This document shows positions 1 through 64,000 of a DNA stretch of 64,000 bases, in pieces; positions within the stretch are counted from its first letter, which is position 1, and each line of letters starts with the position of its first letter. The stretch is from Paramoeba atlantica (lineage: Eukaryota > Protista > Discosea). The position numbers were made by a program, and so were the translations under genes. The notes under the pieces were generated by a model, which had not been told where the DNA came from, did no database searches, and saw only the letters and a program-made list of their open reading frames with translations. The DNA is taken from contig CDRNVI010000185.1 of NCBI GenBank assembly GCA_977017575.1, forward strand, positions 62,001 to 126,000. Direction: 5' to 3'.

Positions 1-2
1 GA

Positions 3-449
3 AACCAATACCTCCCAGGAGAAGCAGCGGAAGAAGAAGATTCTTCCTCCCTATCTTCACCTTCCCTATCTCCTGGATCCTATCCTAAAAAAGACGTGAC
101 CACGAGTGCCTTACTCGAGCGCTGTGGTCTCCCCGATGTTTTGCTCTTCCCGGGCTCTGAGGAGAACGCTTTAAGGGACTCTTCTTCCCCTTCGAGGGCC
201 TCTGCTCTCTCCCCCGAGCGGTTTCTGCATAACCTCTGCGCCACCTTCGCGCGTCACGTCCACCGGGACTGGATGAAGGCGCTGCGGGAGCTCGAGAGCG
301 TGTTCCGGGAGGCGGGGCTGCGGATCCCGGACAGCGCCCGCGCCACGTTCCTGCAGATCAGCGCCAGCTTCTCCAACGAGTCCTACCATCAGAAGAATAT
401 CTTGGATCGGTTTCTGCAAGAGGAAACCGAGGGGAGGGAGAAAAGATGA
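3..449 (+). CDS. 3' end of a hypothetical protein that starts upstream of the window
   Basis: Frame is open from position 3 to the stop at 449; no family recognised. Confidence 0.45.
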   Translation, partial: NQYLPGEAAEEEDSSSLSSPSLSPGSYPKKDVTTSALLERCGLPDVLLFPGSEENALRDSSSPSRASALSPERFLHNLCATFARHVHRDWMKALRELESVFREAGLRIPDSARATFLQISASFSNESYHQKNILDRFLQEETEGREKR

Positions 450-758
450 AGAAAAAGGGGAGGGGGTCTAAAAAATAAGAAGTAATAATTTTTTTTAGTA
501 TAAAGGTTGTAAAAAAAATCGGTAGTGTTTCCTCATGAAAAAGAAAACGCGGACTTTGGTAAACGAAAAGCTCTTGCGCGAAATGAAATGTACGCGACAA
601 TCGGGAGGTATACTTGTGTAGCTACTGTATCATGTGGTACGTACAAAGGTGAAGCCTATTCTTTTAGTATTGATAGTTGGCTTTTTTTGCAAGACTTAGA
701 TAGCCACATACAGAGACACCTTTTGTTTATTCCGATTTCTTTTTGCCACCTGACAAAA

Positions 759-1481
759 ATGTTTGAGTTCTGTGCATTAGCCTGTGCATTACGTGCAGCT
801 GAGGAACAATCTATAAGTCGTCCTTGTGCAGCGAAGGTGAGCTCTATTACCGTGCCGCAAGAGTACGATTTAATAAGACTTATTCAAAATATGCAGGAAA
901 GACCCCCTAGCTGGAACACCGACACACCTGCATGCGAGTGGGAAGGCGTTGAATGCGACGAGAAGAATCAAGTTAAAGAATTCAGTTGGTGTTTTGAAAA
1001 CCTAGGATTCTTAGTTTGGAAATATTTGCCACAGAGTTAAGTTTCTTTTCGCATGCAACATGGCCATCTTCGCGGTGAACTTCCCTTGGAAGTGTTTCCT
1101 CCGAACCTAACGCAAATATATTTGTATGCGAATCAGTTAACCGGTCATCTTGACTTGCTCCAGCTCCCACCCATACTGGAGGTCTTGGATGTCGAAAAAA
1201 ATCATTTCCATGGCACCGTCGATTTCTCATCACTTCCGACAACTTTGGAGGAACTAAAGCTGTCGAGCAACAGCGAACTCGAAGGTGCGTTTGATGTGGA
1301 TATGCACAGCCCTGATTTGTATTACGACTTTCTGCAAACAAACATTACAGTCTCGGACGGATGTCGAATTCGAGAGCTCTACTTTGATGTGGATGAAGAT
1401 GACGTTGATGAGTATGAAGATGAGGACGTTGATGAGGATGAAGATGAAGAGGACATGCATGTACATGATGATTTGGATTAG
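759..1481 (+). pseudogene. LRR protein with a premature stop
   Basis: ORFs 525-1040 and 1053-1481 share a frame. TAA at 1038-1040 replaces the Leu of the paralog at 19457 (WKYLPQS* vs WKYLPPNL). TPACEWEGVEC cap, LxxLxLxxNxLxG repeats, acidic tail. Confidence 0.85.
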
Positions 1482-1571
1482 TCCTGTACGTACTTGATGT
1501 GTGCAATTAGATTGATTGTTCAATTGTATTCGATTGATTGGCTGTGTAAATTGGAGGGGCGGGGGCCTTGT

Positions 1572-1624
1572 TTACTGTTAGATAAATGATTACTGTTAGA
1601 TAAATGATACTGTTAGAGAAATGA
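1572..1624 (+). repeat. 18-bp tandem repeat x3 (ttactgttagataaatga)
   Basis: Two exact copies and one degenerate copy. Confidence 0.9.
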
Positions 1625-1763
1625 TTAGAAAAATACTAATACTTCTCCGAATTTTCCTGTTAAAAGTTGATATTTGAGGGGCTGCGGGTGGCGTCCCGAG
1701 AAACCGCGGTATACGATCGGCCCCCCGAGGCCTGGTCCGATAGTAATGTATACCTAAAAAATC

Positions 1764-1772
1764 TTTGATTTT
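1764..1772 (+). repeat. Left copy of the candidate TSD tttgatttt of the retroelement chain
   Basis: Identical 9-mer at 18705-18713, directly after the last poly(A); the left copy abuts the 5' truncation point of the first element. Confidence 0.65.
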
Positions 1773-3225
1773 GCCATAGGGATCCAGGGGGCAATCGCCA
1801 GAGTGGCGGCCAACTTCACAGGCACGCTGAAGGTCTGGGCGTACCTGGATGACGTCACCTTTGCTGGTGAACCCAAGGTTTGCGCGGAAGCCCTAGAGGC
1901 CCTCCGCGAGGAGCTGAAGCATCTTGGGCTACGGTTAAATACTGCTAAATGCAAAGTAGCTACCAGACGCGAGGACCTCTTCTCCGAGTTCTCCGGATCT
2001 CGCATGGTCCACTCCCCCGGGGGGGTCAAATTACTGGGGGCCTTCATCGGGGTGTCGGAGGCTAGGGAGGAAGAATGGGTGCTTTCCAAGGCCCCCAAGG
2101 TAATCTCCTTCCTGGGGAAACTCAAGGACATTAGCAGGCAATGCGCCTTGCCCCTTTTAAGACTCTGTGGGAGTCCTCGATGGAACTACATCGTAAGGAC
2201 CCACGACCCCCCGGTCACTAAAGTGGCCAATACCCAGGTCGACAAAGCCGTCCTGGCATGTGCTGAGGCCTTGCTCGGGGGGATGGGCTCCTTGGGAAAA
2301 ACGCCGTTCTCCAATAACCTTTTCACGGCAGATTTCCTGGGGACCATCCCCTTCGCGCACAAGGCGGAAGACATGCAGGCCAAGGCGAAGAACGCCCTAC
2401 AGGGCCGACCCCAAGGCATGTCAGCCAAGGAACAGCGGCGCAACCTCTGTGAGGCCGCGTTGGGGAAAGCCCCGACGGCCACCCAACTGGTCTGCATGCG
2501 ACAGACCCAGAACATTCACTCCACTAAGTGGATGAACGCATGGCCCAACAGGCCGGAGTATTACATGCGGGACCCGCAGTGGGAGACTGCGGCCCGTCTC
2601 CGGTACTTGGTCGCCCCCACCTCGGAACCTGAGCTCCAGTGCGTGTGCGGTGCAACCCTCCGCAATGAGGAGTTTTGCGTACACGCACTGGATTGCAAAA
2701 AGGTTAAGGGGAAGACCCAGGCCTCCCGCCACAAGGAGGTCAAGGAAACCTTTCGAAACCTTCTTGTGCAGTATGGTTTCAAACCGGACCTACACGAACC
2801 GAGGTTCGACAATGGACGGGGGCCCGACATATGCTTCCAGCTGGGACGGAAGACTGCCCTAGTTGATGTCACCGTGGTGAACCCATTGGCCCCGTCCTAC
2901 GTGGAGAAGGAGGCCGCAGAGCCCTCTCATACCCTGAGGATGGCAGAGGCCAACAAGCGGCGCTCACACGATGAGATGGCGACCGCCCGAGGGATGGAAT
3001 TTTACCCCTTGGCATTCACCACGTATGGGATCCCGGGCCCAGAGACTTTGAACTTCCTAACCAAGGTGGCCCGGGCTCACTCATCCGACAAGAACGGATG
3101 CATGTCCCACCTTCTGATGGCCATAGGGGTGGCCATCCAGAAAGGTAATGCCCAGATTGTACAGGCGGCAGTACAGGACTGGTACCGCCGCGGGGTACGA
3201 GGCTAGCTGGGCGATGGGATTAGGG

Positions 3226-3259
<34 letters not shown>
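1773..3259 (+). mobile_element. 5'-truncated CRE-clade non-LTR retrotransposon, family B
   Basis: RT C-terminal part (AYLDDVT), CCHC knuckle (CVC...HALDC), RLE motif (GPDICF..LVDVT), very short 3' UTR, A34 tail at 3226-3259. Confidence 0.9.
1803..3206 (+). CDS. RT-RLE polyprotein, C-terminal part (family B)
   Basis: 467-aa ORF with YLDD and a PD-(D/E)xK-type endonuclease motif. Confidence 0.88.
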   Translation: MAANFTGTLKVWAYLDDVTFAGEPKVCAEALEALREELKHLGLRLNTAKCKVATRREDLFSEFSGSRMVHSPGGVKLLGAFIGVSEAREEEWVLSKAPKVISFLGKLKDISRQCALPLLRLCGSPRWNYIVRTHDPPVTKVANTQVDKAVLACAEALLGGMGSLGKTPFSNNLFTADFLGTIPFAHKAEDMQAKAKNALQGRPQGMSAKEQRRNLCEAALGKAPTATQLVCMRQTQNIHSTKWMNAWPNRPEYYMRDPQWETAARLRYLVAPTSEPELQCVCGATLRNEEFCVHALDCKKVKGKTQASRHKEVKETFRNLLVQYGFKPDLHEPRFDNGRGPDICFQLGRKTALVDVTVVNPLAPSYVEKEAAEPSHTLRMAEANKRRSHDEMATARGMEFYPLAFTTYGIPGPETLNFLTKVARAHSSDKNGCMSHLLMAIGVAIQKGNAQIVQAAVQDWYRRGVRG

Positions 3260-3262
<3 letters not shown>

Positions 3263-3381
3263 GTATACCCCCCCCCAATGGACCTACTTGGTTCGTCTAC
3301 TGGGTCAAAATATAGAGGCAATGCCGCGTTTCATACTTCTCCCCCCTTATTAATCGCAAAAAAAAAAAAAAAAAAAAAAAA
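3260..3381 (+). mobile_element. 98-nt 3'-terminal fragment (tail C) plus A24
   Basis: Near-identical to about 13225-13318, 13604-13701 and 18591-18687. Confidence 0.85.
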
Positions 3382-3964
3382 CTCCTTTCACGAGACCAAG
3401 CGCGAAACGATCTCCTAACAGATCTGAACGTGACGCTAATGCGTTCTCAAGCCAGGATGATGGTTTCGCGCATCCGCGTAGAGGACCCAGCGGATCCTTT
3501 GGTAGAGGCTTAAGCCTCTACTGACAGTCCAGTTTCAGCACGAAGACGCCATAATATCCAGGACGGGTGCTGGCCGGGTCGACAGAGTCTATGCTCACGC
3601 CTAGCCCGCGAGGGCTAGGTACCCCAAGTGAGGTAGTACACGGGTAGTGAATCTCCTCCCCGTCGGCCAGCATCCTGTTTCGCGACCGTGTCGCTGTCGA
3701 CACAGGCCCGCGCCTGCGCCCTCCCGTATAACAAGGGAAGGGTCCACAAGTCAGGCCGTGGAGAGGTCGAAAGACCCGGTCCGGAACGCGCGAATGGTTG
3801 AGGAGCCGCCTGCAGGCCGGGTGAGGCGAAGCTGAGGGAGACCTTACCCCCCTGAAAAGTTGAAAAGTTGGGTAGGGGAAAGCAGGAAAGTAGGGAGAAA
3901 GGTGGGAAAAGTATGTCAAGAGGTGAGAAAGAGGAGAAAGAGAGAGAAAAATTTTCTTTATTTG

Positions 3965-3995
<31 letters not shown>
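3382..3995 (+). mobile_element. Heavily 5'-truncated family-A element (variant A4) plus A28
   Basis: Translates to LLSRDQARNDLLTDLNVTLMRSQARMMVSRIRVEDPADPLVEA*, homologous to the A1/A2/A3 C-termini; followed by the structured 3' UTR module. Confidence 0.88.
3566..3797 (+). ncRNA. Structured 3'-UTR RNA module, copy 1
   Basis: Conserved across copies with compensatory changes; GCGA and GAAA tetraloop hairpins. Confidence 0.75.
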
Positions 3996-4011
3996 CGATA
4001 AAGATTTAAAA

Positions 4012-4046
4012 TTTAACGATAAAGATACAGTTTCTGTACCTTGTTG
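4012..4046 (+). ncRNA. Spliced-leader exon sequence at the 5' end of element A1
   Basis: tttaacgataaagatacagtttctgtaccttgttg contains the kinetoplastid SL core GATACAGTTTCTGTAC and terminal TTG; it is not followed by GT. Confidence 0.88.
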
Positions 4047-4087
4047 AAATTTTTTTACGCAGTATTCTCTCGGGGCCCAGCTCTTTT

Positions 4088-7000
4088 ATGACGCAAACCA
4101 ATACTCCTCAGAGCCCCGCACGCTCGAACGAGGACCACCCCTCATCCCATATGAGTGCAAAGGAAGGAACTCTCAGCGTAGGCGCTCTCGCCGACGAAGA
4201 ACGTGCCCACTCCCTCGGCAGTTGGGACCAATTCCAAGGAAACAAGCATTTGATTCGCGCTGTCAGCACATACGACGAACAACTCTACACTACACCAATC
4301 CCGGAGAATATTCCTAAGGAATGGTTGGAACGCGCACGTCACATCTCCCAGGAAAAGGAAACCCCAGACACGGGCCACGTAGAGGCCGAAGACGAGGAGA
4401 TGCAGCACTGTGGAGTGAGAAGGCAGAAAATTACTCACGAGGCTACACCCACATCAAAGATCCCCGATGAAACTCGGACGCTCAAATCCGCAGTGAAGGA
4501 TGCTCTTTCCCACCAAGGTCGAAACACTTCCCCATCGAAAGGAGTGACCAAAGCGGACTCGCGCTCGTCAAGGCGAACACCGGAGCCCCGGACATATTTC
4601 TCTTCACCGCGACACGCCGCAAACCAAAATAACTTCGCTGAAAAGACACAAACAAGAGAAGAGACTCGGGAATGTCCGGCCATGGGATGCACTTGGAGAA
4701 GTCTGCCGCACGGAGGGTCTTGGCAAGCGTTTTATAACCACGTCGCGTGTCGCCACGGAAACGGAGTTCCCGCTACCTGGTGGGATGCAGAAGGCCGATT
4801 TCTTTGCAACTTATGCGGGCGCCATTATGACATCAACAAAAGGGAAGCTCATCCACAAGCCTGCAAAGGGAACGTTGCGAACCCCCAAATCCCATCGCGC
4901 GCAGCACACTCGAGCGTCCCAAGCCACCTTCCGGGGACTCAAACTCATCACTCTGAACTTCCCTCGCTATCCTCTATCTGCACGCTGCGCCTGAACACTT
5001 GCAAGGACGTACCTCCACGTTGCCGTCAACTGTGGGGAGAAATTATCACCAAAGCAGCCCAAAACGCAGTCACCGAAAACTCTACAGCCGCGTGGACCCT
5101 ATTCGCCATGCTCCCCAAGTGCTTACTACCCGCCCCACACCGAGGAGGACGTAAGAACCACACAACTTACGCATCATACGTCCAGAAGTGCATGAACCGA
5201 TGGCTCGCGCAAGATTATGTCTCCCTATGGAATGAAGCAGTAGACAACGCACTCAAGAAACAATCTGTAGCCCCTACAACCGTTCACGACGAAGAGGAAA
5301 AGGCAGCTATCCGAGCAGAGCTTCTAGCTCGACAAGGCGAGTACTCTAGGGGTATGGCTGCACTCACGGCGGATGCTATGGCCCCTGACGACGAAGATAC
5401 ACTCCTCAAACTTCAGAGCAAGCACCCGCCCCGACATCCAGACAGTGACATCATCGACTATACGCCTCCGCCCACAGCGCCCCTAATAATGGATGAACGC
5501 GTGGTAGCGAAAACTATCAAGAGCTTTCACCGGGGATCCTCGTCCGGAACCATGGGTTTACGACCCGAGCACTTGCAAGCTGTACTCCTGGCGCACGTAG
5601 ATAACACCGTGAAACCCCTTACTGCCCTTAAAAACCTCGTGAATCATCTACTAGCCGGGAAAGCACCCCTAGAGGTACAACCATATTTTGCGGGAGCCAG
5701 ACTTTGCGCGCTTAAAAAGGGCGAAAATGACGTCCGCCCCATAGCAGCGGGAGAAACGATACGTCGATTGGTAAGCAAAGCGGCTTGCAATGCAGTGAGG
5801 AGCAAAGCCAGGGAATTTTTTAAGGGACTACAGTTCGGCGTCGCGACACCGGCCGGTTCGGAACGAATAATTCACACTTGCCGGCACGCAATGACAATTC
5901 ATACGGACAACCCCGACATGGTATTATGTAAAGTCGACCTAAGCAACGCATTCAACAACGTTAGCAGAGCAACTTTCTTGAAACTTGTAGGCGATCATTT
6001 TCCGGAATTGTTCCCCTGGGCTAGCTGGTGCTATACGACAACTAGTGCTTTGACCTATCGTTACCACACACTCCTTTCGGATGAAGGCGTCCAACAGGGC
6101 GATCCCCTGGGACCACTTTTCTTTTCACTGGTCTCCTTGGAACTTGCAAAAGAAATCTATCACCAGGCCGACCTGGACTTGCAGCTATGGTACCTAGACG
6201 ACGGGATTCTCATTGGCAGGGCAGAAGACGTCAGGAATTCGTTGGATACAATCGCCAGAGTAGGTCCGCGATGGGGCCTATATCTGAACATGTCCAAGTG
6301 CGAAATAATCACCCCCCCTGCCTCGGCTAACGTTGTAACCATATTTCCGGACATACCCGACGCCAAAATAAACGTGTGCGGTAACTTTAGTGTCCTAGGA
6401 AGCCCAATTGGGTCCCCTGAGTACTGTACTGAATATCTGCTGACACACGCGGTTGAGCCCGCCGAAATGGCCCTTGATGCCATAACCAGAATCCGGGACC
6501 CCCAGGTAGCCATGGCGCTAATTCGACAATGTGCTGGATTCTGCAAATTGGTACATGCTCTACGAACGACGCCCCCGCAATCAGTTATGAACCTCTGCAA
6601 GCGGCTCGACGACTTCCTAATGCACGCGGTCGAATCCACTCTATGTCCTTTGCCTCCCTCCGCACGCGCCCAAATTCAGCGCTTGAAAAGACACGGAGGT
6701 TTCGGTTTAAAATCGTCGACCGTGCACGCATCCTCCGCTTACGCCTCCTCTGTAGTTTTCGCGGCGGCCACGGACTCATGGGATGCTTCAGAAGTGGAGG
6801 GCTTTCTACAATCGATTGAAGACGTGAACTCGAAAGTTGGTATCAGTCTACTCGACTCAAACGGACTCGTGCGTTCCATCCCGCGCCATAAATGTGAAGA
6901 ACTCTCCCCCAAAGCTCGCTTCACCAAGAGATCTCGCGAGGGAGAAACCAGACATCCCTTTGAACCCGCAAATCCGCCTTCCCTTCCTCGTGACCGCGCA

Positions 7001-7954
7001 TTGCCTCATTCCGAAGACTTTCCACACGATACAAACCCCCTTTACGCATCCGAAGATTGCGTTGACGCGGATCCACCCGACTGGGCAAGTAATAGCGTCC
7101 CCCGCCAAAAAGACATAAGTTACGCGATCTCTGCCACAGAGTTCTCGCACGCATATGAAAACGCCGACGCCCGGACTCGCGCACGCTGGGCTTCTCAGTG
7201 TGGTAAAGGAGCAAGCAGCTGGGCGTTCGTAACTCCTTCCAGAGACACGGGCCACGCCTTTAACCCCACAGAATTCCGCATCCTATCCAGCTGGTGGTTA
7301 GGTGTGCCCGTGTACGGGGAAGAAGGTACATGTCCCAAGGGGAACTGCACACTCCCATTGGACATACACGGCGATCACGCTCTCACATGCAAGCACGGGG
7401 ACGGTATCATCGGCCGTCACAACGCCTTGGCCGATCACTTTGCCGATACTTGCAGTAACGCACGCCTAGCTCCCCAACGGGAAAAAAGCCTCGGGAACCG
7501 GGGCCCCGGAGGCGCTCTGACTAGACCCGGGGACGTCTTCCTTCCGAGTCTCTTCCTCGGGAAACCTATCGTGCTTGACTTCGCGGTCACTCACGCCCAG
7601 CAATCTAAATACACGGACACAGTCCGAAATGCTAGCTGGGTGGCCGCGGGGTCCTTCGCAGAGCATTATGCCTCAGAGCAGAAAGTCCGACAACGCCGTG
7701 AATCTGAAGATGCCGGAAGCGATTTCACAGCTATGGTGGTCGAGAGCTATGGCTCTTGGAGTGCCAGTGCTTTAGCCGTTCTCCGGAAGGTTGGAGAACG
7801 AAGGGCAAAAGCGTCCAACGGTATCTTGACAGACGAGGCCTCTACGCTCCGTCTCGTGACCGACATGAACGTAACATTGATGCGTTGCCAGGCACGCATG
7901 ATGATTACGCGCCTGCCGGCTGTGGACCCCTTGCCCCCTTTAATCGAGCAATAG
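4088..7954 (+). CDS. 1288-aa LsmAD-ZnF-RT-CCHC-RLE polyprotein
   Basis: N-terminal C2H2 and CCHC fingers; RT motifs (VRPIAAGE, VDLSNAFN, GVQQGDPLGP, WYLDDG); HALTC/RHN knuckle; RPGDVF..LDFAVT endonuclease. Confidence 0.95.
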   Translation: MTQTNTPQSPARSNEDHPSSHMSAKEGTLSVGALADEERAHSLGSWDQFQGNKHLIRAVSTYDEQLYTTPIPENIPKEWLERARHISQEKETPDTGHVEAEDEEMQHCGVRRQKITHEATPTSKIPDETRTLKSAVKDALSHQGRNTSPSKGVTKADSRSSRRTPEPRTYFSSPRHAANQNNFAEKTQTREETRECPAMGCTWRSLPHGGSWQAFYNHVACRHGNGVPATWWDAEGRFLCNLCGRHYDINKREAHPQACKGNVANPQIPSRAAHSSVPSHLPGTQTHHSELPSLSSICTLRLNTCKDVPPRCRQLWGEIITKAAQNAVTENSTAAWTLFAMLPKCLLPAPHRGGRKNHTTYASYVQKCMNRWLAQDYVSLWNEAVDNALKKQSVAPTTVHDEEEKAAIRAELLARQGEYSRGMAALTADAMAPDDEDTLLKLQSKHPPRHPDSDIIDYTPPPTAPLIMDERVVAKTIKSFHRGSSSGTMGLRPEHLQAVLLAHVDNTVKPLTALKNLVNHLLAGKAPLEVQPYFAGARLCALKKGENDVRPIAAGETIRRLVSKAACNAVRSKAREFFKGLQFGVATPAGSERIIHTCRHAMTIHTDNPDMVLCKVDLSNAFNNVSRATFLKLVGDHFPELFPWASWCYTTTSALTYRYHTLLSDEGVQQGDPLGPLFFSLVSLELAKEIYHQADLDLQLWYLDDGILIGRAEDVRNSLDTIARVGPRWGLYLNMSKCEIITPPASANVVTIFPDIPDAKINVCGNFSVLGSPIGSPEYCTEYLLTHAVEPAEMALDAITRIRDPQVAMALIRQCAGFCKLVHALRTTPPQSVMNLCKRLDDFLMHAVESTLCPLPPSARAQIQRLKRHGGFGLKSSTVHASSAYASSVVFAAATDSWDASEVEGFLQSIEDVNSKVGISLLDSNGLVRSIPRHKCEELSPKARFTKRSREGETRHPFEPANPPSLPRDRALPHSEDFPHDTNPLYASEDCVDADPPDWASNSVPRQKDISYAISATEFSHAYENADARTRARWASQCGKGASSWAFVTPSRDTGHAFNPTEFRILSSWWLGVPVYGEEGTCPKGNCTLPLDIHGDHALTCKHGDGIIGRHNALADHFADTCSNARLAPQREKSLGNRGPGGALTRPGDVFLPSLFLGKPIVLDFAVTHAQQSKYTDTVRNASWVAAGSFAEHYASEQKVRQRRESEDAGSDFTAMVVESYGSWSASALAVLRKVGERRAKASNGILTDEASTLRLVTDMNVTLMRCQARMMITRLPAVDPLPPLIEQ
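4217..4423 (+). other. Ataxin-2/Pbp1-like LsmAD domain inside the A1 ORF (aa ~44-112)
   Basis: WDQFQGNKHLIRAVSTYDEQLYTTPI...ARHISQE...H...DEEMQHCGVRR against the recalled LsmAD pattern WDQF..N..lFgv.StydE.lYTt.l...riA.Eie...H...DEEdkySgV.R. Confidence 0.8.
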
Positions 7955-8010
7955 CACGATGACGGATGTGCAAGATGGGCCGCTCAGCCGGAACTCGAAC
8001 AGCTGGTCCG

Positions 8011-8247
8011 GATGCTGGTCGATGCCGGCAGGGTCTATGCTCACGCCTAGTCCGCCAGGGCTAGGTACTCCAAGTGAGGTAGGACATGGGTAGGGAACTT
8101 TGTTCCTCCCCGTCGGCCAGCATCATGCTCCGCGACCGTGCCGCTGTCGGCACAGGCCCATTGCTTGCGCCCTCTCGTACAACAAGAGAAGGGTTAACAA
8201 GGTAAGCTGGGAGAGGTCGAAAGACCCGGTCCGGAACGCGCGAATGG
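8011..8247 (+). ncRNA. Structured 3'-UTR RNA module, divergent copy 2 (A1)
   Basis: Shows compensatory pairs relative to the other copies. Confidence 0.75.
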
Positions 8248-8510
8248 TTCGGGAAAAGTCTGCCCCTCCTAACCGAGGGAGACCTTACCCTCCCTGGAAA
8301 GCTGGTAAGATTGGTAAGGGGAAGTGGGTAAGATGGGAAAGCATGTATTTGCTAGTTATATATTTTGCTGGTTTTCAAAATGGGGGGAAGTGAGGGAAAG
8401 AAGTTGAGCAAGTAGGAAAGTAAGTGAGAAAGTCATACCGTACATACATATATAAAATTAGAACTCGTACTCTTCCCCCCCTATTATCTGCAAAAAAAAA
8501 AAAAAAAAAA

Positions 8511-8629
8511 TAGATGGTTTCTTTGAGGGGTGGAGATAAGGGAGAGAAGCGGGCGAAGTTGATAAGGGCGAAGTAAAGTAAGTAGGAAAGTAAGTAAGAA
8601 AGTGATACCAAAAAAAAAAAAAAAAAAAA
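8511..8629 (+). mobile_element. Purine-rich RNA 3'-end fragment (tail D) plus A20
   Basis: Core is identical to 9398-9457; lies between two poly(A) tracts. Confidence 0.7.
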
Positions 8630-9315
8630 TCTTTAACGATAAAGATACAGTTTCTGTACCTTGTTGAATTATTTCCCCTTTTCTTCCATACACCATCTTC
8701 CAGACCATGGGAGGGCACCCCCCTCAAATACACTCCTTTTTGTCGGCATCCCCCTTCCCCGTCTCGTCCCATCACCCCCCTGCGCCGCATCCCCCCACAT
8801 CACCCTCCCTCCGCAGTGCGCTTGCCCCCCTGTTGTGTTTCTCTCTCGCGTCCCCCACCCCCGTGTCAGCAGCCAAAAGTATACAATACTTGCTCACGGG
8901 GTGGGGGCAGAGTTCCTGGCAGATGGGCCCGTGCTTCGCCTCCTCTCGCCCCTGCGTCAGTCCCCCCGTGTCTCTCTCCGCGCTCTTCTCCCTCGGCGTG
9001 ACGACGTCTTTGTGTTTCGTGGCCTCCACGTCTCCCACCCTCGTACGGCAACCAAAAGTATTTATTACTGCTAACGGGGTGGGAGCGGAGGTGCAGGACC
9101 ATACGGGCCTGGGTGCATGCGGATCGGTGAGTGGGGTAGGGAGTGAGGGAAGGGAAGTACGAGAGGGCTAAGAGGAGTAGGTGTGGAAAGTATGGGGAGT
9201 AAGGGAAAGCGAAGGGCCGTAAGTGTGGAAATTGTGGAAAAGTTGGACTCCATACATAAAAAGTTAGACTCAATACTATTCCCCCCAATTATTTGCAAAA
9301 AAAAAAAAAAAAAAA
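8630..9315 (+). mobile_element. SL-capped, polyadenylated non-autonomous retro-copy (~690 nt)
   Basis: SL exon 8632-8666, no RT coding, internal ~42-nt imperfect direct repeat (8870-8912 / 9049-9090), CCCCCC-AATTATTTGC-A19 end. Confidence 0.8.
8632..8666 (+). ncRNA. Spliced-leader exon sequence, second copy
   Basis: Identical 35-mer to 4012-4046; followed by AATT, not GT. Confidence 0.88.
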
Positions 9316-9458
9316 GGGCAAAGTTTGGAAGGCGCGGATGGATGCTCGGGGGGGGGGAAGTGAGGGAAAGAAGCGGGTGAAGTCGGAAAGTCGCGGATGG
9401 TTTCTTTGAGGGGTGGAGATAAGGGAGAGAAGCGGGCGAAGTTGATAAGGGCGAAGTA

Positions 9459-9490
<32 letters not shown>

Positions 9491-9494
9491 AAAA
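9316..9494 (+). mobile_element. Longer tail-D fragment plus poly(A)
   Basis: Shares its core with 8513-8574 but uses an earlier poly(A) site. Confidence 0.7.
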
Positions 9495-10111
9495 CCTTTG
9501 CGGAGCGCTATGCTACCGAGAACAAGAGAAGACAACGGGAAGAGGCTAACACGGCTGGGTACAAGTTCGCGGCAATGGTAGTAGAGTCCTATGGCGCCTG
9601 GAGTCCCAGCGCCATGGCGGTTCTTAGGGAAATTTCAACTAGAAAGATGGCGAACTCAGGGGATACCCTCCCTAAAAGCGATGCCTTGCATCACCTCCTT
9701 TCATCTCTCAACATTACCCTCATGAGGTCGCAAGCTCGCATGCTTGTATTACGATCCCCAGCGGCGGTCCCTGACACAGTGCTCTTAGGTTACGGAAAAG
9801 AGGAGTAGGAGCTCAGTAGGAAAGTGAAGGAGTCGGTGTCAAGGGAGGAGGCCTCGTTTCTATTTGCTGGTTTTCTCGGGTGGTTTCTTTTTGGGGCTTT
9901 GGGTATTCGTTTTTTGGGGAAGGTTTTTTTTGGGGGTGGGAACGGGTTCTTATTTGCTGTTTTTTGGGCCGTTTGCTCGGTTGAACATTCTTTTACTTTT
10001 CGTACAGTTGCTTGTTTCTATTCTGAGCCTAACTTTAAAAAAAAAATGTGAAATTGCTAATTTGATTGCTTGTTTACAAATCATATAAAAAAAAAAAAAA
10101 AAAAAAAAAAA
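9495..10111 (+). mobile_element. 5'-truncated A2 3' end plus A25
   Basis: Near-identical to 12641-13226 (ORF C-terminus and UTR). Confidence 0.9.
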
Positions 10112-10370
10112 CCCGTGTCGCTGTCGACACAGGCCCGCGCCTGCGCCCTCCCATATAACAAGGGAAGGGTCCACAAGTCAGGCCGTGGTGAGGTCGAAAG
10201 ACCCGGTCCGGAACGCGCGGATGGATTGGGCGTGGATTGCTTCCTTTTTTATTATTATTGTTATCAGAATCATAAATAACTTAAGGCAGGTTGAATTACT
10301 AGTTTTGGGCTACAACATGTGAAATTGCTAATTTGATTGCTTGTTTACAAATCAAAAAAAAAAAAAAAAA
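10112..10370 (+). mobile_element. 3'-UTR fragment (second half of the structured module plus tail) and A17
   Basis: Begins inside the module at the gtgtcg/cgacac hairpin. Confidence 0.8.
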
Positions 10371-13344
10371 GACTTTGAATCGTAAGAAACGTGCTGCGCA
10401 AGCAACAAGCCTAGAAGACGAGGGGAAGAAAGCGTGTCTTCGCGCGGAGCGACTGGCCCGCGACGGAGAACTTTCTCGCGCCATGACCGCACTGACTTCT
10501 TCGCCGCTAGCACCAGACGACGACAACACGTACGCCAAACTTCAGGCCAAACACCCCCCACGAATCTCCGCATCCACAACATCCCCCAGCTTAACTCCGG
10601 AAACAGAACCACTCAAAGTCACCGAGGAAGAAGTCGCAGCTGCGCTCTCAACCTTCCACAGAGGATCATCAGGTGGCGCACTTTGCCTCCGCCCAGAACA
10701 CGTGCAAGCGGCAATGCAATATCACAATGACGGGCACACAAATCCACTGGGCACGCTCACAAATTTCACCAACCATATGCTCGCTGGGAAGTTACCACTC
10801 GACGTTCAAGACCACTTTGCCGGAGGAAGGCTATGTGCTTTGGAAAAGGGAGAACACGACGTGCGCCCAATAGCCGCTGGAGAAACGCTCCGCCGTCTGG
10901 TGAGTAAAGTGGCCTGCCTATCAGTAAAAGCGCGAGCCCGCAAAATTTTCAAAGGCCATCAGTACGGGGTAGCCACGCCCGCCGGGGCCGAGCGAGTTAT
11001 ACATCTGTGTCGCCAGGCCTTTGCTGCTCGCACGGAAGATGACGACTTTGTTCTCTGTAAAATCGACCTACGTAATGCCTTCAACCAAGTTTCAAGGGAC
11101 TGGTTCATAGCACTAACACGCGAGCATTTCCCCACGCTTACTCCTTACGTCGAATGGTGCTACACTTCGGAAAGTAAGCTTACCTTTGGAACACGCGTTA
11201 TTAAATCTCGTGAGGGTGTCCAGCAAGGGGACCCCTTGGGCCCTCTTCTTTTCTCGTTAGTCATGAGGGAAGTCGCCTCAGAAATTCACGCAGCAGCCCC
11301 CAAATTAGACCTAAACCTCTGGTACCTGGATGATGGCGTTTTGGCTGGCACTTCCTGTGATGTGCGACACGCGTTCGACGTTATCGAAATGAAGGGTCCA
11401 CAATGGGGCCTACACCTCAACGCTGCAAAATGCGAGATTATTACCCACCCAGCATCTTCTCATCGTTCTTCTGTTTTTCCCGATCTCCCTGGCCCTAACA
11501 AAAACCTCGAAGGCAATTTTTACATTCTGGGAAGCCCCGTTGGATCGCCAGAGTTTTGTCGTGAATATCTCGTCAACAATGCAGTCGAAATGGCAGAAGA
11601 TTCTCTGGACGCTATAACGCACCTCGAAGACCCCCAGGTTGCCTTATCCCTCATTCGTCACTGCACTGGCTTCTGCCAGATGGTTTACTCCCTACGAACA
11701 ACCCCAACATCTGAACTTCGGGATCTCTGTCGGCGCTTGGACGACGCCGTGCAACGCGCGGTAGAGAATTTTTTCCGTCCTCTGACCCCCGAGGCCCGCC
11801 GTCAAACACAACGAGACAAGCGATTTGGCGGGTTAGGACTCCGTTCCGCGGAAGAGCACTCTACTTCAGCCTATATCGCCTCTGTCGCATTTGCATCGGA
11901 GCTAGATCGCTGGGACCCCACGGAGGCAGAAGGTTTCGAAGAAGCCGTAAGCGATGTCAATAAAAGGGTGGGGAAAGACATCGTAGACATTCAATCAGGG
12001 AGAATACCGAAAGGTTTCGCCTTGTCATCCACTCCGCCTTTCAGTAAACGTGGCATTACAGAATCCAGTACCGAATCAGTAATCCCTCGGCAACGAGATC
12101 TAAGCGATGCAATATCATCTCACGAGTTTCATCAAGCACTCTCCCTCGCTGACCCACGTACGAGGGCTCGATGGATTTCGGAAACGGGGCACGGAGCAGC
12201 AGAATGGGCTTTTGTATTGCCGTCGAAAAAGAACGGCCACGCTTATACCCCAACCGAGTTTCGGACTCTGGTACGTTGGTGGCTAGGGGAGCAAATATAT
12301 CCGGGTCCCCGATCTTGTCCCATGGAGAAGTGCACCCAACCGTTGGGTCCTGAGGGCGATCACGCATTGGCTTGCAAAAGTGGACATGGTATCACCTCGC
12401 GGCATAATGCCCTGGCCGCAGAATTTTCTTCTGAATGTTCTAAGGCTGGGTTCACTACCCAGAGGGAAATGAGCTTGGGAAACAAGGGGCCGGGGGGCGC
12501 CCTCACCAGGCCTGGTGATGTCTTCATCAAAAATTTCGGGCTTGGCGAGGGTCTTGTGCTTGACTTTGCCGTCACCCATGTACAGCAACAAAAATATACG
12601 GACTCAGTCCGTGACGCTAACGGGGTGACGGCCGGGTCATTTGCGGAGCGCTATGCTACCGAGAACAAGAGAAGACAACGGGAAGAGGCTAACACGGCTG
12701 GGTACAAGTTCGCGGCAATGGTAGTAGAGTCCTATGGCGCCTGGAGTCCCAGCGCCATGGTGGTTCTTAGGGAAATTTCAACTAGAAAGATGGCGAACTC
12801 AGGGGATACCCTCTCTAAAAGCGATGCCTTGCATCACCTCCTTTCATCTCTCAACATTACCCTCATGAGGTCGCAAGCTCGCATGCTTGTATTACGATCC
12901 CCAGCGGCGGTCCCTGACACAGTGCTCTTAGGTTACGGAAAAGAGGAGTAGGAGCTCAGTAGGAAAGTGAAGGAGTCGGTGTCAAGGGAGGAGGCCTCGT
13001 TTCTATTTGCTGGTTTTCTCGGGTGGTTTCTTTTTGGGGCTTTGGGTATTCGTTTTTTGGGGAAGGTTTTTTTTGGGGGTGGGAACGGGTTCTTATTTGC
13101 TGTTTTTTGGGCCGTTTGCTCGGTTGAACATTCTTTTACTTTTCGTACAGTTGCTTGTTTCTATTCTGAGCCTAACTTTAAAAAAAAATGTGAAATTGCT
13201 AATTTGATTGCTTGTTTACAAATCATATACCCCCCCCAATGGACCTACTTGGTTCGTCTACTGAGTAAAAATATAGAGGCAATGCCGCGTTTTATACTTC
13301 TCCCCCCCTATTTATTGCAAAAAAAAAAAAAAAAAAAAAAAAAA
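10371..13344 (+). mobile_element. 5'-truncated CRE-clade element A2
   Basis: RT-RLE ORF; 3' UTR lacks the structured module; A26 tail. Confidence 0.92.
10372..12951 (+). CDS. RT-CCHC-RLE polyprotein of A2, N-truncated
   Basis: GVQQGDPLGP, LWYLDDG, HALACKSGHGITSRHN, RPGDVF..LDFAVT; no internal stops. Confidence 0.92.
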   Translation, partial: TLNRKKRAAQATSLEDEGKKACLRAERLARDGELSRAMTALTSSPLAPDDDNTYAKLQAKHPPRISASTTSPSLTPETEPLKVTEEEVAAALSTFHRGSSGGALCLRPEHVQAAMQYHNDGHTNPLGTLTNFTNHMLAGKLPLDVQDHFAGGRLCALEKGEHDVRPIAAGETLRRLVSKVACLSVKARARKIFKGHQYGVATPAGAERVIHLCRQAFAARTEDDDFVLCKIDLRNAFNQVSRDWFIALTREHFPTLTPYVEWCYTSESKLTFGTRVIKSREGVQQGDPLGPLLFSLVMREVASEIHAAAPKLDLNLWYLDDGVLAGTSCDVRHAFDVIEMKGPQWGLHLNAAKCEIITHPASSHRSSVFPDLPGPNKNLEGNFYILGSPVGSPEFCREYLVNNAVEMAEDSLDAITHLEDPQVALSLIRHCTGFCQMVYSLRTTPTSELRDLCRRLDDAVQRAVENFFRPLTPEARRQTQRDKRFGGLGLRSAEEHSTSAYIASVAFASELDRWDPTEAEGFEEAVSDVNKRVGKDIVDIQSGRIPKGFALSSTPPFSKRGITESSTESVIPRQRDLSDAISSHEFHQALSLADPRTRARWISETGHGAAEWAFVLPSKKNGHAYTPTEFRTLVRWWLGEQIYPGPRSCPMEKCTQPLGPEGDHALACKSGHGITSRHNALAAEFSSECSKAGFTTQREMSLGNKGPGGALTRPGDVFIKNFGLGEGLVLDFAVTHVQQQKYTDSVRDANGVTAGSFAERYATENKRRQREEANTAGYKFAAMVVESYGAWSPSAMVVLREISTRKMANSGDTLSKSDALHHLLSSLNITLMRSQARMLVLRSPAAVPDTVLLGYGKEE

Positions 13345-13725
13345 CACAGGCCCGCGCCTGCGCCCTCCCACATAACAAGGGAAGGGTTCACAAGTCAGGC
13401 CGTGGAGAGGTCGAAAGACCCGGTCCGGAACGCGCGAATGGATTGGGTCTGGATTGCTTGTTTTTATTTTTACTGTGTCTTGTTTGTCGTATATACTTAG
13501 GGGAGATTGAATTGCTAGTTTTGGGCTGAGAAAAAAGAAAAAGAAAATATACTTCTGTGGAAATAAAAAGAATTGCTAATTTGATTGCTTGTTTTAAATT
13601 CATATACCCCCCTAATGGACCTACTATGTACTTGGTTCGTCTACTGGGTCAAAATATAGAGGCAATGCCGCGTTTCATACTTCTCCCCCCTTATTAATCG
13701 CAAAAAAAAAAAAAAAAAAAAAAAA
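13345..13725 (+). mobile_element. 3'-UTR fragment (partial module plus tail C) and A24
   Basis: Starts within the module at cacaggcccg. Confidence 0.8.
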
Positions 13726-14326
13726 CTCCTTTCACGAGACCAAGCGCGAAACGATCTCCTAACAGATCTGAACGTGACGCTAATGCGTTCTCAAGCCAGG
13801 ATGATGGTTTCGCGCATCCGCGTAGAGGACCCAGCGGATCCTTTGGTAGAGGCTTAAGCCTCTACTGACAGTCCAGTTTCAGCACGAAGACGCCATAATA
13901 TCCAGGACGGGTGCTGGCCGGGTCGACAGAGTCTATGCTCACGCCTAGCCCGCGAGGGCTAGGTACCCCAAGTGAGGTAGTACACGGGTAGTGAATCTCC
14001 TCCCCGTCGACCAGCATCCTGTTTCGCGACCGTGTCGCTGTCGACACAGGCCCGCGCCTGCGCCCTCCCATATAACAAGGGAAGGGTTCACAAGTCAGGC
14101 CGTGGTGAGGTCGAAAGACCCGGTCCGGGACGCGCGAATGGATTGGGTCTGTATTGCTTGTTTTAGTTTTTACTGTTTCTTGTTTGTAGTATATACTTAG
14201 GGGAGATTAAATTGCTAGTTTTGGGCTGAGAGAAAAAAACAAAAGGTACATCTGTGGAAACAAAAAGATTTGCTAATTTGATTGCTTATTTTCAACTCGT
14301 AAAAAAAAAAAAAAAAAAAAAAAAAA
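13726..14326 (+). mobile_element. Second copy of the truncated A4 3' end, with tail C, plus A26
   Basis: Same 5' truncation point as 3382; full module at 13910-14141. Confidence 0.88.
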
Positions 14327-14368
14327 GTTGGACTCCATACATAAAAAAAAAAAAAAAAAAAAAAAAAA
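14327..14368 (+). mobile_element. 16-nt micro-fragment plus A26
   Basis: gttggactccatacat matches 9243-9258 of the SL-capped non-coding RNA. Confidence 0.7.
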
Positions 14369-17300
14369 CGTGACGAGAAAAAAAATACGTGACGAGCACG
14401 AAGACAGCGTGACACCTGAGCCCACTCAAAACGGTAAACAAAAGCGCCGCCGAGAAATAGCGAAAAGCTTCTCGAATTATTTTCCTACGACAGGTCACCG
14501 GACAGACAAAACACCAAGCGGCAAATACCAACTTCCTCCGTCTGTAGCCGCATTCCGCAACACGCCTCAGGACTCTTTGAAAACTTGCCCAGTTAAAGGG
14601 TGCGTGTGGAAAACACTCGCTCATGGCGGCAGGTGGCAAGCTTACTACAACCACGTAGCTACAAGACACGCGAATGAAGTGCCCGAATCCTGGTGGACGA
14701 ACGAAGGGCGCTTTCTCTGCCAGAAATGCGGGCGACATTACGAAGAAGGCAAACGAGCAACACACGACAACGCTTGCAAAGGAACCTCGACTGACTCTGT
14801 AGCCAATCCCGCGAATAACTTGACGCAGAGTTCATTGGACCACGGTTCGCGCAGCACCGATGTCTCACAGAGTGTCCAACCTCTTCCTTTACCATCGCTT
14901 TCTGATATTTGCATGACTCCTATCAACACTTCTAGGGATGTTCCATTCCGATGCCGCTACCAATGGGCGAAAACGCTCACCGATGTATTATCCTCCGTAG
15001 CCAGCGAGAACTCCGTAGCGGCATGGACCCGTCTCGGCATGCTGCCTAAATGCGTTCTACCGGCCCCGAACCGCGGGGGGCGCAAAGGTCGTCTTTCTTA
15101 TGCCTCACATGTGACAAAAAGCCTAGAAAGGTGGGGAAAAGGGGAATTTACCGCTCTGTGGATTGAAGCGACCAAAAACAACACGAAGTCGTCGCACCCA
15201 TCAACCAAAGACCAAGATCAAGACCAGGAGCTTGCGCAAGAAGTAAGAAGGGCAAAAGAACGATGCGAAAAACTTGTACGCCAGGGTGAAGTCTCTCGTG
15301 GAATGAGTGCACTAACGGCGGCACCCTTTGCACCTGACAACGACGAAACGTACTGCAAGTTGATGGCAAAGCATCCCACTCGTGCGCAGGACTGCATGCT
15401 TCAAGATCTCCCGTACCCTAACGCACCTCCCTTGAAAGTAAACGAAGAAGAAGTTAAGCACGCTTTGGGCAGCTTTCGCAAGGGATCATCTGGCGGAACG
15501 ATGTCGCTGAGAGCTGAGCACCTTCAGATAGCACTACGTGCCCACGTGGACGAGAAAGTACACCCTCTCACCGCTCTTACAGACGTAGTCAATGTGCTTC
15601 TTTCTGGAAAAGCTCCATTCGAGATTCAGGAACGTTTCGCTGGGGCCAGATTGTGTGCACTTCAGAAAGGAGAATGTGACGTCCGACCTATAGCCGCAGG
15701 CGAGACAATCCGTCGTTTGGTTGGTAAAGTGGCATGTCTAACAGCCAAGAAAAAAGCTAGTCGCTTGTTTAAAGGAATACAGTATGGGGTTGCCACGCCA
15801 GCCGGATCGGAGAGGGTGATCCACCTCTGCCGACAGACTATGTCCCGCCATGCCGATGACACGAACTTTGTGCTATGTAAGGTGGACCTAGCGAACGCGT
15901 TCAATAGAGTATCCAGATCTGCGTTCATCGCCTTACTTCGCAAACATTTTCCAGAATTGTCAGCATGGGTGGAGTGGACCTACTCCACGGATAGTCTCCT
16001 AACTTACGGTTCCAGAACTCTTCCATCATCCGAGGGGGTTCAACAAGGGGACCCCCTAGGGCCTCTCCTTTTTTCCCTCGTAATGCTCGAAGCCGCGAAA
16101 ATGATCAAAGAAGCACTCCCAGGCAGTCTCCAGCTTCACCTCTGGTACCTCGACGACGGGGTAATAGCCGGTAAGGCCGAAGACGTCAGTTTCGCTTTAG
16201 AGACTCTTTCTCGAGTTGGTCCTAAGTGGGGTCTTCACATCAATACCTCTAAATGCGAAATAATAACGAACCCTGCTTTGGCACACCAAACTGCTCTTTT
16301 TTCCGATATTCCGGAACCCAAGATAAACCGCGAAGGAAATTTTGACATTCTTGGGAGCCCCATAGGCTCTGCTCAACATTGCATAGATTTCCTTACGACA
16401 CACGCCGTGGAACCGGCAGAAGAGACCCTGGAAGCTATAGAAATGCTCGAAGATCCTCAAATTGCCTTGTCATTGATCAGACAGTGTGCGGGTTTTTGTC
16501 AAATGGTCCATTCGCTTCGAACTACCCCACCACATGAGCTTTCTGCACTCTGTCAGCGCCTTGATGAAGCAGTCCTCCATGCGTATGAATGGAACATATG
16601 CCCGCTTAGCTCCTCAGCTCGATCACAAGTTCAACGCCCGAAACGGTATGGAGGTTTTGGTCTCCGATCTGCATCTGCGCACCGCTCAGCGGCGTACGTG
16701 TCTTCAGTTGCTTTTGCTGCAGCGACGGATCGTTGGCTACCGTCAGATGCAGAAGGATTCTCTTCCGCAGTCCTGGACATCAATCGCCGGAGCGGAGGCC
16801 CCGTAGTTGATCCGGACACGGGAAGAGCATTAGAGGAGATCAGCTCCCCTTTTCCGACAGGATCTAGTCAAAGTACAGAAACGGACAATTCTTGCACCCC
16901 CCGTCAACGTGCCTTGAGTGACGCAATCTCGGCGCACGAATTTTCATGTGCGTACGCAGCGGCGGACAGTAGCACTCGCGCGAGGTACACCTCTCAGACT
17001 GGAGATGGGGCCAGCAGCTGGGCATTTTGCATCCCATCAACAGAGCTTGGCCACGCTTACACACCCACAGAATTCCGCGCCCTCTCCAGGTGGTGGTTAG
17101 GTGCCAAGGTCTACAACGAGTTGAGCACGTGCCCAATTAACACATGCCAACAACCTCTCGACCTCGAAGGAAACCATGCAGTGTCTTGCAAAAGTGGGAA
17201 TGGACTGATCTCCCGCCACAATGCGCTCATTACACAATTCACCGACACGTGCTCCAAGGCGAATTTATCACCTTCACGTGAGGTAAGCCTGGGGAACCTA

Positions 17301-18182
17301 GGGCCTGGCGGCTGTCCCACGAGGCCGGGCGATGTCTTTATTCCGGGCTATGAGAAAGCTCAAGGTCTGGTGCTTGATTTTGCTGTCACCCACGTTCAGC
17401 AACCTAAATACACGGACTTAGTCCGCAACGCTAACGGGGTGGCGGCAGGATCATTTGCGGAGCACTACGCCGCTTCTCACAAGGTGAAAGAGAGAGAGGA
17501 GGCGGAACAAGCAAAACATGTGTTTGTTGCCATGGTGGTAGAATCATATGGTGCTTGGAGTGCAAGTGCCCTATCAATCCTTAGATGGGTTGGGAAGCAT
17601 CGCGCCTCATGTTCCCAGGGGACTCTATCTCAAGAAGCAGCTACCCGTCAGCTGCTTCAAGAGCTTAACCTCACCCTGATGCGTTCTCAATCGAGAATGC
17701 TTGTCTCACGCATGCCGGCTGAAGATCCACAACCGGCACTTATTTTGCAGTAGCCTAAACCAAGGCTCGCGGATCCCGGCATGTTCGAAGGCTGAGGGTG
17801 CTGGTCTCGTCGACAGAGTCTATACTCACGCCTAGTCCGTCAGGGCTAGGTACCCCAAGTGAGGTAGTACACGGGTAGTGAATCTCCTCCCCGTCGGCCA
17901 GCATCCTGTTTCGCGACCGTGTCGCTGTCGACACAGGCCCGCGCCTGCGCCCTCCCGTATAACAAGGGAAGGGTCCACAAGTCAGGCCGTGGAGAGGTCG
18001 AAAGACCCGGTCCGGAACGCGCGAATGGTTGAGGAGCCGCCTGCAGGCCGGGTGAGGCGAAGCTGAGGGAGACCTTACCCCGCCCCCTGAAAAGTTGAAA
18101 AGTTGGGTAGGGGAAAGCAGGAAAGTAGGGAGAAAGGTGGGAAAAGTATGTCAAGAGGTGAGAAAAAAAAAAAAAAAAAAAA
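14369..18182 (+). mobile_element. 5'-truncated CRE-clade element A3
   Basis: ZnF-RT-RLE ORF, module at 17797-18028, A20 tail. Confidence 0.92.
14370..17753 (+). CDS. ZnF-RT-CCHC-RLE polyprotein of A3, N-truncated
   Basis: CPVKGC...HVATRH and CQKC...H...C fingers, WYLDDG, RPGDVF..LDFAVT. Confidence 0.93.
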   Translation: MTRKKIRDEHEDSVTPEPTQNGKQKRRREIAKSFSNYFPTTGHRTDKTPSGKYQLPPSVAAFRNTPQDSLKTCPVKGCVWKTLAHGGRWQAYYNHVATRHANEVPESWWTNEGRFLCQKCGRHYEEGKRATHDNACKGTSTDSVANPANNLTQSSLDHGSRSTDVSQSVQPLPLPSLSDICMTPINTSRDVPFRCRYQWAKTLTDVLSSVASENSVAAWTRLGMLPKCVLPAPNRGGRKGRLSYASHVTKSLERWGKGEFTALWIEATKNNTKSSHPSTKDQDQDQELAQEVRRAKERCEKLVRQGEVSRGMSALTAAPFAPDNDETYCKLMAKHPTRAQDCMLQDLPYPNAPPLKVNEEEVKHALGSFRKGSSGGTMSLRAEHLQIALRAHVDEKVHPLTALTDVVNVLLSGKAPFEIQERFAGARLCALQKGECDVRPIAAGETIRRLVGKVACLTAKKKASRLFKGIQYGVATPAGSERVIHLCRQTMSRHADDTNFVLCKVDLANAFNRVSRSAFIALLRKHFPELSAWVEWTYSTDSLLTYGSRTLPSSEGVQQGDPLGPLLFSLVMLEAAKMIKEALPGSLQLHLWYLDDGVIAGKAEDVSFALETLSRVGPKWGLHINTSKCEIITNPALAHQTALFSDIPEPKINREGNFDILGSPIGSAQHCIDFLTTHAVEPAEETLEAIEMLEDPQIALSLIRQCAGFCQMVHSLRTTPPHELSALCQRLDEAVLHAYEWNICPLSSSARSQVQRPKRYGGFGLRSASAHRSAAYVSSVAFAAATDRWLPSDAEGFSSAVLDINRRSGGPVVDPDTGRALEEISSPFPTGSSQSTETDNSCTPRQRALSDAISAHEFSCAYAAADSSTRARYTSQTGDGASSWAFCIPSTELGHAYTPTEFRALSRWWLGAKVYNELSTCPINTCQQPLDLEGNHAVSCKSGNGLISRHNALITQFTDTCSKANLSPSREVSLGNLGPGGCPTRPGDVFIPGYEKAQGLVLDFAVTHVQQPKYTDLVRNANGVAAGSFAEHYAASHKVKEREEAEQAKHVFVAMVVESYGAWSASALSILRWVGKHRASCSQGTLSQEAATRQLLQELNLTLMRSQSRMLVSRMPAEDPQPALILQ

Positions 18183-18704
18183 TCCTATGGTGGTGACATA
18201 GGCCACGGGTGCTGGTCTCGTCGACAGAGTCTATACTCACGCCTAGCCCGCGAGGGCTAGGTACCCCAAGTGAGGTAGTACACGGGTAGTGAATCTCCTC
18301 CCCGTCGACCAGCATCCTGTTTCGCGACCGTGTCGCTGTCGACACAGGCCCGCGCCTGCGCCCTCCCATATAGCAAGGGAAGGGTTCACAAGTCAGGCCG
18401 TGGAGTGGTCGAAAGACCCGGTCCGGAACGCGCGAATGGATTGGGTCTGTATTGCTTGTTTTAGTTTTTACTGTTTCTTGTTTGTAGTATATACTTAGGG
18501 GAGATTAAATTGCTAGTTTTGGGCTGAGAAAAAACAAAAGGTACATCTGTGGAAACAAAAAGAATTGCTAATTTGATTGCTTGTTTTTAACTCGTATACC
18601 CCCCCCAATGGACCTACTTGGTTCGTCTACTGGGTCAAAATATAGAGGCAATGCCGCGATTCATACTTCTCCCCCCTTATTAATTGCAAAAAAAAAAAAA
18701 AAAA
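18183..18704 (+). mobile_element. Non-coding 3' segment: hairpin, full module (18208-18439), tail C and A17
   Basis: Last unit of the chain; followed by the right TSD copy at 18705-18713. Confidence 0.82.
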
Positions 18705-18997
18705 TTTGATTTTAGTATTCACGTATTCATGTAGTATAGTATTTAGTAGTATTTACGTATTCGCGTATAGTATTCACGGGGTTTTCAACATTTTTCCCGC
18801 CTCTATCACTAAAAACTTGGAACAAGTAATTTATGCGCTCTAAAGAATGCCAACCATCATCAAGGAATCACACGAAGCGTTTTTTGCGCTTTCATTCTTT
18901 TTGGCAACCTATGGAGACACGCGAATACAGCTGAATGTAGCAGCTGAATGAACCATTTAAAAAAGCCTCTTGATGGTAGGTTTTTGAATTTCGTGTA

Positions 18998-19253
18998 CTA
19001 TGCCCCCCTGCTTATAAGTTCCCCCTACTCAGGTACGCTTATGAGTTCCTTTTTCTGGTGAATGCTTTTGTACCCACATTTTGCGAAGCCTTTTTTTACA
19101 TGTGACAAAATGTCATAAATTTCTACTCTACGTCAGCCTGCTCTACAGGTTCGTTCACTGAGCGGATATTTGTTTTGGATCCAGTTATCATCTGGTATGC
19201 TTAAGAGTTCCTTTTTCTCAAAACCGGGGAACTCATAAGCAGGGGGGGTATAG
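18998..19253. mobile_element. MITE with ~27-bp TIRs and TA flanks (Tc1/mariner type)
   Basis: ta|ctatgcccccctgcttataagttcccc ... ggggaactcataagcagggggggtatag|ta; a solo right end occurs near 24032-24060. Confidence 0.8.
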
Positions 19254-19456
19254 TATTTTGTTTTATTATTTTTACCCTTGCTTTCGTAAGCAGACCGATT
19301 TTTTTTTCATCACGCTTTTTTTCAGAATACTTTTTTTTATTTTTCTTAAAAGAAATTGCGCAAAAAAAAGCGGCAGATAACTAGGTACAGTAGTTCCCTT
19401 GACCGAGCAATTTATTCAACACCTCTTCCAATTTCTTTACAGCGTTTCAAAGTTCA

Positions 19457-20080
19457 ATGACTTACTCCTTTTTAATGATATGTCCGCTACGTGCATCGGA
19501 TGTACACTCTTCAACGCATCCCCGGGCAGCGAAAATAAGGTCTGTTTCCGTACCGCAAGAATACAATTTGGCAAGACTTGTTGAAAGCGCAGATAAAAAA
19601 CATCGTACCTGGGACACCAACACACCTGTCTGTGAGTGGTATGGCATTGAATGTTGTGAGAAGAAACGAGTTAAAGCAATAAGCTGGCGTTTTGCAGATT
19701 TAGGATCGTTAAATTGGAAATATTTGCCGCCAAATTTAGAGTCTCTAGAGGTGATGAAAGCCCATCTTCGTGGTGAACTTCCACTAGAGATGTTTCCCCC
19801 ATCTCTCGTATACATTTATCTGTATTACAATAAGTTAACAGGTAATCTCGTCCTTTTGCGACTTCCACCTTCATTGGAGGTTTTTGACGTTCAAAGCAAT
19901 CAGTTTTTTGGCATCGTAGATTTTTCGTTACTTCCAACAGGTTTGTCCGAGCTGACGCTGTCTTGGAACAGTGACCTCAAAGGTGCGTTCGATGTGGGAA
20001 TGTGCAGTCCGAGTTTGAGCTACGACGTTCGGCGTACAAACATCACGGTATCGAATGGATGTTTATTTCGAGAGGTCTAG
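19457..20080 (+). CDS. LRR protein
   Basis: TPVCEWYGIEC cap and plant-type LRRs; closest to the 759-1481 pseudogene. Confidence 0.88.
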   Translation: MTYSFLMICPLRASDVHSSTHPRAAKIRSVSVPQEYNLARLVESADKKHRTWDTNTPVCEWYGIECCEKKRVKAISWRFADLGSLNWKYLPPNLESLEVMKAHLRGELPLEMFPPSLVYIYLYYNKLTGNLVLLRLPPSLEVFDVQSNQFFGIVDFSLLPTGLSELTLSWNSDLKGAFDVGMCSPSLSYDVRRTNITVSNGCLFREV

Positions 20081-20814
20081 CGTGATGAGGATGATGAGTG
20101 CAATGATGAGGATTCTTTCGAAAATGATTTTTTTCAGAATTCCGCCTCGCTTGTCGTTTGGCTTGTCGTTTGGCCGTATTAATTCGACGAGTGTAAAATG
20201 GGCATAAAATGTGAAAGAAATTCTGGGTCAAGATGGGTGAGAATGCACCAAAATAGGGTAAAATAATTTTTTTTTGGTTTCTCTGTTTCGTTTGAAAGAA
20301 ACGTTGGGCATATGTTACAGGCTTTAAAAAAGTATTTTTGACTCATTTTATTCATCTGGCATGCGTTTTACTTTAATTGAGAGGGGGGGGTATATAATGC
20401 TTCTGTTCTGAAATTCGCCCCCCCCGCCCTGATCAGTTCCACAGCGCTCTTTCGGGCCGACATGGGGGCTGCGTTGGCCTGGCAAGGTATGTGGGCGGAT
20501 ATTTCTGACCATTCTAAATGGGCCCGTATCCGGAGCTCTCTGACCAATTGTTGTTGAGACTGCCAACAGTAGGTTCCATATGATGTCTATTTTGTCTTCC
20601 GCTGATTTGCTGAGAAAATTGTCACATACGCTCGCCGCGTGGATTGGCACCGCGTAGAGTATATTGCACCGCGCAGAGTTTCAGGTGGGAACACACCTGA
20701 AACCTCCTTACCCGGGAGCACCGCCAGGGAGTACCCCCGGGTTGGGGCGGTTCGGCTTCGAGATCAGCACGTCGACTATCGGGTTGCCCCCCCCTCGTTA
20801 CTCCATTATCATAA

Positions 20815-21491
20815 GGGAGCGAAGGGGCAAGAACTCATACATGTAGTTTGAAGCACATGGTACTCAGAGGGCGAGTTCGAGACCAGCTCATCGCATGCCG
20901 TATACCCCCCAGTAAGAGAATGAGTTTTGGGTCGAAATGGCAAAATCTTTTTTACTGGGGGGTATACTTTTTTGGACAGTTTCCTCTTTTCTCGCAACTT
21001 TTTCTGCCATTTTTTCTATTCTTCCTTCTGAAAATGTGTTAAAACGCTTATTTGGGTTACCCCCGAGGCCCTCAACATGCAGACACCCACCCGCTACCCA
21101 CTATACGCCTCCTGTGGGGATCCCGAGCCAAAACTCTCTTACTGGGGGTCAGCCCAAAAAGGGCCAAAACTCTCTTACTGGGGGGGTACTCTCTCTTACT
21201 GGGAGGTTATACGGTAATAGGTTGGGCTGAGAACTGACTAGGCCCAGTACTCGGAGGATCGACCCGGACCTTCCCCCAAGGAACCAGCTCCCTTACCCGG
21301 CTTACACGTCTTGGGTGAGTCGTGTTGGCGTACAATTCGTCGACGCATCGTGTTGGTAGCAACACGTTGGTGCCGCCTTGGACAAGCGGAAACTGGTAGA
21401 GGACTTCGTCCTCTGAACTTGCGGATCTGTCTGAAGGGTCTGGCTTGCCAGTGACCGTCCGGAGCAATCCGGAATGATTTGCACTTTTTTT
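20815..21491 (+). mobile_element. tRNA-headed SINE copy, interrupted by a MITE
   Basis: Degenerate A/B-box head at 20815-20893; body 21225-21491 is homologous to the 26331 and 61161 copies. Confidence 0.7.
20901..21213. mobile_element. MITE-like insertion with repeated ctcttactggggg motifs
   Basis: tatacccccagtaagag at the left, inverted copies at the right; splits the SINE head from its body. Confidence 0.6.
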
Positions 21492-21884
21492 GGATCGGTC
21501 AAACCGTTTCCCAAGGGATTGAAGCTAGTCGGGTCTGCTTTGTCCATAACTTTTAAATAAATAATTCATCATGTGGTTGGTAAGCGCCCCACTCATCAGT
21601 TACCACGACTGAGTTTCGATCACTGATCGAACGAAATCATGAATGCGAGGAAGTAAAATGATTACTATCCACCCTACATAATTGTCGCCCCCCCCTACTT
21701 ATTTGTCAGTCGGAGAAAACAGGCGTCGGGAAGCGGCGCCGATTTTGTTTTCGCGATTTCCTTCAAACTATTTTTAGCTTAATGCCTATAGCAGCAGCGC
21801 TGCTCCCGTAGCGTCAAGTGTACATGTCCTAGTACACAACATCCTAAACTTTGCACACGTATTTTTCTTATATCACACCCGTTC

Positions 21885-22664
21885 ATGCAAGCCCTCCCTA
21901 CCGTAGATTCCCACGCCACCTCCACACGTCTGGGTAAACCCAGTGCGGCGTTACCGCAAGAATATCAACTCGCGGAGTTCATCCAAGAGATTGAGAACCC
22001 GGAGCCGAGTTGGACCACAGACACCGCAGCCTGCGAGTGGGCTCGTGTCTCATGCGCAGAGGACGGGGTCGTTACGTCGATCTTTTGGGGTAGTTGTGGG
22101 ACCCATTCCGCACTTCGCGGTACGCTTCACTGGAAGGCTCTCCCCTCCACGCTCACCAACCTACGCTTGAGTGACAATGATCTACTCGGAGGGGTGAGTT
22201 TTGAGGAGCTCCCCAGGGAACTCACATTCTTCTCCATTCACGCCAATCGGTTTGTGGGTACCATTGAATTGTCGGAGATGTCCGCTTTGTTGTTGCACGT
22301 CGATGTTTCGTATAACAAATTGGAAGGAGGACTGGATTTGACGTGTTTGCCATGGAAGATGGATACCTTTCTCGCGAATTCAAATTCGTTTACAGGAAAT
22401 TTGATCCTTACGTCGCTTCCGCGTACAATAAATACGTTGTCTTTGTGTGATAATGATTTTGAAGGTACTGTCGATCTTGACCACTTGCCTTCAGATTTGT
22501 TCCAGCTTGATCTTTCGAATAATCCGAGATTGACGGGGACATATCACACGAAGCTAATGCCGAAGCGGATGCGAGATAAGACGCGCTCGTTTCTCTTTTT
22601 CTCTGCGTACGAAGTAAACGAAAACCTTGATATTTCTGAAACGGAAATTTTAAAGAGAAGATGA
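21885..22664 (+). CDS. LRR protein
   Basis: TAACEWARVSC cap, about six LRRs. Confidence 0.9.
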   Translation: MQALPTVDSHATSTRLGKPSAALPQEYQLAEFIQEIENPEPSWTTDTAACEWARVSCAEDGVVTSIFWGSCGTHSALRGTLHWKALPSTLTNLRLSDNDLLGGVSFEELPRELTFFSIHANRFVGTIELSEMSALLLHVDVSYNKLEGGLDLTCLPWKMDTFLANSNSFTGNLILTSLPRTINTLSLCDNDFEGTVDLDHLPSDLFQLDLSNNPRLTGTYHTKLMPKRMRDKTRSFLFFSAYEVNENLDISETEILKRR

Positions 22665-24109
22665 TCATTACAAATTTGCTTCATTAAGCATACAATGTGT
22701 ATTTTCGCAGTAATTTGTATTCTTCGCCTTCTCTTCGTCGAAATTATGATCAAAATAAGCCTTCGGCAACACCTTTTAGGCATTTTGAGTGTCCAATCCC
22801 ACTTGTTCATAGCGACATGTTCTGAAACCACGACATTCTCGCTGTACGATTTATTTTTTAGGAGCATTGTTAAATATTCTCATGGCATCCTACTTTTCAA
22901 CGCAAAGCGCGCAGCACGAGTCCTTCTAAGCAGCACGAGCCTTCTAAGCTGAAAACAGCCACAGCGCTTAACGTAGCGATCAATCATTATTTCTATTGTA
23001 TCTTAAACAGTACACAATTTCTTGTTTCGCCTCCCTCCACCGTGGCCGACCAATGCCTCGACCCGTGAAGTCTGGATCAGTTCCACAATTCTTGACATGC
23101 TGCGTCAACACTGCAGCTGCAACTTTTTCAAGAAGGCTCCAGACTATTGGAACCACTTCTCTTTCAAAGAGCCTTGCCCCCCATTCTAGAAGCTTTTCAA
23201 AGCAGTCACATTCTCCTTTCTCAATGAGAGTCAAGGCAATTCGCTCTCACACTTCTGGAGCTTGAACATCGATGTCATCGATCTTCAAATACATTGTATG
23301 TACTCACTTCATGGGTTGCATTGAATTGAAGAAAACTTTCGACAAAACTGGGTTAGCGAAACCATAGCGAAAGCGTTTATATGCTTTTTCTTTTACGTCA
23401 TCGGAACACGTTTCATGAAAGACTTGATATTCTTCCATCATTTGTATTACGATGGATTTGTCGATCGCGTGGTATTCCGTAACTAATTGACGGAGACGAG
23501 CATCTACGTTAGCCATCGCACTATTTCTCTCCCCATTAAATCCCTTTTCTCGGACGCGTTTACTCCCCCCCCCCTCGATTTAGTCGATCCTAAAACGTTG
23601 AGGCTACTACTCGACGAATACGTCGCACCGCCTGTACTGTGCAACCATACTTGTTGGACAATGTAGAGCAGGACTCTCTTGAACGGTATATGTTAAGTTC
23701 GTCTTGGTTGCTTAACTTTTTAGGAGGACAACGCACCTGATTGTTCTATGGTTGAGGAGAATCGGGCGTTTCTTTGGGGACAATCGGAGACGATGAATTG
23801 CGCAAGGGCGAAGCAACCTCTCCAAGGCGAGGAACTGGCGCCTTGAATTTTACCCACTTGTGAGCGATCCAGAGCAGGCTGACATAGAGTAGTTTAGAAA
23901 TTTATGAAAATTTGTAAAGTGCCAAAAAAATGATTTTTTTTAGGGACCTCTGAAAAAATCGCTGAAAAAAAGGAGCGTACCAGAATAAGCGTAACAGAAT
24001 TGGGGAAACTCATAAGCGTACCAGAATTGGGGAAACTCACAAGCAGGGGGGGTATAGTATACGTATTGTATATTTAAAGCTGTAATGTTCTTTTCTTCTG
24101 AAATATTTC

Positions 24110-24895
24110 ATGAAACCAATTTCCGCTTTTCTTCTTCACGACACACTTGCCACTACCCGACGTTTAGGTAAAGCGAGAGTGTCCTTACCGCAAGAAGAGA
24201 TACTTTCCGAATTTGTACATGACATCGAAAACCCAGCAGCCTCATGGAATCGAAACACACCTGCGTGTAAATGGAATGACGTGCAGTGCTCTCAAAATGG
24301 AGATATCCGTAGTATTGTTATGGGATTTCGAGGCCTTCGTGGTTCTCTACGCTGGAAATACTTGCCAAGTACGCTATCTACTCTACAAATTTCAAACAAC
24401 GAGCTTTCAGGTCCTGTCTCGGTTGAATATTTTCCGTCACAGCTGGAATGGGTAGATATCCATATGAATCATTTTATGGGAGGCATAAATCTATCGGAAA
24501 TACCAGGATCGCTCCAAGCAATGGTTCTTTCGCAGAACGAGCTAGAAGGAGCACTTGACTTAAGTTCTCTGAATCCAGGATTCGTGTCTCTCGTGGCGCA
24601 TTCAAACTTCTTTTTTGGCCAGCTAAATTTTTGTGAGCTTCCCAGCTCTATGGACCGACTAAACTTGGCAATAAACCTTTTCAGCGGTATGATCAACTTG
24701 GATCACTTGCCCAAGGAAATGTCATTTTTAGACCTTTCTGAAAACACGAATCTCAAGAGTGAGTACCAGGCGTCTTTGCTCCCAGTAAAATTTCGCAAAA
24801 GAACGCTTGTTATGTGGTTTACATTTCACTATGCGATTAATGAAGAGAGTTTTCGCCATGAAAAAACTCAGATCACCTCTGCTGATGAACAGTGA
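24110..24895 (+). CDS. LRR protein
   Basis: TPACKWNDVQC cap, about six LRRs. Confidence 0.9.
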   Translation: MKPISAFLLHDTLATTRRLGKARVSLPQEEILSEFVHDIENPAASWNRNTPACKWNDVQCSQNGDIRSIVMGFRGLRGSLRWKYLPSTLSTLQISNNELSGPVSVEYFPSQLEWVDIHMNHFMGGINLSEIPGSLQAMVLSQNELEGALDLSSLNPGFVSLVAHSNFFFGQLNFCELPSSMDRLNLAINLFSGMINLDHLPKEMSFLDLSENTNLKSEYQASLLPVKFRKRTLVMWFTFHYAINEESFRHEKTQITSADEQ

Positions 24896-25224
24896 GCAGA
24901 GAGAAAAGAAAGTTACTCATACACCAATAGTCACATCAAAAAATGAACGAGAGCGATGATATAGGATATCTTTACGAATTGTACAGGCGGCGGTACAGGA
25001 CTGGTACCGGACAGGACGGTTGTACCGTATGGGGATAGAGGACTACGGGGATCGGAGTTGAATACCAAACAAATTACGGATCCTTTTTAATGATACCTAT
25101 CCATGCCCAGAAAAATATTTTCAAACATCTTTAACAAACCTCTGGCGAAAAAAGTTGATAGTTGATAAGCTGGCCGTTTGTCGCCGCAGTGATATGGCCT
25201 CCTAAGGAACACTCTAGTTATTTA

Positions 25225-25649
25225 GAGGGCTGAAACCAGTAAAATATAAACCCAGACAAACCCAGTCAGGTCACAAGAGAAACCAACGGCAAAGGTACTT
25301 GTCGTTTTTTTGGTTATGGAGTTCGCTGGAGAATCCGGGTGGGGGGTCTAGGGGGTTCCAGGGGGATATATGGAAGCTATAGGGGGGGGGCGAAGCAGGC
25401 TCCAGGTTGGGGGTGTAGGAGGGTGCAGAAAAAAAACCAAGTATTTTGGAGCCAGGGTGTACCAGGGGGTCCCTACATAAGCAAGGCGGCAAAGCTATTC
25501 ACCAGGGGAACGAGATCTACCCAATGCTGCGAAAATGAGAAAAAAACAGATATAAAAATCAAATTTCCGCAAGGCGGGAGATATCCTGAAATCACTCTAC
25601 AATATAGAAAATTAGCAAACCCAGGCAAACCCAGGTGGTTTCAGCCCTC
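25225..25649. mobile_element. MITE with 14-bp TIR gagggctgaaacca
   Basis: Perfect inverted ends; a solo right end near 36077-36090; no TSD found. Confidence 0.7.
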
Positions 25650-26330
25650 ATAGTGCCTAAGCGAGCACCGAGAATCCTTAGGTGGTTCGGATCCAACTGG
25701 GCGCGAGGTATACTCGAGGTTCCTCAAAGTGCATCGCAGCTAACCAGTTGGATCCGAATTTCACAGGCTTTATCTTAGTTATTTAGTATCTTGTCATTTT
25801 CATAGCGGGCGAACCTGCGCAAACGCACGCAAAAGAGGATACAGGACTGCACTCACCCTAGTTCTTTAGCACCTTATTATGTTGGTGTCTGGTGGTCCAG
25901 CCATCAGTTCTCCGAATCAGTCTCACCCTAGTTGTTTGACGTCTTGTTATATTGACGTCGGGCTATGTATTGACGTCGAGAGTTAGCTCGGGAAGCTGGG
26001 GCCGCTAAGCCCCATCATCCGACGTGAGTCGGACGCCAAGATTGAAATAATACAGGCATGAGTACCGCCTGTTTGCTGGGATAGTTCGACGGTGTCGAGT
26101 CTCAGCTTCAACGGACCAAGACTTCTTGGGTGTTATACCCTCGAGCGGACTTGGCTCCTCAGCTTCAACAGACAACAGGCTTAGCCAACATATTCCAGAC
26201 CTCTTCGAAACGATACAAAGTCGCTGGATTCATCCATTTTCGAACTTCGTCAGGATCTATTCGGGGAATGTCATGCTTTATACGCAATGATTAAAATTTT
26301 CGAAGAGAAGTCAACAAGGTACAGGCCAAA

Positions 26331-26718
26331 TGCAAAAAAAAATCCAAATCATTCCGGATTGCTCCGGATGGTCACTGGCAAGCCAGACCCTTCACAGACA
26401 GATTTGGAAGTTCCGAGGCCGACGTCCTCTACCAGTTTCCGCTTGTCCAAGGCGGCACCAACGTGTTGTTGCCAACACGTTGCGTCGACGAACTGTACGT
26501 CAACACGGCTTACCCAAGAGGTGTAAGCCGGGTAAGGGAGCTGGTTCCCTGAGGGGAGGGTCCGGGACGGTCCTCCGAGTACTGGGCCTAGTCGGTTCTC
26601 AGCCCAGTCTCTTAGAGTGAGGCTGCCAGGAATAATGTGATGAGCGGGTTTGAACTCGCCGTCTGAGCACCACGTGCTTCAAACTTTGAATTCTTGCCAC
26701 TCCGCCATCTCCGCCCCC
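26331..26718 (-). mobile_element. tRNA-headed SINE with a 9-bp TSD (caggccaaa)
   Basis: TSD at 26322-26330 and 26719-26727; A box TGGCGGAGTGG, B box GAGTTCAAACC, T9 end. Confidence 0.85.
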
Positions 26719-26836
26719 CAGGCCAAAGTAATGCACCCCCGTTGGCGAAAGCAGCCCCTCAGCTTTAGAATGTACAGTTGTAGCCGTACAATGTAGCGTA
26801 GCATTAGACAATGTTGGTACATTCGTCTCTTGGAAT

Positions 26837-27805
26837 ATGGAAATCTTTACATATACTTCTTTTCCCCATCTTTCTTCATATCTTTTCATTCTAAATCTTT
26901 TTTCCGCTTACATTTCATTCATGCTGTCGCCCACCCCGGCAACCCGTCGTCCGCTTCCCTCCGAGCTCTCCCCACTCGATTCCCTATCCCTTTTCATCTC
27001 CCACATTACCAATCCGCACCCTACGTGGGTCGCGACTCCTTCCTCGGATCCCCCGCAACAAATTCCCCCCCTCTGGCACGGCGTCCATTTCGACAAAAAC
27101 CAAAACATTCAAAAACTCACCTGGGACGCGCTATCTCTCCAAGGCAACCTTACCTGGGGCCACCTCCCCCGCTCCGTCACCGACGTCTTTATCTGGAACA
27201 ACCACCTCACCGGGTCGTTGCACCTACCCGAGTCCCACCCCCATCTCTGCGATGTCCGTATCAGTGACAACGCCCTGGACGGTACCATCGGTCTCGATGC
27301 CCTCCCCCTCTCGCTGGCCTGGCTGAACGGCAGCTCCAATGGCCTCACCGGGGAGGCCTCGTTATGTTTTCTCCCCCCCTCCCTTTGTTATTTAAATCTC
27401 ACCCATAATCACTTATCCGGACATCTTTATTTAAATCTTTTACCCTTAGGAATGGAACATTTGTATTTATCCTTTAACGCCCTCGGGGCCACACTCGATC
27501 TCACCGCGCTCCCCGAGAGCCTGCGGTGTCTGCATTTGGACCACAACGCGTTCTGGGGCCCCATTGTGATTGGCGCCCTGCCGCGGTCCAAGGTGGTGGT
27601 GTTCCAGCTGCAGCACAACCACCTCTGGGGACCGGTGGTGTTGTTGAACCCGGGAGGTTCAAAACAACAACAACAACAACAAGGAAACCGAAACAGTAAA
27701 GGGGGGTTTCCGACAAATTTCAATTTAAAAGTAAATCCCCAGCGGTATGGTCGGATTGCGACGGCCCCGGTGGAACGGGATTCGGGATGGTGTGTGGTGG
27801 GGTAG
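26837..27805 (+). CDS. LRR protein, CaaX-ending subfamily (CVVG)
   Basis: Plant-type LRRs; true start may be the ATG at 26921. Confidence 0.87.
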   Translation: MEIFTYTSFPHLSSYLFILNLFSAYISFMLSPTPATRRPLPSELSPLDSLSLFISHITNPHPTWVATPSSDPPQQIPPLWHGVHFDKNQNIQKLTWDALSLQGNLTWGHLPRSVTDVFIWNNHLTGSLHLPESHPHLCDVRISDNALDGTIGLDALPLSLAWLNGSSNGLTGEASLCFLPPSLCYLNLTHNHLSGHLYLNLLPLGMEHLYLSFNALGATLDLTALPESLRCLHLDHNAFWGPIVIGALPRSKVVVFQLQHNHLWGPVVLLNPGGSKQQQQQQGNRNSKGGFPTNFNLKVNPQRYGRIATAPVERDSGWCVVG

Positions 27806-28716
27806 AGGGGAGGGAAAGGGGTGAAGGGGTAAAATTCTCCAGCTCCAGGTAGTGTGGGTCGTTAGTCCACAGGTACACTATATACAGTAAGTCTCCGTAC
27901 GGGAACATACATCCATACCTAGGACTACCAATAGGAGAGTAGGGAGGGGAAGATCCTCAGAGGAATGGGGAAGTTGTGACGCAAATGTAGTTGTTTCGAT
28001 TGTAGACCTCCTTTGTTCGTTTCCTCATGACTCGTTTGATACGTTTTAGGGACATATTTTCAATGAAAATAATTTGAATGGAATGAGAGTATTCCGGCTA
28101 AATGGTTCGTTTAAAAATTAAAATCTAATAGTTCATGAAAAAAAGAATTCATATTCCCGGGCACAGGAAGGTGGTAATTACCACCCATTATGCATTATTA
28201 TGCATATGGTAATTACCACTTCACCATATCCAGTGTACCGGTGAAGCTTTAATTAATTTATAACATTAATTAACGTAATTTCTGAAGAGAAAAAAATGTT
28301 TACGTTAATTAATGCTACGTTAATTAAAGTTACATTAATTTATCTTTTTGTGGCGCGATAGTAAAAAAATTAGCCCTACAAAAAAAATTGAAGTTTACCA
28401 TTTTTAAGCCCACACGATTGAACGAAGTTTGCGCACTTCTCCAAAATTCCACCTAAAGCGAAATACTCCACCGCCTATGGCTGTAGTTTCCAAGGGCAAC
28501 GGGTCGTGTTCTTGAGGCATCTGCTAGAAATTAAAAACAAGAAATTATTAGTTATTTTTCGCCATTTTTTGACCAAAATAAATTATTGCGTAATTATTGC
28601 GTAATTATTGCGTAATTAATGCTACGTTAATAAAAAAACGTACATTTTTTAGTACGTTAAAAAGTGTGTCACCGGTAAGTTAATTTTGCTCAAACATTAT
28701 TTAATAAAATTCAAAA

Positions 28717-30164
28717 ATGAAGACAATTCCTTCGCTAGCGTTTTCTGTTACTTTATCAGATACTCCCGTCTCGCCCGTAAGCGCACAGCAGAAAAATATT
28801 AGCTGTAACTCACCAGACGAATCAGCTGAGAGTGTACCTAACGCGGTGTCTACTCGCGCTGCAAAAGTACGGGGAGTTGCTCTCCCCCAGGAATATGAAT
28901 TATCACGATTTATTCAGAATACGGCAGGCGGCCATCATCTCTGGACGACCGCCACCCCGGCCTGTAAATGGAGAGATGTCCTTTGCGATAAAAAATCAAA
29001 CGTGATTGGATTGGACTGGTTTGGGTACGACCTGCACGGCCCACTCCAATGGAATTGGCTGCCCCACACCGTGCAGCGTTGCAATGTCGAAAATTGTTTG
29101 CTTTCAGGGTCTGTCGAACTGAACGAGTTGCCTACTCAAGTCGTAGAAGTGAATGTCGCGTGTAATAAATTTACAGGGGCAATAGATTTGACACGCTTAC
29201 CGAATACACTTCAGAGTCTAAAAGATAAAGATACAGTTTCTGTACCTTGTTGGTACATTTTGCTAGTCCTTCCTTTCCTTTCCCGGAAACGGGCATATTC
29301 TTACTTTTAAATGCCCGTTTCCGGCTGACGGCTAGCTGGAACTGTCCCTCTTTGTCGCGGAAGTAGGGGACGCACTTCGCACTCTTCACCCCTCCCCGGC
29401 TCGCTCTCTTCGAGTGAGCTTTCTTCCCTCCCCGGCTCTCTCCTTCTCGTGCTTTCTTCTCCCGGGAGCTATGCGCCATGGTGGCCTCCCTTGAGGACCA
29501 CTGGGCGTGCTATAGCGGGAGGACACGTTGTATGCGTGTATAGGGGATGCGAACTTGCACCCCTCTCTCCCTACATGCTGTAGCGAGTGCGGCGGTAACG
29601 GACCTCCCCATGATGCATCATGATCCACGATAGACCATCTGACAGCATGAACCCACGGCTTGACCGTGTTGCAGCATGAACCATGGCTATACGTGCTGTA
29701 GCATGACCGATGGGCGACTCGTCTCCTACCTCGCACTCCACTCTCTGTGTGACACCCGTCGTATGCGGGTCATGCGCCGATGGTATCGGCCGTCACACAG
29801 AGAGACGTATCTCTGCGCCACGAGCGTATGATATCATATCATGAACAGCAACTTGTTTGAGGGTAGTGTAGACTTGTCTCATTTGCCACAGTTTTTGAAA
29901 ACTTTGAATCTTTCTCGTAATAAGCTTTCGGGAACGCTGGACTTACGCGGATTGCCTCGAAGGATAGAAACGGTAAATCTATCGAGTAACCAGTTCACAG
30001 GATCTCTTGACTTGGGGAATTTACCTTCATATTTATGCCATTTATGCTCACTGTGCCTGAAAGAGAACAAAAACCTTTGTGTTGAGGTCAACATGTTGAA
30101 GATGTCCAAGATTTTCCCAAATCTAGCAGTCGACGTGGGATATACAAGGATAAAAGGCACGTAG
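28717..30164 (+). pseudogene. LRR gene split by a 617-bp SL-RNA-derived insertion
   Basis: Removing 29221-29837 restores frame and repeat register (LPNTLQSL|IMNSNLFEG). Confidence 0.85.
29221..29837 (+). mobile_element. SL-RNA-derived insertion (exon + GTAC intron-like hairpin + extension)
   Basis: gataaagatacagtttctgtaccttgttg|gtacatttt, then the 14-bp stem ccggaaacgggcat/atgcccgtttccgg. Confidence 0.8.
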
Positions 30165-30565
30165 CCTTGACTTGTGCGACATATCGGCATATCTAATTTG
30201 GCTAAAGCATGTTTTGCACGTTATGCACTTGAGGGACTGTAGGTGTGATCTCGCGTGATCTCGTTTTGGACCCCACCTACAGTCCTCATTGTAGCTTGTC
30301 CTCATTGTATACTTGTGGACCCTCTTGGTACTCCGAGGAGATGTCCAACAACTTGTAAATTTTATTCCGGTAACTAGAAAGAATATCCATTAACCAAAAA
30401 ACATAAACACACTGGGTCAACCGGTAAAAATGCATTCTAAAAAATCGACCTTTCTAAAGTTGTTTCGAACCCGAAACGAATGTCATTTTTCTGTCATTTC
30501 TCTTCCTTTTCGGATTCCGTTTTCACTATTCTCACCCCACCCCCACACCCTACTACCCCATTCGC

Positions 30566-31669
30566 ATGCTCCCCTCTCCACCCTACACCGCCACCTCCCC
30601 TTCACGCCCCTCACCCTCTTCACCCCCAGCCCTCCCCTTCGAGTACCAACTCGCTCTCTTTGTCCAACACCTCCACAATCCACACCCCTCCTGGGGCATA
30701 ATACCCCACACGCCAAAATCTTCCACCCTCTCACAAGGAGCACAAAACAAAACCAAGAAGTCGTTAACCAACACTTCCACGACTTCTTCATCTTTTACTT
30801 CTGATTTATCACCCCTGTCTTCTTCTTCCTCAGAAGTAGGTGAAGAGAAAAACAGGACACCATCTTCCTTTTCAGAAGTAGGTGAACAGAAAAAGCCGAA
30901 ATCCTCCCTCTCTTTTTCGCCCTCTTCCGCACTGGAAGATACCAAGAGGAATGCCTCCTCCTCATCTTCTTCTTCTTTATTCCCCTCTTACCCCTCCCCC
31001 CTCCCCCTGTGGCAGGGCGTGACCCTGGACGGGACCGGGGCCCCGATGGACCTCCACTGGGGGGACGCCGCGCTCCGGGGCAACCTCTCCTGGCCCCACC
31101 TCCCCCGCAGCGTCTGCACCGTGAAGGCGTGGAACAACGCGCTCACCGGGGGGGTGGGGGACATCCCCCCCGCCCACCCGGTGCTCCAGGTCGTGGACCT
31201 GCGGCAGAACGCGCTCACCGGGGGGGTGGGGCTGCGGGAGCTCCCGGGGTCGCTGAAACGACTCGCGCTGCGACGGAACCGGTTGGTCGGGGCGTGCGAC
31301 CTGGAGTTCCTCCCGCTCGCGATGCGGTTGTTGGATCTCGGGGAGAATGGGCTGGAGGGGGGGATTTATTTACATCTGCTTCCCCCGACCATGAAGTTTT
31401 TGTATTTGGATAATAATGGGTTGGGGGCGACGTTGCATTTGACGGGGTTGCCGCCCTCGTTGAAGTATTTGTATTTGAACCATAACCGGTTTATGGGACG
31501 ACCGGATTTGTCACGGTTGCCTACAAATTTGGAACTTCATTTGGAGCATAATTACTTGTCTGGAGTGGTTTTCACAACAACTCTTCATCCAGGGGTGCTG
31601 ATCAACCCGCAGAAAGGAGGGGAAGTGGTGTTGCCTGAAAAGAAGACCAGGAGCTGTGTGGTATCCTAA
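30566..31669 (+). CDS. LRR protein with a Ser-rich insert, ends CVVS
   Basis: LRRs after PLWQGVTLD; terminal CaaX-like box. Confidence 0.87.
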   Translation: MLPSPPYTATSPSRPSPSSPPALPFEYQLALFVQHLHNPHPSWGIIPHTPKSSTLSQGAQNKTKKSLTNTSTTSSSFTSDLSPLSSSSSEVGEEKNRTPSSFSEVGEQKKPKSSLSFSPSSALEDTKRNASSSSSSSLFPSYPSPLPLWQGVTLDGTGAPMDLHWGDAALRGNLSWPHLPRSVCTVKAWNNALTGGVGDIPPAHPVLQVVDLRQNALTGGVGLRELPGSLKRLALRRNRLVGACDLEFLPLAMRLLDLGENGLEGGIYLHLLPPTMKFLYLDNNGLGATLHLTGLPPSLKYLYLNHNRFMGRPDLSRLPTNLELHLEHNYLSGVVFTTTLHPGVLINPQKGGEVVLPEKKTRSCVVS

Positions 31670-32191
31670 AAAGTGGCTCACTGATTATTTTTATGTTTAG
31701 CCTATTGGGGATGATGTTTTTTAGTCGGGCGCTCAATTCTGAAGAAAAAGAACCCGGTTTTGCAAATGCTGCGTTGGACTTTCCTAAGCAAACGATCTTT
31801 AGTGTTTCGTTCTGCTTGAAATTTCCACCATGTAAGCACTCACATAGTAGTACGATCTACAAACATGGACGTATACCACATGCAACACTGCTCAGCTCAG
31901 ACACATTCTATTTAAGTCTTTCAGTCTTAGTGAGAATTGACGTCAAGGATCTTGCACGCCTTGTGTAGGTATTACACGGCGTATGTCTTGTATCCGAAGA
32001 GTCTTCACAGGCTCGGCGATTAGTCTGTTTTTGTACATAAAAATGATAAACAAACATATCAGTGATGACATGTAACACGATTTTTCAGGCACAAAAATGA
32101 TCCAATCTTCAATGTCAGAGTTCTGCCATTTTATTGAGTAACACATTTCTTTTATTCCGTTCCCAACGGGCACATGCTTATGTGACTCAAA

Positions 32192-33040
32192 ATGAAACAA
32201 AATATTAACAAGCTGCAGTACTTTAAATCCAGCTATAGTGGCGCTTCTCAGACAGTTACCGATTCCCCCGAACACAAGCTACTTTGCTTTATACAAAACG
32301 TACATAATCCGGACACTACTTGGACTCATCTCACATTTCCTCAACGAGAAGAGACATCGAAAAGACTCTCTCGATGGAAAGGAGTGGCATGTGATGAGGA
32401 AGGAGAGGTCGTGCTTATTGCATGGGGAAACATGTCCCTTTCGGGAAACCTCTCCTGGACGTACTTCCCAAGCTCGGTTCGTTATTTATACCTTAGAGAC
32501 AACAGATTGGGTGGATTAATTGAATTCCCCGCACAATCTTTGTATTTAGAAATTGCAGAGCTTCAAAACAATCAGTTTGCTCAATCGCTTGCGTTGAATG
32601 AATTATCTGATTCCTTGACTCGATTGGATGTCAGTGTAAATCGTCTCGATGGTGAGTGCACGTTGCACTACTTGCCCTCCAGCCTTGAAAGTCTCAACCT
32701 TTCTCATAACTTGTTTACAGGAGGCGTATACCTCAATTTACTTCCGATTCCTTTAGGAGAACTTTTTCTCTCGTACAATGCATTAGGTTGTTCGTTAGAT
32801 TTACTCCATCTGCCTCCCTTCCTGCAGCGACTTCATCTCAATGACAATTCTTTTATTGGCAAACCAAATGTCTCGGAATTGCCTACGACGCTGACCGAAT
32901 TGCGAATGGAACGTAATTTTCTGTGGGGTCCGATTTTTATCTCCGACTTGAGACTGAACTTTACGATTAACCCGCAAGCAGGGGTATGCACACACGTAGA
33001 GCTTCGACGCACGGAGAGGAAATCTTGTAAGGTATCATAA
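32192..33040 (+). CDS. LRR protein, ends CKVS
   Basis: WKGVAC cap, about seven LRRs. Confidence 0.9.
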   Translation: MKQNINKLQYFKSSYSGASQTVTDSPEHKLLCFIQNVHNPDTTWTHLTFPQREETSKRLSRWKGVACDEEGEVVLIAWGNMSLSGNLSWTYFPSSVRYLYLRDNRLGGLIEFPAQSLYLEIAELQNNQFAQSLALNELSDSLTRLDVSVNRLDGECTLHYLPSSLESLNLSHNLFTGGVYLNLLPIPLGELFLSYNALGCSLDLLHLPPFLQRLHLNDNSFIGKPNVSELPTTLTELRMERNFLWGPIFISDLRLNFTINPQAGVCTHVELRRTERKSCKVS

Positions 33041-34742
33041 GAATAGCGTGATAAGGATCACTCCATGACAGTATCACAAAAATAGCGATTCAATGCAGAA
33101 ACTGTTTTCTGGTCAGCGCTCCCCTCCTTTGGTACAGTTTCTTTTAACTGGCATGACTTATGACCATAGTTCTCTGGTCTTTTCTTGGAATAGCTCAAGC
33201 AAAAGCACCTAAACGAAACAAGAAAAATCAGCTAAACAAACGAATAATTCTCACCAATTTTCTAATTCTCACCGCATATCAATTGTGCAGCATCCATTAC
33301 ATTAAGTCACTACCATGTTATTGAGGTCCACCACAAGCAAACCGAATTCCAACGGCGTTCCAAGAGGCCGAGCGAAGATTGAAGAAACAGAAAGCGCGAC
33401 AAGATTTCTGCATTGAAACGTCAACCTTTATTTCTTTCCTTAATCTAATCGCCCAAGAGAGAATACATATGTTTCCGTAAATTTATTGTGAATATTTGTC
33501 TTAATTTTTGACCCAAAATGAGCGGAACGGGGTTGTAGAGGGGTGACTCCTATCCAGACGCTTCTGGGCGCTTCTAACATCTATGGAGTTCGGACTTGGT
33601 AATTTGGGGTTAAGCAACCTAAACACCCGTATGGGGGACATTTTCTAAAAGCTTGTCCCTGGAGGTGGTAGATTGTCCCGCGGCTATCATTTTAGTAGGG
33701 TATATCTAGCAAGTTCGGCACACATTCATGTGGAGTGTAACACAGGGTACACGTGTGTGGAGTGTAAAAAGTGTATACAAGTAGTACAAGTGTAAGTCTT
33801 ATTCTGCTATTTCATCTATTTTCTTTGAATACACGTGCCTCCTGTGATTGTGCAGTAGACTAATACTTTTTTTTTCTTTTTGCTCTTCTGTCGATGTGCC
33901 TCTCTCTGGTGTGTCATTTTGGATTTAATTTCGCCCTTCGTCAATTTTTCATAGGTTTCTGCTTTCTTTTTCCCCTTTTTAGAACATTTCCCGATTTTTG
34001 TAACACCTTTTACTTTAATATCTCTTTAACCTCTTCTCGATACTCCTTGATACTCCTCGTTACTCGCCCTGTCATCCGCAAAGGCGCATGTGTCGCTCGC
34101 GACATCTACCCCTTTACTAATGGAGATTCAGATGATAAAATTTCAACTGAATCGACGTAGAGGCTTCGTTTGCCAACTTCTCATCACACACATTCTGCAT
34201 TCCAAAGTACCGTCAAAGTACTTATTAACAATAATAATAACAAGTAAGTCCTTTTTTCATCATCGGTGAATATGAATGGCCTACCTCGTTTATGAGGCGT
34301 GGTTAGATTTTTTAGTTCATAGCAGTGCTGTAGGATGACCTTTTTCTCATGGGTTGAGTTCCATAGGCGAATGCTACCAGTCACTGTGCGACCATTCGTA
34401 AGACGTTGAAATTCTTCAATTTCTTCAGCATTCCACGTTTTTCTAGTCTTTTTTTCCGTGCCGTTCCTATCGGACTCGTGGGCCTCCACAATCTCAATGA
34501 CATGTCGGGGGCCACAAAAAGAAGACTCCATGAGGGTTGGCTGGGCGGGTGCCATTGCCAAAAATTATTGAGGAGATTTCGGCGAAAATCTGGAAAAAAA
34601 ATAATTATTCCGTTAATTGTTATTCCGTTACTGTCCCCCCCTACTTATAGTGCCGTTTTGAAAAAAAAATTGTCCGAAAAAAAATGACCAATTTTTTTGA
34701 CCAAAAGGTAGAGTAAATATTGTGGAAATTTCTAATATATTC

Positions 34743-35946
34743 GAGGGGCTGCGGGTGTGCATCACCGAACCCGCACCGAACCCGCACCGAACCCGCGCTT
34801 TGCATTTGAGGTCGAACGAGGTCTATTTTAGACCCAAAAAATGGATTGTACACAAACAAAGTAGCTTAAAGTGAAGTTTTTTTAGTTTGCTACCGTACAT
34901 AGCCGCCTTACTGTGAAAATACGGTGTACGCTGTATACGGTGCTGTATACGAACGGTGTATGCATTACACAAATCAAATGTACAATTAATATACCCTCCA
35001 CAATACATGCATAATTCTTTTACATTATCCTCCTTTTTATATGATGAGCCCTGTTGAGAGCAACGCAGATTTCACTTCACGTATGAAGGTAACATCTGCG
35101 AGGGATGATGACGTATACGACGTCATTGTCGCATCGCTTATGCGCACCTTCACGAAGCGCAAAACTCCTTTCGCCCCCCCAGCGCTCGTTATCACTGAGG
35201 AGGAGTTGGGAGCCAAGGTGGAAGAATGCATAAGGCGCGTATCGCGCACGATGGACAGCTACTTACATGCCACACGTGGATTGCAACCACTGTTTTGTTC
35301 CATTCAAGGCACCACGCAAAGGTTGCCTTGATGAACACCAGGATCGGTTCAACCGCATGAATTCTTGGATTCGTTCAAGAATCGAGCGTTGTTTCGCTCA
35401 TTTCGATAAATTTCGTTTTTGTCATGGAACGGATCACGATATTACGTGGGTAAAGGATGCCGTTCAGATTGTATCTGTTGCAGTGTATGGTTTGCTTGCA
35501 TCAGAACCCCAGTACGACTTTGACAGTGAAATAAATGTACACTTACAAAATATCGATGACTCATCTTTTTGTTGGTGTAGCAAAGGGTGTGGTTTAGTCA
35601 AACCGATTGATGAACGGAGGGATTGGCTCAAAGAACACATATACGATGTGGGATATGTTCCCAAGAAACCACAGCATGGATCAAAAACTAAATAAAATTA
35701 AGTATCTAGTCGTTTTCCATGAATTGCGAAATGTAAACTACGTAGTCATATCGTATACATGGCTTATAAATTTTTGTTATTATCGTATATTATGTACACT
35801 ATGTATGTCGCACATTATGATTTCTCCTTCGATCTAACTATTTTTCTCCTTCAATGTCTGCAGCTCCGACTAATTTCGCATGCTTTCAGAGGATTTTTTT
35901 TCAACCCGCGCCGAACCCGCACCGAACCCGCGACCCGCAGCCCCTC
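34743..35946 (+). mobile_element. PIF/Harbinger- or ISL2EU-like relic
   Basis: 14-bp TIR gaggggctgcgggt, subterminal ccgaacccgc repeats, DDE_Tnp_4-like FNRMNSWIRSRIERCFAHF in ORF 35267-35695. Confidence 0.7.
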
Positions 35947-36195
35947 AGGTATGTAGTTTAAAAAAGGAGAATACCTAGTAAATGTTTTTTAGCTAGTAAA
36001 GTTCTACCTAGTAAAAGGTTTTTTTGATGGACGACTTCTAAAGCAAATTTAGGCAAATTCAGGAAAATTTAGAAAGGTTTCAGCCCTCTAAACCTCCTTC
36101 TGGGAGTGGGTAAAAAGGTTTCCAAACACTCAAGTCAACAAATGGCAAAGAAAACTTGAGTCGTCAAAAAACATTTGAAGATCTACATGGCACCC

Positions 36196-36308
36196 GCACA
36201 CTGATAACGCATAAAACTCGCACACTAATATTGCATAATGCACACTGATAATGCATATAAGCACACTGATAATGCATATAGGCACACTGATAATGCATAA
36301 AACTCACT
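36196..36308 (+). repeat. ~21-bp minisatellite x5 (gcacactgataatgcatata)
   Basis: Direct inspection. Confidence 0.85.
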
Positions 36309-37537
36309 GTCCCCCTTCCACCGCCAGTCCTCGTAACTTTCTGGCGAATAACAACTTTTTCCTCTGTCTCACGTTTAGACGCGGATGAGGCTTTCACTGC
36401 ACGCTGACTTTTTGCGTTTCGTTTTGCAAACTGCTGAGCAGTGGTTTGCGAATTTAAGGACTTTCTTCTCTTTACGTCAGGTTCGCCTACTTTCTTTCTA
36501 GGCGTAGACAATGCGAGAGAGAGAGAGAGAGCGCCAGAGAAGCTTTAACAAAGAGCGGGAGGCAATTTTAAGGAAAATGCACCTTAAATTGCTCCAAGAA
36601 ATTAATGGTAAGCACGCAGTGACGAAGGTATTTGTCTTTTCCGTTACGGAAACATACGGAAAACAGCTTGTCATTTCGAAATTTGTTCATGAATTAATGT
36701 TTCACAAATTTTTCTATTAGGGTATCTTTATTTCACAATTTTTTACAACCACTATACCCTATACACAGCAGTGGAGTAGAAACTCCATTTACAGCGCTTA
36801 GGCACACAAAACCACATGATAGAAAGAATTGCGCCGCGAGGCGGCACGCTTTTTTTTAAGGTGGAAAAAGTTTCACCCTCGACTTGAAACATACTACCCC
36901 CCCCCCCCCCCACTTATAGTTTGGTCAAAAACCGCGGCACTATAAGTAGGGGGGCACAGTAATTTTTATTCCAATGATTTTTATTCCGTTAATAAGTACT
37001 TTGACGGTAAGCCAAATGCAGATTTAACAAAATCAATTTTGTGTTGATTATAAAGTAAAATTTTGCGTTGATCAATGGAAGCTAAAAACTTTTCTACACG
37101 GTTTCTGACACGTCGAAACTCCCTATCAAAATCTTCATCAATATCACTACCCTTTTCTTGACAAAAACAGTGCCGAACGCTGATGAAGGATTTGTCAGCC
37201 CTCATCATTTCATCCCGTTGTTCAAAAATTGGAATTTCAAGGCATATCACTATTCAAGGCACCCACTATCATGAATGCTCCCGTAAAAAGGTCCATTCCA
37301 CGCCAATGGACAGCCGTCCATCATTATCAGCACCTGAAATGTCCAGCATTTCCCTCTAGTTTTATGGTTGTATAATTCTTTGGGCCCTCTACTATGCATA
37401 GGAACCCCATCTAGAATACTAAAACACATAATGAAGTTCGGTTCGAGGATCTAGAAACGCCGCTCTGCGTTCGCGGATACTGAAAAAATGTAAAATCATA
37501 TGCCAAAAATTAAAAAATGATGCAACAAATGTCTTTT

Positions 37538-38392
37538 TCAAATAACGATTTGCAAGCGCTTGGAGACACTCTTTATAGTCTTCTCGTGAGTACTTTTGAG
37601 ATCAGTTTGAAGTGCCTCGTATGCACTCTCGATACAAGAGCGGAGATCACCGCGATTACGAGGTCGCAAGCGATCCTTGCGCTGATCCATGATATTCCAT
37701 AAGTTTTCGATGGGGTTGAGATCCGGTGACTTTGCAGGCCAGGGGAACGTTCGCACGTTTTGCTGCTGAAAAGTACGCCTTGCCGAGTTGTGCGCAGGGC
37801 AATTGTCCACATCAACAACTGCAGGGTGCCTGTGCAGGTAGTTCAAAAGACCATTGGAATTGGTTCTTTGGTCATGGCAGCTTCAAAAACGGCTCCGGTC
37901 ACAGTCGCTCTATTTCCCTGCTCATCTCTAGTAGGAAAAATGTGGAGATGAAATCCATGCTTTATGCTTCCAGCCCACCCACGTATGCTTACCCTCTTCG
38001 TCATCTGATTCTTCCTTCCCCTCTTCCGTAAAAGAAGAAAACAGTTCTCGACGACGTACCCATGCCATAGCCTTATTTGGGAATCCATAAGAACGTCTTT
38101 CGTGATTCCAACCCTTTCTCAGGCTTTGACTATAGCCCTCTTTTGGTTTATCGTATCCATAAACTTGTACGTGTTTACGATACTCTCTAACCCCTGCTCC
38201 TTTGATATTTACACACCCAAACCCTTTGCACCACCAATATTTTCTGCGCAAGATCTTTTCTGATGACAGTAATGGAGAAGGCGCATTGTGCGCTCGCGCA
38301 GAAAGTGGGTCTTTAGACGATTGAATACCCCGACGTCGCACGGTTGGAGGACACTGGTACATTTCGCTGGAATAAATTATATTCGTAGCCAA
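37538..38392 (-). pseudogene. Tc1/IS630 transposase pseudogene
   Basis: DNCPAH...WPAKSPDLNPIENLW (DDE_3), spread over several broken frames. Confidence 0.85.
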
Positions 38393-39080
38393 GAAAATCT
38401 CTCTGCGTGCTTACACTCTGACCAAAATTCATTCCGGGTAAGAGCAGAAACGTGTACTCTACAGCAAACGAGGAGCAAAATTAAAGATTCGTCACCAGTA
38501 AGTTGCAGACTGTTATGCATTGTCTCGTAATACGAATGAAGAATTTTGTTAATATACTCCTTCAAGGTATCCGTGCAAATTTAGTGGCTCTTAGTTTGGT
38601 ATTGTACAACTTCGGGACAAGAACGGGCATGTGCTCGCGTAGATGCTTCGAGTCCGTTCCATACTACAAAGGGATGTAAAAGACCACCGGAGAGACATGC
38701 TGCAGCCACCAAAGTACAACTCCGCTTGTCACCCTTTGAAAAGTTGCTCGCCGCAGTTCCACGAAGAGGAACCCCGCGCTCCAAAAGCCCATTGTAACAA
38801 AGTCCCGTCTCATCCATGTTGATAGTTCGCCAATCACAGTACCATTCCATTCGGAATGCACTAGATAGCAAACGCGAAGCATTATGTCGCGTCCGCGATC
38901 CGTGAAGTTGCTTGGCAAAAGTGACTCAGGTGTAGACTTGAAGGATTTAAAACTGACAAGGGCATTTAGCCATCGGACAAATATGTGATATGACGGAATG
39001 AAAATTTCGTCATCTTTTTGCAGTGCCTTTTCTTTCACTCTACCGTCTTGAGCGTCCATCGTGCGTTGGGTAAACTCCAT
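38377..39080 (-). pseudogene. pogo/Tigger-like transposase pseudogene
   Basis: INMDETGL...KRSCTLVAAACLSGGLLHPFVVW (DDE_1) and a CENP-B-like HTH fragment; stops and frameshifts. Confidence 0.8.
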
Positions 39081-40849
39081 CGCCAGTATTCCGGAAATTC
39101 GCTCTCAATTACTCCATGAAGGTGTGTCCGATTGGCGCCACAAAAAAAGAGGAGACCATTTTCGTGGTGCTTTGCAATCAGCACCAAAGGTTCACCCAGA
39201 ATGATGTAGTCCAAAGGGACTTCACATCATGCCCGGGTAGGACCAGTGGCTATTATTTTCCAATTGCGACTTCTGTTTTTCCATCCATTCTACACAGAGC
39301 ATAATCACTGCCACTTCCAAACGATCAATACTTGCTTTTCGAAGAAGGGCAGTGAACTGCTTTAGCGGCACCTTCAAGGTAGGCGCTGCAGAAGGGGTAG
39401 CCCCGGCTACCCCTTCTGCAGTTTTTTCCTGCGAGTAGCAGGTCTTCCTTTCTTTAATATTGTAGAAACTGTAGAGGTGCTTAGGTTGACAGCAATAAAA
39501 AAAGGAACTAATGGAAACCCCGCTATCGTAAACAGAATGCTTTTGTACAAACCATGTAAACAAAACGCTATGTATACAAAATACTAACCTTGTTTTTGGT
39601 GGCCAGCTGGCCACTCTTGCACAACATGACCAGCTGTAACTACACTCTGCAACTGCAACACCAGTACAGTCATTGTCTCACATGGTCTCTCATGTGGGGG
39701 TCTCATTAGGAATTCAAAATTACAACACGCCATTATCCCGTCGTAGTAAATCCGCCTTTGCTTGCCTGGCATGGTGATCGCCGGAAAAAATCCGCGATTC
39801 TTTTCGCTGTCCAAGCGGTTACCCATTCTTTTTAGTGTTGTAACGTCGCGTAAAAGTGTTGCAAGTGAAAATTGTGTTTTGGAAGATTTTTCTGAATTGA
39901 AAAAGAAACTTATTATTCCCTTGCACGATTTTGGTACACTTCCTCCGAAACATTGGATTTAGGTACACTTCTTCCGAAATATCCGATTTCCCTCTTTATA
40001 ACCCTTTACTTCCAAAACTCCAGAAACGATCCGAAGTACGTACATAAGCCGCAATTGTATCATATTCTACAGTAGTGTACAAGGCCTAAGTCGTATAAGG
40101 GGGGGGTAACAGTATAACGTTTATGACATAGCTAAATGCCAATCTTAATGATGAATTGGACAAACTAAGAAGACGAGTCTTATGTGTTACACATATGACG
40201 TATCATTGAGTCCATCGGCTACCAATGGCTGATTTCAAAGAAACAACGTGTAATTTTTTGTTCCCCTTAGAACGGTAACCTTTGTAATTGTTTAATCACT
40301 TGTGCGCGCTGCCGAACAATTTACAGTGCTCGCAAAAATTAGTAAAACTTTTATCGTAAAATAAGAAAAAAGTTTTATATTTTTAAATACTATAAATAGC
40401 AATTACATAATAAAATAGAATTTAATTTCAAGTAATTATCTCCCTCTTTCTCCGATTGCTCTACATGATGATTCTTATGGAAGTCAAGAAACATGAGTTT
40501 CTAATGACTTCAATACACTATGCACCACGCTGATTCTTTTTGTTTTACGAATTAATGCTATACGAATAATTGTGTGCACTGTACTTTTTTTTTGTATTAT
40601 TATTGTACAGTGTCTTTTTTTTCGTACATTATTATAGTACAGTAGGTAAATAATTGTTTACATATTTGACACGTTTTTGTTGCTTGTTTCCATGTGGACA
40701 GATGCCGTACGCATTGAAGTACTGTAGTATATCAGAGTAGTGTACGAATAAGTACGTATAGTAACTTATTGCGGCGGTTCTATACCGTCCGAATGCACGA
40801 GCGGTGTCTTGCGAAGACGCAACTCACACTTGAGCATTTCTGCAAGACC

Positions 40850-41780
40850 GCTAAATGTGCTTTATTTGGCAAAGAATTTGGCTGATGTGCGCTCGTGAAG
40901 GGATCCCCCGGTGCCAACGGGGAGCACTATTGAATTGGCTTTTGTCCTGCAAACGGAATTCTTCCAGAGCTAGGAATATCAAGTCTGGCAGCTCACTTGC
41001 CAACGGTGAAGGGATTCTTTTACCTGAATAGCGTAGCATGTGTGCCCCTTTCGCCCACCGCGATGGAGAACGGGGAACATACATAGCGGGGAACATGTAC
41101 ATATCGGCAGCATAGCGAAGAATGTGCAAGTGGATGCGGTGTTTTCTTTTACAGCGGTGTAAAGCACGTCTGTAAAGATTGCGTCCCAATGTTGGCGGCA
41201 TCGATAGATGATTATGCACATGATTATACACATGATTATGGCCACTGGCGTCGCCATCCAACGCGGCAACGCTCAGATGCTGAGAGCGGCCTCGGGGGAG
41301 CAGGACTGTGGGCGGCGTGGGTAAAGGGGACTTTGTGGTGCCTTTCTTTTCTTAATTCTAAAGTTAATTGCATAACTCCACCTGTAATGAGGAACGATAA
41401 AATGTTTTTTGTAAGTTTAAGAACTTTTTTCTACTTGTAGGGGAGAAATTTCATTGAAAAACTATTATAGAGAAGGCTTTTGCAAGTGTTCGTGGGAATA
41501 ATGCAAACAATAGCGAGCGATGCCAAACAGTTTGGCGTTTCCCCAGAATTTCCCGGTGTTGAATCCTACGACTCTATTGCTGTGGGTGTGGGCGTGTTAG
41601 TATTGGCGGTGCATGAGCTGAGGCGGAAGAATTTCTTGGTTAAGTCGTAGTTTTTTGCCGCGAGATGAGAAAAGGAACCTTCCTTGGTCCGTCCAATATT
41701 CCTCGGAAATGGTTCACGTTGCCCCCTCTCTGCTCCTCGTATCCTCTATCACTAAACGTGGATCCTCCAGAAGTCGCGGG
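40850..41780 (-). pseudogene. Degenerate family-A CRE N-terminal fragment
   Basis: ENTASTCTFFAMLPIC...HRGGRKGHTCYA matches A1 ENSTAAWTLFAMLPKC...HRGGRKNHTTYA; EEYWTDQGRFL matches A3 ESWWTNEGRFL. Confidence 0.75.
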
Positions 41781-41898
41781 GGTTAAAGTGAAGCAAATAT
41801 AGCCTTTTTCGTACTTTTGACGTTTCCTTCATTTATATGGCGCAAATACAGTATACAGAATATTTGTCCTATGAAATATGCAGAATATTATCTTACTT

Positions 41899-42863
41899 AG
41901 AGGGGTGACTCTGGGTGGGAGCGCCTAGGATATCTTTCGTCAAAATTTTCTTCCTTAGTTTCTTAATATTTTTTACTTCAATCCGAAGATACAGAAATCA
42001 TGTTACTGGAATTGTTATTCTGCAGGGCTTAAGCAAGCGTTTCAGCATGTAATACACGTTAATAATACATTGTGCTTAGAGGGGTGAGTCTGGGTGGGAG
42101 CGCCTAGGATCCCGCCTAGGATTTTTTCCAACTTCTTTTTCGTGAAAAATCCGAACTTGGCGGACCCATCCTGCGCATACCAGGGGGGGGGGTCACCCCC
42201 ACGTGGGGTTGGAAAATTTGTTCACTTTTTTTTAATAATCGAGGGTACAGCGGTAGTTAAACAACCACCGCAATGCACCTAACGTTAAGACCGTCCAACC
42301 GGTGGGCTTTTTTTGGTCGAATGAGCAGAGCGTTGTAGTATCGGACTGCGTCAGGGACTCTGCTAGCTCACCCGCTAAAACTTCACTATCCCAGATTGTT
42401 GGTCCTGAACGGTCCTGGCTGGAGAAACGAAGTTTTTACGCCTCCATTCCTCCGGAGATGGAGTGGGATTCGACCACAGCTTGCACGAGTGCAGTTCCAC
42501 TTCCACCGAGGTTACAAGGTTGACACGCGAGAAAAGGTGGTGCTGACAACGTATTCCCGACAATGGACTTGCCACGCCGTCTTACAACCCCGGGACGCGG
42601 TTAACGACTCCGCGAATAGGGGTTAAACAGGAATAGAAATGGACAAATCCCTGCATCTAGCTGGAAGTCTTACTTCGGGAGGCTAGAAGTCTTACTTCGA
42701 CGCCGGTCTCCCTTTCTAACTCTTTGTCATGCTAGCCCAGCATGTTCCATCCAAGGGACATTGAGGATTCCGGACCTCTTTGCGAAAATCATTTCACCAA
42801 GTCGGATCTCCGTAGAAGTTTACTGGGAGCGCCTGGGAGCGCCCGGGCAGGAGTCGCCCCTCT
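41899..42863. mobile_element. MITE with agaggggtgactc TIRs (left end duplicated at 42078)
   Basis: Right end gagtcgcccctct; subterminal gggagcgcc repeats; solo end near 33537. Confidence 0.6.
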
Positions 42864-43784
42864 TGACATAACCAACTTAATGTTGAATACAGATACAATG
42901 AGTACGTAAATTGTCTAATATACGCAGCATCGTTTCGCCCCCGTTCTTCTTCAAGCTGCCGTTATATTTTTCCGCGATTGCTTGCACGCGGCCGGCTCTT
43001 CGACTCGACTTTCTAGTAGAAGCGTTCGAATCGGGGAGGAAGTGTGTTAGGTAGAAAGTTTCTACCAAACATCCCCGATTCGAACGCTTCTTTGTCGTCT
43101 AGTTCGCGCATTCGACGGTGTTTGTATGCACTCCCTCCGATGTAACCCATTGACGCCGGTGATTGACACTTTCCCATTTAAACTTTCGCCCGAGCTGATT
43201 GTTGTGTCTCGCCCCGTCTGTTCAAATTCTTGTACGGTTGCTGGAGGAGAGCTCCTCAATCCTTCGGACTAAAGTATTCGCCGTGCGGTCAGGAATGATT
43301 TCCATGAAGACTTCGGGGAGCATGTTAGTTCTCGTGGTGGATGCAATTGTCTGTGCGATTTCTGTCCCTTCACTGCGAACACGCCTCGCACCATGTTGTC
43401 CACGATGGCGCTTCCGAACCGGAAAAAGGTTTCATCGCATTGCATAAAAGAGAGACGAACGGTGCAAAACACGCCGACGTACATGAGCAGTTGTCGTAAT
43501 TGAATCAACCCACTGACGTAGAGATATCACTGGCGTAGAGATAAAACCAGCGGGTGTCTATGCTGCTTTATTTGCTTTTCGTGTGCATCTGAATTCTCAT
43601 ACAAAGAGACACGCCTTAAAAAAAACGAGCGCCCAATGTTACGATAGAGCCAATCTCTTTACAAGCGTTGCGTTGCTGGTGACAGTACTCGAGAGTCGCT
43701 TACGTTTTTCCATAAACCATTCTAAGCTTTGGTTTTTAGATTTCCAATGGAGAGTATGCAGTAGGTCTGTGTAAGTTCGTGTTG

Positions 43785-43860
43785 GTCCGTGACGAGCTGT
43801 GTAGGTACGTGTAGGTTCGTGGTAATCCGTGTAGATTCGTGTAGGTTGGTGTAGGTTTTT
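43785..43860 (+). repeat. Degenerate 10-bp tandem repeat (gtgtaggttc), echoed at 44545-44595
   Basis: Direct inspection. Confidence 0.7.
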
Positions 43861-44847
43861 TTTTGACATTTTTTGAGAAGGTTTATTGGCTCGGCCGCTA
43901 GGATGATTGCATGTAGGTAAATTAGACCGAATTAAACCACTGTCCGGGTTAATATTCCTGGTAGGGATATTAAGAGGGTATAGGAATATAACAAGGTATA
44001 GGAATATTAGAAAATTAGCAGAAAAGGACCAAAACATTTTTCGCGCCGCGAAGAGGCGCGATCTTTGATCTTGTCCTCGTTTGGGTCTTGTGCGTGCTTG
44101 GAGCTTGCTATTTTTATTTAAAAAACATACAAAAAAGGGATTTTCGAGGGGTGAGTTGTGTGGATCTCCTTAATCGATCACGAGTGCCGTGCGCATCTCG
44201 AGGCACACGCGGGAGGAAGGTAAACACAGGGGGCGGTGCTTCTTCGTCATGAATCACCAATAAATTTACTAACTTAAAGAAAAATGTACTCTGTGAAAAA
44301 AGAAAACAACTTTTTTGCAGTTACTTTTTCCGGTTTAGATATGATACTCCTCGGATTCGGAACGATTGGGTCGAAAAACAGATTTTTCCAAAATCGGACA
44401 AAATACAAGACCTGGAGGGGGGGGTAAAAGAGGCTGAACACTATTATAAGTTGAAAACAACCACCGCGTTTAACGAAGAGCCTAAAAAAGAAAAATATTG
44501 AAATGAACTAAAGTAAAACTACTAGAAATCGGAAAAAAGTGGTTCTGTGTAAGTCTGTGTGAATTCGTGTAGATCCGTGTAGGTTTGTGTAGGTTTTTTT
44601 TGAACCCCAACCTAGCCCATCTGCAGACTCTCCAATTATTTTGGTTCTTAGATTATATTGTTTAAAAGTCACAGTAACTTTTTCGAAGTACATAATGCCG
44701 GGCGAAACATGGTGAACGGTGGTGAATGAGAGATATAAAAATAGTAATGATCAGTGGATAACTTTTTCATGATTAAATCAAAATCAGAAGTAGCGAGACC
44801 CTTCTCAGAATAAAATTTAATTCAATAGTATCGGAGGAAAACGGCAT

Positions 44848-45699
44848 ATGGCATTATTCCTTTCCGCCCTTCCGGTTCAGTCACTGGAGGTGTCGAGTAG
44901 TTCCTCCAACGTAACACAAACGGACACGCTACTTCACGAGTTAACCCTTTTAAAAAAATTTATCTCCCAAGTCGCGACGCCCCATCTCTCGTGGAAAACA
45001 CCCGAGAGCGCGAGTGTGTGTTCCCAATGGGCAGGGGTCTCGTGTGACGCCTCCGGTTTCGTGACCCGGTTATCCTGGAGCGGGTTAAAACTCACGGGGA
45101 ACCTTTCCTGGTCGTATTTACCCTCCCGCGTTACAGAACTCTACATGTGGAAGAATGCCCTCCGAGGGTCGATTACTCTCCCACCCACCAACACGGTTTT
45201 ACGAGAAGTAAATCTGAAATTGAATGAATTTACTGGACCGCTGGATCTTACAGCGCTTCCGGAATCCTTAGAAGTGTTATCCGTACGACGAAATGCGCTA
45301 AGTGGAAATTGTGATTTGCATTTTCTACCCCCAGAAATGCGTTCACTGGCGCTTAGTCATAATCAGTTCCAGTCAGGGATTTATTTGAACCTCCTGCCCC
45401 CGGTGTTGTCGTTTTTGTATGTAGACAACAACGAGCTCGGCACCACGGTGTGTTTGACACAGTTACCCGAGAGGTTGACGAATTTACATTTGCAACAGAA
45501 TTATTTGATCGGCGTGGCTGACTTGCGGCGGCTGCCACGCTCACTTACTAGCACACATTTGGAGAATAATTGTTTCCATGCTGTAGAGTATGAAAAGACA
45601 GGAGCAAAAAAGAAACTGGACGACGCGATTGTGTTTAATCCACAGCGCTCAGGGATTATATTGCATTCTGGCAGAAGCGATAGCTGTACAGTGTGCTAA
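44848..45699 (+). CDS. LRR protein, ends CTVC
   Basis: CSQWAGVSC cap, about seven LRRs. Confidence 0.9.
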   Translation: MALFLSALPVQSLEVSSSSSNVTQTDTLLHELTLLKKFISQVATPHLSWKTPESASVCSQWAGVSCDASGFVTRLSWSGLKLTGNLSWSYLPSRVTELYMWKNALRGSITLPPTNTVLREVNLKLNEFTGPLDLTALPESLEVLSVRRNALSGNCDLHFLPPEMRSLALSHNQFQSGIYLNLLPPVLSFLYVDNNELGTTVCLTQLPERLTNLHLQQNYLIGVADLRRLPRSLTSTHLENNCFHAVEYEKTGAKKKLDDAIVFNPQRSGIILHSGRSDSCTVC

Positions 45700-46590
45700 G
45701 GGAGTTGTGGTGCCGTTTGTTAGCCACTGAAACATGTAAGTAATGTTAGTGCAGGAATCTGTGACCGAAGCATTTTTTGTATGAAATGTACACGAAGTAC
45801 AGTTCTCTGTTGTGCGGGAGCTCGCAAAGAAAGATTGGTACGTGATCTCAAGAGTGTCCAGCTCAAGAAAGAAAAGTGGAACACTGCGGGATACTTCATC
45901 TCTTACGTTGAAGCAGCAAAATGAGCTTTCATTTTAAATGATGGAGAAAAAAGTTCGGGTAGGACCCAATGAAAATGTATCTAAAAAAAAAATCTAAAAA
46001 ATCTTTCCCTTTTCTTTGAGCGTGAAAATTTGCATTAGCCCAGTAAAGCACGAACGAAATTGATTCTACAACGAAAATCGAGGGTGCTGCATTCATTGAA
46101 CCCTTTTGATGGTAATTGAATTATTGACGTTTAGACTGGAAAGTTGACGTGCACTACATGAGTTAAATTCATGTACTGCACGTCAACATTCCAGTCTAAA
46201 ATGTTCGTTCGCGAGACAAAGTGATAGAAGTGCCTTTACTATTTTTCCGAAGGAAGAAGGGAAGACCAAGATTTCCCTACAGACCTTGATATGGATTATG
46301 CCACGATTCTAGAAAGAAATTCATGTAAGTTTAGCTGTGGTTTTCTTTTCGTGGGTTTCATCACTATAAGACGACATTTTGGTGTAGGGTGTCCCGCAGA
46401 GATTCGACATTATTATTATACAAGTCAATACATGTATATGTAAATATACAGTCGAGGCTTGTCCGAGTCTTAAGAACCACCTCTAAGTTTTCTACTCAGA
46501 AGATATGAGTTAGATTAATATCCCACTCAGTCCGATGCTGTTCTTCTTTGCTTGTACATAAACTACTTACGCGTATGCACAGTACAACCC

Positions 46591-47757
46591 ATGAGTCATG
46601 CACGAAACTCAAATGAACCGCCGTCATGGCTGCTCCAAGCGATATGCCGCTCATCCCCTTCGGTTTACCGACATCGACATCGTATCCAAAAAGAATCTAC
46701 GCAAAACGAGGAAAAGCAACACTCTTCGAATACATTTCCTCCGCAGAGCAGTGTGAGTGTCCGCGTAGGTGTTGCCTTGTGCAAGGCATACAACCACAGT
46801 CTCCCCATAAGCCGAAAAGGTTTAAGAAAACGAAAACGAAATGCTCTCTTGTCCGGCGGCTCACGTCGTCGGTTAGGAAAAACTGCACATCGAAGGAACT
46901 CATCGCGAGGAAACGCAATGTATCGTTTGCGACGATATTTAGAAGTGAATAATTCTCGTTCCCTCGCCCCGACTACAAACTACAAGATCGATGAACGCGC
47001 AGTTGTTACCCTTGACGGAGTTGCTATCGGGAGTACTGGAGAAAGAGACATGAAGACACAAGGAACCAATCCATATTTACAAAAAAGTAGCCGAAAAGAT
47101 CTGCTGTTATCGTATCTTACGCCTTCGTGGGCCGCGCGTCAATCAAAATATACAAAAATGGCAAAACCTTTGTATCCTTCCGAGCATGTCATACATGAAC
47201 GCACAGACATGCACACAGCTTTATTCCGTTCTTTCGTACAATATTTTGCGTCAAAGCGCTATCCAGGCGAAGTTTCGGCTGGTTCGATACTTTCCCACCC
47301 AAGCATTGTGTTATCGGGTGCTCTTATTCAGTCAAAACACATTTTCCCAGGATGGGGTATTGTTTTGCAAGACACTGAGCTTCACTTACGGGTCGAATCC
47401 TGCTGGTTGGACAAAAATGTTAACACGAGAGTTACCGGTATAAACAAAAAGTTTGATTTTCATAAAAGAACTTTAGCAAAAAATCGAGCCAGACGAAATA
47501 CTCTCGACAACGAGGGCTCAAATAAAAGAATGGAACAATATCAAATTGACAAGTTGAATTTTACACCAGTAACCCTTTTAGTCCCAAGTGCTGGCTTTGC
47601 AGAACGCATAGTAAATGCCTCAGATGAAACTTTGCTCATTCGTGAGTTGAACATTCCTCTGTTTGGTACTCTTCACGCGGAGCCGCCCAGCGATTGGGAA
47701 TACGTCACATGGACGGAATATGAACCATGGAAGTATCCACTTCTGCGTCCTGCGTAA
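46591..47757 (+). CDS. Hypothetical protein with a basic N-terminal region
   Basis: Long ORF (open from 46552, first ATG at 46591); no family recognised. Confidence 0.6.
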   Translation: MSHARNSNEPPSWLLQAICRSSPSVYRHRHRIQKESTQNEEKQHSSNTFPPQSSVSVRVGVALCKAYNHSLPISRKGLRKRKRNALLSGGSRRRLGKTAHRRNSSRGNAMYRLRRYLEVNNSRSLAPTTNYKIDERAVVTLDGVAIGSTGERDMKTQGTNPYLQKSSRKDLLLSYLTPSWAARQSKYTKMAKPLYPSEHVIHERTDMHTALFRSFVQYFASKRYPGEVSAGSILSHPSIVLSGALIQSKHIFPGWGIVLQDTELHLRVESCWLDKNVNTRVTGINKKFDFHKRTLAKNRARRNTLDNEGSNKRMEQYQIDKLNFTPVTLLVPSAGFAERIVNASDETLLIRELNIPLFGTLHAEPPSDWEYVTWTEYEPWKYPLLRPA

Positions 47758-48044
47758 TGGAACAAAGTAAAGTTTTTACAGAAACGCCTTTAATCGAAAA
47801 CAATTTATTGGTTGATCGCGTACATCGACCTCTTTCTAACACACAAAATGCTATTCGAGCGTTCCGTCAACTTATTCGTGATGCCCACCATAACTTTTTC
47901 GACATTGTTACTTCAACTGTCATTCAAGCTGCAAGCGATCTTCCGTTCAATCTTGTTGCCTACTACCTCGCAAAGCACACATTAAACCAAGCTCGGGGGT
48001 TACAAGGCATCGAAGTATCGAAAAATGGACAGTGCAGGTCGTGA
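47757..48044 (+). CDS. Hypothetical 95-aa protein overlapping the upstream stop (TAATG)
   Basis: ATG at 47757-47759 shares a base with TAA at 47755-47757. Confidence 0.35.
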   Translation: MEQSKVFTETPLIENNLLVDRVHRPLSNTQNAIRAFRQLIRDAHHNFFDIVTSTVIQAASDLPFNLVAYYLAKHTLNQARGLQGIEVSKNGQCRS

Positions 48045-49512
48045 AACTCTTACATGACGAACTCTTACATAATCGTATTCGTCGTTACATGTCGATTGTA
48101 TTCGTCGTTGCATGATTGTTGTCGTTGAACTCTTACATGATTGTATTCGTAATCTGGGTCGGTATACGACAGAATTTCGATTCAAAAGCGAACCGTATTT
48201 TGAGTAGAGTGTATGACGTATTTGATATGCCCCAAGAACAACACCACACAGTGGAGGGGTGATTGCGGAAGCGAGGCAACTAAAGACCTTTTTATTGGTT
48301 TTGTGATAGAAGAACGAAATTTGTAGCCAGTCTTCCAACAAACTACTAGCACTTCTAGTTACTATGGTGCTAAAAAATAAGGGAGTTAGTGCTGTCTGAA
48401 AGATGGTAGTGCTAGTTAAGACCGCGAGGAGGTCTCAACCAAACTTCCTTATGCTGAGTGTGTCAGGCTTCATTGAGACGCGTTTTACAGAGCAAGCGTA
48501 CTTACAGAGCTCTTACAGAGAAAGCATGCTTTGTGTCCGAATCGGAAAGCTCACGGTCTAACACTCTTTGACACATCATTTCCGATAGTAGAGCTTTGCC
48601 AACAGGTGTTCCAAAGTAATTCAGCTCGGGTATTGTGGCGCGTAGGAGTCTGTAGGAGTCCATCGTAGTGCGGTAGTATACTCAGTACGTGGTTGTTCCC
48701 ATGGGAGTGAAGTGGAAAGTAGCTTCTGTAATGGCTGTTCAACTTGACGTACAATATGTAGTACATTACTATTTCGGTGTGATAATACTGTCCCCTCTTT
48801 ATTTAATAGTCCGCCGATTTTGGACATTTGAACTCTTAAGTGGGGAGTCAGAATTTTCGGGACTCTCAAGTAGGCTGGTGAATATTTTTTCATGGATCTG
48901 GAAATAACGCCAGCGTTTCAACATGGCCATTCCATGTTTATTTCTCTGTATGTTTCCTAAAGTTGTTGGGCGCGCTGGGGAGGCTGGCGTCGGGGGTGGC
49001 TGGGTGAGGGGCTGGGCGGGAGGGGGTGGTAAGGGAGGCTTGGCGTCGTGGGTAGCTGGACGGGTTGGGTGGTGGTGACTCAAACGAGAACATTTACTCA
49101 TGAGTAGAAAAGACATTAGACTAATAATATACCCTGGACGGTAATAGGTGGTATTTACCACATGCGTGGTAATAGGTGTAATTACCACTTTTCTATTACC
49201 CAATTACTGTGACAGAACGTGGGGTGAAATTTACATTCAGGAAAAAACCATATGTTTACAGAAACATTTACTTTGAAGGAAACTGGACGGTGCCAACGTC
49301 TTCCCACCACTTGCACACCGAGGTATGCAACAAAGTTTCCAGTGAAAAACTCCACTCTTCCTCTGTAATGTGAAAAAGAGGTTGACTGCTTTGAACAAGA
49401 TCGTTAACAACTTCGACAGTGATAATTGGCCGTTCTTCCACGCGGATATGTCAACTTGACAATATATGTTTCGGAGAAAAACTCATTACAGTTTCTTCTT
49501 TCAGTAAGATGC

Positions 49513-49895
49513 AGTTTCTGTACCTTGTTGGTACATTTTCCCTAGTTCATCCTTTCTTTTCCCGGAAACCGGCATACTCTTAACCTTTTATGTATGTCCG
49601 TTTCCGGCTGGCGCTAGGACCGGAAACTCATCTTTCCGTTGAAGAGGGGCCGCCGCTTCTCACCCACGTGCAGCGCCGTCAGACGCGCCGAATGCCCCCG
49701 CTGGATGGACGCCGGGGAGAGCCTCTCAACGACGCAGCGTAGCCGAAAGGCTTCTTGCAGCCTCTCAACGACGCCCCCCGCAGTGGAAGTCCAGTGCCCC
49801 CTTCACCCCCCATGCGCTGCAGAACCTCCCTTGAGGACCACGCGGCGTGGCCATAGGCCGAATCCCTGCGTACGACCGGCGTTGAATGCGCTGTA
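49513..49895 (+). mobile_element. SL-RNA-derived unit flanked by agatgc direct repeats
   Basis: agtttctgtaccttgttg|gtacatttt plus hairpin; repeats at 49507-49512 and 49895-49900. Confidence 0.78.
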
Positions 49896-49896
49896 G

Positions 49897-51555
49897 ATGC
49901 CGATTTTAAGCGTATTATACGTGGGACCTCATGAGTATGTTTTGCCTCCCATATATTCACCCAAACATCAGGCCTTTGATGGCAAAACAATGGCCGACAC
50001 TCTAAGGAGTTGCCTTCAAATCAATCTCGGCGACCACAGGGCCGTAAAGCTCACGTACCTTATGGTCGACGGGAGCGCAGTGAACCAAGTTGCGCGACAG
50101 CACGCCGAAGGTCATTTAAGAAAAATTTATGATCGTATTCATCCGGTACCGGAAAGAGATCTCCAGAATTTTCAAGAGCACTTGCTATTGGGATTTCCAG
50201 GAATATCGCTTCTATCATGCATCGGACACATGTTAAACAACGTGTGTAAAACGTCTCTCGAGTCGTACGAGGATACTCCGGTATTCGAATTCAAGAAACA
50301 CTTTGCACGAGCATTTTTCTCTGGGGGTAAAGCAAGTGCTATGAAGGGCAAATACAAAGGTCAAGTACTGGATACTCTTTTGGGGAAATTTGATGAGAAA
50401 GTCGTTATTGCTGAGTCGACTCTCAAACAGTGCTACCGTGGACTCGGCGAAAATTCTCCAACTCGTTACAAGGAAGCTTTAGAGATTAAAATTTGTGAAA
50501 GCTTGACTGCGCTGGAAAAAGTAATCCCGCTCGACTCCTGCTCACTTCTTTGCCGTTTAAAAGCTTCGAACTTAAGCTGGACAGATAAACATAACATCTT
50601 ATTGGAGATCCCGATCATTGTTTCCGCTCTCCGTGACGCAGGGGCACGAAGAGCTGTGTCAACCCCAAAGCTTGGAGGTGTCACGCGGTGGTGTGAAGAC
50701 AAATTTACGTGTATGTCTTTTTTATACACTGATCTGGATTACGTGGCTGCATTCATTTTCAGTGAAATTGCCAAGCGACGTCACGTTAGCGCATCTATTC
50801 GTCGATGTCACCAACTCCTCCTGGAGCATGGTGCGGAAGCCCTGAAGTGCCAAAGCCGAGAATTTCTCGACAAAAGTAATGTACTTCATCTTGCACTCCG
50901 AAAATTTTCTGATATGATGCATAAGCCCATGGCGACGCAAGTTGCGCAAACGTTGGAGTTATATGAGCACGCTTGTTCTGGTGAAGGTCCCGATGGACTT
51001 GACATTGCAATGCGGCACCATATGCGCCGTCTCAACAAAAACCACAACATGGATTTCTGGAAGGACGTTGTGTGGTTTCGTCCTGCGTTCATTCTACAGT
51101 ATGCGCGGCCGTGTGGACTGCAACCGATTTCTCTCGCTCGTGCAAACAACTTGTTTGATGAAAATGCTGGTACACCTAAGGCTCTTCGACCATTATTCAA
51201 TATCTCAGAACAAGAGTGGGAGGAATGGGGATCTTGCGTTGCCTTTCGCTGGAATCCAGAGATTCACGAAGACGAAGATGTTTGGTGGCTAGAAATAGGC
51301 AGCGAGATGTTTCCTGCTATATTTCGAGCTGCTATGCACTACATTTGGACGCCACCTCTGGTTACCAAGTGTGACAGTTGGCTTTCGATTCTATCGTACA
51401 TGTATAATTCTAGGCAAACTCGCACGTCGCCCCAAGTGGTGGCCAACCGGATATTCATTCGCGGCAACCAGGAGAAGCTTGAATATTTGATACCGGGAGG
51501 TGATGAAGAAAGTGATACGGATGAGTCAGTTGACATTACAGACAATGAAGGTTGA
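49897..51555 (+). CDS. hAT-like DDE transposase, probably N-truncated
   Basis: MVDGSAVN, CIGHMLNNV (CxxH), GVTRW and a C-terminal dimerisation-like segment. Confidence 0.75.
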   Translation: MPILSVLYVGPHEYVLPPIYSPKHQAFDGKTMADTLRSCLQINLGDHRAVKLTYLMVDGSAVNQVARQHAEGHLRKIYDRIHPVPERDLQNFQEHLLLGFPGISLLSCIGHMLNNVCKTSLESYEDTPVFEFKKHFARAFFSGGKASAMKGKYKGQVLDTLLGKFDEKVVIAESTLKQCYRGLGENSPTRYKEALEIKICESLTALEKVIPLDSCSLLCRLKASNLSWTDKHNILLEIPIIVSALRDAGARRAVSTPKLGGVTRWCEDKFTCMSFLYTDLDYVAAFIFSEIAKRRHVSASIRRCHQLLLEHGAEALKCQSREFLDKSNVLHLALRKFSDMMHKPMATQVAQTLELYEHACSGEGPDGLDIAMRHHMRRLNKNHNMDFWKDVVWFRPAFILQYARPCGLQPISLARANNLFDENAGTPKALRPLFNISEQEWEEWGSCVAFRWNPEIHEDEDVWWLEIGSEMFPAIFRAAMHYIWTPPLVTKCDSWLSILSYMYNSRQTRTSPQVVANRIFIRGNQEKLEYLIPGGDEESDTDESVDITDNEG

Positions 51556-51986
51556 GCATAACGCTGTGTGTAACATATGAATTGCAAGCTCTACATCTAT
51601 TCTACATCTACACGTATATCGAATAAAATTTACCAATCATCGGGGTTATGTTTTTCACCGGCTATAATCTTTTTTTTCAAAAACAATGTTTTTCAAAAGC
51701 ATATTTCCAGTTCAGCTTTTACATTGGGTTTTTTTTCCATCGTTACATATCGTAGGCCTTGTTTTTCCCCTTCGTTAGCGTAATTTATCTAATTTTGTTT
51801 ACATATGGTTTCTGCTCTGAGCATTAGTTTACGAGAAATATATGAGACAATACGGTATGCTTCTTACGTCATTATGGATAGTTTATTTTATTATATTATA
51901 CTATATTATTCGATAGTTTATTTTATTATACGAATGTACGAATATTTTATCGTTACGATTCCTACCTCCAACCATTCAAAATATTC

Positions 51987-52950
51987 CAGGGTTCGCAGAA
52001 ACTATAAAACTATCAATATAGTACTATATAGTTACTATAAACCTTTTTCGAAAACTATAAAAAACTATATTTTTTTGTTTCACATTTTAGGCACTCCGAA
52101 GCTCACCAACACGCCATAAATACACGGCGAATTCATTTGTGTACGATTTTTCTTATTTTTAAACCCGAAAATTGATGCCCGAAATTAAAGTTACGAGGGG
52201 TAGTTTCTGCAAAGATTATTTTATTGAACTGCTGCACACGGAGGGAAGTAAACAAGCGGTTGAATGTAACTTGTGTCAGGAAGGGACGTACCCCAGTCCC
52301 ATCGCGTGGCCTTGACAGATTGCCTTGTGCGAATCTTGCGTCCCGAACATCTTCTCACTGCATCGCTGTCGCCGCGCGTTGGCTGGAGCCACCGACGTTA
52401 TGTCTTGGGACTGAATAACTGCTGCTCACAATTCTATGAGTTTGAATAAATACAATCATATGAGTCTGAATAAATTACGCGGTGTGTTGTCGAGTGGAGA
52501 GTTTGCACTTCCTTTCACTCGTTTCGCGTGCGTTTCATTGCGAGGGAGGTTCTAAAAGCACCTTTAAACCACCACAAAAATAGGATGATATCTCCCGGTG
52601 TGTAAAGGATTCCGACGTGCCAAAAGAATCTTTAAGGGACATACCCTTCCATTTTTATAGTGGTTTAAAGGTGCTTTTAGAACCTCCCTCGTCTACTTTA
52701 GCTTGGGTTACATTTTTTTCAGAATTTCTTGTCATATCATACGTATGTAAGCGTGTAAGAACGCATGTAGAGGCGTGTGTATGTCCTTCACAAGCGGAGA
52801 GGACTCAAAAAATATCACTTGTAAAGTGAAAAAAACTTTATAGTTTTCTTATAGTTTTATAGTAAAATATAGTAAATATAGTACTATATAGTAACTATAT
52901 TCAATGAAAAAAAACTATATTTTACTATATTATAGTTTCTGCGAACCCTG
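51987..52950. mobile_element. hAT-type MITE with an 8-bp TSD (aaatattc)
   Basis: TIR cagggttcgcagaaactat; TSD at 51979-51986 and 52951-52958. Confidence 0.9.
52541..52691. mobile_element. 151-bp MITE with 32-bp TIRs nested in the hAT MITE
   Basis: cgagggaggttctaaaagcacctttaaaccac and its perfect inverse. Confidence 0.8.
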
Positions 52951-53436
52951 AAATATTCAACAAATTGGCACACCTTGTGCAAAAATTTTTCTTTCTGCAC
53001 AATACTATACATCGTCGTACCCTCTTTATCACTATACCACTTTCCTAACTTCCGCTTTAGATTTCTACGAACTTTAAATTAAATTTCAGATGAGTGCTAT
53101 GTAGATCGACATAATTTTAGAGAAAATATCCTCTTGCATCCAACCGGGTCCCAAATGGCTTCCAATGCTCTTGAGTGCCTTTAAAGTACCTGAGTTCTCC
53201 TGCTTGGTTGATGACTAAAAAATGACGGTTGAGGGAAGTGTAAGTTTCTTGGATGGAAGTATAAGGGGAGTCCTGATTCATTGTCTGGAATGAAAATGTA
53301 GGTATAAAGGGAGGGATCATCCTCTGAAATATAAAAGGGGGTGACAGTACTATCCAAATTCTTCTGGTATGGCAAGATATTTTTCTAGCTCCCGTATTTT
53401 GTGCTCCGGGTAACACCGAGTACCATGCGTACAGTA

Positions 53437-53504
53437 CGCGAGTACGGTACTCGGGTACTCAAGGCCCTAGGTACTCATTTGAGTACCTGAGTACCGTACT
53501 CGCG
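53437..53504. repeat. Palindromic hairpin element
   Basis: cgcgagtacggtactcgggtactcaa / ttgagtacctgagtaccgtactcgcg. Confidence 0.75.
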
Positions 53505-53738
53505 AATGTATGTATATCTGAGCCATTGTTTACTTCACACCAATAAGTGTACGTAATACTACTTACCATTCCACACTGTACGTCTATGGTAGTCCTCTGA
53601 CCCCCCCTTTATTTTCGCGTTTCGGATTCTCATTTCATCCCCCCTTTAATAGAGACGAAGGACGAAATTTTGCCTACATTAAAGGGCGGGTCACAGTTTT
53701 TTTATCAACACACTGAATTTTTTCCATAAAATTTCACT

Positions 53739-54302
53739 ATGTTCCTTAAAGCTGAAGAGACGGATGTTCCCGTGCCTTCATGTTCACGCATAGGAAAGGT
53801 AAGGGGAACTTTTCTTCCTGTGGAATATGAACTCGAAAAGTTTATCAATGATGTTGAAAATCCACATGAGTCATGGAGTACTGCCACACCTGCATGTGAG
53901 TGGGATGGAGTGAAATGCAACGATAAGGGTGATGTGATACGCATTTCTTGGGATGGCCGAAAACTGCGTGGGATATTGCGTTGGGAACATTTGCCGCGGT
54001 TTCTCACGGCCTTGAGTGTCTGTAATAACCAGCTTCGCGGTCCTATCGATTTTTCCTCATTACCAGAAGGCTTGACTCACTTGTGGATAAGTTTGAATGC
54101 CTTTAGTGGGGAACTACATTTCGAACATCTTCCACCAGGGTTAAAAATTCTAAATATATCAAGCTGTCACTTCAGTGGCTTTGTGGACTTTTCGTGTCTT
54201 CAGCGTTCGTTGCTTGCAAAAGGCGGTTCAGGCTTTGACATGAGGAATAATCCCGAACTCAAGGGATCGATTTCTAGACGAGCTGTTCCTAAAGGCGTAT
54301 AG
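53739..54302 (+). CDS. Short LRR protein
   Basis: TPACEWDGVKC cap, about four LRRs. Confidence 0.88.
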   Translation: MFLKAEETDVPVPSCSRIGKVRGTFLPVEYELEKFINDVENPHESWSTATPACEWDGVKCNDKGDVIRISWDGRKLRGILRWEHLPRFLTALSVCNNQLRGPIDFSSLPEGLTHLWISLNAFSGELHFEHLPPGLKILNISSCHFSGFVDFSCLQRSLLAKGGSGFDMRNNPELKGSISRRAVPKGV

Positions 54303-54500
54303 TGGGATATACCCGAGTCATTTTTTACGGACTAAGTGCCTGAATAGTTCTCTGTTGCTCTTACGTTTTCTGTGCACTATTTCTGGAAAGGAAAAGTAAA
54401 CCCGTCATGAGGCGGGAACAAGACGCAATGTCAGTAACTCATGAGAACGGATTTTTTATTAAATCGAGTTCTTTAGGAGCTTTCTTTAGCCTAAAGCATA

Positions 54501-55441
54501 CAGGGGTGCGAATCTAAAGGTGGGGCGGGTCTAAAATTCGTAAAAGTTGTCCAATTTTGGAAAATAATAGCGCATTGGATAGCTCTCACAGAGTTGTATG
54601 TTTTAGGACAGGTAGCTTCCGGGGTTTGGGGGGTACCCCCCTTTCATGTAAGGGTCAAAAACACATATTGCAATACTTTAGTGGTGTCAATAATTTCTGT
54701 AATTTGGATTGCAAAAGACAATTAGTAACCACAGTGCCCCCCGTTCCGACTAGTAACAATTTCACAACGCTTCCTGAAACTCTTCAACGTTTTCTGAACC
54801 GTTGCAGAGTGGGTCTGTTTCAATTTAAGGAAAGACCCCTCAATAGCGGCTTCCAGTTGCTGTCGATTTCGGAGTCGAAGAAGATTTTTGTCTGTGTCCA
54901 TCACAGACCAGAAGATCGCTCCAGCTCTCTACGCCGTAAACAAGGTTATACCCCTCGTCGACAAGCTTAAGAGCCACATCCAGGAACGCAGGGGTAACCA
55001 CCGTCGAAACACGCTCTCGGGATGCCGTTAACACGTCACCCGTAAGGGTAAAACGTTCAACCCAACGTTTTACAGTGTTCTCATGAACACCAAAGTGCTG
55101 TGCCGTAGCGGAGTACGATCCTGTGCGCTCGTATTCCGCCACCAAAAGCATGCGGTGGCTCTCTTTGACGGGGGCGGGGGAAGAATACGATCTATCGCTC
55201 AGTACTCCACGGGAAGTCCTCGAGCGAGCGCGCTTTTGGGGCATTTTCTAGTAAAAAATGTAATTTCTGCAAGGGAAAAAAGCGAAATATGGTATCAAAA
55301 AATATGTACGTTAAAATCGCAGGATTTTAATGCACCTAAAACACACAACTCTGTGAGAGCTATCCAATGCGCTATTATTTTCCAAAATTCGACAACTTTT
55401 ACGAATTTTAGACCCCCCCCACCTTTAGACCCGCACCCCTG
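54501..55441 (-). mobile_element. Tc1/IS630 deletion derivative with ~110-bp TIRs and TA flanks
   Basis: ta|caggggtgcg ... cgcacccctg|ta; HTH fragment TAQHFGVHENTVKRWVERF in ORF 54840-55244. Confidence 0.88.
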
Positions 55442-55668
55442 TATGTTTGCATGAGAATTACTAATCCCTGAGACCGGTCTACTGATCAGAGTCTCAACAT
55501 CAACCACTGCCTGCCGCGAAACGTTTCCATGTATTTTTTACATAAATTATCACAAATTGTATTGTCGTTTTTCAATCCCAAATGTTGTATAAACTCATTC
55601 AAGTTTCTGAAATTGGGCGGATGTGTATATTTTTTGTTATCAATCCACTGAATTCCTAAATTTGGAAT

Positions 55669-56017
55669 ATGTTCCTTAAAAGTGAAGCCACGTATGTTCC
55701 TATGTCTTCAGTTTCACGGATTGAAAAGGTAAGGGGCATACATTTGTCACAAGAATATGAGCTCGCAAAGTTTACAAGAGATGTTGAAAATCCACACGAG
55801 TAATGGAGTACTGCTACACCTGCATGTCAGTGGGATGGAGTGAAATGTAATGACTTGAGTTACATGTATGTTCATTGCTTGGTATGGTCGAAAACTGCGT
55901 GAGATATTGCATTGGGAACATTTACCACGATCCGTAAAACGCCTGAATGTTTGCAACAATGCGCTGAGTGGCACTGTGAATTTTTCTTCATTACCTCGAG
56001 GTTTGGAGAGATTGTTG
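55669..56017 (+). pseudogene. LRR pseudogene truncated by an SL-derived unit
   Basis: Paralog of 53739 with an in-frame TAA (ENPHE*W) and a frameshift. Confidence 0.85.
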
Positions 56018-56392
56018 GTACCATGTTGGCAGAACGTGGTCCCTATTGCATCCTTTCTTTTCCCGGAAACCGGCATACTCTTAACCTTTTATGTCCGTTT
56101 CCGGCTGGCGCTAGGACACGAAACTCATCCTTCCGTTGAAGAGGGGCCGCCGCTTCTCACCCATGTGCAGCGCCGTCAGACGCGCCGAATGCCCCCGCTG
56201 GATGGACGCCGGGGAGAGCCTCTCAACGACGCTGTGCAGCCGAAAGGCTTCTTGCAGCCTCTCAACGACGCCCCCGGCAGTGGAAGTCCAGTGCCCCCTT
56301 CACCCCCCATGCGCTGCAGCACCTCCCTTGAGGACCACGCGGCGGGGCCATAGGCCGAATCCCTGCGTACGACCGGCGTTGAATGCGCTGTA
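56018..56392 (+). mobile_element. Third SL-RNA-derived unit (degenerate 5' end)
   Basis: Near-identical to 49545-49895 and ends at the same nucleotide (gcgctgta). Confidence 0.78.
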
Positions 56393-57058
56393 ATGGCCGT
56401 TGATAATGGTCGCCGTACGACGGCAAAATGCTCTGTCGGCTCGCCCGGTATGAAAGTGAAACTGAAAGATTTCCAATAATGCATGTAGGCTTTGTTTTCA
56501 AGTCGTTGTTTGTGCTTCTTCAGTGATTCCAATAGCGTTGTATTGCTATCCGTATAGCTCCTTTTCTTTCAGAGACTTGCAAGTGGTATTCTTATGAGTG
56601 TAATAAGTTTGCTTACAGCGACTGTGAAAATCAGCTGCGGAAGCTCGACACACAACGTTGCGTCTCTGGTTAGCGGCATCTTTTAAGAAGGATGCAGATC
56701 CCTGACGATGATCCATTTCCTTAAAGCACAATTTCGAAGAAGTACTGTGAGCATTCTTGAAATCACACAAGATGTAATAAAAATAATAGGACAGATCTCC
56801 AAATTTAATTGGGTCCTCAACGTTCCCAGACTGAACTTTCTTCGCATTGCTTGAAATATCCGTGACCTGTCTCATTGTGGTCAACCTAAATTGGCTTGGT
56901 CCATCAGCCACCCGCTGATTAACAGCATCGCGTAGTTCGTTGCTAATACGACGCGCTGCTCGCTTCCGAGACCTTGGAGTAATATCTGACTCTTCTGTGG
57001 TCATATTAGGATAGTAACTTGATTAATGAACAGTTTAAAGTAACTAACATTATCACTC

Positions 57059-57127
57059 CTTCGTAAACGCGCTTGTTACCGGTCCCAATCCCGGCATCGC
57101 CATATTCGGCGGAGTGCGAGGGTGAAG
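57059..57127 (+). ncRNA. Degenerate twister-ribozyme-like motif
   Basis: P1 cttc/gaag, UAA, P4 ccgg/ccgg with a tcccaatc loop, ga-ggg, extra cgcc/ggcg hairpin; mismatches in P2 and both pseudoknots. Confidence 0.45.
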
Positions 57128-58198
57128 ATTTCAATACATCTATAGCACGATTATAAACATAAGAATATAATTAAACTACTCGTTTCTAGTATCCAGTAGA
57201 ACTACTACATTTAGCTCCATTTAACTAAACAATTTTACACGCCTGCAAATGTCACGCATCAATTCGTTTGGTCCCAGCCTGGCAATACTCCATTCTCTGT
57301 AACGAGGCCCATGGGCTCCGTACCCTTCGGGGTACCACCGCCCCATCATTCGTGCTGGGAGGCCCATGGGCTCCGTGTCCTTCGGGGCACACTTGCCGTT
57401 GCATTTGCGTTATACATCTTCCTCTCCAGCATGTTTTTTCTAATAAAGTGAAAACAGAATAAAAACAGAAGGGAGAGGGTGGGAAGTTGTGACGTGCTAT
57501 GGCATGCCTGGCACCCAGGGCTTGTTCTCGGTAACATGGTGCTTATGAAGGGGTGATAAAGAGGGAGTTGCTATGCCCCGTCCATGGTATCATGTTCAGG
57601 GGAACAACAACTCCCCATTATCTCGGTGTAGTAAACACGCCTTGGCTTGCCTGGCACTACGATTGCCAAAAAAAAACTTACATTAGTTCCTTAATCCTAA
57701 CTTGAGGCATGGTAGCGGGAGTCCTCTCCCTAAGAAGATTTGAAGTTGAAAAATATGGAGTGTTCGGGGGGGGGAAGGGGGGGAGTATTGTTGGTATGTT
57801 ATAGATTCTCCCATACGGAAATATCGGGGCAACACCCCGGACGTCCCGGGTTGACGCTGGGAATACGGCTTTTCAGGATATCTCGCCTAGTAGGAATATT
57901 GATTCAGAAATTCAGACCGACAATAGTGAACGCGTTAATGATTATTCGGCGGAGAAAAAAAAGAAAACTAGAAAACAAAAAGCAAACGGTTGCTTTGCTT
58001 GATGCGTTTATATCCGAATTCTTTGTTAGCGAAGATTCATCATAAATACTGAAGGAACAACTTGGTTTCTTTACATCAACACACCTAAAACATGGTTTAC
58101 CATGGGGTATCAAATGTTGCACGGCATTGAAAAGTACCCAAAAGTTTATTGAATAAATAAATTGTCCCCCTTTTCACGGGAAAATAGGGAAACTATCC

Positions 58199-58756
58199 TC
58201 CGGGGTTTGGTTACAATATTTATTAGAACTCGTGGAATGCGGCGTGCTACGTGTGGCACACGACTCTCGATCATCATCACGTGTATATTTACGTTACTTT
58301 GAGGTGCCAAAAGGGGAGGGATTGTCAAGAAGTATTGCGGATGAAACACCACTAAATGAGATGTGCAATCGCCCTCCTTGCTTGAATTTTCCAGCTATCG
58401 CTGAAATTATTCATGTAATAGCGAATTTCTCCAACGCAAACTTTTTATCAGCTGATATGTTACACTGGTTTCACCAGATTGAAATACCATCCGAATCGGG
58501 GCGTACATCAGTTAGGAGATCGATATGTAATGAGATCACGAAAATGGATGAACAGATAGGGAAACATGGACATTCTTTTCAAATTTTCTGTATTAAATCT
58601 AAAGAAAACCCAGTGGACGGGTTGACTCGAGAAGAGCATAATTATGACATAAAAGAAGGACTCCTGAGCTCAGCTCTAAGAGCTGGCTATGTAGATGTAG
58701 ACCCTATACAAGAATTGCGGTGGTTGTATAACTACCGCTCTACCCTCGATTATTGA
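58199..58756 (+). pseudogene. DIRS/TATE/VIPER-like RT-RNase H fragment, internally deleted
   Basis: YFEVPKGEGLSRSIADETPLN...SADMLHWFHQI, followed by KSKENPVDGLTR. Confidence 0.65.
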
Positions 58757-60399
58757 AAAAAGGTGAACAAAAACAGTGAAAATATAAAGAGGAACACAGT
58801 AATAATAGAAGTGTATAATAGAAGAAAAAAATATAAGAGGGCGCTCCGGTGGTACAAAATTGAAAAAAAAAATTGAAAAAAATGGGGGTCCAGGGGGTCT
58901 TTTATTTCTAATTTTTTGTTTTCAAAATCGAGCGCAGGGAAGTGGTAGAGTATGCCGCGGCGATAATTCCCCCCCCCCCCCCCTAGGGGTACCCCCCCCT
59001 GGTACGCGCAGGAGGGGTCCGACAAGGTCAAATTTTCCGATTTTTTTTTTTGAACCCAAAAAAAAAAGTAAAAATAATAATTTTCCAAATTCGACTCTTA
59101 AATCGTATTTGGAGAGTTTGGGACCTCAGCTAGCATTCTACGACGTTTGTTTCGACAGATTCGCCTCCAACCCCTATTGGTAAGGCTTCCAAATTCGGCC
59201 CAAATTCGGTGTAAAATTTCGCAATTTTTGCCGAAAAATCGAGCTTTTTCCCCCAAAAAAGTAGATTATTCATGATCTTTCCGAGATTTTTCTTTTTTAG
59301 GCTCTTCCTTACAAGCGGAGGTAGTTTTCAACGCGAAGCGCACAGCACGAGTGACTTCTAAGTTGAAAACAACCACCGCGTTTAACGAAGATCCTAAATA
59401 GAAAGCGTGACTGGAGGAAACAAATATACGAATCTAGAGTAATTAGTAAAATTTATGAGTGGGTAGCATGAGGAATGGCAAAGAAAGTAAATCCAAAAAA
59501 AAGACGTTAACCAAAAGTTTACGCCAACCCTTTGTTCTATTGCAGTGAAAGTTTTCTACTCCCTTATACAGTAAAATCTCCGTATTTCATCTTCCGAAAA
59601 CTTTCTACAAATGCACCCTGGTCTCACACCCCAGCCTTCTCGACGCATAAGTAAAACCGTGCTGCCGGGGAGATCACTCGGTTGTGGGAGCGGCCACATT
59701 AAGTGGGAAGCGACTGGGCTGCGAAATGAACCCAAAATAATTTTTTCGGCAAGCGTAATGCCAGGCAAGCCAAGGCGTGTTTACTACGCCGAGATAATGG
59801 GGAGTTACTGTTCCCCTGAACATGATACCATGGACAGGGCATATCAACTCCCTCAGTTATGACTTTGATTAAAAGTATACGAGTGTGGGAAAAAGTATGG
59901 GGAATGGTAAGAATTTGGATAAAAGGTACGAACGCCCTTACGTAGGTCCCAGAGGCACAATAACATCGTATTTTGCACCACAAGAAAGCAGAAGCTCTGC
60001 ATTAGTAGCGAAAAAAACCCCTGTATCACTTAGAACACAATTAGATAGGATAACGTAAGACTTTTTAGAAGTCACTCTGTAGACTAAAATATGTGGTAAC
60101 AGGGGGTAATAGGAGGTAATTACCACCTATTACCGTCCAGGGTATGTAATAAGGTAGAAGGTGAAAGAGGGACTAAGACTAAGTAACTAAAGTTACTTAA
60201 ACGTTTATTGATGCGAGAGAAGAGGGGAGGAAGGAGAGAGGGAAGAAAAGACGGAAGGCGAATGCGAAGAAGGGGGCGAGAGGGGGAGACGAGATGGAGA
60301 AGAGGTCGGGGGGCGGGAGATCTACCCTTTCAGCAGGAGAAAATAGTTTGCACCATACAAGTGAGGAAAATTCGATGAAAAGTGATTTTACTATTGATA

Positions 60400-61617
60400 A
60401 TACAAAATGCCTTTCAAGGCATACCTCCTGGCATTTCTGCCAAAGATCTGCGACGCAACCTTTGTGCGGCAACTTTGGGTAACGCCCCGACGGCAGCCCA
60501 ATTGGGCCGCATGAGGCAGATCCAGAATGTGCACTCCACCAGGTGGATGAGTGTCCTACCGAACAGGACGGAGTACTACATGAGGGACCCGCAGTGGAAG
60601 ACTGCGGCCCGTCTCCGGTACCTGGTCGCCCCTACCACGGAACCTGAGCTCCAGTGCGTGTGCGGTGCGACCCTCAGCAATGAGGAGTTTTGCGTACACG
60701 CACTGGATTGCAAGAAGGTTAAGGGGAAAATACAGGCCTCCCGCCACAAGGAGGTCAAAGAAGCGTTCCGGAACCTCCTGGTCCACTATCATAGTGGACC
60801 CGGGACTATGGGTTCAACCCGGACCTCCACAAGCCGAGGTTCGACAACGGACGGGGGCCAGACATCTGTTTCCAGCTGGGACGGAAGATCGTCCTAGTTG
60901 ACGTCACAGTTGTGAACCCACTGGCCCCGTCGTACGTGGAGAAGGAGGCCGCGGAGCCATCCTACACGCTGAGGATGGCCGAGGCCAACAAAAGGCGCTC
61001 TCATGAGGAGATGGCGCTTGTCAGGGGCATGGAATTTCACCCCCTGGCCTTCTCCACGTACGGGATCCCGGGCCCAGAAACCTTGAACTTCCTCAACAAG
61101 GTGGCCCGGGCCCACTTTTCGGACAAAAATGGGTGTATCGCCCATCTCTTGGTGGCTATCCAAAAAAAAATAATCCAAATCATTCCGGATTGCTCCGGAT
61201 CACTGGCAAGCCAGACCCTTCATAGACAGATTTGGAAGTTCCGAGGCCGACGCCCTCTACCAGTTTCCGCTTGTCCAAGGCGGCAACAACATGCTGTTAC
61301 CAACACGCTGCGTCGACGAATTGTACGTCAACACGGCCCACCCAAGCGGTGCAAGCCGGGTAAGGGAGCTGGTTCCCTGAGGGGACGGTCCTCCGAGTAC
61401 TGGGCCTAGTCGGTTCTCAGCCCAGCCTCTTAGAGTGAGGCCGCCGGTAATAATGCGATGAGCGGGTTTGAACTCGCCGTCTGAGCACCATGTGCTTCAA
61501 ACTTTGAATTCTTGCCACTCCGCCACCTCCGCCCTGGTGGCTATCGGGGTGCCCATCCAGAGAAGGAACGCCAAGATCGTACAGGACTGGTACCGCCGCG
61601 GGGTGAGGGGGTAGGTT
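60400..61617 (+). mobile_element. Degenerate family-B CRE 3' portion, interrupted by a SINE
   Basis: Strong similarity to 2390-3206; frameshifting palindromic insert near 60781-60810; no poly(A). Confidence 0.85.
61161..61534 (-). mobile_element. tRNA-headed SINE with an 11-bp TSD (tggtggctatc)
   Basis: TSD at 61150-61160 and 61535-61545; removing it restores the family-B coding sequence. Confidence 0.88.
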
Positions 61618-61936
61618 AGGGCGGGGGGAGGCTTTCGGTGGGCCTAGGGGGGGTATTCCCCCCAAAAATACAAAATAATTAATCAGCAATACGACTGAGT
61701 GAGAAAGATAAAAAAATGTTTTCGAAAAACAGTACCATGGTGCGGACAAAATTCCATGTCCGGACCAGTGTCCTGAAATTACTCCCCCAAAAAAGCATAG
61801 CCCCCCGTAACAGAGATTTGTCCATTTTAGTCCAAAACCCTTTCTATTACTGGGATAGTATACAGTAGTACTATTTCCAATTTGTGTAATACATCGTACG
61901 CTGCTTGTTGGTAACAGTACCCGTCAATATATTGTA

Positions 61937-62564
61937 GTGACATTCATGCGTTGTTTTCACATGATTTCCAGATTTCTTCCACACTGTAAAGACACGCATA
62001 TTCCCAAGTTCATTAACTTAACTTCACGTGCGAGCAAGGTGAGAGGAACGCATCTCCCTCCGGAATATGAGCTTGAAAAGTTTCTCAGTGACGTACAAAA
62101 TCCACATGAGTCATGGAGTACTGCCACACCTGCATGTGAGTGGGATGGAGTGAAGTGTAACGACGAAGGGGAAGTTATTATCATTGCTTGGTATGGTCGA
62201 AAGCTGGTTGGTACAATACATTGGGGTTGCATTCCACGTTCTGTGACTAATGTAGAGCTCAGCTCTAACCAGTTAAGTGGGAGTGTGTGTTTTGCATCCC
62301 TTTCTCGAGACATGGGTAGATTGTTCCTTCACGAGAATATGTTCACAGGTGAGCTACACTTTGAAGATCTACCTCCTCGCATGTATCTTCTGAATGTCTC
62401 GAAAAACCAGTTTACTGGTTTTGATTGATCTTTCATGCCTAGAAGAAATGAAAATTTTGGCATTGCAGATAACGGGTAATCCGAATCTTGAGGGATCAAT
62501 TCCAAAGCGCATGCTGCCTGATGTGTATTACTGGAGATTTCCTGTGTCCTGGATTCAGAACTAA
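61937..62564 (+). pseudogene. LRR gene with a +1 frameshift near 62424
   Basis: The shifted frame continues VDLSCL...NPNLEGSIPKR, matching the 53739 paralog. Confidence 0.75.
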
Positions 62565-64000
62565 ATTTATATGGACCTACAGAGGTGGACATCAAAGTAG
62601 GGGGGTGGGTCAAAATTTGCAAAACGTTTTGAAACGAATTACCGTGAAAACATTAATTAAGAATAACATAAATTAAGGTAACTTTTTTTTGGCACATAAT
62701 TATTACCTTAATTTCTGGTACCTTAATTATTGGTACCTTAATTATTGTTCGGAACTCATATTTCCGATGTCGATATCTTTCGAAACTTGAAGAAAATTCA
62801 GTTGAAAGTACCTATAACACCTGTAATCAGGTGAGTTAGAATATTAGTCCATGCAGAATATAGTCCATACGTAGAATCATCATTCGGAATTAGAACATTA
62901 GATAACACACTTTTAAACTCGCGCACCTGTGTATTTAAGTTAGCAATGTTCAGCCTGGTTTAGCCCAAATACGTGTAAGCTGGTAATAGCATTCACATTG
63001 CCCTGGTTAGCTTGCGTTTTAAACATGCCTACCTTGTACGATTTTTGAATACACGCTGATAGATTCTAAGTTGAAAATAATCACCGCCTTTCACGAAGCG
63101 ACTAGAATAGAAATTAATTATTGCAGCAGATTTTCGGAAAAATGAGTGGCACATAATTATTACCTTAATTTCTGGCACCTTAATTTCTGGTATCTTAATT
63201 TTAATTACCTTAATAAGTATTTTGACGGCACTGTACCCCCTATTTACTATTGAGTGCTCAACCCCCCCTATTTAGTGTTGAATTTTGGGTTCGGTGCGCA
63301 TAAGCGCCGCTTCGCGGCGCTTTTTTTATTTACAAAAACGTTTTTTTCTTATCTTTGCTTGTTATTTGTGATTGTTTACCGATTTCTACTGATTTACTTT
63401 AATCATACAGGATGATACTTGCAATCATCAAAAAGCAAGACTATAAACGTTGGTCTCATTTTTGGTGGGCGGGGTCGTATTCATTCTTATTTTGTTTCTC
63501 CTTTATACTTTCCCCCTTTACAAGCTGTCCCCCCACAGGCCTTTATACAAAATCCCCCACAGCGTTCATAAAGCTGTATCCCCAACCGAGTGAAAAAATA
63601 CTACAATCATGGCATACTGTTATTTATTGGCTTCCTTTCATAGGAGGATAAGTCAGGTGTGTGCCCTCTATGGTTGAGATTGCTCCTGTGTTGGCACAGA
63701 CCCTTCGAGCACAGCGGACCTAGACTGAAACTAGGGGGACATATCTCTTCGGAGACACACGGTCTTGTGATAAAACAAAAAAGGTTTGGAAAAAAAATAC
63801 GCTTTTTTTTGGGGGGGAGGAGATTTCTTACCCCCCCCTATTTAGTGTTTAATTTTGCCGAATTTCACTCAACACTAAATACATGTAGGAGGGGGACAGT
63901 AATTAAAATAGCGTTTGAAAATAATTAATTAAAAGTGGAGTTACGTGTCGTCCAACCATGGATTTCCCGCGGGTATAGAGACTCTCATTTTCCTAAGAAG

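What the first reader, a model, noticed from the sequence alone, without database searches (positions are those of the whole stretch)
1764..18713. A 17-kb head-to-tail chain of 15 polyadenylated retro-copies inside one 9-bp direct repeat
Seen: 15 consecutive + strand units, each ending in an A tract of 17 nt or more, with the next unit starting at once and no host DNA between them. Units range from 16 nt to 4.5 kb and mix two RT families with non-coding RNAs. tttgatttt sits at the first truncation point (1764-1772) and right after the last A tail (18705-18713). Known: R2-type RLE reverse transcriptases jump end to end between templates. Inference: serial template jumping from each RNA 5' end onto another RNA's poly(A), and/or repeated targeting of existing A tails. 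Either differs from the SL-gene targeting known for SLACS/CZAR/CRE1.
Basis: partly seen in the sequence, partly recalled or inferred. Interest (0 to 1): 0.85.

Follow-up and report, generated by a model that had tools for sequence, protein, structure and literature searches.

The report
Fifteen retrocopies in one insertion site
A very recent 17-kb insertion in a kinetoplastid-type protist consists of DNA copies of 15 polyadenylated jumping-gene RNAs joined head to tail at one target site, most likely because a reverse transcriptase hopped from the end of one RNA onto the poly(A) tail of the next, an ability known mainly from the test tube and from chimeras of two or three RNAs.

Summary
Confirmed, with the empty site found. 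Fifteen A-tailed units (tails 17-37 nt) fill 1773-18704 with no host DNA. Another assembly and a spliced-leader-capped transcript both show the flanks joined across one TTTGATTTT, so the 9-bp duplication is real and the insertion young. Units come from five R2-like (RT + RLE) lineages and one SL-headed non-coding family; most 'non-coding RNAs' are 3'-UTR fragments. Internal joints are flush with A-microhomology (6/7, p~0.001) or carry 1-2 untemplated bases. 13 of 14 lack their own duplication, and simulated random insertion into A-tails fits poorly (P<=2e-4). Best reading: serial poly(A)-directed template jumping in one or a few runs (0.6); boundary-specific re-insertion is not excluded (0.22). 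One joint (381 bp) occurs twice, so it was inherited. Scan-note coordinates imply the whole chain is repeated 22,391 bp upstream. Family-A proteins carry an ataxin-2/Pbp1 LsmAD domain, with no paper found reporting this in a retrotransposon. Reads could not bridge the internal joints. The scan noted similar chains and the LsmAD fusion before on other DNA of this genome.

The parts
1764..1772 (+). Left copy of the target-site duplication TTTGATTTT; last 3 nt are microhomology with the B element. The site lies in the 3' UTR of an LRR mRNA.
   Evidence: empty site in L005 and L009; B donor L008
1773..3259 (+). U1: 5'-truncated family-B RT-RLE element (ORF remnant to 3206) + A34
   Evidence: 99.8% to solitary copy L008
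3260..3381 (+). U2: distal 98 nt of 3' tail type 2 + A24; starts within a few nt of the proximal poly(A) sites of that tail
3285..3665 (+). 381-bp tract, including the A24 joint, identical to 13629-14009 (inherited joint or conversion tract)
3382..3995 (+). U3: C-terminal stub of lineage A4 + structured module R (3565-3797) + tail 1 + A28
3996..8510 (+). U4: full-length A1 element. SL stutter (3996-4005), SL exon 4012-4046, intact 1288-aa ORF 4088-7954, R variant 8009-8253, A19
4217..4423 (+). Ataxin-2/Pbp1-type LsmAD domain at the N-terminus of the A1 protein
8511..8629 (+). U5: 99-nt 3'-UTR fragment (tail 3, another A lineage), 2 untemplated nt, A20
8630..9315 (+). U6: SL-headed (8632-8666) non-coding, multi-copy non-autonomous RNA sharing the A-family 3' terminal motif, A19
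   Evidence: alternative SL joint at 8679 in run X3
9316..9494 (+). U7: 142-nt tail-3 fragment + A20-G-A16
9495..10111 (+). U8: 3' piece of A2, ending at a proximal poly(A) site, 2 untemplated nt, A25
10112..10370 (+). U9: half of R + tail variant, 1 untemplated nt, A17
10371..13344 (+). U10: 5'-truncated A2 (ORF to 12951) + tail 2 + A26
13345..13725 (+). U11: half of R + tail 2 + A24
13726..14326 (+). U12: A4 stub (same start as U3) + R + tail 2 to a proximal poly(A) site + A26
14327..14368 (+). U13: 16-nt piece of the U6 family + A26; 4-A microhomology
14369..18182 (+). U14: 5'-truncated A3 (ORF to 17753) + R + tail 1 + A20; begins with a 9-nt duplication around A8-TA
18183..18704 (+). U15: R + complete tail 2 + A17; the 3'-most unit, where target-primed synthesis would have begun
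18705..18713 (+). Right copy of the target-site duplication
703..1481 (+). Host LRR gene; SL is spliced to position 703 and the mRNA reads over the empty site
19457..20080 (+). Next host LRR gene of the 5.45-kb repeat unit

Best explanation
One young retrotransposition event, or a very few, by an R2-like RT-RLE protein. SHOWN: a T-rich site in an LRR gene's 3' UTR was duplicated over 9 bp around the chain; the units are copies of processed (SL-capped and/or polyadenylated) element RNAs; the joints show A-microhomology or 1-2 untemplated bases. INFERRED: (1) the endonuclease nicked the site and synthesis began on U15, which has the structured module R and the full 3' motif; (2) at each RNA's 5' end or a stall, the enzyme added 0-2 bases and jumped onto the poly(A) end of another element RNA, up to 13-14 times, copying its 17-37 A tail; (3) it finally joined the target through TTT microhomology in U1; (4) one joint came ready-made from a read-through RNA or by later gene conversion, and the filled repeat unit was then duplicated in tandem. 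SPECULATIVE: acceptors are only element RNAs because they are concentrated in one ribonucleoprotein assembly, to which the captured ataxin-2/Pbp1 LsmAD domain may contribute.
For: Single TSD with an exact empty site and a left flank 100% identical to it. No unit interrupts another although A tails are only 2% of the chain. Shared start letters between consecutive units match the random null, so there are no per-unit TSDs. Where re-insertion at a tail end seems to have happened (L003 7056-7430, possibly the U14 start) an 8-9 bp duplication is visible. All tails are 17-37; simulated uniform nicking in A runs gives P<=2e-4. A-microhomology at 6 of 7 flush joints against 23% expected, p=9e-4. Seven units end at premature poly(A) sites without the shared 3' motif. 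SL 5'-end stutters with variable end points in several copies point to re-engagement at RNA 5' ends. R2 RT adds untemplated bases and jumps templates in vitro (PMC8857657, PMC8594491). Double jumps inside one TSD are known in vivo (PMC2104539).
Against: No host mRNA among 15 units. Family B, which has its own 9-bp TSD as a solitary copy (L008), is the 5'-most unit here and in L012, as expected if B founded the site and A elements were added later. One joint is inherited. The simulation depends on assumed nick positions and tail lengths. Reads did not bridge the internal joints. The LsmAD role is untested.
Confidence: 0.6

Rival explanations
1. Founder plus serial re-insertion. B inserted first with a 9-bp TSD. 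A-family elements then inserted one after another (or in short runs) into existing A-tails by ordinary target-primed reverse transcription, with both nicks so placed that the duplication is all A and invisible.
For: B is 5'-most in two chains and makes 9-bp TSDs in AT-rich DNA alone. All units are RLE-element RNAs. Most A-family units in the fetched loci follow an A run. L003 shows at least one unit with its own duplication after a tail. A-microhomology fits this model too.
Against: Needs a top-strand nick exactly at the end of the A run nearly every time; uniform nicking gives P<=2e-4. Needs 14 hits while the flank stays identical to the empty copy and the similar-aged B copy in L008 gets none. 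Host TSDs seen are T-rich, not A-rich. Visible re-insertions duplicate the bases after the tail, which 13 of 14 joints lack.
Confidence: 0.22
2. Recycling of older chains. Large parts were copied in one piece from read-through transcripts of existing chains, or moved by recombination, so few joints were made at this site.
For: The 381-bp tract with its A24 joint is present twice with different alleles on both sides. Chains lie in transcribed regions (L009). R and tails are swapped between lineages. Scan-note coordinates imply a tandem duplicate of the whole chain.
Against: No other window joint recurs in about 190 kb of related loci; donors there extend further 5' or are cut elsewhere. It moves the origin of the joints elsewhere without explaining them.
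Confidence: 0.1
3. Assembly chimera. The two ends are real but the assembler wandered between high-copy modules or A runs, or duplicated the filled unit.
For: No contig piece bridged a joint. R and tails are very high-copy. An exact same-length duplicate lies one period upstream, and the ENA assembly shows only the empty unit.
Against: Exact TSD and microhomology at the outer joints. Untemplated bases and copy-specific alleles at inner joints. Same architecture with different joints in another assembly and A-tail joints among loose contig ends in several runs.
Confidence: 0.05
4. RNA ligation joined poly(A) ends to uncapped RNA fragments before one long reverse transcription, as proposed for U6/L1 chimeras (Moldovan et al. 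2019, seen only as a reference in PMC8857657).
For: Some units start near known cleavage sites (U2).
Against: Microhomology, untemplated bases and SL-headed (capped) units with stutters are polymerase signatures.
Confidence: 0.03

Closest known systems
Bi- and tripartite LINE chimeras (U6/L1; Magnaporthe WEIRD/Mg-SINE/MGL, PMC2104539)
   Same: Copies of several RNAs fused head to tail inside one TSD, ascribed to template switches during target-primed reverse transcription.
   Different: Known cases have 2-3 parts; here 15 parts over 17 kb, every joint at a poly(A) tail, and chains are common in the genome.
Bombyx R2 reverse transcriptase template jumping (PMC8857657, PMC8594491)
   Same: Single-ORF RT-RLE enzyme class (A1 matches R2Bm chain 8gh6 weakly, E 9e-5); untemplated addition and serial jumps.
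   Different: Serial jumping shown in vitro; R2 is rDNA-specific and not known (own knowledge) to build multi-family genomic concatemers.
Cnl1 arrays of Cryptococcus and MoTeR of Magnaporthe (10.1101/2021.08.11.455996, PMC12810828)
   Same: R2-superfamily elements in long arrays of full and truncated copies; self-targeting is proposed.
   Different: One family, subtelomeric, and new insertions in genes are at most one copy (~3.5 kb); here many lineages lie in an internal 3' UTR inside one TSD.
Trypanosomatid CRE clade: SLACS, CZAR, CRE1/2 (PMC12278014)
   Same: Single ORF, RT + RLE, zinc fingers, poly(A) tail, kinetoplastid-type host.
   Different: Target is not an SL RNA gene; SL sits at the 5' end of the copies as a trans-splicing product; N-terminal LsmAD domain.
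Perkinsela sp. SL-associated retroelements (PMC5601477, Supplement 1.2-1.4)
   Same: SL-capped retrotransposon RNA, scattered SL fragments, hundreds of leucine-rich genes.
   Different: Those were ingi-like; the SL sequence differs; no chains described in the passages read.

Membership tests
RLE-type (R2-superfamily) non-LTR retrotransposon | Single ORF with RT followed by CCHC knuckle and PD-D-K restriction-like endonuclease | tested here: met
   A1 ORF 1288 aa: RVT_1 E 2e-15, YLDD 702, CPKGNC 1082/HALTC 1097, RPGDV 1146, DFAVT 1164
RLE-type (R2-superfamily) non-LTR retrotransposon | Poly(A) 3' end, 5' truncation, TSD | tested here: met
CRE clade sensu SLACS/CZAR/CRE1 | Insertion at a fixed position in SL RNA genes | tested here: not met
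   Empty site is an LRR 3' UTR; L008 target is AT-rich non-SL DNA; SL heads lack the SL intron
CRE clade sensu SLACS/CZAR/CRE1 | RT phylogeny groups with CRE-clade references | not tested
   No reference CRE proteins were returned by the tools; named hits were hypothetical proteins
CRE clade sensu SLACS/CZAR/CRE1 | One or two N-terminal zinc-finger-like motifs | tested here: met
   CxxxxC...H and CxxC...H motifs from aa 196 and 240
Template-switch chimeric retrocopy | Several RNA copies, same orientation, inside one TSD | tested here: met
Template-switch chimeric retrocopy | No separate TSD for inner parts | tested here: met
   exception: 9-nt duplication at the U14 start; all-A TSDs would be invisible
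Template-switch chimeric retrocopy | Made in one reverse-transcription run (no intermediate alleles) | tested here: inconclusive
   Logan contigs skip A runs; indirect support
LsmAD domain (PF06741, ataxin-2/Pbp1) | Profile match above the gathering score and reciprocal hits to true ataxin-2/Pbp1 proteins | tested here: met
   P0032 30.4 bits over cut-off 25 (window A1 21.9, below); family profile hits SM-ATX+LsmAD proteins at E 1e-17 to 1e-9; hhalign 98.5%; Atlas 0.93
LsmAD domain (PF06741, ataxin-2/Pbp1) | Binds LSm domain, DDX6 or other mRNP partners | not testable with these tools
   needs pull-down or localisation
Known ribozyme or Rfam RNA (module R) | Match to an Rfam family | tested here: not met
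   folds into two domains with 9 pairs showing a compensatory change

The most novel reading that the evidence does not exclude
A lineage of RLE retrotransposons has captured the ataxin-2/Pbp1 LsmAD domain to gather polyadenylated element RNAs in one mRNP assembly. There its reverse transcriptase routinely runs through a dozen or more RNAs and inserts multi-family concatemers in one step, which also shuffles 3' modules between lineages.
Probability: 0.3. Interest if true: 0.85.

Novelty: new variant of a known kind. Interest (0 to 1): 0.7.

Why it matters
If one run made it, this is in vivo serial template jumping about five times longer than the tripartite chimeras found in the literature search. 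It has a dated, verifiable empty allele and an intact enzyme (A1) to assay. That makes testable whether end-to-end jumping, seen for R2 in vitro, builds genomes, and how an RT chooses a poly(A) acceptor. It would explain why 3' modules are shared at about 97% between lineages whose proteins are only about 55% identical. It also bears on R2-based gene-insertion tools, where jumping is a side reaction. The LsmAD fusion is a candidate link between a retrotransposon and the host's poly(A)/granule machinery.

Tried and rejected
DNA pattern for R in JGI metagenomes: 0 hits. Eighty distant relatives from other organisms (about 30% identity, mostly short contigs): no LsmAD and no chains; the one A-rich case is low-complexity junk. 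PDB search with the LsmAD profile: nothing. A fixed SL-directed nick (TSD = SL nt 11-20) was considered for the doubled SL heads and weakened because the outer piece ends at nt 7, 20, 21 or 22 in different copies. Nested insertions in unit bodies: none. No clear TSD for the L012 chain. Literature search for LsmAD with retrotransposon gave only unrelated plant-gene hits; the ataxin-2 chimera survey PMC12898128 never mentions transposons. The organism could not be named: ids are coded and accessions withheld. The upstream duplicate could not be read; it is inferred from note coordinates only.
Full report
OBSERVATION. The window has 15 long A tracts between 3226 and 18704 (one split by a G) and no other run of 12 or more A or T. 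They end 15 same-strand units, U1-U15, of 16 to 4,496 nt, with no host DNA between. TTTGATTTT lies at 1764 and 18705.

EMPTY SITE. Looking up the flanking LRR proteins returned ENA contig L005, in which window 1470-1772 is joined to 18714 onward across a single 9-mer. The left flank is 100% identical over all 1,772 bp and the right flank differs at 4 of 1,780 bp. L005 is a collapsed 5.45-kb repeat unit, so the empty copy may be a tandem paralogue or an allele, and the assembly may come from the same culture. A JGI transcript contig, L009, begins with the 3' end of the spliced leader joined to window 703 and reads through the same empty site. The TSD is therefore real, the insertion is young, it lies in an LRR mRNA's 3' UTR, and the leader is the host's true SL. 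A solitary B copy (L008, 99.8% to U1) shows that the last TTT of the left TSD is shared with the element and has its own 9-bp TSD, TTAATTATT.

HOST. SL trans-splicing, a large LRR family and an MMETSP source tag point to a kinetoplastid-type protist, probably Perkinsela-like. This is an inference from the similar features in PMC5601477; the SL sequence differs from the one published there.

WHAT THE UNITS ARE. U1 is family B. U4 (intact, 1288 aa), U10/U8 and U14 are lineages A1, A2 and A3, 52-57% identical to each other and 24-30% to B; U3/U12 carry the stub of a further lineage, A4. All have an RT, CCHC and RLE layout. U2, U5, U7, U9, U11 and U15 are 3'-UTR pieces of A elements: a ~235-nt two-domain structured module R (no Rfam match; 9 pairs with a compensatory change) and several interchangeable tails. 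U6 is an SL-headed non-coding family and U13 a 16-nt piece of it. U4 and U6 start with the SL exon without its intron, so they were copied from trans-spliced RNA; run X3 shows the SL joined at a second site of the U6 family. Seven units end at upstream poly(A) sites and lack the shared 3' motif. The best outside match of each unit is 97-100% identical, over part of its length for U3, U9-U12, U14 and U15.

JOINTS. Where longer donors exist, seven distinct joints are flush and six of them have 1-4 A of microhomology (23% expected; p=9e-4); three joints have 1-2 untemplated bases. Shared starting letters between consecutive units follow the random null, so there are no per-unit duplications. No unit interrupts another, though tails are only 2% of the chain. 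A simulation of repeated insertion with nicks placed uniformly in A runs and a 9-bp stagger reproduces 'all tails 17-40, no visible TSD' with P<=2e-4 under all settings tried; it does not cover a nick fixed at the run's end. In L003 one unit is flanked by an 8-bp duplication directly after an A tail, which shows what a re-insertion can look like in this genome. In the window only the U14 start (a 9-mer repeated around A8-TA) resembles that, and it may equally be an RT stutter. Doubled SL heads with variable end points occur in U4, L001, L006 and L010 and are best read as re-engagement at capped 5' ends; this is not proven.

COMPLICATIONS. (a) 3285-3665 and 13629-14009 are identical over 381 bp including an A24 joint, while both flanks are different alleles. 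That joint was inherited, by gene conversion or from a read-through RNA. (b) Four scan notes lie exactly 22,391 bp (5,450 + 16,941) upstream of the matching features, one with the same 16,932-bp length. The filled unit thus appears to be duplicated in tandem, either truly or by the assembler; I could not read that DNA. (c) Family B is 5'-most here and in L012, which was fetched through an A protein, and no unit is a host mRNA; both fit a founder-plus-re-insertion model. (d) Logan contigs confirm the units and show other A-tail joints as loose ends, but bridge no joint because A runs are skipped.

GENERALITY. Loci L001-L004, L006, L007 and L010-L012 of the ENA assembly hold similar chains with different joints; L007 has four A1 pieces in a row followed by a truncated piece of an RT-RNase H element, which I take to be VIPER-like. 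Distant relatives in other organisms showed no chains, but most contigs are short. The scan had already noted a 20-kb, ten-unit chain in one 9-bp TSD and a 1.2-kb chain elsewhere in this genome; those notes are leads, not support.

LsmAD. Seven of eight A-family N-termini scanned match Pfam LsmAD, P0032 and its L003 family copy above the gathering score. A profile of eight N-termini retrieves true SM-ATX + LsmAD proteins at E 1e-17 to 1e-9, hhalign gives 98.5%, and the Atlas agrees. Family B lacks it. Two JGI relatives instead carry an MLLE domain of poly(A)-binding protein. [quoted passage not shown] No paper linking LsmAD to a retrotransposon was found. That the domain brings poly(A) element RNAs together is a hypothesis; an RNA-side partner fits jumping onto RNA tails better than nicking DNA A tracts.

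MECHANISM AND ODDS. Serial poly(A)-directed template jumping in one or a few runs, 0.60; B founder plus precise re-insertion at A tails, 0.22; mostly recycled chains, 0.10; chimeric interior, 0.05; RNA ligation, 0.03. Shown: insertion, TSD, RNA origin, joint signatures. Inferred: one run, order of copying, acceptor selection.

COMPARISON. It works like the bi- and tripartite LINE chimeras (PMC2104539) and like R2 jumping in vitro (PMC8857657), and it looks like Cnl1 arrays, whose new insertions in genes are single copies. It is not an SL-gene-targeting CRE element as defined in PMC12278014; clade placement by tree was not tested. Verdict: a new variant of a known kind, unusual in scale, well anchored by the empty site, interest 0.70.

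Noticed in passing
upstream of the window, one period of 22,391 bp (inferred from notes s1-386272, s1-386237, s1-386273, s1-386522): An apparently exact, same-length duplicate of the whole chain in the previous 5.45-kb repeat unit; real tandem duplication or assembly duplication.
   Followed up: partly
window 4217-4423; P0032, P0129, P0131, P0190, P0191, P0003, P0009: Conserved ataxin-2/Pbp1 LsmAD domain at the N-terminus of A-family retrotransposon proteins.
   Followed up: yes
P0019, P0020 (JGI relatives, 49% in the RT region): Related RT-RLE proteins carry an MLLE domain of poly(A)-binding protein (P0019 aa 1557-1620): possibly a second, independent capture of a poly(A)-machinery interface.
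   Followed up: partly
P0220, P0224, P0228, P0235: Proteins with tandem LsmAD, some also with RRM and PDZ, are the closest non-element hits of the LsmAD profile; candidate donors.
   Followed up: no
window 3565-3797, 8009-8253, 13909-14141, 17796-18028, 18207-18439: Module R: ~235-nt two-domain structured RNA shared at 95-97% by lineages with only ~55% protein identity; tails switch right after its 3' end.
   Followed up: partly
window 29219-29850 and 49494-49700: SL exon followed by a GT intron-like sequence (SL RNA gene copies); the first interrupts an LRR gene with no TSD found.
   Followed up: partly
window 3996-4046; L001 238; L006 1052 and 5587; L010 8351: Doubled SL heads: a short SL piece and a variable linker in front of the near-complete SL. 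Consensus SL is 40 nt and starts AACT.
   Followed up: partly
window 60406-61629: Older family-B remnant (81% to U1), interrupted by a ~370-bp insert; a 32-bp B 3' piece also lies at 24978.
   Followed up: no
L003 7031-7430; L004 14261-15060: Units followed by repeated 7-8 bp words after A tails, suggesting re-insertion or repeated priming at tail ends.
   Followed up: partly
L007 5551-15000: A chain of four A1 pieces joins an RT-RNase H (VIPER-like) element to an inverted, truncated copy of itself (99.9% over 1,675 bp).
   Followed up: partly
L001 6040-6120; L002 3380-3600: 17-18 bp tandem repeats directly at chain borders.
   Followed up: no
L001 4598-5939: An IS630/Tc1-like DDE element inserted in the 3' UTR of an A1 copy.
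   Followed up: no
window 525-1481: The upstream LRR gene has a stop at 1038-1040 splitting it into two ORFs, yet it is transcribed and trans-spliced at 703.
   Followed up: no

Follow-up and report, generated by a model that had tools for sequence, protein, structure and literature searches.

An ataxin-2-type LsmAD domain in retrotransposons of a kinetoplastid: origin, conservation and a possible role as dock for the helicase DHH1

Ataxin-2, the gene of which plays a part in SCA2 and ALS, has LsmAD as its signature and most conserved domain. In the stretch of DNA analysed here (the window, 64,000 nt at its full length), the N-terminus of a retrotransposon protein was claimed, from the letters alone, to carry such a domain, which raises the questions of whether this domain is genuine, from where it was acquired, and what it might do for a retroelement. 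The element and its immediate surroundings are organized as follows:

3968..3996, forward strand: poly(A) tail of an upstream retro-copy, just before the head of the LsmAD-bearing element (read in the sequence)
4015..4046, forward strand: spliced-leader-like 5' leader, core CAGTTTCTGTAC (repeated 32-mer)
4088..7954, forward strand: retrotransposon ORF (LsmAD, linker, zinc finger, RT, RLE), 1288 aa, ATG start, intact, single
4193..4423, forward strand: LsmAD domain, aa 36-112 (Pfam, BLASTP against host PBP1, profile-profile match, conservation 0.58-0.62)
4424..4669, forward strand: hypervariable linker after LsmAD (among-family pairwise identity 0.09-0.23)
4670..4870, forward strand: Cys/His zinc-finger region, common to the families (family HMM 119.7 bits)
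5525..6787, forward strand: reverse transcriptase region, RVT_1 core at aa 543-742 (Pfam and family HMM)
7091..7927, forward strand: C-terminal Cys/His motif and putative restriction-enzyme-like endonuclease region, PGD ... LDFAVTH (family HMM 480 bits)
7955..8512, forward strand: 3' UTR, with the poly(A) end at 8493-8512

Residues 44-112 as quoted in the original prediction (nt 4217-4423) are identical to the ORF translation, and the order given there, in which LsmAD precedes zinc finger, RT and RLE within one ORF, was likewise read in 4088-7954. A Pfam scan of this whole ORF returned only RVT_1 (E 2e-15, aa 543-742) and LsmAD (PF06741); the endonuclease region 7091..7927 matched no Pfam model, and its Cys/His cluster (aa ~1082-1101) and the PGD ... 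LDFAVTH motif were read in the ORF sequence and are conserved across families. The 32-mer leader of 4015-4046 is found again at 8635-8666, where it heads another retro-copy (three matches within the window, with none expected by chance), and the same leader also precedes other element families elsewhere in the genome. Element copies in the window are joined poly(A)-to-head, and the copies other than that at 4088-7954 lack 5' parts in the comparison with the family HMMs. Altogether, the LsmAD elements make up a large and diverse set of non-LTR retrotransposons that start with a spliced-leader sequence, end in poly(A) and encode a putative restriction-like endonuclease at the C-terminus.

By description, this organization resembles that of CRE1, CRE2, SLACS and CZAR, i.e., a single long ORF that runs from N-terminal Cys/His finger(s) over the RT to a C-terminal RLE (putative in the elements studied here), and the CRE clade also shares the poly(A) tail, a kinetoplastid host and the connection to the spliced leader (SL). 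For Bodo saltans, which is probably the host here, the presence of CRE has been reported (PMC12278014). Despite this similarity there are differences: the published CRE architecture consists only of ZF, RT, RLE, repeats and poly(A), whereas the elements studied here possess an additional LsmAD (PMC12278014). Furthermore, CRE elements occupy a fixed insertion site inside SL RNA genes, whereas the window copy has a full SL-like leader and is part of a poly(A)-to-head chain; it is not situated at the CRE site, as no flanks of an SL RNA gene were seen and the upstream sequence is the poly(A) of a retro-copy.

Concerning the identity of the domain, PF06741 matches aa 60-104 of the window ORF (profile positions 5-53 of 72) with 21.9 bits in the whole ORF and with 27.1-27.3 bits if aa 31-121 are taken in isolation, such that, at a Pfam gathering cut-off of 25 bits, the window copy alone is borderline. 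The value below the cut-off in the whole-ORF context would be in line with a chance similarity, or with a chimera produced by assembly or gene calling; the homology results, however, refute the former. PF06741 is matched individually by the representatives of all 17 element families (best E 8.6e-9), with 28.9-33.3 bits for other families in the Pfam scans, and the top score among element loci in the genome search is 37.5 bits (profile positions 5-71 of 72). In hhalign, the element profile aligns with 30 canonical LsmADs over 88 columns, i.e., the whole domain (probability 99.7%, E 2.7e-27), and in BLASTP the element LsmAD shares 45% identity over 92 aa with the PBP1 of the host (E 9e-17); the LsmAD tree described below points in the same direction. 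The element LsmADs are characterized by the motifs H-x2-G-S-W-D-Q-F, N, STYDE-x-LYTTPIP, the element-specific TPDTG, and a closing acidic EE..H/F-S-x-V. A protein search with the element profile yielded 1020 proteins at E<=1e-3, and those non-element matches that were scanned with Pfam all bear an LsmAD, except for a bacterial Ig-repeat false positive (P0143). In agreement with the original prediction, a genuine LsmAD domain occupies ORF residues ~36-112.

A chimeric origin is contradicted equally clearly. Identical or near-identical copies of the full-length window element exist on other contigs, the same layout from LsmAD to RLE is found in many other element families, and a second assembly repeats the contiguity of LsmAD and RT in four of its proteins (P0004, P0272, P0281, P0286), while a contig of 1141 nt from an independent run covers window positions 4061-5201 unbroken. 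The part 4088-4430, the continuity of which with the RT ORF the claim had presupposed, is hence contiguous with it in all of these sources, and chance similarity or chimera as an explanation of the LsmAD-RT ORF is virtually excluded.

With regard to structure, neither host PBP1 nor the element profile, used as queries against the PDB sequences, led to an LsmAD structure or an LsmAD complex. The AF2 model of the isolated domain (pLDDT 74, pTM 0.29) contains short helices only and is not compactly folded; in a fold search with it, LsmAD clusters rank first in the Atlas, but with TM values of 0.30-0.39, which are weak.

Host domains are known from other non-LTR retrotransposons, e.g., esterase or PHD in ORF1 of CR1/L2-type elements, the Ulp1 protease in NeSL, and RNase H in plant L1. 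The LsmAD elements resemble these captures in that a host module was joined to a retrotransposon protein and later conserved, whereas they differ from them in that the source of the module is an mRNP regulator and the module by itself neither acts as an enzyme nor binds nucleic acids (PMC11898529). No paper reporting an LsmAD-RT fusion was found in the literature search, and a 2026 survey of ataxin-2 chimeras gives no reverse transcriptase among the partners, such that the assertion that no LsmAD-bearing retrotransposon was known holds for the literature searched; it is the LsmAD that appears new, the pickup of host domains by retrotransposons being established already. Among the best 150 of the 1020 profile matches, RT-linked LsmADs come only from an ENA assembly that includes the same species, and the PBP1 in it is 100% identical to host PBP1 over 208 aa. 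A word-indexed search with the element N-terminus returned 12 ENA proteins only, and one with aa 1-230 of host PBP1 gave no match and is not informative on relatives. The RT relatives found are metagenome and sponge proteins, and a search of the Atlas for the combination of RT and RLE features led to RVT_1 clusters only, which do not aid in assigning the element to a clade.

The PBP1 of the host consists of an SM-ATX domain (aa 2-74), an LsmAD (aa 148-212) and a PAM2 motif (LNPNARAFTP), and shares with the element LsmAD also the residues just before the Pfam boundary, S-H-x2-G-S-W-D-Q-F. In the element-profile search of 1.84 billion proteins, host PBP1, in truncated form, is the best protein with both SM-ATX and LsmAD (76 bits), whereas generic ataxin-2 reaches at most 57 bits. 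In the LsmAD tree, 17 elements and P0156 form one clade (98/96), and these together with host PBP1 and P0145 are split from 71 other eukaryotic LsmADs (100/96), with diplonemid ataxin-2 as the next branch beyond. These results show that the kinetoplastid host lineage supplied the PBP1/ataxin-2 gene from which the element LsmAD was copied, as the proposed capture of a host module implied; since the element LsmADs form one clade, a single capture is the simplest reading.

The similarity to ataxin-2 and kinetoplastid PBP1 extends over the whole length of the domain and is closest to host PBP1. In contrast to these proteins, the element lacks the LSm domain (SM-ATX), PAM2 and the long disordered tail, and its LsmAD is part of a fusion protein with zinc finger, RT and endonuclease; in place of the canonical mid-domain N-x-H-x3-E-R-G, the elements have the shorter TPDTG motif. 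SM-ATX (PF14438) was absent in Pfam scans of the window ORF and six other element ORFs, and motif scans of the element ORFs detected neither the PAM2 core, apart from one loose pattern match in L044, nor the MKT1-binding HNPY motif. The capture thus left out the LSm domain and the PAM2 motif of PBP1.

Non-LTR elements acquire host sequence by template switching, and the LsmAD might accordingly be a functionless passenger picked up from PBP1 mRNA, the more so as other fusions occur elsewhere in the RT clade (ubiquitin, Prim-Pol, RNase H, MLLE). The conservation of the domain makes this very improbable. LsmAD-bearing element loci number more than 150, and about 73 of them keep open full-length frames (>=1150 aa). 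The domain is found in at least 17 element families and in two RT lineages with ~23% shared RT identity, and between the L034 lineage and the window element the LsmAD is ~50% identical, the RT only 23%. Among families, pairwise identity of the LsmAD is 0.58-0.62, similar to that of RT and RLE, in comparison with 0.08-0.23 in the flanks, and 17 residues are invariant while the flanking linkers have diverged to ~10% identity. Sequence conservation therefore indicates that the element LsmAD is kept under selection as tightly as the RT and the endonuclease. In these elements, LsmAD is set apart from LSm domain, PAM2 and disordered regions and is nevertheless selected in dozens of lineages, which argues for an autonomous function; the elements thus constitute a simple system for finding its partner. 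The sole RNA-labelled run of the species contained no match to the window stretch, which does not prove the element silent. A third strong LsmAD locus of the genome (C163), with a canonical LsmAD in split frames, was rejected as a member of the element families, as no RT, ZnF or RLE is situated nearby.

A testable candidate for the partner is the DEAD-box helicase DHH1/DDX6. According to reviews citing Nonhoff 2007 (PMC12898128, PMC12345631), the LSm/LsmAD region of ataxin-2 binds DDX6. The host DHH1 orthologue was identified (L046, E 5e-173 to yeast Dhh1), and its complex model with the element LsmAD reached ipSAE values of 0.79, 0.81 and 0.79, against 0.00 for the best of three controls, with a partner pLDDT of at least 68 and a contact agreement between runs of at least 83%. 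The same mark is reached by 39 of 65 solved and by 2 of 126 unrelated pairs in a eukaryote benchmark, which does not cover disordered or predicted chains; the model comes from one structure-prediction run and may reflect complexes of the DDX6-peptide or eIF4AIII-Btz-like kind that are already solved. The predicted interface contains 14 of the 17 invariant element residues (Fisher p 0.0009). In the predicted pose, the LsmAD stretches over RecA1 and, on RecA2, the 'patch 3' surface, and its contacts take in S280, N282 and R283 of DHH1, which correspond to the patch 3 residues S292, N294 and R295 of yeast Dhh1. Patch 3 is used by Pat1 and yeast Edc3 (PMC3783180), with which the predicted contacts would be shared. 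More generally, the element domain resembles EDC3, Pat1, LSM14/Scd6, 4E-T and GIGYF in that, according to the model, an intrinsically poorly structured stretch wraps around part of DDX6/Dhh1; unlike these short-motif partners, however, the LsmAD is predicted to leave both patch 1, the FDF pocket, and patch 2 free and to cover RecA1. None of the patch 1 equivalents (L046 positions 251, 253, 257, 260, 261, 264, 265, 268 and 397) is part of the predicted interface. The idea that W-D-Q-F-x2-N mimics an FDF motif in the FDF pocket of DDX6 was rejected, because the predicted interface avoids both patches.

That the element LsmAD is a protein-protein adaptor binding host DHH1/DDX6 has, on the basis of this model, about even odds. 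Counting against it, LsmAD alone is not compact by NMR/SAXS (PMC11898529), and its deletion in the fly has mild effects only on target binding (PMC7946432). If the adaptor exists, the ORF protein could bind its own mRNA in cis during synthesis and bring DHH1 onto the same molecule; DHH1 would withdraw the element mRNA from translation into a stable, repressed mRNP, and target-primed reverse transcription would then use this mRNP as its template. Ty1, Ty3 and some RNA viruses depend on Dhh1 or P-bodies, and the scheme would be a built-in counterpart of that dependence. Overall, a captured and selected LsmAD with a DHH1-recruiting mechanism is the best explanation, with a probability of roughly 0.55. 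The full form of the idea, a self-sufficient DHH1/DDX6 dock taken over by the retrotransposons of a free-living kinetoplastid to load the helicase on their own mRNA, is more tentative and falls somewhat short of even chances. If it is true, the elements are natural 'minimal constructs' that reveal the function of the most conserved ataxin-2 domain, and a retroelement hard-wires its own reliance on the machinery of translational repression. The capture would suggest a way in which SL-capped, polyadenylated elements switch their RNA from messenger to reverse-transcription template.

That the LsmAD steers the element RNP to granules or poly(A) RNPs, as had been proposed, we only infer: the link to DDX6/Dhh1 gained in silico support from the complex model (ipSAE 0.79, controls 0.00), whereas a direct role at poly(A) or PABP did not. 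Ataxin-2 is linked to PABP via PAM2 and to LSM12 via its LSm domain (PMC11166328), and such a direct role is not supported because the element has neither.

Alternatively, the LsmAD might dock the ORF protein to the PBP1-LSM12-MKT1-XAC1-PABP complex of the host, which would boost the element's own mRNA and bring the RT close to the poly(A) tail, the starting point of reverse transcription. Trypanosome mRNAs become more stable and are translated more strongly through this complex, and in T. brucei reporter expression goes up with tethered PBP1, LSM12, MKT1 or PABP (bioRxiv 10.1101/2020.03.02.973057). The derivation of the domain from PBP1 and the poly(A)-to-head joining of copies fit such docking, as does the MLLE/PABC domain, a poly(A)-mRNP module, in two metagenome relatives from the RT clade (P0023, P0024); binding to an LSm domain in trans is also conceivable, as LSmAD reportedly aids the LSm domain (PMC11898529). 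Nevertheless, this role is rather unlikely, given that the region bound by Mkt1 in yeast is a different one (aa 491-549; PMC12345631) and that LSm, PAM2 and HNPY are missing from the elements.

The DHH1 complex model is equally compatible with a decoy, in which the element LsmAD competes with host PBP1 for a partner, DHH1 or another, and blunts the silencing or degradation of element RNA instead of recruiting the partner to the benefit of the element. Elements and host PBP1 share the interface-forming residues, element copies are many, and short retro-copies consisting only of leader, LsmAD and poly(A) exist in a tandem array. In every intact family, however, the LsmAD is in cis with RT and RLE, and it moved between RT lineages within the ORF, such that a cis-acting role fits better and a decoy is quite improbable. 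The short copies themselves seem to have arisen incidentally through premature polyadenylation and to have been duplicated afterwards.

The window contains a single full-length copy of an RLE-type (restriction-like endonuclease) non-LTR retrotransposon, with an uninterrupted ORF of 1288 aa, ATG start included, at 4088-7954 (+); all other copies there are 5'-truncated. A Pfam scan of this ORF yields two families, RVT_1 (aa 543-742, E 2e-15) and LsmAD (PF06741, aa 60-104, corresponding to profile positions 5-53 of 72), and residues 44-112 (nt 4217-4423), quoted in the original prediction of an ataxin-2-type domain, match our reading of the ORF exactly.

Features of the (+)-strand element (window positions, or aa of the ORF)
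3968-3996: poly(A) of the upstream copy (sequence read)
4015-4046: spliced-leader (SL)-like leader (0 expected by chance)
aa 36-112: LsmAD (Pfam, family alignment, profile-profile comparison)
4424-4669: hypervariable linker (block identity among families)
4670-4870: Cys/His finger region
5525-6787: reverse transcriptase (RT)
7091-7927: Cys/His and endonuclease region
3' UTR and poly(A), the latter at 8493-8512

Poly(A)-to-head stacking is evident at 8513-8666, where a very short retro-copy (3'-UTR tail of ~97 nt, poly(A) at 8610-8629) separates this poly(A) from the SL-like leader that follows at 8635-8666.

Taken singly, the window LsmAD is borderline, since its score (21.9 bits within the whole ORF, 27.3 bits for aa 31-121 alone) straddles the curated PF06741 cut-off of 25 bits. 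That the segment is a true LsmAD is borne out by the family: all 17 fetched representatives of different element families match PF06741 singly and no other family (best E 8.6e-9), and a profile-profile comparison of their alignment with 30 canonical LsmADs gives a probability of 99.7% (E 2.7e-27) over 88 columns, extending from residues that precede W-D-Q-F as far as the acidic D-E-E..S-x-V motif at the end. Invariant in the 17 N-termini are H12, G15, W17, Q19, F20, N23, L26, S31, Y38, T39, T40, P43, T63, D65, G67, E74, and E75. Structural comparison points weakly in the same direction: LsmAD clusters rank first in a shape search, yet with a TM of just 0.30-0.39, and the AF2 model of the isolated domain (pLDDT 74, pTM 0.29) consists of short helices without a compact fold, in agreement with NMR/SAXS results, according to which LSmAD alone is poorly folded (PMC11898529).

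The predicted contiguity of LsmAD and RT is found again in identical copies at other loci of the genome (G000; 248 contigs, 45.7 Mb; window at C185:62001-126000), in proteins of 1278-1330 aa from a second assembly, and in a contig of an independent run covering window 4061-5201. More than 150 loci match the first 201 residues of the ORF (identity 38%-100%), about 73 of those listed within open frames of at least 1150 aa, and the PF06741 profile also finds more than 150 matches, with many RT-sized frames reaching 29-37 bits over profile positions 5-71 of 72. These copy counts are upper estimates, because host genes are doubled on separate contigs at near-identical scores (PBP1 on C44/C66; DEAD-box genes on C39/C40, C26/C42, and C21/C33) and the window element with its surroundings recurs 22 kb upstream on C185; the assembly seems to be partly haplotype-resolved or duplicated. 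A tandem array of at least 17 units with a 2.28-kb period (L049, G000:C22:141000-146600, and C21:6-11633), each unit composed of an SL leader, a 5' fragment that encodes LsmAD and terminates in poly(A), and then RLE tails lacking their 5' part, looks like a chain of retro-copies amplified via tandem duplication.

PF06741 finds its two best genomic matches, at 53.4 bits, in a 994-aa frame on C44 and an 859-aa frame on C66. The C66 product (823 aa; SM-ATX at aa 2-74, LsmAD at aa 148-212, PAM2 LNPNARAFTP) is a normal PBP1/ataxin-2, and the near-identical copy on C44 is presumably the other haplotype. The element N-terminus shares 45% identity with this host PBP1 in a 92-residue BLASTP alignment (E 9e-17) that includes residues upstream of the Pfam boundary. 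When the element profile was searched against 1.84 billion representative proteins, 1020 matched at E<=1e-3; the top ~22 are element-type proteins with the domain N-terminal, all from ENA, followed in single-domain score, among the matches listed, by P0145 from a 1.6-kb metagenome contig (83 bits), host PBP1 in a truncated database copy (76), P0156 (62), and generic ataxin-2 (at most 57). In a maximum-likelihood tree of 91 LsmADs, the 17 element domains and P0156 form one clade (98/96), and these together with host PBP1 and P0145 are split at 100/96 from the remaining 71, of which diplonemid ataxin-2 (Lacrimia, Diplonema) branches first. Tree, profile search, and BLASTP thus trace the element domain to a kinetoplastid-lineage PBP1, in keeping with the predicted origin from host ataxin-2; one capture is the simplest reading. 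Its timing within kinetoplastids cannot be dated, as trypanosomatid PBP1s were not identifiable among the best 150 of the 1020 matches.

The LsmAD of P0145 (350 aa, JGI; LsmAD at aa 260-350), which is nearest to host PBP1, combines an element-like upstream motif (F-L-N-E-E-A-A-H-N-R-G) with a host-type middle (N-I-Q-H-A-V-D-R-G) and is preceded by an N-terminal part of unrelated sequence; P0145 may represent an intermediate or a further bodonid fusion. A third strong genomic locus (L027, G000:C163:165500-172500, ~3150-4040 (-); 43 bits by PF06741 search) encodes the second half of the domain in canonical form (N-x-H-x2-E-E-R-G ... D-E-E-D-L-Y-S-G-V), within a lysine-rich frame, and the first half in a different frame. 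Neither RT, zinc finger, nor RLE lies close by, and the locus may represent a second LsmAD gene of the host, interrupted by an intron or frameshift, or DNA from a different organism.

The organism is probably Bodo saltans, since host PBP1 is 100% identical across 208 residues to P0149 (213 aa), which resembles UniProt A0A0S4IS39, a protein that we take to be from B. saltans. As described in PMC12898128, A0A0S4IS39 has the same length and architecture as P0149. The SL core of the element, CAGTTTCTGTAC, fits a kinetoplastid, and CRE, INGI, TATE, and VIPER elements are reported for B. saltans (PMC12278014). The CRE architecture described there comprises zinc finger, RT, RLE, repeats, and poly(A) and lacks LsmAD, and the window copy lies elsewhere than at the CRE insertion site. 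In the full-text literature, LsmAD combined with retrotransposon retrieved unrelated plant papers only, and neither reverse transcriptase nor transposon is mentioned in a survey of ataxin-2 chimeras from 2026. Among the best 150 of the 1020 matches, RT-linked LsmADs come solely from an assembly of the same species, and the long non-element matches have LsmAD, some of them together with SM-ATX, and lack RT. The fusion is an instance of host-domain capture by a non-LTR retrotransposon, a known phenomenon.

Pairwise identity in blocks of 20 residues, averaged over 17 full-length families, amounts to 0.58-0.62 within the LsmAD core, equal to that of the RT and endonuclease blocks, and to 0.08-0.23 in the regions flanking LsmAD. 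The element L034 (G000:C4:260500-267500; ORF 2300-5869 (-)), whose RT is ~23% identical to the window RT and whose ORF lacks the finger region common to window-type elements, carries an LsmAD ~50% identical to that of the window, with element-type features and a position inside the element clade. This mismatch and the conflict between RT and LsmAD trees for L040/L044 indicate that the module has moved between retrotransposon lineages. Such movement, too, argues that LsmAD is useful to the elements; a rival explanation regards it as a functionless passenger.

Of PBP1, the elements have retained LsmAD only: Pfam and motif scans of their ORFs revealed no SM-ATX domain, PAM2 core, or MKT1-type HNPY motif, and with LSm and PAM2 absent the window element is not a member of the ataxin-2 family. 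According to published work, ataxin-2 binds LSM12 by its LSm domain and PABP by PAM2, i.e., outside LsmAD (PMC11166328), and yeast Pbp1 binds Mkt1 by a separate region (PMC12345631); these findings count against a second rival, in which LsmAD would dock the element onto the PBP1-LSM12-MKT1-PABP activator complex. For the LSm/LSmAD region, this leaves DDX6/Dhh1 as the reported partner (Nonhoff 2007, cited by PMC12898128 and PMC12345631).

The host DHH1 (L046:343-1566, 408 aa; E 5e-173 to yeast Dhh1, 1e-165 to human DDX6) was modeled from aa 30-408 with the element segment, giving ipSAE values of 0.79, 0.81, and 0.79 in three runs (best of three controls 0.00), a partner pLDDT of at least 68, and contacts agreeing by at least 83% between runs. 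The same mark is reached by 51/78 solved microbial complexes versus 2/108 mismatches and by 39/65 solved eukaryotic pairs versus 2/126 unrelated pairs, a calibration that does not extend to disordered chains. The model thus supports binding of LsmAD to DHH1. The predicted interface comprises segment residues 3-62 and 74-76, in which 14 of the 17 residues invariant among the families fall (Fisher p 0.0009), and on DHH1 residues 110-171 of RecA1 and 255-330 of RecA2, including S292/N294/R295 of patch 3 (yeast numbering, i.e., L046 residue + 12, verified on the S-V-N-R and H-C-L-N-T-L strings). It contains no residue of patch 1 (the FDF pocket) or patch 2, such that mimicry of an FDF motif by W-D-Q-F is unsupported. 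A PDB sequence search found no LsmAD complex, which makes it unlikely that the model echoes one; an echo of other helicase-peptide complexes is possible. Of the originally predicted link to DDX6 and PABP, the DDX6 part thus gains support from the model (ipSAE 0.79), and the PABP part does not, PAM2 being absent from the element ORFs.

We prefer, at roughly even odds, a reading in which LsmAD would load DHH1 onto the element's own mRNP, shifting its RNA from translation to a stable repressed state, from which it would be used for reverse transcription; the remaining rival is that LsmAD acts as a decoy. Ty1, Ty3, and some RNA viruses depend on Dhh1/P-bodies, and the proposed role of DHH1 parallels this dependence.

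Other domain fusions exist among relatives of the window RT. Two JGI metagenome proteins, P0023 (aa 1557-1620) and P0024 (aa 1079-1143), possess an MLLE/PABC domain of poly(A)-binding protein (E 3e-12 and 5e-13) C-terminal to an RT that is 47-49% identical to that of the window. This RT clade would thereby have joined with a poly(A)-mRNP module other than LsmAD as well, although the two proteins could be gene-call chimeras on short contigs. Three N-terminal ubiquitin repeats are found in P0037, an N-terminal Prim-Pol in P0039, and a C-terminal RNase H in P0013. Among non-ataxin proteins of other organisms, P0137, P0141, and P0153 combine PDZ with two LsmADs (P0137 and P0141 also with RRM), and P0157 has three LsmADs and a protein kinase; beyond ataxin-2, LsmAD thus serves as a portable module more frequently than one would expect from its name.
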